Part shown: in pieces, positions 1-33,925 of the stretch | How positions within the stretch are numbered: position 1 is the first letter of the stretch | Layout of the letters: every line of letters begins with the position of its first letter | Source: Myxococcales bacterium | Lineage (GTDB): Bacteria > Myxococcota_A > UBA9042 | NCBI GenBank assembly: GCA_037441385.1 | Contig: JBBISH010000071.1 | Coordinates: 1 to 33,925, forward strand | Direction: 5' to 3' | Length of the DNA stretch: 33,925 nucleotides | Program-made: the position numbers and the translations under genes | Notes under the pieces: model-generated | What the model saw: only the letters and a program-made list of their open reading frames with translations | Databases searched by the model: none | What the model was told of the DNA's origin: nothing

Positions 1-842
1 CCGCCGCTGAAGCAGCAGTCGAGAATGCAGAGAATTGCCCGGGCATTGCTTTTCTTGAAGCGCTCCGCCAGTGCGTCCATCGAGATGGTCGTGGCTGCCA
101 AGGCATTGCAGTCCGCGTCGAACGTCGGCAGCCCGACGTCGGCCGCCGGTACGCGCTTGGTGGCCGATAACCCCTTGTAGCTAATGACCTGCCCGCCACC
201 CCCGCCACCGCTCAACCCCGCGTGGGTATGCAGGGCGTCCGCGTTGCCGCCGCCGGTCAGGGTCGCCAGCTGCTCGGCCGTCACCTGCTGGTTGGGCCCG
301 CCGCCCAGGCTCAGCTTGCCGGCTTGTAGCGTATGTCCCTGCAGGTCCACGTCTTTGTCAAAGCCCATCGCGGCGACCTTGACGCAGCCGTTGCACTGCA
401 CCCCGGTGGCGATCACGGCCGTGGCGGCGAGCTTGGCCGAGTCGGCCTCCAAGGCGAATGGCACTGCGCCCACGTGCACCCGCGGCAGCACGGTCTTGCC
501 CGCGCCTACGGTGACTTCGCTCCACAGGTCGGCGGTGGCGTGGACGGCCTGGGCGCACTCGGGCGGCAACACCACCGAGAAACGCCCGGTCCCGGCTTCG
601 GCTTGCGCGCTGGGCGAGGTGCACTGCAGGTTGGCGGCGCCCGGCCCGTCGTAGAACTTGACCACGACCTCTTGCGCGGTCTTGTACGGCAGGCCGCTTG
701 CGTCGGTCACGGTCCCGGTGAACACCAGCGGCGCCTGCGCCGGCGCACCCGTGGCCATGGCGCGGGCCCCCAAGAACGCGGCGGTGCCGGCGGTCAGGGC
801 CGACAGCCCTATGGCGACAAGGAGCTTGCGGTCGATGGTCAT
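1..842 (-). CDS. Secreted fibre/adhesin-like protein, partial (runs off left edge); last ~35 aa resemble a caspase-like fragment
   Basis: Not in the ORF track because it has no stop in the window. Manual translation from ATG 842 (AGGAG RBS upstream): MTIDRKLLVAIGLSALTAGTAAFLGARAMATGAPAQAPLVFTGTVTDASG...GRFSVVLP...LWSEVTVGAGKTVLPRVHVGAVPFALEADSAK...VQCNGCVK...ILCILDCCFSG. Signal peptide plus the same N-terminal module as the 29777-31591 fibre gene. Confidence 0.7.
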   Translation of the reverse strand, partial: MTIDRKLLVAIGLSALTAGTAAFLGARAMATGAPAQAPLVFTGTVTDASGLPYKTAQEVVVKFYDGPGAANLQCTSPSAQAEAGTGRFSVVLPPECAQAVHATADLWSEVTVGAGKTVLPRVHVGAVPFALEADSAKLAATAVIATGVQCNGCVKVAAMGFDKDVDLQGHTLQAGKLSLGGGPNQQVTAEQLATLTGGGNADALHTHAGLSGGGGGGQVISYKGLSATKRVPAADVGLPTFDADCNALAATTISMDALAERFKKSNARAILCILDCCFSG

Positions 843-920
843 GCTTGCGGTCTCCTGAGCCAGCTGGCGCGGCGGGGTGTCGCTGCGAGCATAGCCGGGC
901 CGGCCGCTAGCCACAACACA

Positions 921-949
921 ATTGGGGGGCACTTTCTACTCCTTGAATT
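921..949 (-). repeat. Dispersed boundary motif copy 1 (C-rich variant AGTAGAAAGTGCCCCCCAAT)
   Basis: 922-949 matches 1607-1634 at 26/28 positions. Confidence 0.85.
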
Positions 950-1016
950 GCTTGAGTTCCATGGTGGCGGTCTGGCCGCGCTTGCCATTCCCCAGCCGCT
1001 GCCCGACCATCGCCGC

Positions 1017-1592
1017 ATGACCAGCTACGCCGACGACGACTTCGCCCCCAAACGCCGCCGCCCGCCGCCGCCGCTCACCCCGCAGCGGTTGCGCGCCTTG
1101 GCCGAGGACTATGTTCAGCGCTTTGGCGGTCCGTCCAGCAACCTCAAGCGCTACCTGCAGCGGCAGGTGGACAAGGCCCTAAGCTGGCAGCAGATTCAGC
1201 AGGACGACGTGCGCGCGTGGCAGGCCGAGATGGCCAAGATCCTCGCTGAGTTCCAAGAGGCCGGCGCGGTGGACGACGCTCGCTTTGCCCAGGGCACGGC
1301 CGAGGTTCTGCAGCACCGCGGGGTGGCGCCGCGGGTGGTGGCGATGCGGCTTCGGCAAAAGGGCATCGGTCAAGCCGACATCCAAGACGCCATCGGCCAA
1401 CTGGGCGACCCGGCGGCGGCGGAGTGGCAGGCGGCCCTGAACCTGGCGCGGCGGCGGCGACTCGGGCCCTATCGGCCCGCGGAAGAACGCAAGGAGCGGC
1501 GGCAGAAGGACGCGGCGGCGCTGGCGCGGGCGGGCTTTTCGGCCGGGGTCGCTTTCAAGGTGGTGGACTTGGACCCCGACCTGCTGCCCTGA
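1017..1592 (+). CDS. recX: RecX family regulatory protein
   Basis: C-terminal part of ORF 333..1592 from ATG 1017: YVQRFGGPSSNLKRYL, VDDARFA, RLRQKGI, ARRRRLGPYR, LARAGFS, typical of RecX. Confidence 0.88.
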   Translation: MTSYADDDFAPKRRRPPPPLTPQRLRALAEDYVQRFGGPSSNLKRYLQRQVDKALSWQQIQQDDVRAWQAEMAKILAEFQEAGAVDDARFAQGTAEVLQHRGVAPRVVAMRLRQKGIGQADIQDAIGQLGDPAAAEWQAALNLARRRRLGPYRPAEERKERRQKDAAALARAGFSAGVAFKVVDLDPDLLP

Positions 1593-1605
1593 CTACCGAC
1601 AGCAG

Positions 1606-1634
1606 GTTGGGGGGCATTTTCTACTCGTTGAATT
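1606..1634 (-). repeat. Dispersed boundary motif copy 2 (AGTAGAAAATGCCCCCCAAC)
   Basis: Lies between the convergent recX and HD genes; direct repeat of copy 1. Confidence 0.85.
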
Positions 1635-1637
1635 CAC

Positions 1638-2186
1638 TCAGTCTGGCTGGGGCCGCTGGGCCAGGAGCCCGTCGAACACCGCCTCCAGCCCAGGGTGGAC
1701 ACCCCGCACCCCGGCGACCACGGCGGCGGCCCAATCGAAGTACTCGGCACGGCGCTGCAAGGACCAGTCGGCCGGCGGCGCCGCCACAAGGTCGCGCAGG
1801 TTGGCGATTTTGTCGGCCAGCTTGACCAACTTGGCGCGATGCGAGGCGTGGGCGGCATGCTCGATCTGCAGGCGCTTGCGCTCCGCCTTGGGCAGGGACT
1901 TGTCGTCGCTCACCTCGGCCACGATCCCCGCGACAACAGGGCCGAACTGGGCGACCAGCTCGTCCAGCGTGGTCCCCGTGTCCTCGACGGTGTCGTGTAG
2001 CAGCGCGCCACACAGCACGTCGATGTCGTCGACGCCGCCCTCTACGGCCAACAAAGTGGCCAGGGCCAGCGGGTGGTTGATGTAGGCCGAGGCCTCGGCG
2101 TCTTTGCGGCGCTGGGTGCGGTGGCGGTGCGCGGCAAAGCTCGCCGCACTCAAAAGTTTTTGCAGGTCCGTCGCGGGTGCCGTCAC
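1638..2186 (-). CDS. HD-domain small alarmone hydrolase (Mesh1/HDDC3-like (p)ppGpp 3'-pyrophosphohydrolase)
   Basis: GTG 2186 with GAGGAG RBS; FAAHRHRTQRRKD...YINHP, LLHDTVEDT, EVSDDKSLPKAERKRLQIEHA, KLVKLADKIANLRDL. Confidence 0.9.
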   Translation of the reverse strand: MTAPATDLQKLLSAASFAAHRHRTQRRKDAEASAYINHPLALATLLAVEGGVDDIDVLCGALLHDTVEDTGTTLDELVAQFGPVVAGIVAEVSDDKSLPKAERKRLQIEHAAHASHRAKLVKLADKIANLRDLVAAPPADWSLQRRAEYFDWAAAVVAGVRGVHPGLEAVFDGLLAQRPQPD

Positions 2187-2319
2187 GGGACTCTCCTCAA
2201 GGTAGTTGCTGGCACTGTGCGCTTGGCGGGCAGAAAGCGTCAAGTCGAGCGCCACGCAGGCCGGTGGCGGTTGGCCGACGCAGAATCGTCCGTAGTACCA
2301 GTTCCGTCCGAATCGGATT

Positions 2320-2379
2320 GAAAACTCGGGCAATTCTCCGGGCCCGAACCGGGGGCCCCGCCAGATTCTCGCCAGTTGC
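2320..2379. repeat. 60-bp intergenic repeat family B, copy 1
   Basis: Ungapped 51/60 identity to 31777-31836. Confidence 0.85.
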
Positions 2380-2488
2380 GCAACGAGTCAGACTAAGCGT
2401 ATAGGCGTGAATCAGGCGGGGTGCGCATAGCGTGGCCGCGCCGGAGGCACCGACGATTTCCGCACCCCCGGCTGACTGACTGCTGCGG

Positions 2489-2503
2489 CAAGTTGCCAAC
2501 TTG
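2489..2503. promoter_or_regulatory. Perfect 7-1-7 inverted repeat CAAGTTG-C-CAACTTG, candidate operator
   Basis: Located in the divergent intergenic region ~120 bp upstream of the monooxygenase gene; function inferred. Confidence 0.35.
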
Positions 2504-2622
2504 TTACATAAGGTTGACCACCCTCCCGCTTGCACCTGCAACGGCCTCGCCACTATCATTCTTGACCTGCGCAGCCCTGGGTGGGACCGGGCGGCTGCCA
2601 ATTCACCATCCGCGGAGAATCC

Positions 2623-3654
2623 ATGAACCCCTTGATGTGGTGCGCCTTTGCCGGGCGCCGCTCGGACTCGTCGGCGCTGGCCAAGCGCACTCCCCGTTTC
2701 GCCCGTGTTGGCGCCTTGCTGACCAGGGCCGTGCTCTTGGCCAGCGCAGTCGCGGCGTGCGAGTCGGGATCCACCGGCACTTCAGTGGTGGCTGACCAAA
2801 AGGCCAAGGGCTATCCCGTTCTGAAGGCCACCGAGGGCCGCACTTTTGTTGGCCCCAAGCTGACCATCAAGAAGGGCAAAGATGCGATGTATTGCTGGGT
2901 GCCGGACTGGTCGCCGGATCAAGACTACTGGGTGACGAAATTTACGGCTTTCCAAGGCTCGTTGGGCCACCACATCGTGGCGATGCGCTCGGACGACCCG
3001 CTGCCGCCGGGCAAGACGTGGGAGTGCAGCTCGGTGGCGGACATGGTCAACCTGCGGCCGCTGGTCTTGCCGGACAACAGCACCAAAGAGAACTTTCAGT
3101 TCCTGCCGCCGGGCGGTGCGGTCAAGCTGGCCAAGGGCACGTCGATCGTCTTCCAGTCGCACTACAACAACTACAGCGACAGCGACATCGAGATCCAGGA
3201 CGCTGCCAACCTGAGCTTCACGGCCGTTTCCCCCGAGATGGAAGTCAACTACGTCCTGGTCAACGCGAGCGATATCACGATTTTGCCGGGCGAGACTACC
3301 AGCGTCACCAAGGATTGCGAGGTGCCGATGGACCTCGACATCGTTGCGACCACCGGCCACATGCACGAATGGGGCAAGCACATCGAGGTCGACGTGGTGC
3401 CCGGCGACGGCAGCAAGTCCCAGCAGATGTATAGCGTGCCGTCCTGGACCGCCGAGTACCGCGACGCCCCGCCCGTGACCGTGCTGCACGCCGCCGGCAA
3501 AAGTGTCCACCTCAAGGCCGGCGACAAAATCCGCGTTACGTGCACCTGGCACAACGACACCCAGAAGAAGATCGGGTATCCCGCCGAGATGTGCACCAGC
3601 GTGAACTACTACACCTCCAAGAATCCCAAGGGGTTGATCCTGTGCGACGACTAG
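2623..3654 (+). CDS. Copper type II (PHM/DBH-like) monooxygenase-domain lipoprotein
   Basis: ATG 2623 after GGAG; lipobox-like AVAAC; Cu-ligand motifs GHHIV, QSHYNN, GHMHEWG, AEMC. Confidence 0.8.
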   Translation: MNPLMWCAFAGRRSDSSALAKRTPRFARVGALLTRAVLLASAVAACESGSTGTSVVADQKAKGYPVLKATEGRTFVGPKLTIKKGKDAMYCWVPDWSPDQDYWVTKFTAFQGSLGHHIVAMRSDDPLPPGKTWECSSVADMVNLRPLVLPDNSTKENFQFLPPGGAVKLAKGTSIVFQSHYNNYSDSDIEIQDAANLSFTAVSPEMEVNYVLVNASDITILPGETTSVTKDCEVPMDLDIVATTGHMHEWGKHIEVDVVPGDGSKSQQMYSVPSWTAEYRDAPPVTVLHAAGKSVHLKAGDKIRVTCTWHNDTQKKIGYPAEMCTSVNYYTSKNPKGLILCDD

Positions 3655-4103
3655 CCTCGCTCCTCTTCATCCTCGCGGGCTGCCAGGGCACTGCGGCCAC
3701 GGTCTCAACCCACGACGCGACAGACACGGCCGACACTGGCAGCGTTGCCGGCAAAGCCTGCGTCAGCGCGGTGGCCCCCTTGCACGCGTGCCAGGCGCGC
3801 TGGTGCGACAACCCCAAGGGCGTTGGTCGGCCGTGCACCAAGGGCGGCGGCGAGTGCAACCTGAACAAGGCGCTGGGCAGCGACCTGGACCTGCCGGCGG
3901 TCATCTGCACGGCGGCGTACTCGACCGAAGATCAGTTCTGCACGCGCCCGTGCGGCAGCGACGACGACTGCGGCGCCGGGGCCGTCTGCGCGGGCGACCC
4001 CGACAACCCCAAGTCCGGCAAGGGCTGCATGCTCGCCGCCTGCCTGAGCGGTTCCAGCACAGCCACCGCCGACGCGGGCAGCACCGACGCGACCGCTGAC
4101 TGA
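3642..4103 (+). CDS. Cys-rich lipoprotein, hypothetical
   Basis: GTG 3642 overlaps the upstream stop; (M)RRLASLLFILAGC lipobox; about 10 further Cys (GVGRPCTKGGGEC, FCTRPCGSDDDCGAGAVC). Confidence 0.7.
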   Translation: MRRLASLLFILAGCQGTAATVSTHDATDTADTGSVAGKACVSAVAPLHACQARWCDNPKGVGRPCTKGGGECNLNKALGSDLDLPAVICTAAYSTEDQFCTRPCGSDDDCGAGAVCAGDPDNPKSGKGCMLAACLSGSSTATADAGSTDATAD

Positions 4104-4123
4104 ATACCGCAATCATTTTGTGG

Positions 4124-4142
4124 AGTAGAATATGGCTGCATC
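4124..4142 (+). repeat. Dispersed boundary motif copy 3 (AGTAGAATATGGCTGCATC)
   Basis: One mismatch to consensus; contains the ATG at 4132. Confidence 0.85.
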
Positions 4143-4566
4143 CGTTTTCGGCGTTCGGAGCTGGCCAGTTTGGCTCCTAGCCGCCCTGGCCGCCGGCTGC
4201 GCGACCGACGACGGCGAACCGGCGACCACCAGCCAGCCCACCCTGACTTGGCTGCAGGCCAACGTGTTCAGCAAAAGCTGCGCCGTCAGCGGCTGTCACG
4301 GCGCCGGGTCGCCCGCAGCGGGCCTGAAATTGACCGACGCCCCCGCCAGCCGGGCCAGCCTGGTCGGCGTGGCCAGCCAAGTCAGCGACGGCCAAGGGGG
4401 CACGTACCTCCGCGTCGCCGCAAGTGATCCCAGCAAGTCGCTGCTCTACTTGATCGTCCAGGGCAAGGTGGGCAGCCAGCGCCAGATGCCGCCTGGGCTG
4501 GCGCTGCCGGCCGAAAAGGTCGAAGCCATCCGCGGTTGGATTGCTGCCGGCGCTCCCGCCAATTGA
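4132..4566 (+). CDS. Lipoprotein with c-type cytochrome-like domain (CX4CH)
   Basis: LAALAAGC lipobox; VFSKSCAVSGCHG, PSKSLLY, QMPPG, IRGWIAAGA resemble planctomycete/myxobacterial cytochrome c domains. Confidence 0.75.
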   Translation: MAASVFGVRSWPVWLLAALAAGCATDDGEPATTSQPTLTWLQANVFSKSCAVSGCHGAGSPAAGLKLTDAPASRASLVGVASQVSDGQGGTYLRVAASDPSKSLLYLIVQGKVGSQRQMPPGLALPAEKVEAIRGWIAAGAPAN

Positions 4567-4575
4567 GCCAATTGT

Positions 4576-4890
4576 TCAGGCCGTTGGCGCGCGCATCCGC
4601 ACCAGCCGCGTCCCGCGCGGCAGGCGTGCCGCCGTGTCGACCCAGTCCGCTCCGTCAAAATGGTAACGAACTTGCACGGCTGCGCACTCTCCGGCCTGTA
4701 GCGCGGTACCCGCGCGGGCCAAGTGCTCGGCCGGTGCCAGCTGGGCATACCCAGGGCCGCCCTTGACCGCCACGCTCTCGACCTGGGCGAATTCCTTCAG
4801 GTCCGTCAGCCACTGCGCGAGCTCGCCGGCGTCCAACCAGACCTCGTGGACAGGCGGCAAGTCCTTGACATCCAACACAGTCTCGCTCAT
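4576..4890 (-). CDS. Small hypothetical protein translationally coupled to napB
   Basis: ATG 4890 overlaps the napB stop (ATGA); 104 aa MSETVLDVKDLPPVHEVWLDAGELAQWLTDL...VQVRYHFDGADWVDT. Confidence 0.7.
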   Translation of the reverse strand: MSETVLDVKDLPPVHEVWLDAGELAQWLTDLKEFAQVESVAVKGGPGYAQLAPAEHLARAGTALQAGECAAVQVRYHFDGADWVDTAARLPRGTRLVRMRAPTA

Positions 4891-5729
4891 GGCGCGGGGG
4901 CTCCCTGCGGATTGCCGACGCTGGCCCGCGGCATCTCGCCAGCTTGCGCGCCCGGACCTGGTGGCAGCGGCGAGCGCGGCGGCCCCGGGTTCTCCAAATC
5001 CGACTGCAGCGCATGGCATTGCACGCAGCTGGTCCGCCAAGGGTGCGACGTCTTGAGCCCCAGCGCGCCGCTGTCGCCGTGGCAGGCGGTGCATTGGTTG
5101 CGCATCCAGGTGCTGTGCGGGGTGGCGGGAGGCGCCCCCGGCCAGGCGCGGCGGCCAAAACTGGGGCCCCACCAGCCTACAAAGCTGCTGCTGCCCACGC
5201 TTTGGTCCAGGCGCGCCATCGACTTGGGCAGTGGTGCGTCGGTCGGCACGTGGCATTGGGTGCAGTTGGTGTAGTTGGCGTGGCTGGCCTGCGGGATCGG
5301 CTTGCCCCCGATCAGCAGTCCCTCCATGTGGCAGGCCCCGCACGCCGCCAGTCCCTCTTGACCCACCACGTGCGGCACCCGCGGTGGCGCCCCGTCAAAC
5401 GCGCGCAGCTGGCGACGGGCCGCAACCGCCTGCTCACGCTCGGCAAAGCCAGGGTCCACGGTCGCCGAGACGTCGCGCGGCGGCATCTGCTGTAGGAGCA
5501 GCTCGCTAGCGCCCGGCGGCAGCGGATCCCGGCCGCGTTCGCGCAGTTCGCGGTAGCTCGGCGCGGGCGGTACCCCAACGGCGTCCTGCGCGGTGGGTGC
5601 CGACGCGGCCGGCCTCTCGACGTGGGTAGTCCCGGCCAAGAAGCCGACGAGCGCCACCGACAGCGCCCCGACCGCCAGCACGTGCAGCCAGCGGCCACCG
5701 GGATTGGGTTGTTTTTCATGCGTTTGCAT
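4887..5729 (-). CDS. napB: Nitrate reductase cytochrome c subunit NapB, tandem-domain tetraheme form
   Basis: ATG 5729 after GGAGGT; N-terminal TM/signal; two GAPPxxPH...CxxCH...CxQCH units (CGACH, CTQCH, CTACH, CVQCH); directly downstream of napA. Confidence 0.85.
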   Translation of the reverse strand: MQTHEKQPNPGGRWLHVLAVGALSVALVGFLAGTTHVERPAASAPTAQDAVGVPPAPSYRELRERGRDPLPPGASELLLQQMPPRDVSATVDPGFAEREQAVAARRQLRAFDGAPPRVPHVVGQEGLAACGACHMEGLLIGGKPIPQASHANYTNCTQCHVPTDAPLPKSMARLDQSVGSSSFVGWWGPSFGRRAWPGAPPATPHSTWMRNQCTACHGDSGALGLKTSHPWRTSCVQCHALQSDLENPGPPRSPLPPGPGAQAGEMPRASVGNPQGAPAP

Positions 5730-5742
5730 GGTCACCTCCGGA

Positions 5743-8232
5743 CTAGCCGTTGCCGCGCGCGGGTGCATACGCCGGCTGGGCGGGTGCGACGGCGACCTTG
5801 CGCAGGCGCACCGCGCACTTCTTGTAGTCCGGCTGCTTGCTGATCGGGCAGTGCGCCTCCAGCGTCACCTGGTTGATCAGCAACCGCTCGTCGTAGAACG
5901 GCACGAACACCAGCCCTTTTTGCGGCTTGGCCCGCCCACCGATCCACGCCGGCACTTCGATGGAGCCGCGCCGCGACTCGACCGCCACCACCTCGCCGTT
6001 CTGGATGCCCAGCGCCTTGGCGTCGTCGGGGTGGACCTCGACATAGGCCTGAGGCATCGCGTCGCGCAAGGGCGCAATCCGCATCGTCATCGTGCCGCTG
6101 TGCCAGTGTTCGATGACGCGGCCGGTACACAGCCACAGCGGGTAGTCGGCGTCGGGCACCTCGGGCGGCGCCTCATAGGGGTTGAACCAGACCTGGGCGC
6201 GGTCGTCCTTGGTCACCGAGTGGTAGAACTGGATGACCTCACCCTTCTTGACGTAGGGGTCATCGAACTCCGCGAACCGGAAGCGGGTCTCGCGCCACGA
6301 GCCGTCCGGCTGCTGCACCACCGGCCAGCGCAGACCGCGCGCCTTGACGTACTCTTGATAGGGCGCCAGGTCTTTGTGCTTGTAGCGCGAGAACTTGCGG
6401 TACTCCTCGAACAGGGCCTCGTCCACATTCCGGTCGTAGTAGTGCGGCCACTGCCAAGCCGGCACCTCGCGACCGTCTTTCTCCATGTGGAACAGGAATT
6501 TTCCGTCCACCGTCTTCATCCCCGGGTGGCCCAGCTCGAGCAGCTTGTGCGCCACCGCGAGGGTCTGCCAGCAGTCGTCGCGCGCCTCGCCGGGCGGGTC
6601 CACCATCTTGAACCACTGCTGGGTCCGCCGCTCCGAGTTGCCGAACATGCCGTTCTTCTCGACCCACATCGCGCTCGGCAGCACCAGGTCGGCGTCGCGG
6701 GTGGTCGCGGTGGGGTACACGTCCGAGACGATGAGGAACTTGTCTGGCCCCGCCTTGTGGTGACTGAACAGCTTGGTGCGATTCGGCAGCGTTTGTCCGG
6801 GGTTGGTCACCTGCACCCAGATGGTGTGGATGTCGCCGCCCTTGTCCGTGGGGGTCGAGAACTTCTCCCACATCGCCACCGTGTGGTAGCCGGGCTTGGC
6901 CAGGATGCGCCCCTTGGGAACGCCCCAAATCTCCTCCGTTTCCTCGCGGTGGTGGTCATTGGCCACCACGCGGCCGCCGGGCAGGGCGTGGGCCAGCGTG
7001 CCCACTTCGCGCACCGTTCCGCAGGCCGAAGGTTGGCCCGTCAGCGAGGTGGGCGCGTCGCCCGGTCGACCAAAATGTCCGCTGAGCAGGTGCACGCCGT
7101 GCACCAGCCGATTGATCGCCGTGCCGCGGGTGTGCTGGTTCATGCCCATGCACCAGAGCGACATGATGCGGCGCTCTTTCTGGCCAAACACCTCGAACAG
7201 CTTCTGCAGCTTGTCTTTTTCGATCCCCGAGATCTCGGCCACCTTGTCCAGCGTGTAGAACGAGACGGCCTTCTTGTACTCCTCGAAGTTCATCGGCACG
7301 CCGTCCAGGTTCGGCTTGGCCACGTCGGCGTCCTTGCGGAAGGCGACCCGCTTGTCGACGAAGGCCTGGTCGAGCTTGCCATTCTGGATCAAGTAGTTGG
7401 CGATGCCATTGGCGATCGCCAGGTCGCTCTGCGGCTTGAACATCAGCACATGGTCGGCGTGGTCCGACGACCGGGTGTGGCGCGTGGTGATGTCAAAAAT
7501 CGTCACTTTTTCGCCGCGCAGGCGCCGGTCGACGATCCGCGAGAACAGTACCGGGTGCATCTCGGCCGGGTTGTTGCCCCACAAGATGATGGTGTCGGCG
7601 GCCTCCAAGTCGTCGTAGCAGCCCGCCGGCTCGTCAACGCCGTAGGTCGAGATAAAGCCCGTCACGGCCGAGGCCATGCACAGGCGCGCGTTGGGGTCGA
7701 TGTGGTTGTGACCCAGGCCACCCTTGATGAACTTGAGCGCCGCGTACCCCTCTGGGATGGTCCACTGGCCCGAGCCGTACATCGCAAAGCCCTTGGGATC
7801 CTTCATAACTCGCTGGGCGACGATCTCGATCGCCTTCTCCCACGAGATGGGCGTCTGGCTGCCGTCGGGCTGGCGGAGCAGCGGCTGGGTCAGCCGGTCC
7901 TGGCCGTACAGGGCGAGGCCGACGTGGTAGCCCTTGACGCACAGCAGGCCCTTGTTCACTTCGGCCATGCGGTCGCCGGCGATGGCCACGACGCGCTTGC
8001 CCTTCTCGGTCTGGGCCACGCCGACCTGCACGTGGCAGCCTGTCCCACAAAAGCGGCACGGGGCCTTGTTCCAGGTCACCTCGGCGTTGCGGGCGGCGAT
8101 GCCTGGGTCCACGGCCGGGGCCGTCGTCGCGGGCGCGGTCGGCGTCGCCTCGGCGCGCGAACGCACCAGGGCCGAGGCCGCGGCCAGGGCCGACATCTGT
8201 GCGGACTTCTGCAAGAAATTGCGCCGATCCAT
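5743..8232 (-). CDS. napA: Periplasmic nitrate reductase catalytic subunit
   Basis: Tat signal MDRRNFLQ; APCRFCGTGC [4Fe-4S]; GSGQWTIPEGYAA; PNARLCMASA; SLTGQPSACGTVREVG; TGRVIEHWHSGTMT; CPISKQPDYKKCAV. Confidence 0.97.
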   Translation of the reverse strand: MDRRNFLQKSAQMSALAAASALVRSRAEATPTAPATTAPAVDPGIAARNAEVTWNKAPCRFCGTGCHVQVGVAQTEKGKRVVAIAGDRMAEVNKGLLCVKGYHVGLALYGQDRLTQPLLRQPDGSQTPISWEKAIEIVAQRVMKDPKGFAMYGSGQWTIPEGYAALKFIKGGLGHNHIDPNARLCMASAVTGFISTYGVDEPAGCYDDLEAADTIILWGNNPAEMHPVLFSRIVDRRLRGEKVTIFDITTRHTRSSDHADHVLMFKPQSDLAIANGIANYLIQNGKLDQAFVDKRVAFRKDADVAKPNLDGVPMNFEEYKKAVSFYTLDKVAEISGIEKDKLQKLFEVFGQKERRIMSLWCMGMNQHTRGTAINRLVHGVHLLSGHFGRPGDAPTSLTGQPSACGTVREVGTLAHALPGGRVVANDHHREETEEIWGVPKGRILAKPGYHTVAMWEKFSTPTDKGGDIHTIWVQVTNPGQTLPNRTKLFSHHKAGPDKFLIVSDVYPTATTRDADLVLPSAMWVEKNGMFGNSERRTQQWFKMVDPPGEARDDCWQTLAVAHKLLELGHPGMKTVDGKFLFHMEKDGREVPAWQWPHYYDRNVDEALFEEYRKFSRYKHKDLAPYQEYVKARGLRWPVVQQPDGSWRETRFRFAEFDDPYVKKGEVIQFYHSVTKDDRAQVWFNPYEAPPEVPDADYPLWLCTGRVIEHWHSGTMTMRIAPLRDAMPQAYVEVHPDDAKALGIQNGEVVAVESRRGSIEVPAWIGGRAKPQKGLVFVPFYDERLLINQVTLEAHCPISKQPDYKKCAVRLRKVAVAPAQPAYAPARGNG

Positions 8233-8259
8233 CTGCTTCCTCCTGGCCCCGAGGGGCCG

Positions 8260-8571
8260 CTACTGCTCGCTGCCCGCGCCGCCCAGCCCGTGACGCCGCC
8301 GCCGTTGCCACAGCTGGGCGCTGCTGGGCGAGATCTCTTCTCCGCTCCAGTCCACGAACGCCAGATCACAGCCGACAATACCATCCACTGAAAGCACGAA
8401 CTCGGCCTGGGTTTCCACCTGCTCGGGCGAGTCGGCCCAGGTCGCCAGGGCCACTTCCGCGCCCGCGCGGTCGCCAATCAAGACCCCGTCCGAACCTGCC
8501 AGGCGAGCAGCAATCTCCTCGAAACTGCTTGCAGAAAGGTCCAGCTTGGCGATCCAACCGACAGCAGGCAT
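8260..8571 (-). CDS. napD: NapD-like Tat chaperone
   Basis: ATG 8571 after GAGGAG; 103 aa MPAVGWIAKL...VLSVDGIVGCDLAFVD; position immediately upstream of napA. Confidence 0.7.
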   Translation of the reverse strand: MPAVGWIAKLDLSASSFEEIAARLAGSDGVLIGDRAGAEVALATWADSPEQVETQAEFVLSVDGIVGCDLAFVDWSGEEISPSSAQLWQRRRRHGLGGAGSEQ

Positions 8572-8639
8572 GGGCTCCTCGTGGGCGACCGACCCGGGTC
8601 GAAGTGGCCGTTCGCTGACCGCGAGCATGCCATACCTGC

Positions 8640-8700
8640 GCTTGCTTTACAATATAAAAAAGTCTATTGATGCGTTGTGAGCGCGGCAGGAAGCCACAAC
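8640..8700. promoter_or_regulatory. AT-rich divergent promoter region between nap and cytochrome c-nrfCD
   Basis: TTTACAATATAAAAAAGTCTATTGAT in a GC-rich context; near-palindrome TTTACAATATAAA and a GTTGTG...CACAAC inverted pair. Confidence 0.5.
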
Positions 8701-8739
8701 GGCCCGCCGCGGCGAATCCTGGAGTTGGAGCCAGAACCC

Positions 8740-9390
8740 ATGGAACCAAAGGCAAAAAACCGAATTCCTTGGCAACAGATCGGCAGCGTGGCGGCGGTCG
8801 CGTTTCTGGGTCTTGGAATGGCCGCGGCGGTGGCGCGTGGTGCAACGGATGCTGCGCAACAGCCTGTGTCAGCAAAGAAAATGGCTGAGCGTCACGCGAC
8901 TGTCATTCACGTCAAACCGGACGTGGGGACGCTGGACACGGGCAGGCGGGGTCCACAAGGGCAAGTGATTTCAGCACCTTGCGGTAGCTGCCACAAGCAG
9001 CACAGCACGCCACCCTACGCCCGCAAGGCCGAGGATCTGAAGGAATTTCATGCCGGTTTCCGCTTCAAGCACGGCAATATCGCCTGCGGTGCCTGCCACG
9101 ATCTCCAGGATCGCGATCAGCTCCGGCTGGCCGACGATCGTCGGATATCCATGTCGTCTGTCATCGATTTGTGTAGCCAATGCCACGGTCCGCAGGCCCG
9201 CGACTACGCCCACGGCGCCCACGGCGGCATGAACGGCTACTGGGATCTGCGCCGCGGCGACCGGGTCCGCAACGTCTGCGTCGATTGCCACAACCCGCAC
9301 GTGCCGGCCTACCCGCAATTTGCGCCGGTGCAGCGTCCACGCGACCGCTTCTTGGAAGCCGAGGCCGCTGCCGGAGGTCACCATGAGTGA
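8740..9390 (+). CDS. Tetraheme c-type cytochrome
   Basis: N-terminal TM/signal; CGSCH, CGACH, CSQCH, CVDCH. Confidence 0.85.
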   Translation: MEPKAKNRIPWQQIGSVAAVAFLGLGMAAAVARGATDAAQQPVSAKKMAERHATVIHVKPDVGTLDTGRRGPQGQVISAPCGSCHKQHSTPPYARKAEDLKEFHAGFRFKHGNIACGACHDLQDRDQLRLADDRRISMSSVIDLCSQCHGPQARDYAHGAHGGMNGYWDLRRGDRVRNVCVDCHNPHVPAYPQFAPVQRPRDRFLEAEAAAGGHHE

Positions 9391-10318
9391 GATCGAGAAC
9401 ATGCAGCCCCAGGCGCCGGAGAGCGCCGGCCGTCGCAAGCTCATGCTGGGCGCCGCCGCGACCTTGGGCACGGCCGCCACTGCGCGGGCGATCGCCCCTT
9501 TGATGGACTGGAAGCCGACCACCTCGCTGGCCGGCTTCTTGCAGCGCCACTACAAAGAGCTGACGACGCTGGAGAAAAAGGACATCTGCGCCAGGCTCGA
9601 GGCCGAGACCAAGCAGCAGTATGGCGCCGACGTCCACATCGCCGACCCGCAGGCTGAAGACGGTGTGGGCTTTGCCTACGCGCTGAACCTGTCGATCTGC
9701 ATTGGCTGCCGCAAGTGCTCCGAGGCGTGCCACCAAGAGAACAACCACGACCGGCCGAGCGGCAACAGCTACATTCGCGTCATCGAGATGGAGCAGGGCT
9801 CGCTGGACTTGGAGCGCGGCAACACCACCTACGATCATCCGGTTCCGCGCAAGGGCAACTACTACCTGCCGGTGCAGTGCCAGCAGTGCGACAACGCCCC
9901 TTGCGTCAAGGTTTGCCCGGTCGAGGCCACCTGGAAAGAAAAGGACGGCATCGTGGTGGTGGACTACAACTGGTGCATTGGCTGCCGCTACTGCGAGGCC
10001 GCCTGTCCGTACCACGCCCGCCGTTTCAACTGGAAGAAACCCGAGGTCCCGGCGGCGGAGATCAACCCGAATCAGGGCTATCTGTCGAACCGGCTCCGGC
10101 CGCAGGGAGTGGTCGAGAAGTGCCACTTCTGCCTGCACCGCACCCGCGAAGGGCGCCTGCCGGCCTGCCTGGAGGCGTGCCCCACCGGCGCGCGCGTGTT
10201 CGGCAACCTGAACGACAAAGACAGCGAGATCCGCTGGGTCATCGAGAACAAGCGCGTGTTCGTCCTCAAGGAGGAACTGGGCACGCTGCCCCGGTTCTTC
10301 TACTTCTTCGACAAATAG
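9383..10318 (+). CDS. 4Fe-4S dicluster protein, NrfC/DsrO family
   Basis: ATG 9383 after GGAGG; Tat-like GRRKLMLG; CIGCRKC, CQQCDNAPCVKVCP, CIGCRYCEAACPY, KCHFC...ACLEACP. Confidence 0.9.
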   Translation: MSEIENMQPQAPESAGRRKLMLGAAATLGTAATARAIAPLMDWKPTTSLAGFLQRHYKELTTLEKKDICARLEAETKQQYGADVHIADPQAEDGVGFAYALNLSICIGCRKCSEACHQENNHDRPSGNSYIRVIEMEQGSLDLERGNTTYDHPVPRKGNYYLPVQCQQCDNAPCVKVCPVEATWKEKDGIVVVDYNWCIGCRYCEAACPYHARRFNWKKPEVPAAEINPNQGYLSNRLRPQGVVEKCHFCLHRTREGRLPACLEACPTGARVFGNLNDKDSEIRWVIENKRVFVLKEELGTLPRFFYFFDK

Positions 10319-10332
10319 TGCGGGAGTCGACC

Positions 10333-11595
10333 ATGTCTACCAAGAACAGCCACTTGCAGAGCTATCCGCGGTTCTTGTGGCACGCCGTGCGCTTGGCGAC
10401 CGCGGGGTCGCTGGGGTTCTACGCCTGGATGACCGTGCTGACCGCCGTGGCCTTGGTCGGGCTGCACGCCTGGGCGAGCCAGACCGCGAGCGGCATGGTG
10501 CTGACGCACATGACGGATCAGGTGTCGTGGGGCTTGTATATCGCGAACTTCACGTTTGCCGTGGGGTTGGCGGCCGGCGCAGTGATGATGGTGATCCCTG
10601 CCTACCTGTACCACGACGAGGACATGCACGACCTGACCATCATCGGCGAGCTGCTGGCGGTGGCGGCGATCTCGGTGTGCCTCATGTTCGTGGTGGCGGA
10701 CCTGGGCCGCCCCGACCGGTTCTGGCACATGATCCCGCTCATCGGCCGGTTCCACTGGCCCATCTCGATGCTGACCTGGGACGTGCTGGTGCTGAACGGC
10801 TACCTGCTGCTGAACCTGCATATCTGCGGGTACTTGCTGTACATGCGCTTCCTCGGGCGGCGGGCCAACCCCAAGTGGTACGTGCCGTTCGTGTTCCTGT
10901 CGATCGGCTGGGCCATCTCGATCCATACCGTGACGGCGTTCCTGTATTCGGGGCTGGGCGGTCGGCCATTTTGGAATTCCGCTATCCTGGCGCCGCGTTT
11001 CATCGTGTCGGCCTTTGTGTCCGGGCCCGCCTTCATCGTGGCAATTCTGTACGCGCTGCAGCGCTTTGCCGGGCTGCCGGTGGGCAACGGGCCCATCAAG
11101 ACCCTGACGCGGATCATGCAGGTCACGTTGCCGATCGACCTGTTCATGGTGGGGTCCGAGGTGTTCACGGAGTTCTACACCGGCGGCGCTCACGTCTCGT
11201 CGGCGAAGTACCTGTACTTTGGTCTGCATGGCAAGTCGGCGCTGGTGCCGTGGATTTGGACGGCGATCGCGTGCAACGTGGTCGCGCTGTCCTTGCTGAT
11301 GCGCGGCGACGTGCACCAGCGACCCAGGCGGCTGCTGACCGCGGCCGGGCTCGCCTTCGTCGGCCTGTGGATCGAGAAGGGGATGGGTCTCATTATCCCC
11401 GGCTTCGTGCCGAGCACGCTGCACGAGCTGGTGGAGTACCGGCCGTCGCTGGTCGAGTGGCAGATCGCGGCCGGGGTCTGGGCGGCGGGCCTGCTCATCT
11501 TGTCGGCGGCCCTGAAGATTGCGTTGCCGGTGCTGCAGGGCACACTGGCGGCCCACCATGGCCAGCGTCACGATGGCGAGCCGGTGGCAGAATAG
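10333..11595 (+). CDS. nrfD: NrfD/PsrC/DsrP family integral membrane quinol-interacting subunit
   Basis: ATG 10333; MTDQVSWGLYIANFTFAVGLAAG, ADLGRPDRFWH, SMLTWDVLVLNGY, SIHTVTAFLY; multiple TM segments. Confidence 0.9.
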   Translation: MSTKNSHLQSYPRFLWHAVRLATAGSLGFYAWMTVLTAVALVGLHAWASQTASGMVLTHMTDQVSWGLYIANFTFAVGLAAGAVMMVIPAYLYHDEDMHDLTIIGELLAVAAISVCLMFVVADLGRPDRFWHMIPLIGRFHWPISMLTWDVLVLNGYLLLNLHICGYLLYMRFLGRRANPKWYVPFVFLSIGWAISIHTVTAFLYSGLGGRPFWNSAILAPRFIVSAFVSGPAFIVAILYALQRFAGLPVGNGPIKTLTRIMQVTLPIDLFMVGSEVFTEFYTGGAHVSSAKYLYFGLHGKSALVPWIWTAIACNVVALSLLMRGDVHQRPRRLLTAAGLAFVGLWIEKGMGLIIPGFVPSTLHELVEYRPSLVEWQIAAGVWAAGLLILSAALKIALPVLQGTLAAHHGQRHDGEPVAE

Positions 11596-11601
11596 CTCGT
11601 T

Positions 11602-11642
11602 ATTTCAATACCTAGAAAGTTACCTAGAAAATGGGTGCCATC
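11602..11642 (+). repeat. Dispersed boundary motif copy 4 (CCTAGAAAATGGGTGCCATC) with internal TACCTAGAAA duplication
   Basis: Between the convergent nrfD and DUF1517-like genes; TACCTAGAAA at 11609 and 11621; preceded by ATTTCAA. Confidence 0.7.
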
Positions 11643-11666
11643 GATCGGTGCCGCGACATGTGGCGA

Positions 11667-12224
11667 TTACTCGACTGCGGCGAGCCAGTCCCAGCCGTCG
11701 TCCAGGTCCGCCGCCAAAGGGCCGTGGCCGCGGGGGCCGGGTTGCAGATAGATGCCGTCGCCGTGCATGGTGGCAAAATCCAGAGACTCCAGGCCGGCGA
11801 GCAGGCGAGCGCAGGTGGCCCGCCGCATCCAGATGGACTCCGGGAGGTCGCAGAGAACGCCCAGCCCTTGGTCCGCCACGCTGCCTTGGGGCGTCAATAG
11901 GATGACGGTGATGACCGCGTGCTGCTCAAACGGTGTTGCGGCGTTGGCCTGCATGTCAGGAACATCGCTGGTATCTTCCAGGTCGGTGTTCCACTCTTGG
12001 TAGTCGTCGCGGGCAGAGTCGGTGCGAACCAGGTCCCACGCCCATCGCTGGAGTTGCGGCATCGCGCGTTGCACCAGTTCGTTCAGGCGGCGATACAGCT
12101 CGCGGTGCTGACTTGGAGTGTGGCGGTGGCCGCTCTTGACGACCAGGTCGCGCACCGCTTGACGCAGCGGGTCGCCGGGCGGCGATCGAAACGCCATCTG
12201 CATGTTGAAAAATGTCCAGGCCAT
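11667..12224 (-). CDS. DUF1517-like protein
   Basis: ATG 12224 after AAGGAGG; pattern FFNMQMAF...LRQAVRDLV...HAVITVILLT...LLAGLESL...GIYLQP...LDDGWDWLAAVE recalls DUF1517 (recognition from memory only). Confidence 0.6.
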   Translation of the reverse strand: MAWTFFNMQMAFRSPPGDPLRQAVRDLVVKSGHRHTPSQHRELYRRLNELVQRAMPQLQRWAWDLVRTDSARDDYQEWNTDLEDTSDVPDMQANAATPFEQHAVITVILLTPQGSVADQGLGVLCDLPESIWMRRATCARLLAGLESLDFATMHGDGIYLQPGPRGHGPLAADLDDGWDWLAAVE

Positions 12225-12256
12225 GGGCCTCCTTGCTTGTCTCGGTGCCGCCTCGG

Positions 12257-13537
12257 TCAGCCAAACGACGAGCCGCCCGTGCGCGTCCACGAGCCGCTGC
12301 GACCACTGGAACCCAGACCGCCGCCCCAGCGGATGGTGTGGACTCGGCCCAGGTTGCTGCCAAAGACGCTGGAACGCCATCGGAAGCGCCAGAGTCCGCT
12401 AGGGCGCGCGACCCAGCCCAGCGGGCGGGGCACGGTGGGCTGATACCAGCCGTAGTTGTACCAGAAGCCGGCGTCGCTCTCGGCCGTGCCGCCGAACCAC
12501 GCCCGTCGGCCGGGGCCGAAGTTGGGCTCGCCGGTTGTGCTGGTGGTCGGCGTGAAATCGCCGTATTGGACCATGCGGATGTCGATACCGGCCTTGACCC
12601 ATGCGTCGAAGGAATCGACTAGGTCGTCTAAAACATCTGTGCTCATCCCCACGTACAGCACATGGGCTACGCCAACCTCGCGGAGTTGCGCTGGCGACGG
12701 CATGCGCGCCAGGTAGCGGTTGTCGAACTGATCGGGAGCGTCCGAGTAGGGCGACAACCTGGCCGAATCCAAGACGAGGACGGGCGGCGCGCCGGCTGGA
12801 CGCACACTTGGCCCGGCCAGGAAGCGCGGCAGCAGGTAGAGCAGGGCGCCCAGCGTGCGGTGCGCGGGCACGACGCCAGCGGGATGGGGGCAGTTGTCCA
12901 AGATGAAGACCGGCGTCATCGCGTCGCTCAAGGCCGCGGCGACCGAAATCGACTTCGGGCCGGGCAAGTCCACGACGACCATCAAGTCGCTGTGCGCACC
13001 GGGCACTACGCCGAGCTGGCCGACCAGCGCGCGCCCCACTTGCCAGGCGTCCGGCATGTCAGAGGAGTCGCAGATCGGCATGATTTGGTTGGCCAGGGAC
13101 GCGTTGATGGGGAGGGACGGCATCTGCAGCAGCGTCGGCAGCGCCCAGGGCAGCAGCAGCGGCGGCGGCGGTGCCAGGTCGCTGGCCAGCGTCTTGACGT
13201 GCTTCTGCCAGTCGACGCTGCCATCTACGTCCGTGATGTTCGCGTCGGCCCAATCCAGCTTGCGTCCGGCGCTCCCCACATCCCAGCCGTTCTCGCGCTG
13301 GAGGTCGGTAGAGGGCCGAATCTGGTCGGTGGCGCTGTCGTCGCTGAGGTGGTTCACCACCGCGACCGCGAGGGGAGCGGCGACGAGTGCGCCGAGGATC
13401 AGTAGCGCCTTGCGCCGCCCCGGCGTGTTTGTGTCGCCCTCGTCGCTGACCGACGGTTGCCACCACCGCGCGCCAACCAACTCGGTCTTGTCAAAGAAGG
13501 TGAGTCGTTCGATGGGGCTCTGGTCAGCTTCGGCCAT
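12257..13537 (-). CDS. Hypothetical membrane/Tat-anchored protein with Gly/Ser/Arg-rich C-terminal tail
   Basis: 426 aa; GRRKALLILGALVAAPLAVAVV; ends GGGLGSSGRSGSWTRTGGSSFG; overlaps the upstream gene. Confidence 0.75.
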   Translation of the reverse strand: MAEADQSPIERLTFFDKTELVGARWWQPSVSDEGDTNTPGRRKALLILGALVAAPLAVAVVNHLSDDSATDQIRPSTDLQRENGWDVGSAGRKLDWADANITDVDGSVDWQKHVKTLASDLAPPPPLLLPWALPTLLQMPSLPINASLANQIMPICDSSDMPDAWQVGRALVGQLGVVPGAHSDLMVVVDLPGPKSISVAAALSDAMTPVFILDNCPHPAGVVPAHRTLGALLYLLPRFLAGPSVRPAGAPPVLVLDSARLSPYSDAPDQFDNRYLARMPSPAQLREVGVAHVLYVGMSTDVLDDLVDSFDAWVKAGIDIRMVQYGDFTPTTSTTGEPNFGPGRRAWFGGTAESDAGFWYNYGWYQPTVPRPLGWVARPSGLWRFRWRSSVFGSNLGRVHTIRWGGGLGSSGRSGSWTRTGGSSFG

Positions 13538-14816
13538 CGGGCGCCTCCTGAGCTGTGGCGATCTGGATGGTGGCCATGACCGCGCGTTGGTCGGTGGCCT
13601 GCTTCGAGAGGCGCGCCAAGAGGCCGGCCGCCTCGCCGCCGATGAGGTAGACTCCGACGTTGACCTGTTCGCCTGCGGAGTTGCGTGCTGCCTCGAACCA
13701 CCGCTGCGCCACGAAGCGGCCCGGGACCGTCTGCTCCAGGGCGCGCATCCAGTCTTCGGCTGTCACCTCCGCGCCGACCACGACTTCGTCGCCCTCGCAG
13801 CCGTAGTCTGACTTGAGTACCCACGCCGCCTGCTCGGCGAGGAGCGTGGACACTGGCACGTCTTCCAAGAGTTCGGTCGGCGGGATCCAGGCCTCGATGG
13901 CGTGGCGTGCGGCCTGGCTCAGGCGGTCGCGGTGGCGCCAGAGCAGGGCAAGGAAGCGCTTGTTTTGGGGGACGATCGCGCCCATCGGATTGACGATGGC
14001 GGTCGCTCCCGCGGCCTCGGCCCCCAATAGGGCTTGGAGTTGCGCGAGGAGTGGCTCGCTGTCCGGCACGGGCGCTTCGTCGCGCCACGCCGGGCGCCGC
14101 TCGGCCCACCAGTCGGTCTTGTAGTGGCGCACGATGACGTCGCAAGGGGTCCCGAGCAGGGTCGCGCGGCCGTCTGCGCCAAGCCCCAGATTGAAAGGGG
14201 AGCCATCCACGACGCGCCAGCCCGCCTCTTCCAGGGCGCCCCGCCACAGCAAAAGCATGGGCATATCCTCGGTTTGCTCGGTCGGCCAGACCAGGCCGGC
14301 GGTCAAAGAGCGCTCGACTTTGGCCTGCGCGGTGGCCGCGCGCCGGAGCAGGGCCACCCAGCGCTGGAGCAGGGTTCGGTTGGCATCGACCCGCCCAGGC
14401 GCCGCGAGGAGGCGACCCAGGACGACGGACTCGGCGACGCCCGTGGGGGTATCGCAGTTCAATTCGCAAATCTGAATGCCGCCTTGCGCGGTCTCGAACA
14501 CATCGGCCCGCGCGAGGCCATGCCACGCCGGGGCCGAAGACCACCACAACGCCTGCTGGACCGGCTGGAGGTTCAAGGGTTCGAGCAACTCGGGCTCGGC
14601 GGCGAGGAGGCGGCACAGCTCGTCGTGGGCCAGCGCGACCCCTTCGGCGGCGGCGCAGAGGTGGGCCGCGGTGGCCGGGGCAAGGACGTGGGGAGTCGCC
14701 GCGAGGCGGGGCGCCCCTTCCAGCCACGGGTCGGGAAGCCAGCCGTCGGCAATGACGCGCATCGCAAAGTCCGCGTAGTCTTTGCTTTTGTCGGGCTGGG
14801 TGGGCTGGGGATGCAT
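13524..14816 (-). CDS. Glutathionylspermidine synthase-like ATP-grasp amidoligase
   Basis: LARADVF...ICELNCDTPTG (RxD...ExNxDTP), IVNPMGAIVPQNKRFLALLW, WVLKSDYGCEGDEV, FVAQRWF, VGVYLIGGEAAG. Confidence 0.88.
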   Translation of the reverse strand: MHPQPTQPDKSKDYADFAMRVIADGWLPDPWLEGAPRLAATPHVLAPATAAHLCAAAEGVALAHDELCRLLAAEPELLEPLNLQPVQQALWWSSAPAWHGLARADVFETAQGGIQICELNCDTPTGVAESVVLGRLLAAPGRVDANRTLLQRWVALLRRAATAQAKVERSLTAGLVWPTEQTEDMPMLLLWRGALEEAGWRVVDGSPFNLGLGADGRATLLGTPCDVIVRHYKTDWWAERRPAWRDEAPVPDSEPLLAQLQALLGAEAAGATAIVNPMGAIVPQNKRFLALLWRHRDRLSQAARHAIEAWIPPTELLEDVPVSTLLAEQAAWVLKSDYGCEGDEVVVGAEVTAEDWMRALEQTVPGRFVAQRWFEAARNSAGEQVNVGVYLIGGEAAGLLARLSKQATDQRAVMATIQIATAQEAPDGRS

Positions 14817-14819
14817 GGG

Positions 14820-15656
14820 CTAGCCCACCACCGCGCGGACCGCCAGCGCGCCGCCGATGAGAGCCGCTGCTTCCAGGGTAGCGGCGCCGGTGTGGCGGTG
14901 TGTGCCGACGAGTTGATCCAGGGCGCCGCCGCGCCACTGCCAGCCGCGCCGGAGCAGGGCGGCCTGCACGACCCCGATGCGGATGGGGACGAGGACGACC
15001 GCGAACGCGATGGTTTCGCTGAAGGCGCGGAGGGATACGGCCCAACCGTCGAACTCGCCCGCGGTGGCGTGGCTGACCAAAAGCGCGACCGCGAGTGTCA
15101 TCCCCGCGTGCGCCACGGCCACGGCGAGGTTGCCGGAACGGAGTTGCTCGGCGTCGTCGAAGGACGTCAGGGCGCGGAGGAGCGTCGCGAGGACGAGGAC
15201 CGCCGCGACCCCAAGCCCCACAAAGACCAGTCCGGGCACCAAGTCGCCGTGCTCGCTACCGACGAGGCTGTTCGCAACCACAAGGCCGACGGCCACATCG
15301 TATGCTGCCGCCGCGAGCCCGACGGCGAGGTTCGCCTTGCCGAGCTGTTCGCCGGTGTCCCGCCGCAGCAACACCGTGAGCGATGCACCGACCGCGAGGA
15401 CCTGGGCGGTTGCGCCCACTGCGACCATGGCCGCGGTCCATACTGCGCGGTCTGCCCAGTCTGCGCCACCGGTCGCGGCCGCAGCGCCGCCGATCAGGCA
15501 CGCCGCGACGACCTCGCCGCCTCGCACGGTCAGCATCGCCGCATTGTCTACGGCCGCGGCGGGCCGCCGCGCAAGTTTGCGCAGTCCGATCAACACCGTG
15601 AGCGCCAAGGCCGTCGCGGCGGGCAGCAGCACCATCGCCAGCGTGTCGAAGTGCAT
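14820..15656 (-). CDS. DUF350 family membrane protein (duplicated domain)
   Basis: Very hydrophobic; repeated EQLGKANLAVGL / EQLRSGNLAVAV signatures; precedes the GspS-like gene. Confidence 0.8.
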   Translation of the reverse strand: MHFDTLAMVLLPAATALALTVLIGLRKLARRPAAAVDNAAMLTVRGGEVVAACLIGGAAAATGGADWADRAVWTAAMVAVGATAQVLAVGASLTVLLRRDTGEQLGKANLAVGLAAAAYDVAVGLVVANSLVGSEHGDLVPGLVFVGLGVAAVLVLATLLRALTSFDDAEQLRSGNLAVAVAHAGMTLAVALLVSHATAGEFDGWAVSLRAFSETIAFAVVLVPIRIGVVQAALLRRGWQWRGGALDQLVGTHRHTGAATLEAAALIGGALAVRAVVG

Positions 15657-15753
15657 GGTCCCTCTGGGCCGGCGCTGTCGGATGCGGGGGCGCCGAGTGT
15701 CCCAAAGCTTCGCAGAACCCCCCTTGCCTCACAAGTGGCCGCCCGTCCCCGAT

Positions 15754-15926
15754 CCGCCGCTTTGGGCGCAACTCGGCGTTGCTGCGTCGTCCCAGCTACG
15801 GGTTGCCCCACTGGGGCGACCCGTTCACCCTTCGGGCGACCGCTGGGGCCCTTTTCCCTGCGGCGACCGCTAGCTCGCCTCAGTCGCTCCGCTCCTTGCG
15901 CCTTGATTTGCATCCCAATTCGGCGG
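15754..15926. repeat. Long imperfect inverted-repeat element (REP/MITE-like or structured RNA)
   Basis: Outer arms CCGCCGCTTTGGGCGCAACTCGGCG / CGCCTTGATTTGCATCCCAATTCGGCGG; inner stems ACGGGTTGCCCCA-C-TGGGGCGACCCGT and CCC-TTC-GGG closed by CCCAGC...GCTGGG. Confidence 0.65.
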
Positions 15927-15997
15927 CCGGGGCGAATTTCGGTGGTGGATCCTGGCCGTCCAACGCGGCAACGAGGCAGGGGCGAATGGCAGGGGCG

Positions 15998-16016
15998 CAT
16001 GCAGCCATTTTCTACC
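15998..16016 (-). repeat. Dispersed boundary motif copy 5 (GGTAGAAAATGGCTGCATG)
   Basis: ATGCAGCCATTTTCTAC is identical (17/17) to copy 6. Confidence 0.88.
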
Positions 16017-16140
16017 ATGCAAAAATATTGGCAAATTCTGAGTTGCCGCGGGCAGCGATGTTTGACGGCCTGCTGCGTCGTGCGTACATTCGTTTGACGC
16101 AGTTGCCCGCGAAGTGGCGCTCGGTACGTGTGCGAGGCTC

Positions 16141-16959
16141 ATGAACACCCTCATTTATCTACCGTATTCACCGTGGTCAGAGCGGGCGCGCTGGGCAATC
16201 GAGTTGTCTCAGCTGCCCCATCGGCGCAAGGTGTACACGCCGCTCCTCGGCGAACTTGGCCTCAAAGCGAAGATTGGCTGGTCCCAGCGCGCCAGCGTGC
16301 CGGTCCTGCTGACGCCCGAGGGCGCCCTGACCGACTCGCTGGAAATCGGGAAGTACGCTGACAAGCATGGTGGCGGCTGGTCGCTCTTTCCGTCGGATGG
16401 CGATGCGTCGATTGCCGAGTGGAATCAGCGGAGTAATGCGGTCTTGGAGGCGGCGCGCGGCCTGGCCTTGCCGCGGATTGCCGCCGACCCAGAGGCTCTG
16501 CTCGAGATGATCCCACGTCGCCTCCGGCCGCTCGCCCCGGTCGGTGCGCTGGCCCTCAGCCGGTACGGCGTCCTGCGGACCATCACCAAGTACCACGCCA
16601 CGGCCGGGGAATCCGTCTACCTCGCGACGATCCGGGAGCACCTCCTCGCTTTGCGCACCGCGCTGGGGCCAAACCCCGCGGACGGCCCCGCGACGCTGCT
16701 TGGGCGGTTCAGTTTCGCGGACATCACGGCGGCCCAAATGCTCCTCCCCGTCGGGCCGCACCACGGGCCCTACCTCCGCATTTCGCCGGGCAGCCGCCGG
16801 TGCTGGACCGTGGCCGAGATGGCGGCGGAGTTCGGTGACTTGCTGGCCTGGCGCGACGCCGTGTACGAGCGATACCGGCGGCCGACCGCCGACGCACGGT
16901 CCGGTGCGGACGGCCCAACCAAGGTCGGCGAGCCCGAGCCCATCCATAGCCCGAACTGA
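16141..16959 (+). CDS. Glutathione S-transferase N-terminal domain protein
   Basis: LPYSPWSERARWAI, SVPVL...LTDSLEIGKYAD, LLGRFSFADITAA. Confidence 0.85.
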   Translation: MNTLIYLPYSPWSERARWAIELSQLPHRRKVYTPLLGELGLKAKIGWSQRASVPVLLTPEGALTDSLEIGKYADKHGGGWSLFPSDGDASIAEWNQRSNAVLEAARGLALPRIAADPEALLEMIPRRLRPLAPVGALALSRYGVLRTITKYHATAGESVYLATIREHLLALRTALGPNPADGPATLLGRFSFADITAAQMLLPVGPHHGPYLRISPGSRRCWTVAEMAAEFGDLLAWRDAVYERYRRPTADARSGADGPTKVGEPEPIHSPN

Positions 16960-16976
16960 TGCAGCCATTTTCTACT
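16958..16976 (-). repeat. Dispersed boundary motif copy 6 (AGTAGAAAATGGCTGCATC)
   Basis: Exact consensus; overlaps the GST stop codon; between convergent genes. Confidence 0.9.
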
Positions 16977-17008
16977 GGTGAATATGCAAGGGGTTTAGCC
17001 TGAGTACA

Positions 17009-18091
17009 CTAGTCGGACTCCAGCCTTGGCCCGGCGCGAAGGTACGTGCCCGGCACCGAATAGAACTCGAGTACGCGAAGCGCCGCGTCGCGCGCAGGTC
17101 CCCTCTGTTTGCCGCGGTCAAAGACGAGCGCATCGACGAAGGCCGCGACATTCAATCCGATACCCACATACGGCCGCCTGACTCGCACGGCTGCCGGATC
17201 AGACGGGCTCGGTTTGAAGTTGTCGGTCGCGTACCCGACGCCAAGGTCGACATAGCGCAATACGTCGAACCGCGGTCGCAGCCGGACGGCATCTAGGCTC
17301 CCCAGGTGCAGCCACAGGCCGAACTCCATGCCCGTGTAGTCCTCGAATGTGTCGACGTCACCGCGTACTACGCGGCGTCGGTACTCCTGCGACGGCCAGT
17401 AGTGCATACGAAGGTCGAGCAGTTCGTCGACCCTCGGGTTCAGAAGGAACAGGTTTGCGGCGCCGATCCCAGCCAGGTCCGCCAGCAGGTCGCCGGTCGA
17501 AAAGCCAAAACTTCGGTGGAATCCGTCCTTCACTTCGATACCGACGAAGAAGGCGAGCGCGCCCAAACTGGCCAACGTCGCCGACAGGCCAGCTCCCAGG
17601 CCGCCGCGCTGCAACTCCTGGGCAGTTGCCCGGACTGCGACGTAGGAGCCGAACAGGTGCCCCGCTTTGTCGGCGCCGCCCGCGTAGGTATCGCCGCCGA
17701 ACCAGCCCTCGTGCACGAACGCAAAGGGGGCCTTGGCCTGATTGCCGTACCAAGCGAAGTAGGTCCACAGGCCAACTGACGACCAAAACGTGGTGATAGC
17801 ACCCAGGCTTACCGCTTGCCTGAGCCGCGTCGGGGCGCGCAGGGCCGCGTCGCTGTAGCGGAAGTCTGTAGACTCGTTTGGTCGCCACGCGCTTTCTGTC
17901 TCTGCTGCGGCCAGCCCCAGGTCTTCGCCGACTGCAGGCGAATCGGCTTGCTGCGGCGCCGAGCAGCCAAACGTCGCTGCCAGCGCGACGGCCGCCAGAA
18001 TTGCCCGGCCCGTGCTTGTCCCGCGTTGCCTGTGGTCAGTGTCGCTTGGCGGTCGGATGTTCACCTTCCACCCCAGCGGTTGTCCGGTCAC
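17009..18091 (-). CDS. DUF2279 (YfiM-like) outer-membrane lipoprotein; start uncertain
   Basis: ATFGC lipobox; EGWFG...GGADKAGHLFGSY, IEVKDGF..FGFSTGDLLAD, FEDYTG. Confidence 0.8.
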   Translation of the reverse strand: MTGQPLGWKVNIRPPSDTDHRQRGTSTGRAILAAVALAATFGCSAPQQADSPAVGEDLGLAAAETESAWRPNESTDFRYSDAALRAPTRLRQAVSLGAITTFWSSVGLWTYFAWYGNQAKAPFAFVHEGWFGGDTYAGGADKAGHLFGSYVAVRATAQELQRGGLGAGLSATLASLGALAFFVGIEVKDGFHRSFGFSTGDLLADLAGIGAANLFLLNPRVDELLDLRMHYWPSQEYRRRVVRGDVDTFEDYTGMEFGLWLHLGSLDAVRLRPRFDVLRYVDLGVGYATDNFKPSPSDPAAVRVRRPYVGIGLNVAAFVDALVFDRGKQRGPARDAALRVLEFYSVPGTYLRAGPRLESD

Positions 18092-18137
18092 GCGACCGCT
18101 ACTACTCCTCGATCAAGACCCATGCCAACAAGAACGT

Positions 18138-18165
18138 TATGCATCCTTCTTCTACGTATTGAAAT
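18138..18165 (-). repeat. Dispersed boundary motif copy 7, degenerate (ATTTCAATA-CGTAGAAGAAGGATGCATA)
   Basis: 14/19 match to the core plus the TTCAA flank shared with copies 1, 2 and 4. Confidence 0.6.
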
Positions 18166-18303
18166 TGTTAGGTTGCCTGGCGTGCAAACGAAGACAGGAC
18201 GAGAGGTTGCGGAAAATTCCGCAGCAAAATTACCGCTGGGATCGATCACCAAGATGGGCAACATGGCTGCCCGCACCCAGGTGATCATGGTCCGCAGGTA
18301 CCG

Positions 18304-18322
18304 AGTAGGAAATGGCTGCAAC
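18304..18322 (+). repeat. Dispersed boundary motif copy 8 (AGTAGGAAATGGCTGCAAC)
   Basis: One mismatch to consensus; 6 bp from the MFS stop. Confidence 0.88.
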
Positions 18323-18328
18323 CGAAAT

Positions 18329-19522
18329 TCAGGGGATTTGGAGACGGCGGGGGAGGCCCAGCCAGACCGCCGCCGCCGCCACGACGCCGAGGGCAAGGCA
18401 CCCCCCGGCAGCCGCGTGGACGCCACCGGCCAGGTCGGGCACAGCGCTGAGGTTGGCCATCCCGGGCCGGAAGCCGGCGAGGTGCCCCAGCAGGGGCACG
18501 GCAGCGGTGGCTCCAAAATTCCTAAGGAAAATGGCGGTGCTGGTCGCGGCACCTTTGGCTTCGCGCGGGGCGAGTTCCTGGACGGCCAGGTTCAGGCACG
18601 TGATGAGCACGCCCATCGCCGCGCCCAAGATGCCCAGACCCACCGGCGCCATCGTCCAGTGCCACGCCACGCCCAGACCCGCGACGAGCAGGGTCGCCCC
18701 AACTCGCAACAGCGCGGCAAGGCCCCATCGCCCCACTAGTCGGCCTGCGGCATGGCTCGCGGCCGTCCAGCTCAGGGTGAGGGGCAACAGGGCCACGCCC
18801 GCCGCCATCGAATCACCACCTTGGACGCCCTGCACCCACACTGCCACGTGCGCCAAGATGCCGTATAGCGCGGCAACTGCGAGCGCCCCGGCGCCATTGA
18901 GCACCTGTTGTGCCCGCGATCGGAACAGTCCCCTGGGCCACCACGAGTGGCCGCGGTGCACCGCCGGCTCGTCCTTCAGCGCGTGCCACACACCCCACAT
19001 CGCAGCGCCGCCCGGCAGCAGGTTCACCCAGAACACCGCTCGCCAGCCCCACGCGCCCGTCAGCCCCGCGCCCACCAGCGGCCCAAGCAGGGTCGACGCG
19101 CCCCAGACCAGCGAAATCACGCCGAACATCCGCGCGCGGTCCGCGACCGGGTAGCGGTCCCCCAGGATGACGATCGTGACCGGCATCACCGCCCCGCCGC
19201 CCAAGCCCTGAAGCACCCGTCCCGCCAGTAGAAACGGCATCGACGGCGCCCACGCCGCCACGGCCGACCCGGCCAGGAGCAGACCCATCCCCCACGCGTA
19301 CGCTGCCAGACGCCCAAATCGGTCCGCCACCGCCCCGAACACCGGCGTCGCCACCGTCGATGCCGCTATGTAGCCAGTAAAGACCCACGGGAGCAGCCCA
19401 GCATCGCGCAACTCGGTCGCGATCCGCGGCAACACTGCGTTTACGATGGCCATCTCGAGCGACGCGAGCAGAACGCCCACCATGAGCGCTGGCGCCAGGC
19501 CGTTGGGACGCGCGTCGGACAT
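18329..19522 (-). CDS. MFS drug-efflux-type transporter
   Basis: ATG 19522; LASLEMAIVNAVLP, FGAVADRFGR, GRVLQGLGGG, GPLVGAGL...WRAVFWVNL. Confidence 0.9.
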   Translation of the reverse strand: MSDARPNGLAPALMVGVLLASLEMAIVNAVLPRIATELRDAGLLPWVFTGYIAASTVATPVFGAVADRFGRLAAYAWGMGLLLAGSAVAAWAPSMPFLLAGRVLQGLGGGAVMPVTIVILGDRYPVADRARMFGVISLVWGASTLLGPLVGAGLTGAWGWRAVFWVNLLPGGAAMWGVWHALKDEPAVHRGHSWWPRGLFRSRAQQVLNGAGALAVAALYGILAHVAVWVQGVQGGDSMAAGVALLPLTLSWTAASHAAGRLVGRWGLAALLRVGATLLVAGLGVAWHWTMAPVGLGILGAAMGVLITCLNLAVQELAPREAKGAATSTAIFLRNFGATAAVPLLGHLAGFRPGMANLSAVPDLAGGVHAAAGGCLALGVVAAAAVWLGLPRRLQIP

Positions 19523-19751
19523 GTGCTCGCCAGCTCCCAAAATTGCCCCAAAGCGGTGACCATCCCGGCCCGCCGGGCGCAGACGGTGTCTCGCGGGTCG
19601 CGCCGTGTCAACACTCTCGCGCGGACTGCCCGGCAACCACAGATTTCGACTTGCATTGCCGGGCGCGGTCTGTCTACCCTAGCTCGTGACGATGGCTTCG
19701 GTGTGGGCGCAGCATGCGCCTGCGCGGCCCCAAGACGGACGCGAGGTGGCG

Positions 19752-21443
19752 ATGCCTGCACCGCAACGGTTCAAGCTTGTCCGATTCCTGCTGATGGCGA
19801 GCCTGGTTGGGTGCTCGGCCAACAATGCGAGCTCGTCGGGTGGTGCATCCCTCGACGCCAACAGCCTTGCTTTCGACACCGCCATCGACTCTGCAGCGGC
19901 GGCTGACCAAAGCGCGGCAAAGGACGCGACCGCGACAAATGCGAGTGATTCCAGCGATGTCGCGGCCCCAGGGCCCGATGTTGCCAAAGACGCCGCGATC
20001 GCGCCCGACGTCACCGCCGAAGACGCGGGCGGTTCCCCAGATGCCGTCGAGGCGGACACCGCACCGGCCGACACCGCCGCTGCCGACGCCGTCCCCGCTG
20101 ATAGTGCCGATGGCGTGGCTGCGCCCGACGGGCCACTGTGGGACATCGCGAAGGTGAGCGACCCCCTCACCGCCCAGTGCACCTTCAGCGACCCCAAGAA
20201 CGAACTCAAGGACTTGACGATGCTGTCGACCTGGCACGTCACGTACCAGTCCTGGGAGTCGGTCGAAGGCAAACTGGTCCCCATCACGATCCAGGGTTTC
20301 GCCGCCCGGCCGGCCAACGCCAGTGGCAAGCTCCCCGGCGTGATTCTTGCCCACGGTCTGGGCGGTTACGCGACCTTGGAGGGGGCCGAGAGCCTCGCCG
20401 CCCGCCTGGGCATGTTCGTCCTTGCCTACAGCGGACCGGGCAGCGGCACCAACGCCAGCGACACCTCGGGCGGCCAGGGTCCCAGCGCCAAGAACGGCTA
20501 CCGCATGTTCGACACCCTTGTCGACCCGCGCGGTTCCTGGTTCTGGGGCCACGCCACGGCGGCAATGCGCGGCGTGACCTGCCTGGCCAATCACCCCGAT
20601 GTCAACTCGGATAGCCTCGGAATTACGGGATTTTCCGCTGGCGGTGTCATGTCATGGCTGGTAGCGGCCCACGACCCGCGGATCAAGGTGGCGGTGCCGA
20701 TGTCGGGATCCCTCGCCTGGGACGTCGCCACGCAGTCCCCCACGGCCTGGCAACACACGTTGCTGCAAAAGGCCGGGTTGTCGGTCGACAGCCCCGAGTG
20801 GAAAAAGCTCATGAGCGACCTGATCAGTCCCGCCCTGGGCCTCCCCACCACCTCTGTCAAGGTGCTCATGCTCAACGGCACGACCGACGAGTTCTTCCCG
20901 TTGACCGCCACGCAGGCCACCTTCAGCCAACTGCCGGGAAGTGACCACCGCTACTCGCTGATCGGCAACTTTGACCACGGCTGCTTTGGCCTTACCGGCG
21001 GGGAAGCCAAGGCCGACATCGAAGCGCGCGCCAGCCTCCACGCCGACGGCGGACAGCGGATGTGGTTCCGCCACTGGTTCGGCACGGATGCGAACTACGC
21101 GTACGTGCCGCAACCACCCCAAGTCAGCGTGCAATCCGCCAACGGCCTCTCGCTCGTCACTGCCGTGGTCGATAGCGGTGGCAGCAAGCTCGCGGTCGAC
21201 GAAGTGCGTGCCTGGGCCAGCGGCGACAACTGCTACTTCTACGCCTCTGCCACGCTGGATAGCGGCAAGAACGGCGTCTGGTCCAAGCTCGTGCCCCTGG
21301 CTTTCCCGCCCAACGCCGTCTACTACGTCGACGTCCAGTACAAGACCAAGACGCTCGTGCCCGAGAAGTTCACCATCAGCTCCGCGCCCGTCATTCCTGC
21401 CGGACTTGTCCCCAAGATTCGGGCCATCGACAGCTGCCAGTAG
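19752..21443 (+). CDS. Lipoprotein alpha/beta hydrolase (esterase/peptidase-like)
   Basis: ATG 19752 after GAGG; SLVGC lipobox; acidic A/D linker; [15 protein letters not shown] nucleophile elbow, [13 protein letters not shown]. Confidence 0.85.
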
Positions 21444-21501
21444 ATCCCGTGCTCCAAGTCCTGGCTGGGATGTTGCTGAAAAATCATCAAACAAATCCTA
21501 T

Positions 21502-21520
21502 AGTAGAAAATGGCTGCAAC
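21502..21520 (+). repeat. Dispersed boundary motif copy 9 (AGTAGAAAATGGCTGCAAC)
   Basis: Exact consensus, preceded by an A-rich tract; ~80 bp upstream of the VF530 gene. Confidence 0.9.
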
Positions 21521-21598
21521 GATTTGACGGCGCTCGACAAGCTGGGGCAAGTAAGCCAAGCTGGACCTCCGTCGCCATCTCAGGGCGCGAGGCCCGCC

Positions 21599-21913
21599 AT
21601 GTCCACCGAACCTGACGCCACCGCCCCTCCCGGTCCCGCCGCGGAGCCGCTGCAAGCCGACCTGTCGCACACCAAGCGGCAACCCAACAATCCCCTGCAC
21701 GGGGTCACGCTGGAAGTCATGCTCCGGGCGCTGGTGACTCAGTACGGTTGGCCAGGCCTGGCCCAGCAGATTCCCGTCCGCTGCTTTGCGCAGGATCCAA
21801 GTATGGGCTCCAGCCTCAAGTTTCTGCGGAGGACGCCGTGGGCGCGCGAGAAGGTAGAGAATCTGTTCCTCGCGATGCGCCGCCAGCAGAGTCGCGGTCG
21901 CGAGGTCCGCTAG
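21599..21913 (+). CDS. VF530 family (DUF2132) putative DNA-binding protein
   Basis: [15 protein letters not shown]...[37 protein letters not shown]. Confidence 0.92.
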
Positions 21914-21915
21914 CC

Positions 21916-24246
21916 GTGGCCGCTGTGCTCGGTCCATGGGGGCGCTTGGCGGACTGCCACCTCGCCAGTGCGGTCGTCGCGGCGGCCCTCGCTGCCGGTT
22001 GCACAGCCATACCGCCTGCTCCAGCGCAGAAGGCGGCGATTGTCCTCGACATTGCTGGCCAGGTCGATGCCGCCGCTGATGCCGGCGCCAACGATACCGC
22101 CGGCAGTGATGACGCAGCGGCGCTTGACGCACAGAGCGGCGACGCGCCCAAGGCAGAAACGCAAGGCGGCGAGACGACTGGCGCGGCCACGGATACTTCC
22201 AAGGCTGATGGCGCTGCGGACACGGGCGTTGCCCCGGATGGCGCGACCGCCGACTCCGACGCCAAGACGCCGCCTTTGGACATCGACGCGGCCGGACTCG
22301 ACGCCCCGCAGTCAGACACGGCCGAACCCGACACGGCCGAACCCGACACGACCGAACTCGACACCGCTGAGGCCGACGTCGCCCAACCCGACGTCCCGGC
22401 CGCCGATGCCCCCGTGCCCGACAGCGCCGCTTCCGATGCGCCGACACCCGATACCCAAGGACTTCCGCCAACTTGCGTCGACGCCCCACCTCCCGCAGCC
22501 GTGACGGGTGGCCCGCTCCCCACCCAATCGCCAGCCGGTGCGGTCCAGACCGTGCAGAACGGCGCCTTCACTGACGACTACCTGCTCCAGGGCGACGGCG
22601 CCCTCAAAATCGGTGTCCGCCGCAACTGGGGCGCCAGCATCATCTTCTACGGCTTCAGCCAACAGCCTGGGCTCAACACCACCAACGTCATCGACGCCAA
22701 CGACACCGGCCGCGAAGTCCAAGTCGCGCTCTACGATCCCGCCCGCGCCATGCAGGGTTGCGCCTACAACGCCACCTGCCAAACCAACCCGGCGGCTAGC
22801 TGCCCCAGCAGCATCACGTACTTGGGCTGGAACCCGGTTCAAGGCGGTAACGAGTGCAACGTCGGTTCGCCCATCGAGAGTATCGGCGGCCAAGACGGCG
22901 TCCTCACCGCAGTCGTGCGACCCAACCACTGGAACCCCGACTGGCAAGAGCCAACCTGCGCCAATTCCGGCTGCAGCGACCCGGCCAAGAAGACCATGCT
23001 CTCCGACGTTCGCTACACCCAGCGGCTCCGCTTTGTGCAGAACAACGTCGTTGAAATTGAAATGCAAGTTCAGAACCTCGCCGCACTGGACCATGCGGTG
23101 ACCCTGCAGGAATTCCCCACGCTCTACGCGGCGTTCGGTGCTGCCGGCACGCCCAACCTGAACGTCCTCCTCGATTCCGCCGGCCAAGTCATCGCCATCG
23201 ACCAGCCCGCCAACGACGGCTTCCTGTTCAAGGCCTTCAACTCGCCCGATGGCTGGGCGACGCTGCAAAACGCCAACCACGACTACGGCGTCGCCCTGTA
23301 CTACGAGAACCGCACGCCGGGCTTTCAGGGCTGGCAAAAAGACGGCGTCTTCAACAACTTCCGCTCTCAATTCGCCTTCGGATTGCCCGCCATGGGCACG
23401 GTTCACGCGCGCGCTTACCTGGTGCTCGGCAGCTTTGCCACCGTCAAGGGCATCCTCGCCGGCCTGGATAGCCAGCTGCCGCCGTTTGGCGCCCTGGACA
23501 CGCCCGCCGCGGACCAGACCATCCCGCTTGGCCAAACCACTGTGAACCTGACGGGTTGGTCTCTCGACAACCACGCGGTCGCCAAGGTGCAGGCGCTCTT
23601 GGACGGCCAGCCGTGGACCGATTTGCCCTTGTCGATCCCGCGCCCCGACGTCTGCACCGCCTGGCCCGGCTACGCCATGTGTTCGGGCGCCGTGGGTTTT
23701 GCCGCGATGGCCACGCTGCCGGCCAACTTGGGCGCCTGCGCCCACCTTGTCGAACTCGTCGCCACCGACAGCCACGGCAACAGCCGCGTCATCGGCAGGA
23801 TGCGTCTATTTACGGGCGGTTCTACGCCGCCGCCCCCTCCAGCCGTACCCGCGCAGCACCCGGTCTATCGCTTCGTCGCCAGTCAAGGCGGCGACCATAT
23901 GTTCGGCCTCACCACCACGCCGCAGTCAGGCTATACTCTAGAGGGGACAGCGTTTTCGCTCTTTGACGGGCCAGGTAGCGCCGCTCAGCCGGTCGTGCCC
24001 ATCTACCAGCGCTACTGCGCTGCCTGCACCGACCACATGCCGTCCTTGGACCCCAACGAGGGTGCGCCCGACTACACCGGCGCCGAGGTTCTGGGCTACT
24101 GCTCGCCGCAACCGACGGCGTGGGCGCCGACCAAGCTCACCCGCATCTACAGCGCCGCGGCCTCGGATCATTTCTTGACGGCCGACCCCGCCGAAGTGGC
24201 GGGCGCCGCGGGCTACGCGGCCGAGTGGTCGTGTTGGGGGCCGTAG
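21916..24246 (+). CDS. Large multidomain lipoprotein (acidic linker, unknown core domain, Ig-like domain, C-terminal DUF5648-like repeat); start uncertain
   Basis: ALAAGC lipobox; DANDTGREVQ...WNPVQGG core; PFGALDTP...GWSLD...RPDVC Ig-like module; VYRF...DHMF...GYTLEG repeats. Confidence 0.75.
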   Translation: MAAVLGPWGRLADCHLASAVVAAALAAGCTAIPPAPAQKAAIVLDIAGQVDAAADAGANDTAGSDDAAALDAQSGDAPKAETQGGETTGAATDTSKADGAADTGVAPDGATADSDAKTPPLDIDAAGLDAPQSDTAEPDTAEPDTTELDTAEADVAQPDVPAADAPVPDSAASDAPTPDTQGLPPTCVDAPPPAAVTGGPLPTQSPAGAVQTVQNGAFTDDYLLQGDGALKIGVRRNWGASIIFYGFSQQPGLNTTNVIDANDTGREVQVALYDPARAMQGCAYNATCQTNPAASCPSSITYLGWNPVQGGNECNVGSPIESIGGQDGVLTAVVRPNHWNPDWQEPTCANSGCSDPAKKTMLSDVRYTQRLRFVQNNVVEIEMQVQNLAALDHAVTLQEFPTLYAAFGAAGTPNLNVLLDSAGQVIAIDQPANDGFLFKAFNSPDGWATLQNANHDYGVALYYENRTPGFQGWQKDGVFNNFRSQFAFGLPAMGTVHARAYLVLGSFATVKGILAGLDSQLPPFGALDTPAADQTIPLGQTTVNLTGWSLDNHAVAKVQALLDGQPWTDLPLSIPRPDVCTAWPGYAMCSGAVGFAAMATLPANLGACAHLVELVATDSHGNSRVIGRMRLFTGGSTPPPPPAVPAQHPVYRFVASQGGDHMFGLTTTPQSGYTLEGTAFSLFDGPGSAAQPVVPIYQRYCAACTDHMPSLDPNEGAPDYTGAEVLGYCSPQPTAWAPTKLTRIYSAAASDHFLTADPAEVAGAAGYAAEWSCWGP
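22315..22374 (+). repeat. 15-bp coding tandem repeat x4 (DTAEP-DTAEP-DTTEL-DTAEA)
   Basis: GACACGGCCGAACCC x2 exact, then two degenerate units. Confidence 0.85.
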
Positions 24247-24268
24247 GGCTTGAAAGGTCAAGTCCTTT
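24246..24268 (+). terminator. Possible intrinsic terminator between convergent genes
   Basis: GGGCTTGA-AAGG-TCAAGTCC stem followed by TTT. Confidence 0.4.
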
Positions 24269-24282
24269 GCCCGTGCCGGCCG

Positions 24283-25626
24283 CTACCGGTAGATGCCCAC
24301 CTGCAGAAACCCGCCCCAGGGCGACATGCCGAATTCACTTTGAATTCCAAGGCTCTGCGCGGTGGCCTGTCCCGCCGGTGTCAGCAGGTCTTGGGACTGC
24401 AGCTTGGTGACCGCGCCCGCAGCCACGCCCCGGCCCAACGGCACGTAGACGCCCGCCCGCACCAGGACGTTCTGCTCGAACCACCACTCCGCGCTCGGCA
24501 GCAGAAGCGCGCTTGGATCCGCGCAATTGACCAGCGTCGTCCAAGTGACCGACAGCAACTCGCTCCAGCGGTAGGCGGCCGCCAGCGCCGCCCGATGCCG
24601 CCCAGCGCCGAACCATTCGCCCCGCAAGTGCTCGCCGTCGCGCAGGATGCTCAGGTATCGCCCGGGGTCCGTGGTGCCACCGCCGTCAAGAAGGTACTCC
24701 CCCATCAGCATCCAGTTCTCGGTCGGCCGCCAATCGCCGCCGACTACGCCACGAAACACCATGTTTTCGTGCCAGTTGCTCAGGCCCCCCCACGGCCCGC
24801 TCCATGCTGCCTCGGCGTGCACGGCCACGGGGCCCACATCGCCCGCCAGGTCGGCACCCATCAGGCCAACACTCGCGTATTTCGCCGCCACAAGGGCCCC
24901 ATCCCAACCCAGCGCATTGGTTTGCGCCCGCACCACCCCGCTCTGGTCGCCCGCCACGCGTTGCGGCAGCCACAGCACGTCGACCAGTGCCGTCGCCCCC
25001 AGCGGCACGGTCCAGCGCACGGCATCCACTCCGCGCCGCACTTCGCGGTCGATGTCGCTCGGCGCAAACGGGGCCAGGCGATCGGTGGGGTTCCAGAAGC
25101 GACCACTGCCCCACGCCAACGCCTGCCGCCCCACCGTCACGTCGCCCAGGCGGCTGCGCCAATGCGCGCTCAGCAGATCCAAGTTGTGGCCGACTCGCAG
25201 GGTAGGCCTACTCAACAGGTAGGGATCGAAGTCGATCAGTCGCCGCTTGGCCGGCGCCAGCGAGGCCGGGGCCGCCCCACCGACCAGGCCACTGCCTCCG
25301 GCGCCTAGCAGCGCGGCGTCGCTCGCCATCGCGGCCGTCACCTGCCAACCGGCTGAGAAGTCAAGGCTATCGCTTGCCAGCCATCGTCCCCACGCCCGAG
25401 CGCTGTGGTAGTTTGCCGCCAACGAACGCGGCAAGTTCGTGTCTTGCCCTGTCAATTTGCTCAGGTGCCCGGCGACATCGACCAAGGCTTGGGGCAGGGC
25501 ATAGCCCACCCCCATGGTCTTGTAGAACGCGCGCCCCTCTAGCGTTGGGCTCGGCTCGTCGGCATTCGCCGGGCTGGAACCCGCCATCAGCGCCACGGCC
25601 GCCCAGGCCAGTGCCCAGCCCTTCAT
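24283..25626 (-). CDS. Putative outer-membrane beta-barrel protein
   Basis: Signal peptide; VTVGRQALAWGSGRFWNPTD...DREVRRGVDAVR; alternating beta pattern; ends FLQVGIYR; last gene of the ABC operon. Confidence 0.75.
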   Translation of the reverse strand: MKGWALAWAAVALMAGSSPANADEPSPTLEGRAFYKTMGVGYALPQALVDVAGHLSKLTGQDTNLPRSLAANYHSARAWGRWLASDSLDFSAGWQVTAAMASDAALLGAGGSGLVGGAAPASLAPAKRRLIDFDPYLLSRPTLRVGHNLDLLSAHWRSRLGDVTVGRQALAWGSGRFWNPTDRLAPFAPSDIDREVRRGVDAVRWTVPLGATALVDVLWLPQRVAGDQSGVVRAQTNALGWDGALVAAKYASVGLMGADLAGDVGPVAVHAEAAWSGPWGGLSNWHENMVFRGVVGGDWRPTENWMLMGEYLLDGGGTTDPGRYLSILRDGEHLRGEWFGAGRHRAALAAAYRWSELLSVTWTTLVNCADPSALLLPSAEWWFEQNVLVRAGVYVPLGRGVAAGAVTKLQSQDLLTPAGQATAQSLGIQSEFGMSPWGGFLQVGIYR

Positions 25627-26318
25627 GCGCCGCCCTTGCGCACGTCCGAGGCAATCTTGCCATCGACCAGATGCACCACTCGCTCCGCCTGCTCCAGGAC
25701 CATCGGATCGTGAGTCGAAAACACGAACGTGATGCCTCGCTCGTGGTTCAGCTGGTGCATCCGCTCGATCAGCGCCCGGCCCGATGCCTGGTCCAGGTTT
25801 GCAGTTGGTTCGTCGGCCAGGACTACCGCCGGCGCTGCCACGATGGCCCGCGCGACCGCCACGCGTTGTTGCTGCCCACCGCTCATCTGCGGCGGCCGGG
25901 CGTCCATCAGCTCGCCAATCCCCAACGCCGCAAAGACTTCGGCCACGATTTTGCGCCGTTCGGCTTTGGGGACCCCACGCAATTGCAGCACATACTCGGC
26001 GTTTTCGGCCGCCGTCAGCACTGGCACCAGATTGTAGCTTTGGAACACAAAGCCGATGCGGTCGCGCCGCAGGTCGGCCAACTGCACCGGCGAAAGGCCC
26101 GCCAGGTCGCGGCCATCGATGCGCACTTGCCCTTGGCTCGGCGAATCCAGCGCGCCAATCAGGTTCAAGAGCGTGGTCTTGCCGCTGCCCGACGGACCTG
26201 CGAGCGCCATGAATTCGCCGGCCTCTACGGTCAGATCCACGCCACGCAGGGCCACCACCGGTGCGCTGCCGCGATCGTGGTACTCTTTGACCACCTGGCT
26301 AACTTGCACCACCGCCAT
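25623..26318 (-). CDS. ABC transporter ATP-binding protein (LolD/MacB-like)
   Basis: GPSGSGKTT, IGFVFQSYNL, MSGGQQQRVAVARA, LADEPTANLD, STHD. Confidence 0.95.
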   Translation of the reverse strand: MAVVQVSQVVKEYHDRGSAPVVALRGVDLTVEAGEFMALAGPSGSGKTTLLNLIGALDSPSQGQVRIDGRDLAGLSPVQLADLRRDRIGFVFQSYNLVPVLTAAENAEYVLQLRGVPKAERRKIVAEVFAALGIGELMDARPPQMSGGQQQRVAVARAIVAAPAVVLADEPTANLDQASGRALIERMHQLNHERGITFVFSTHDPMVLEQAERVVHLVDGKIASDVRKGGA

Positions 26319-26333
26319 CTTGCCCCCTCTTGG

Positions 26334-27560
26334 CTATACCGACCGCAGCGCCGTCGCCGGCGGCAGCCGACTGACCCGCCACGCCGGCCACAGCCCCGCC
26401 GCCAGGGTCATCGCGTACACCAGCGCGGCGCTCTGCAGTGCACCGCCGATCGACAGTCGCGTGTGGAAGGCCATCCGCAGCGAAGTCCCACCGATCTCCA
26501 TGCCTTCGCCCATCGCCTGCGAGAAGTCCAGGAGCACATGCTGCTCTCCCCACGCAACCAGGGGCAGCGCCAGACCCAGGCCTAGCGCGACCGCCAACGT
26601 GGCGATCCAGAATGATTCCGCGGCGATCAGCGCGACCACGCCGCGCGGCCGCGTGCCCAGCGCTTGCAGCACGCCCAGCTCGTGGGTGCGCTCCAGCACG
26701 CTCATCAGCATCGTATTCAAGATGCCCAGGCCGACCACCACGTTCACGAACACCCCGATCAGCCACTGGATGAGCCCGATCAGGCCGTCCATACTCTTGA
26801 GGATCGGCAGCAACTCGCCCCAAGTCGGCGCTTCCACACCTGCACCGGCAGCTTGAACCACTGCGGCGGCCACCGCGTCGGCTTGGTTCGCGTCGGCCAA
26901 CTGCACCACCACCTGATGCACCACCGCAGGCAGTCCGGCCAGCTTGCGCGCTGCACTTTGCGTCATGATCACATGCCCTTTGCCGATAGCCGGGGCGATG
27001 CTGTGGAAGATGCCGCGCACTCGGAACACGTCGGCGCCCACCTCGCCGTCGGCCTGTTGCGCGGTCAGGCGCAGTTTGCTGCCCACGCTCAAGCTCAGGC
27101 GTTCAGCGAGCCCGTCGCCCACGACCACACCGCGGTCATCTGCCGGGTCCAGTTCGCGCCCCTGCCGGACATCGCGCAAGTACGCGGCGACCTTCCGTTC
27201 TGCCGCCGGATCCACCCCGTGCAAGAGCACGCCTTGGGCGCCGTGCGCCGAGCTCGCCAGGGCCCGCACCACCACCCGGGCGCTGACCTCTGCGTCGGCC
27301 GGTAGAGGCAGTTTCTTGAGCAATTCATCGGGGTTCTGCAAGCTCGTCGCGAGCAGACGCCGCGCGTGCCACCCCTTGGCGGCGATCTCGACATGCCCGA
27401 GGGCGGCGTCGTCCAGTTCTTGCTTGGCGTCGGCCACGATGCCGCCCAGCAGGCCGCCGTAGAAGACGACCAGCGCCAGACCCAAGCCCGCCGACGCCAA
27501 ATTAATCAGCGTTCTCCGCCTGTTCCGCCACAAATTGCGCCAGCCAAGTCGCAAAAGCAT
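26334..27560 (-). CDS. ABC transporter permease (FtsX/LolC-E-like)
   Basis: ATG 27560 (TGATG overlap); LGWRNLWRNRRRTLI, ILNTMLMSVLERTHELGVLQALG, LWPAWRVSRL. Confidence 0.93.
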   Translation of the reverse strand: MLLRLGWRNLWRNRRRTLINLASAGLGLALVVFYGGLLGGIVADAKQELDDAALGHVEIAAKGWHARRLLATSLQNPDELLKKLPLPADAEVSARVVVRALASSAHGAQGVLLHGVDPAAERKVAAYLRDVRQGRELDPADDRGVVVGDGLAERLSLSVGSKLRLTAQQADGEVGADVFRVRGIFHSIAPAIGKGHVIMTQSAARKLAGLPAVVHQVVVQLADANQADAVAAAVVQAAGAGVEAPTWGELLPILKSMDGLIGLIQWLIGVFVNVVVGLGILNTMLMSVLERTHELGVLQALGTRPRGVVALIAAESFWIATLAVALGLGLALPLVAWGEQHVLLDFSQAMGEGMEIGGTSLRMAFHTRLSIGGALQSAALVYAMTLAAGLWPAWRVSRLPPATALRSV

Positions 27561-28777
27561 CAATAACTCCGCGTCGCTTCAGCTGGTTTCATGCGCGCCG
27601 CTCGCCAAGCAGGCAGGAGGCTGCCCACCAGAGCGGTCCACAGCGCCACCTGCAGCGCCTGGAGCAGGCCGCCCCAGTGCAAGGCCAGGTGGATGGTGCT
27701 GGGGAAGCGGATCCCCAACATGTCCTGTTTGGCAAACGCCTCCAGGCTGATGTCGCCCACGGCGTAAACCGTCGCCACCGTCAGCGCCGCACCCACTGCG
27801 ACCCCCAGCGCGCCCTGCAACAGGCCTTCGAGCAGAATCATCCCAAGGAGTTGCCGCGGCCGGGTCCCCAACGAAGCCAGCACGCCCAGCTCGCGCGTCC
27901 GCTCCAATGTCGCCATGGTCATCGCGTTGAGCACGCCAAGGCCCACGAGCGCGAACAGGACGTAGGCCAACGCCGCTTGCGCTTTGCGCTTTTCGGTCAT
28001 CGTCGCCTTCAGCTCCGGCACGATCTTGTCCCAGCTCAGCACTTCCAGCTCGGCATTGCTCAGCTGGGCCTGCAGTTGCGCGGTGGGCCGGCTCACGTCC
28101 TCGCCGCCGCCTGCCAGCCGCACGACCAGTTGGTGCACGCCGGCACCAAGTCCAAAAAAGGCTTGCGCATCCGCAAGATGCAGGAACACGCCGCTGCCAT
28201 TCAGCTCGCCGCTCCCCGCGTCCGCCAGGCCGACCACTGTGTACCGGTCATTCGCCACCGAGCCGTCGACCGCCGCACCCACCAGAACGATCTCGCCGCC
28301 CACGCCGACGCCCAGTTGTTCGGCCAGGTCGATTCCAACCAGGGCCTCGCGTTGGCCCGCGGCGCTCAGGTGCTTGCCCTTGGCAATGGTGACAAAGCGC
28401 AGGTCCGCCTGCTCGCGGGAGGGATCCAGGCCAAAAACCGCTGCGCCGGTGGACTGTTCCCCGCTGCCGGCCAAGCCATAGCCCAGCACTCGCGGAGCAA
28501 TCTTGGCGCCGGGCAGGCTTTTCCGCACCGCGGCCTCGGCCGCGGCCGGGTCCGCAATGACCCGTTCCAGCTCGGGATTCTTTTGCCAGCCGGCGGCGTG
28601 AATCTGCAGGTGTCCCAGGGCGCCGCTGGTCACGTTGTCCAGGAGTTGGCCGTACACGCTCTCGCGATAGGTGTGCAAGAAGGTGATCGCCAGTACGCCA
28701 AGTCCCAGCGCGGCCACGGTAATCAGCGTGCGCCGGCTGTTCCGCCACAGATTGCGCCAGGCCAGGGCGAGCCACAT
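27560..28777 (-). CDS. ABC transporter permease (FtsX/LolC-E-like)
   Basis: LAWRNLWRNSRRTLIT, VLNAMTMATLERTRELGVLASLG, LPAWRAARMKPAEA. Confidence 0.93.
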   Translation of the reverse strand: MWLALAWRNLWRNSRRTLITVAALGLGVLAITFLHTYRESVYGQLLDNVTSGALGHLQIHAAGWQKNPELERVIADPAAAEAAVRKSLPGAKIAPRVLGYGLAGSGEQSTGAAVFGLDPSREQADLRFVTIAKGKHLSAAGQREALVGIDLAEQLGVGVGGEIVLVGAAVDGSVANDRYTVVGLADAGSGELNGSGVFLHLADAQAFFGLGAGVHQLVVRLAGGGEDVSRPTAQLQAQLSNAELEVLSWDKIVPELKATMTEKRKAQAALAYVLFALVGLGVLNAMTMATLERTRELGVLASLGTRPRQLLGMILLEGLLQGALGVAVGAALTVATVYAVGDISLEAFAKQDMLGIRFPSTIHLALHWGGLLQALQVALWTALVGSLLPAWRAARMKPAEATRSY

Positions 28778-28780
28778 CGG

Positions 28781-29623
28781 CTACCTGCCTTGCCGCAGCC
28801 GCTGCAGGCTGAACGTGTCGTCCGGGATGGCCACGTCGAACTGGAATTCCAAGTACTGAAGCACCGTTTCGCGGCCTTTCGCCTCGGGTACCACGGTGGT
28901 TTTGGCCGGGAACTGGCGCCAGCCGGCGCTGCGGAAGTCGCTGAAAAGCAAGGACCGGACCGGCCTTCCGTCCTCGTCAAAGAACCGCTCGAGCACCGGC
29001 AGGCAGCGGGCCCGGTCGATTTGCATTTCCAGCTTGCCCCACACCGTGGGCGCGTTCGGCTTGGCGATCAAGACGACGTTCCAGGCCTCGCCGCCGCTCA
29101 GCTTGGTGATTCCGGTGACCTTGGCGTCAAAGTCGTCGACCAAGCTCGTGCCGCGCACTAAGTCGTCGTTGGTCAGGTCGCTGCCCATCCAACCGTCGCC
29201 CAGCATGGCGGACGGCAGCTTCATCACTCGCGCCGCCTGCGGCAGCCAATTCCACAGCTGCTTGTCGCGCTTGAGCGTCATCATCCCGGTGTCGCGTGGC
29301 CCGCCTTCCAGCACGCGCACCAGCGCCAGGTCGCGGCCCTTGGCCCACGTCTGCAGCTTGAGCGTCCGCGACCACGTCGGCGTCCGGATGGTCATCGTCA
29401 TCACGGCCGTACTCGAGGCGCCCTCAAGGAGCCGCTGAATGCGCTGAATCAGGCGCGGCACATCGGGCTTTTCGGCTTGGCTGGGGCAGGGCGGCAGATC
29501 CGGGGGCTCTTGCGCGCTGGCCTCTGGCGGTTTGACCGCGGCCACCGCGCACAGAGCCAAGAGAACGCTCCCTTGGGCAAGGGCCCCGTGCAGCAGCTTT
29601 CTGAGATGGACGGCGAATGTCAC
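28781..29623 (-). CDS. LolA-like outer-membrane lipoprotein-sorting family protein
   Basis: GTG 29623 after GAGG; MTIRTPTWSRTL, TLKRDKQLWNWLP, WMGSDLTNDDL, IPDDTFSLQRL. Confidence 0.88.
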   Translation of the reverse strand: MTFAVHLRKLLHGALAQGSVLLALCAVAAVKPPEASAQEPPDLPPCPSQAEKPDVPRLIQRIQRLLEGASSTAVMTMTIRTPTWSRTLKLQTWAKGRDLALVRVLEGGPRDTGMMTLKRDKQLWNWLPQAARVMKLPSAMLGDGWMGSDLTNDDLVRGTSLVDDFDAKVTGITKLSGGEAWNVVLIAKPNAPTVWGKLEMQIDRARCLPVLERFFDEDGRPVRSLLFSDFRSAGWRQFPAKTTVVPEAKGRETVLQYLEFQFDVAIPDDTFSLQRLRQGR

Positions 29624-29776
29624 GGGACACCTCGCTGGGTGTCGCCGGGAGCGTCACTGGCGACGGCGTGCACCCCACAGCCCCACCAAGCTAGGCGCGC
29701 TGGCAAACCCCGTCAATTGCCACGGGTCACCGGTGCATCACGTGGCACAGGCCAAGTTTGCCGCTGGCGCGAGGCG

Positions 29777-31591
29777 CTATTCGATTTCTTCGACGATCAA
29801 CTCGCGCGAGCCGCCGTTGCCGTCCCACGGATAGTTGCCGTAGTAGCAGTAGCCGCTGCGGTCGTAGACGGCGTAGGTGTGGTTGCCCGCCGCGAGTTTC
29901 TCCACAGCACAAACCATCGAGCGGGTGCTGTGCGAGTTCCAGCCGTAGCCGTCGCCGTACCAGCTGCCCGAGCAGGCCTTGGGCCCGTAGCTCAGGCCGC
30001 CGTCGATGAAGATGGCTACGTTGCACCAGTTGGCGCCCGAGATGCCGACGTTGTCTTGCCACGAGATCTTGATGAGCGACGTCGCCGTGCGCTTCTTGTG
30101 GGTGACTTGGAAGTTGCCGTAGGTCTGCTGCCAGCTGTTGCCCTGGGTCTTCCAGCCTTGGCAGCACGTCTCGGACGCGCCGGCCCAGTAGGCCACGTTG
30201 GGCGCCCGCGCGAAGTAGCCCGGCAGGAAGCCAGCGAGGCCCACGCCCTTGATCTGAACGTCGCCGTCGACCAGCAGATCGCCTTTGAGCTGAATCTTCT
30301 TGTTCGACAGCGTTTGGATGTTGACCGACCAGTTGTACTTGCCGTCAAAGCCGCCCGAGCCGCCGCCGACCTTCAAGTCCTTGACGGTGATCGACCACTG
30401 GCCCTTGATGTTCTTGCCCACCCAGTCGGCGTTCATGTCGCCCGAAACAATCGGCGTGTCGGTGTTGAAGTTGGTGGTCAGGGTGGTGCCGGTCTTGCCG
30501 CCGTTGTACAACACGTACGGCGTCGAGATGCCGGGGCCGTAAAGCTCGACCTTGACGCCCGACAGGTCCGAGTTGTTGATCGTCATGTTGACCCAGATCT
30601 TCTGCGCCAAGCCGATGTCGGGGAAGGTCAGCGTGTCGGTCTTGCCGGCGCCCAGGCCGTCGGGGATCTGCACGTCGGTGGTGCCGGCGGTCGAGTCCGT
30701 GAATTGGTTGTTGATCAGGCCGTTCGAGATCTCGTCGATGCCGTCGCCCGGCATGTCCTTCTCGGTCAGGGCGGCGCAGTTGATGCTGCCGTCGTTGTTG
30801 TAGCCCTTGAACCACAGGCCGGTGCCGCAGGTCTTGAGCTGGGGCAGGCTCGGCGCGTTGAGCAGATCGCTGTACGAACCGCTGGTGGCGACCTTGGCCA
30901 AGTTGGGGGTGTTGGTCAGGTCGGTGTACGAGCCCGTGCCGGCGACTTTGGCCAGCGACGCTGCCTTGACATAGTCCTGCAAATCCGTGGACTTGGCATA
31001 CGCGCTCAGGTCGGTGGACTTGGCGTAGGCGCTCAAATCGGTCGACTTGGCATAGGCCGTCAGGTCGCTGGACTTGGCGTAGGCGCTCAGGTCACTCGAC
31101 TTGGCGTACACGCTGAGATCCGCGGATTTGGCGTAGGGCTGCAGGACGCCCGCGTCCAGGTGGCTGGCCTTGAGGCAGCCCGAGCACTCCAGCGCCTCGG
31201 CCACGCCGGCCCGCAAGGCGTACAGGGCCGCGCCCACCGGACGCCGCGCCATTTCCGGGTCGGTGCCCACGGTCACGCCCAACCAGCCGGGCCCCTGGGC
31301 CAGCGCCGCTTGCGCCAACGGTGTCTTGCTGCCCAACTGGTAGCTGAATTGGCCGTTCTTGGCCAGCAAGGCCACCGGACCTTCTTGCCAAACCGCCGAG
31401 CCACCCGTCTCTGCGCCGTACAGCGCAAAGGTGACTTGGTACGTTCCGTCCGCAGCCGGACCGCCACCCGCCGACAGCAACAAGCCTTCGACCACCGCCG
31501 TCGTGGGCGTCGTGGCCATCGCGGTGCCGGCCAAGCCCAAGCCGGCCGCGCAAACGGCCAGATTCAAAGCCATTCCAACGAGCTTCCTCAT
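29777..31591 (-). CDS. Secreted phage-tail-fibre-like adhesin with P-domain and CTHRC1-like C-terminal domain
   Basis: ATG 31591; signal peptide; N-module (VTFALY...VWQE...GQFSYQLG...WLGVTVGTDPEM...YALRA); CSGC; 9-aa repeats; LAKVATSGSYSDLLNAP fibre repeats; proprotein-convertase P-like domain; terminal SRELIVEEIE. Confidence 0.8.
   Translation of the reverse strand: MRKLVGMALNLAVCAAGLGLAGTAMATTPTTAVVEGLLLSAGGGPAADGTYQVTFALYGAETGGSAVWQEGPVALLAKNGQFSYQLGSKTPLAQAALAQGPGWLGVTVGTDPEMARRPVGAALYALRAGVAEALECSGCLKASHLDAGVLQPYAKSADLSVYAKSSDLSAYAKSSDLTAYAKSTDLSAYAKSTDLSAYAKSTDLQDYVKAASLAKVAGTGSYTDLTNTPNLAKVATSGSYSDLLNAPSLPQLKTCGTGLWFKGYNNDGSINCAALTEKDMPGDGIDEISNGLINNQFTDSTAGTTDVQIPDGLGAGKTDTLTFPDIGLAQKIWVNMTINNSDLSGVKVELYGPGISTPYVLYNGGKTGTTLTTNFNTDTPIVSGDMNADWVGKNIKGQWSITVKDLKVGGGSGGFDGKYNWSVNIQTLSNKKIQLKGDLLVDGDVQIKGVGLAGFLPGYFARAPNVAYWAGASETCCQGWKTQGNSWQQTYGNFQVTHKKRTATSLIKISWQDNVGISGANWCNVAIFIDGGLSYGPKACSGSWYGDGYGWNSHSTRSMVCAVEKLAAGNHTYAVYDRSGYCYYGNYPWDGNGGSRELIVEEIE
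30974..31135 (-). repeat. 27-bp coding tandem repeat x6 (YAKS[AST]DL[STQ][VAD])
   Basis: YAKSADLSV-YAKSSDLSA-YAKSSDLTA-YAKSTDLSA-YAKSTDLSA-YAKSTDLQD; 162 bp. Confidence 0.92.
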
Positions 31592-31776
31592 GTTCGCACC
31601 TGCACCCGCGGAACGCACGCCGCAAATGTCACGAGTCTAGCGGATAGGATGCGCCGATGCCAACCCGCGCGTTCGCCCCAGGCGAGGTGGCGCCGATTTG
31701 ACAGGGCGGACCGGTCGGCCCAAAGTCGCCGAGACGACTGCCTGGCAGCCCATACGGAATTCGTCTCAAGCCGCTC

Positions 31777-31836
31777 GAAAACTCCGGCAATTCGTTGGGC
31801 CCGAGCTGGGGTCCCCGCCTGATTCTCGCCGGTTGC
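31777..31836. repeat. 60-bp intergenic repeat family B, copy 2
   Basis: Ungapped 51/60 identity to 2320-2379, same orientation. Confidence 0.85.
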
Positions 31837-31899
31837 AGACCGGGCCAGCGAAACCGTACAGGAACAAGTCCGGTGGGGTTCGTGTCCGAGGTGCCCTGC

Positions 31900-32682
31900 A
31901 TGAAGCCCAAACCCCTGGTTGCCCGCCGGACCTTCTGCGGCGGAGCGCTCTTTCTCGTCGCTTCCCCCTGGCTGGGCTGTGGCCGCGCCCCTCAATCGGC
32001 CGCGATCGCGGATGCATCCGGCGACGCGCCGATCGCACCAGCCGCTGACGCCGCCATGCAAGTGGGCAACTGGTCGGTTCCCGCGGGCACTTTCTTGGCG
32101 CCGCTCGAATTTGCCCGTCTGCAAGCGGTGTTCGATGCCTTCATCCCTGGCGACGCTGCCTCGCCTGGGGCCGCGTTGACGGGGGCGGCCTGGTACTTGG
32201 ACCAGTTGCTCGGTGCCTTTCGCAGCGATCCGCCGCGGATCTTTGCTGGCGGGCCCTTTTCTGGGCGCCATGGGGGCCTGGACGGTTTTGCCGAGTTCCA
32301 ACCGCTCACGCGCATCGAGGCGCTCCGCTGGCGGACGTTCCTGGAAGGGTCGCAAGGGCTGGCCGAGCGCGAGTGGAACGGGCCCGTGACCGGGCTGCAC
32401 GACCAGGTGGTCGCCGGACTGGCCGCGATCGCCAGTCAAGCCAAGGCCAACTTGGCGACCGAGCTAGAAGTCCTTGACCGGCAAGCGATCGTCGGCCTCT
32501 TGGCCAAGGCCGACAAGGCGGTCGTGCAACTGCTCTACGAGTACGCGGTCGAAGGGACCTACGGCGACCCTGTGTACGGCGGAAATCGCGATCGGCTTGG
32601 CTGGCAAGCTATTGATTACGAAGGGGATCGTCAGCCCGTCGGCTACAGCGCCCGGCAGATGACCCATCCAGAAGAGGGCTAG
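31900..32682 (+). CDS. Gluconate 2-dehydrogenase subunit 3 family protein (Tat-exported)
   Basis: ATG 31900 after GAGG; ARRTFCGG Tat motif; FIPGDAASPGA...YLDQLL; EGTYGDPVYGGNRDRLGWQAIDY. Confidence 0.88.
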   Translation: MKPKPLVARRTFCGGALFLVASPWLGCGRAPQSAAIADASGDAPIAPAADAAMQVGNWSVPAGTFLAPLEFARLQAVFDAFIPGDAASPGAALTGAAWYLDQLLGAFRSDPPRIFAGGPFSGRHGGLDGFAEFQPLTRIEALRWRTFLEGSQGLAEREWNGPVTGLHDQVVAGLAAIASQAKANLATELEVLDRQAIVGLLAKADKAVVQLLYEYAVEGTYGDPVYGGNRDRLGWQAIDYEGDRQPVGYSARQMTHPEEG

Positions 32683-32683
32683 C

Positions 32684-33925
32684 ATGGCCTTGAATTTCGA
32701 CGCGATCGTAGTCGGCTCGGGCGCTGGGGGCGGCGTCGCCGCGTACGTCTTGGCCAAGCATGGCTGGAAGGTCGCCCTGATCGAGAAGGGGCGCAACGTC
32801 TACCCCACGCTCGCGGAACCGGTGCTGCGGCAGTCGCTCTTGGGCAACGACGAAATCAAACGCCGCCGCTTCTTTGGCTATCACGACCCGTTTGCCGAGC
32901 CGCGGGTGTTCCGCGACGGCGAGCAAGCCGTGCCGGTGACTCGCGAGCTCCAGGGGCTGGGCACCACCGTGGGCGGCGGTACGATCTTCTACGACGGCGA
33001 TTCGCCGCGCGTGCAACCGGCTGATTTTACGCTACTATCCAGCTATGGACCCGTCGCAGGTGCCACGGTTGTCGATTGGCCGCTCACTTACGACGAACTG
33101 GCCCCGCACTACGACGAGGTAGAAAAGCAAATTGGTGTACAGGGTTTGGCGGGTGCGGATCCGTTCGCCGCGCCGCGCGGGCCGTATCCGATGCCGCCGG
33201 GGCGGCCGCCCAAGGTGAGTTCGCTGCTCGCCAAGGGGGCTAAAGCGCTTGGCCTGCACCCACATCCCATGCCGATGGCGAATAACTCGGTTGCATATGG
33301 TGGCCGACCTGCCTGTGTAGACTGCGGTTTCTGCAACATGGGATGTCCGATCGACGCCAAGGGCTCCACGGCCGTCACCGTCATCCGCGCGGGGTTGTTG
33401 ACTGGGAACCTGCAGCTTTTCAAAGAGACTTGTGTGACACGCGTGCTGAGCAACGCCGCCGGCGACCACGCCACCGGGGTCGAGGTCGTGGGTCCGGACG
33501 GCGCCATCGGTCAGATCTTGGGCAAGCACATCGTGATTGGCGCCAATGCCATTGAAACACCGCGTCTTTTGCTTGCCAGCGGCGTGGGGGGCAAGCCCGA
33601 AGGCCTGGCGAACAGTTCGGGGTTGCTTGGCCGCAACTTAATGTTTCATATGGTCTTTGGCGTGATCGGGGTCTTCGATATCGAGGTTCGTTCCTACCGC
33701 AGCCGAGTCGTCACACATGCTTTGGCCGACTACACCGTCCCCGATGGCAGCCCCAGTTGGCTCCGCGGCGGCTATGTGGAGCTGGGCGGCCAGGTGCATG
33801 ACACGGAGAACGTCGTCACCTTCCACGACGACTTCAACGTGCACATCAGCATCGCCTGCTTCCCGCAGGACGCCGCGCAGCGGTGGGAACTGGAGACGCG
33901 CGGCCGGCGCGACTACCTGATGTAT
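32684..33925 (+). CDS. GMC family FAD oxidoreductase, partial (runs off right edge)
   Basis: Not in the ORF track because it has no stop. MALNFDAIVVGSGAGGG...LIEKG; GTTVGGGT; DWPLTYDELAPHYDEVEKQIGVQG; CVDCGFCNMGCPIDAKGS; ANAIETPRLLLAS; ANSSGLLGRNLMFH. Confidence 0.92.
   Translation, partial: MALNFDAIVVGSGAGGGVAAYVLAKHGWKVALIEKGRNVYPTLAEPVLRQSLLGNDEIKRRRFFGYHDPFAEPRVFRDGEQAVPVTRELQGLGTTVGGGTIFYDGDSPRVQPADFTLLSSYGPVAGATVVDWPLTYDELAPHYDEVEKQIGVQGLAGADPFAAPRGPYPMPPGRPPKVSSLLAKGAKALGLHPHPMPMANNSVAYGGRPACVDCGFCNMGCPIDAKGSTAVTVIRAGLLTGNLQLFKETCVTRVLSNAAGDHATGVEVVGPDGAIGQILGKHIVIGANAIETPRLLLASGVGGKPEGLANSSGLLGRNLMFHMVFGVIGVFDIEVRSYRSRVVTHALADYTVPDGSPSWLRGGYVELGGQVHDTENVVTFHDDFNVHISIACFPQDAAQRWELETRGRRDYLMY

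Follow-up and report, generated by a model that had tools for sequence, protein, structure and literature searches.

What is the short, oriented motif that recurs between the genes of this stretch of 33,925 nucleotides (the window) from a Myxococcales bacterium, and where does it come from? A search with the 19-mer AGTAGAAAATGGCTGCAWC recovered five matches in the window, all within two mismatches (4124(+), 15998(-), 16958(-), 18304(+) and 21502(+)), compared with a mean of 0.02 expected from 100 shuffles, none of which held five. This agrees with five of the nine copies listed in the first-pass annotation, but the other four (921, 1606, 11623 and 18138) each have more than three mismatches to the 19-mer. 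Sites 921 and 1606 share the sequence AGTAGAAA[G/A]TGCCCCCCAA, which is the major form genome-wide rather than the consensus proposed there; site 11623 reads CCTAGAAAATGGGTGCCATC and site 18138 reads CGTAGAAGAAGGATGCATA.

The repeat and its copies in the window

The full repeat unit is approximately 41 bp long (aAAAattCAATAATTTCAAnnAGTAGAAAATGCCCCCCAAt), with an AT-rich inner half followed by the constant GTAGAAAATG and then, at the outer side, an 8-mer that varies with the clade of a Y1 transposase described below. The 19-mer is a minor variant of this repeat, and the AT-rich upstream flank already noted for the motif is present and longer than had been proposed. We built a 41-column weight matrix from every GTAGAAAATG site in the genome, using a threshold of 8 in the window and a score of at least 12 for the genome count. 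Seven window sites were scored (range 14–48), with sites 11623 and 18304 falling below 8 because their 5′ half is absent. Taken together, the window contains two CCCCCC-type solo copies, four GGCTGCA-type solos, one degenerate copy, and one deleted relic of a GGCTGCA/GGATGCA-type Y1 element (Table 1). The GGTGCC variant seen in the degenerate copy has two further occurrences in the genome. The intergenic placement reported for the motif holds on the Pfam map of the window, and three copies do lie between convergent genes (recX/HD, NrfD/GSP operon and GST/DUF2279).

Table 1. Repeat copies and Y1 element remnants in the window, with orthologous copies in sister species G005 and G007.
Feature	Position	Strand	Matrix score	Context	Sister species
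Solo 41-bp repeat, CCCCCC type	921..961	-	44	Divergent spacer, ORF 3-932(-) / recX(+); GTG at 932 falls within the copy	G005: beside recX, different 8-mer GGATGCTA
Solo repeat, CCCCCC type	1606..1646	-	48	Convergent recX (stop 1592) / HD-domain gene (stop 1638), Pfam	G005: present, GGATGCTT; G007: contig C406 begins 14 nt past this position
Solo repeat, GGCTGCA type	4103..4143	+	34	ATG within the copy (4132) starts lipoprotein-like gene 4132-4566	G007: copy and ATG start kept, extra direct copy ~150 nt upstream
Degenerate repeat 3′ half, CTAGAAAATGGGTGCC	11623..11642	+	below 8	NrfD(+) / GSP operon(-) spacer	
Solo repeat, GGCTGCA type	15997..16037	-	35	DUF350 gene(-) / GST(+) spacer	G007: orthologous, two direct copies
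Solo repeat, GGCTGCA type	16957..16997	-	34	Overlaps GST stop (16959); convergent GST / DUF2279	G007: GGATGCAT
Left terminal repeat of decayed Y1 element, GGATGCA-like 8-mer	18137..18177	-	14		
Remnant of Y1 element leader and first six codons (ATGGTCCGCAGGTACCGA, 18287-18304)	18178..18304	+		By alignment to G007	
Right-end core of the same Y1 element (AGTAGGAAATGGCTGCAAC)	18304..18322	+		1 mismatch to the 19-mer	
Solo repeat, GGCTGCA type	21481..21521	+	33	Upstream of VF530 gene	G007: GGATGCAT, plus second copy; G005: GGATGCGA

A lineage-restricted repeat family

Scanning the whole genome with the matrix gave 168 copies, compared with 3 in a shuffled genome, and the window is enriched (7 copies against 0.86 expected). 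The centres of just 20 of the 168 fall inside the cores of high-confidence ORFs, which make up 74.8% of the genome, so that the intergenic bias seen in the window extends to the genome as a whole. The repeat takes three forms: inverted ends of Y1 elements of about 1.2 kb, inverted ends of doublets that carry no gene, and solos, which account for most copies (105 of 168). The gene-less doublets are mostly 264–298 bp in length, and 14 of 18 outward-facing (-+) neighbour pairs have a spacing of 223–257 bp. Doublet interiors are conserved and carry subterminal copies of TTCAGAAA[AT]TGCCCCCC; three doublets showed long-hairpin folding (z −4 to −9), and inspection of the flanks of the 18 listed doublets revealed no target duplication. 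On its own, the 41-mer shows no tendency to fold into a hairpin (80 copies, mean z −0.30), no complementary stem appeared among the top mutual-information pairs, and a mini-stem of 3–4 bp has weak support, with a Fisher p of 0.009 from copies that are not independent. Measured against GC skew, the copies have no strand bias (23 versus 28, with 117 of the 168 uninformative), and an Rfam search with the repeat gave no match.

The family has a narrow distribution. The core GTAGAAAATG occurs 96 times in this genome (G000), 91 times in G005 and 99 times in G007, compared with 0–4 occurrences in each of eight other genomes of the genus, and the closest Y1 homologues are likewise in G005 and G007. 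Solo copies are retained at orthologous sites between these species although the surrounding spacers have diverged past alignment, with the 8-mer differing between orthologous copies. This retention points to long residence, and perhaps a host-side function, more than to frequent jumping.

The Y1 transposase and its elements

In the complete elements of G007 and G005, inverted copies of the repeat flank a single gene on either side, establishing the physical association of the repeat with a transposase gene that the first-pass annotation had suggested looking for. These elements of about 1.2 kb are multi-copy, and their sole gene encodes a 335–350 aa HUH/Y1 transposase; in 7 of 10 elements, the TAG within GTAG serves as the stop codon of its reading frame. 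In this genome, 21 copies stand at contig ends, all pointing inward; one end is common to six contigs (96–100% identity) and the other to seven (95–100%), and between them these ends supply the N-terminal and the C-terminal portion of a single Y1 protein. A CCCCCC-type Y1 gene was reconstructed in this way, though the assembly contains no complete Y1 element. The cognate GGCTGCA-type gene is intact and framed by the repeat in both sister species, but no close Y1 gene of that type was found in this assembly (90.9% complete), leaving the window copies of that type without a recorded resident cognate enzyme. The suggestion that the recombinase is encoded elsewhere was therefore right in spirit.

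The protein scores 23.5–23.9 bits against Pfam Y1_Tnp (cut-off 23) and 39 bits against NCBIfam REP_Tyr_transpos, covering 140 of 146 profile positions, which is below the cut-off of 80. The fold and the catalytic motifs bear this out: the AlphaFold model (pLDDT 80.6) has as its top PDB match 4er8_A, the structure of E. coli TnpA-REP with a REP hairpin (E 2.4e-5), and the transposases of ISDra2 and IS608 come next, while N58-H59-Y60-H61, W98, R101, Y120 and Q124 show no variation across 13 paralogues. Outer 8-mers are distributed according to the Y1 tree, each clade having its own: GGCTGCA twice and GGATGCA in clade 1 (support 99/99), CCCCCC three times in clade 2 (100/100), and CCC[AG]CCAT three times in clade 3 (94/97).

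Window positions 18137-18322 are an internally deleted relic of a GGCTGCA/GGATGCA-type Y1 element. An intact element occupies the orthologous DUF2279|MFS spacer in G007 (contig C394), where its left-end copy aligns with 18137..18177. The alignment of 18178..18304 continues as far as GGTACCGA, after which G007 runs into the Y1 reading frame (...RPDLVHEVTLRTIDGRWWF...); in the window, codon 6 is joined instead to the right-end core through the loss of roughly 1 kb of internal sequence, and 18304..18322 aligns with the right end found at the beginning of G007 contig C461. Copies of the GCTGC type cluster around the relic, with 4 of 14 in the window against 0.07 expected.

Origin of the motif

We consider it likely that a lineage-restricted family of elements, encoding this RAYT-like, TIRYT-like transposase, has the motif as its terminal repeat, and the earlier idea of scars left by the ends of a mobile element was essentially correct. 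IS608 TnpA and E. coli TnpA-REP nick and rejoin single-stranded DNA at their hairpins. By analogy, the Y1 enzyme may recognise the constant GTAG-containing part together with the clade-specific 8-mer, and would nick and rejoin single-stranded DNA at or beside the outer end, whereby units bounded by the repeat could be copied or moved. The 105 solos count against an element origin, since to our knowledge solos are not a product of two-ended transposition; they could arise by internal deletion, loss of one end or one-ended events, and then be kept for a long time. Further points against this origin are that this assembly has neither a complete Y1 element nor a close GGCTGCA-type gene, and that hairpin potential in the 41-mer, target duplication and strand bias are all missing.

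The main idea of the first-pass annotation was a cassette or module-recombination system. Here, pairs of co-oriented copies would act as recombination ends, and the Y1 enzyme would cut out the gene between them and insert it whole. We think this rather unlikely, even though some of it has a basis in the comparisons. One filled/empty pair was found, in which a spacer on C9 of this genome, and likewise in G007, holds a copy, a 392-aa ORF and a second copy, and the G005 spacer is about 120 nt without ORF or copy, but its junctions are not alignable to the base. Among neighbouring copies separated by 300–3000 bp, there are 17 co-oriented pairs and 7 inverted ones; recX and GST in the window, and an AAA_33 kinase gene on C80, are each flanked by two co-oriented copies. 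Several conserved blocks also end at or near copies: at window position 930 against G005, 5 nt short of a copy on C80 against G007, and 1–12 nt short on C28 against both, and the block from HD to NrfD (1646-11623), which recX and the GSP operon flank here, is not found between them in G005. However, breakpoints are expected in spacers regardless, and spacers in these regions are copy-rich; G007 remains collinear with the window over five copies, the DNA that G005 and G007 have in place of the C80 segment contains no copies, and 0 of 87 scanned window ORFs match integrase families in Pfam. Cassette movement is compatible with the Y1-element origin and would add a function to the Y1 system.

Less probable again is that solos, whatever their origin, are kept as a host promoter, terminator, mRNA-end element, protein-binding site or translation start. 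Conservation at orthologous sites within spacers that no longer align would fit such a role, as would the lipoprotein-like gene that starts at the repeat's ATG in both G000 and G007, and so would position: 60 of the 168 copies are no more than 60 nt away from a high-confidence gene's stop codon, with the gene converging on the outer end in 41 of the 60. Against this, the repeat has neither a hairpin nor an Rfam match, copies are oriented both ways with respect to neighbouring coding strands, and the 8-mer switches at orthologous sites, which is odd for a fixed protein-binding site. Among copies at 800-20700, just one shares positions with a sigma-70-like match and just one is next to a terminator-like match, totals no higher than in shuffles, and ORFs opening at the repeat's ATG or GTG have a median of 48 codons (104 sites). 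Nothing favoured the nucleoid-binding or uptake-sequence roles raised earlier. It was also considered whether unrelated genes resemble each other by chance through a shared ribosome-binding context and first codons (M-A-A or M-P-P), as the ATG or GTG of three window copies opens an ORF (932, 4132 and 16968). This is barely credible. It is contradicted by the stops that follow within 48 codons at about half of the 104 sites and by the same sequence at the ends of doublets and Y1 genes; in addition, some copies separate convergent genes, and it is the nucleotide sequence that is conserved, as far as 30 nt upstream.

Comparison with known systems

The terminal repeat of a Y1 element resembles attC cassettes and pdif modules in being a short oriented site between single genes, with some co-oriented arrays and variable gene content there, but it has no attC-type palindrome or XerC/D-type 11-6-11 site, no scanned window ORF matches a tyrosine-recombinase or integrase family, and the enzyme is an HUH nuclease. 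IS200/IS605 elements (IS608, ISDra2) share the HUH/Y1 fold and Y-x3-Q signature, one of the present clades is similarly multi-copy, and the same mode of action would apply to cargo lying between two ends that are recognised on one strand. Their ends are subterminal hairpins and their TnpA is about 150 aa, whereas the present ends are inverted repeats, the protein is 335–350 aa and strand bias is absent.

RAYT/REP systems, reportedly treated by Nunvar in 2010, are closer. The best structural (4er8) and NCBIfam matches of the Y1 protein are to this group, the repeat contains the GTAG tetranucleotide, the gene lies between inverted repeats, doublets are REPIN-like, copies are extragenic, and the repeat persists at orthologous sites with one Y1 locus vertically inherited. 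Unlike RAYTs with their REP/REPIN populations (Bertels and Rainey 2011, PMC3116915), the single unit has no hairpin, the NCBIfam score of 39 is under the cut-off, the protein has double the length, doublets mostly span 264–298 bp and have a long conserved interior, and the majority of copies are solos sharply delimited at 41 bp.

Di Nocera et al. (2013, PMC3733652) introduced the name TIRtrons, with TIR-associated tyrosine transposases (TIRYT), for Y1 genes flanked by dispersed inverted repeats, and TIRYT are mostly of TnpA-Y1 subclass 2.1 (Quentin et al. 2018, PMC6006769); the available portions of this literature contained no biochemical tests of such enzymes. As in TIRtrons, a RAYT-like Y1 gene sits between inverted repeats other than REP hairpins, the repeat families are moderately abundant and occur as singles, dimers and groups, and several Y1 genes may coexist in a genome, each paired with a repeat of its own. 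The present repeat contains GTAG, whereas the published TIRs are said to have no relation to GTAG repeats; the outer end of the present repeat, GGGGGGCA, departs from GGGGWSAS, the protein lacks the DnaA_C/HTH tail (Pfam) and has Y-x3-Q rather than Y-x3-NP, and one clade is multi-copy and insertion-sequence-like, with the 8-mer tracking the Y1 clade. Since TIRYT/TIRtron and RAYT/REP are the closest known systems, this is not the undescribed system that had been proposed as a candidate but one of a known and little-studied kind; what is new here is an unusual, hairpin-free version of the repeat.

The repeat in the window and across the genome

Nine copies of a motif had been counted in the window in the first-pass annotation, which read them as a candidate cassette/recombination or nucleoid-binding system. 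Five of these sites stand as copies of one 19-mer at two mismatches or fewer (shuffled sequence gave 0.02), and the other four share only part of it (see table). The claim of intergenic placement held for all nine, none of which reaches further into a gene than its start or stop codon in a Pfam gene map that includes recX, HD-domain and Cu-monooxygenase-like genes, NapA with cytochrome, FeS and NrfD genes, a GSP-synthase/DUF350 operon, GST, DUF2279, MFS, hydrolase and VF530. Named relatives of the window NapA are mostly from Polyangia/Myxococcota. The spacer between the HD and monooxygenase-like genes also holds a copy of a 132–135 bp non-coding repeat, for which 29 of the 30 matches listed in this genome (G000) are copies elsewhere in it; the orthologous spacer in the sister species G007 (contig C406) is without this repeat and measures 125 nt vs. 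259 nt in the window.

Repeat copies and associated features in the window and in other contigs of G000
Feature	Location	Sequence or remark
Motif sites within 2 mismatches of the 19-mer	window 4124 (+), 15998 (−), 16958 (−), 18304 (+), 21502 (+)	AGTAGAAAATGGCTGCAWC
Variant motif sites	window 921 and 1606	AGTAGAAA[G/A]TGCCCCCCAA
Variant motif site	window 11623	CCTAGAAAATGGGTGCC
Variant motif site	window 18138	CGTAGAAGAAGGATGCA
Stretches collinear with G007	window 1660–5350, 9028–18304, 18357–21919	
Relic of a Y1 element	window 18137–18322	
Left repeat of the relic	window 18137–18177	
Right-end core of the relic	window 18305–18322	GTAGGAAATGGCTGCAAC
Copies with orthologues in G007	window 4103, 15997, 16957, 18137, 21481	
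Copies of varying 8-mer class, with orthologues	window 921–961, 1606–1646, 16957–16997, 21481–21521	CCCCCCAA, GGCTGCAx, GGATGCxx
132–135 bp non-coding repeat	window ~2296–2428	
Repeat ATG	window 4132	start of a lipoprotein-like gene in G000 and G007
Complete Y1 paralogue	C26, 54.9–56.8 kb (L001/L006)	337 aa
Second, unrelated Y1 gene	C37, ~45.9–46.9 kb	~300 aa, MRYPRLDYPGARHHVMNRG..., HuH = NHYH
Copy–ORF–copy unit	C9, 19749–21061 (L075 1750–3062)	392-aa ORF
Array of six co-oriented copies	C80, 11180–18987 (L005 8181–15988)	CCCCCC type

Across the G000 assembly (6.63 Mb in 221 contigs, of which the window is C71; 66.9% GC, 90.9% complete), a 41-column matrix with the consensus aAAAattCAATAATTTCAAnnAGTAGAAAATGCCCCCCAAt, in which GTAG is present and nearly invariant, found 168 copies at a score of at least 12 vs. 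3 in a block-shuffled genome, and 7 in the window where 0.86 are expected; statistics throughout this analysis are overstated, since copies and genomes share kinship. Intergenic bias also holds at genome scale, with 20 of the 168 copy centres in the core of a high-confidence ORF when such ORFs make up 74.8% of the genome. The ORFs came from our own codon-usage gene finder, which called 3660 genes, missed recX and NrfD, and was used for this test and for stop-codon distances only. The 10-mer GTAGAAAATG is abundant in G000 (96 occurrences) and in the sister species G005 (91) and G007 (99) only, with 0–4 in the other eight genomes of the genus. Of the 95 G000 sites whose flanks are complete, 72 continue with C (CCCCCCA in the major form) and 21 with G, the form first noticed in the window. 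Rfam gave no match in the window, and the ten papers listed out of 185 matches to the 10-mer in a literature search were unrelated.

Solos, or lone copies, account for 105 of the 168. Other copies form doublets, gene-less elements with two inverted copies: 14 of 18 outward-facing neighbour pairs are spaced 223–257 bp apart and most doublets are 264–298 bp long. Their interiors are GC-rich, conserved and common to doublets, with subterminal TTCAGAAA[AT]TGCCCCCC copies, and three doublets taken as single strands fold into long hairpins via their terminal repeats. At contig ends there are 21 copies, no more than 600 nt from the end and facing inward; one end sequence is common to six contigs (96–100% identity) and another to seven (95–100%). 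Such repeated contig ends are the signature of a multi-copy element breaking the assembly, and the assemblies analysed here break at exactly these repeats.

Y1 transposase genes framed by the repeat

One end type encloses DNA coding for MPIRLYDPSLLHLVTLR...VMANHYHGLYS..., and alignment to a complete G007 homologue places the C-terminus of the same protein inside the other. A transposase gene flanked by the motif, which the first-pass annotation had suggested looking for, was found in the sister species, where Y1 genes in G007 and G005 are framed by inverted copies. Both ends are present in nine complete elements, and the G000 contig ends fit the same architecture. One or two reverse copies lie on the upstream side, pairs being 168–203 bp apart, and one forward copy at the 3′ end. 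In 7 of 10 complete elements (L030, L032, L033, L035, L038, L028 and L031) the TAG within GTAG serves as the Y1 stop codon; the frame of L008 was not picked out by the ORF script. Pattern search found no GTAGAAAATG-type pair at the ends of the Y1 paralogues L036, L037, L039 and L040.

The protein matches Pfam PF01797 (Y1_Tnp) at 23.5–23.9 bits against a cut-off of 23, and NCBIfam REP_Tyr_transpos at 39 bits, below the cut-off of 80, with 140 of 146 profile positions aligned. NHYH, W98, R101 and Y120-x3-Q124 are invariant across 13 paralogues from the three genomes. An AlphaFold model (pLDDT 80.6) has its best match in 4er8_A, E. coli TnpA-REP on its hairpin (E 2.4e-5, 146 columns), followed by the ISDra2 and IS608 transposases (2xm3, 2vjv), and three folds span E 2e-5 to 5e-4. 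The protein has the HuH motif, the catalytic tyrosine and, in its predicted structure, the Y1 fold that define the HUH/Y1 superfamily. Searches detected this Y1 family in 20 of 24 further genomes belonging to the same taxonomic family, against 0 of 16 genomes drawn from twelve other families in that class. Among 5.8 billion protein clusters searched, no more than 15 relatives turned up, with names such as hypothetical, transposase or RayT.

The eight bases that follow GTAGAAAATG are CCCCCC(AA/TT) in three elements, CCC[AG]CCAT in five, GGCTGCA[TA] in two (G007:C477 and G005:C146) and GGATGCAT in one. Y1 proteins whose ends share an 8-mer class cluster together in a maximum-likelihood tree (support 99/99, 100/100 and 94/97), and therefore the variant first noticed in the window belongs to a single Y1 clade as its cognate end. 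At least 6–7 near-identical copies exist of the CCCCCC type.

The only complete Y1 paralogue in the G000 assembly, on contig C26, is preceded by two reverse copies of a distinct though related repeat, whose forward-strand reading is CAGAAAATGTCCGACAT, and no matching downstream copy was found by pattern search. As a separate observation, the unrelated Y1 gene on contig C37 is framed by inverted GGTCAGGTATTGACACTTGACACC repeats and looks like a classic TIRYT locus.

A deleted Y1 element and the persistence of copies

In the DUF2279/MFS spacer, G007 has an intact Y1 element, split across two contig ends. What the window retains is the left repeat and the leader with its six opening codons (ATGGTCCGCAGGTACCGA), which run straight into the right-end core. 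Since the left end and codons are joined to the right-end core, the divergent motif pair of the first-pass annotation is a Y1 element minus ~1 kb. The relic is, in effect, a newly made doublet, and internal deletion makes doublets. A close GGCTGCA-type Y1 gene was not found elsewhere in G000. The window alone accounts for four of 14 GCTGC-type copies genome-wide (0.07 expected), a clustering consistent with local spread from the relic element.

Orthologous copies occur in G007 at five window sites, three of which have a second direct copy 110–160 nt away there, and in G005 at either flank of recX and in the spacer ahead of VF530. The spacers around these copies hardly align and the constant part of the repeat is kept. 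The 8-mer differs between species at the recX site (CCCCCCAA vs. GGATGCT), at 16957 (GGCTGCAT vs. GGATGCAT) and at 21481 (GGCTGCAA, GGATGCAT and GGATGCGA); such differences at the same site may reflect re-insertion, conversion or drift.

The repeat is tied to Y1 genes both physically and phylogenetically, the proteins have the motifs and the modelled fold of HUH/Y1 enzymes, and the copies persist. As to mechanism, the Y1 enzyme would read the GTAG-containing constant part together with its own 8-mer and would nick single-stranded DNA near the outer end. Solos may be leftovers of deletion or of one-ended events.

Gene content at copies and alternative readings

Among neighbouring copies separated by 300–3000 bp, 17 pairs share one orientation and 7 are inverted. 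It is possible, though we think it unlikely, that co-oriented copies serve as working ends, with Y1 lifting [repeat–gene–repeat] units as single strands and pasting them elsewhere, the clade 8-mer being an enzyme-specific address. If true, this would be a HUH-nuclease-driven gene-cassette system, of a kind that we did not find described in the literature examined, it would be a new gene-shuffling route for passenger genes in Myxococcota, and it would explain the module-like partition seen in the first-pass annotation. The gene-content variation at copies fits this idea. On contig C9 a 392-aa ORF without a Pfam match sits between two copies, as it does in G007:C402, and the same spacer in G005:C223 is ~120 nt with neither the ORF nor the copies; the insertion junctions lie in spacers too diverged for alignment. 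The array on contig C80 separates AAA_33 kinase, Imm26-like, unknown and GmrSD restriction genes; G007 homology ends 5 nt before its first copy, and G005 and G007 have unrelated, copy-free DNA replacing most of the stretch. On contig C28, homology to G005 and to G007 breaks off 1–12 nt before a copy. In the window, homology to G005 near recX begins within the 921 copy and extends to 1571; in G005 itself, recX and the GSP operon do not have the HD...NrfD block between them, and the hydrolase gene is absent between MFS and VF530. The same variation also fits repeats that merely gather in variable DNA.

An integron cassette array would have attC hairpin sites and an IntI integrase; here the repeat is without a hairpin and no integrase family matched in the 87 window ORFs scanned. 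A hairpin or REP-like fold of the repeat unit was not seen by either approach: 80 copies of the 41-mer did not fold beyond expectation (mean MFE −2.5 kcal/mol, z −0.30), no complementary stem was among the top mutual-information pairs, and a mini-stem (A)ATG-N5-CAT(T) of 3–4 bp is weakly supported. A sigma-70 promoter or intrinsic terminator role was rejected for the copies in window 800–20700, where one coincides in part with a promoter-like match and one borders on a terminator-like match, with totals not above shuffles. Nor do copies generally behave as start codons or leader peptides, as ORFs from the repeat ATG/GTG have a median of 48 codons (104 sites).

Many genomes carry Y1 genes set between inverted repeats, and such genes are almost unstudied. 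This lineage offers a clean natural experiment, with several paralogous enzymes in one genus whose cognate ~41 bp differ mainly in 8 bases, which is where specificity may lie. Stages of the life cycle can be seen side by side, from active multi-copy elements through a vertically kept element and a deleted relic (the new doublet) to old solos. Anyone annotating these genomes can trace contig breaks, and some start and stop codons, to the repeat.

Comparison with known systems

IS200/IS605 elements have subterminal hairpins, no inverted ends and a bias in replication orientation, whereas the ends here are inverted repeats and the copies split 23 vs. 28 by replication strand, a count of low power, with 117 of 168 in weak-skew regions or on short contigs. 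MITEs are short gene-less elements with inverted ends and target-site duplication; the 18 doublets, possibly of this type, have inverted ends, and no target duplication was seen in the flanks examined. Domesticated RAYTs, as Bertels reportedly described in 2017, are single-copy and vertically inherited, and the GGCTGCA/GGATGCA-type element occupies the same DUF2279/MFS spacer in both species, intact in G007 and reduced to a relic in G000; the CCCCCC type is multi-copy.

A Y1 gene framed by inverted copies of a dispersed repeat is the REPtron/TIRtron architecture, and the arrangement here is that of TIRtrons/TIRYT as presented in PMC3733652; the likeness to RAYT/REP/REPIN is looser. REP sequences form a hairpin whose stem is 7–20 bp long and whose base carries a 5′ GT[AG]G, while the present repeat has GTAG without a hairpin. 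Class-2 RAYT/TnpA-REP proteins are defined by the tyrosine motif Y-x3-NP, according to PMC6006769, whereas this family has Y120-x3-Q124 and falls short of the NCBIfam cut-off for RAYT/TnpA-REP. In subclass 2.1 TIRYTs the protein has a C-terminal HTH (Bac_DnaA_C, HTH_23 or HTH_28), and the TIR contains a GGGGWSAS box; Pfam finds no such domain in the 337-aa paralogue, and the outer end here is GGGGGGCA, GATGCAGCC or similar. Given the TIRtron arrangement and the lack of these REP, class-2 RAYT, subclass 2.1 and IS200/IS605 features, we regard the system as a variant within the known TIRtron/RAYT-like kind.
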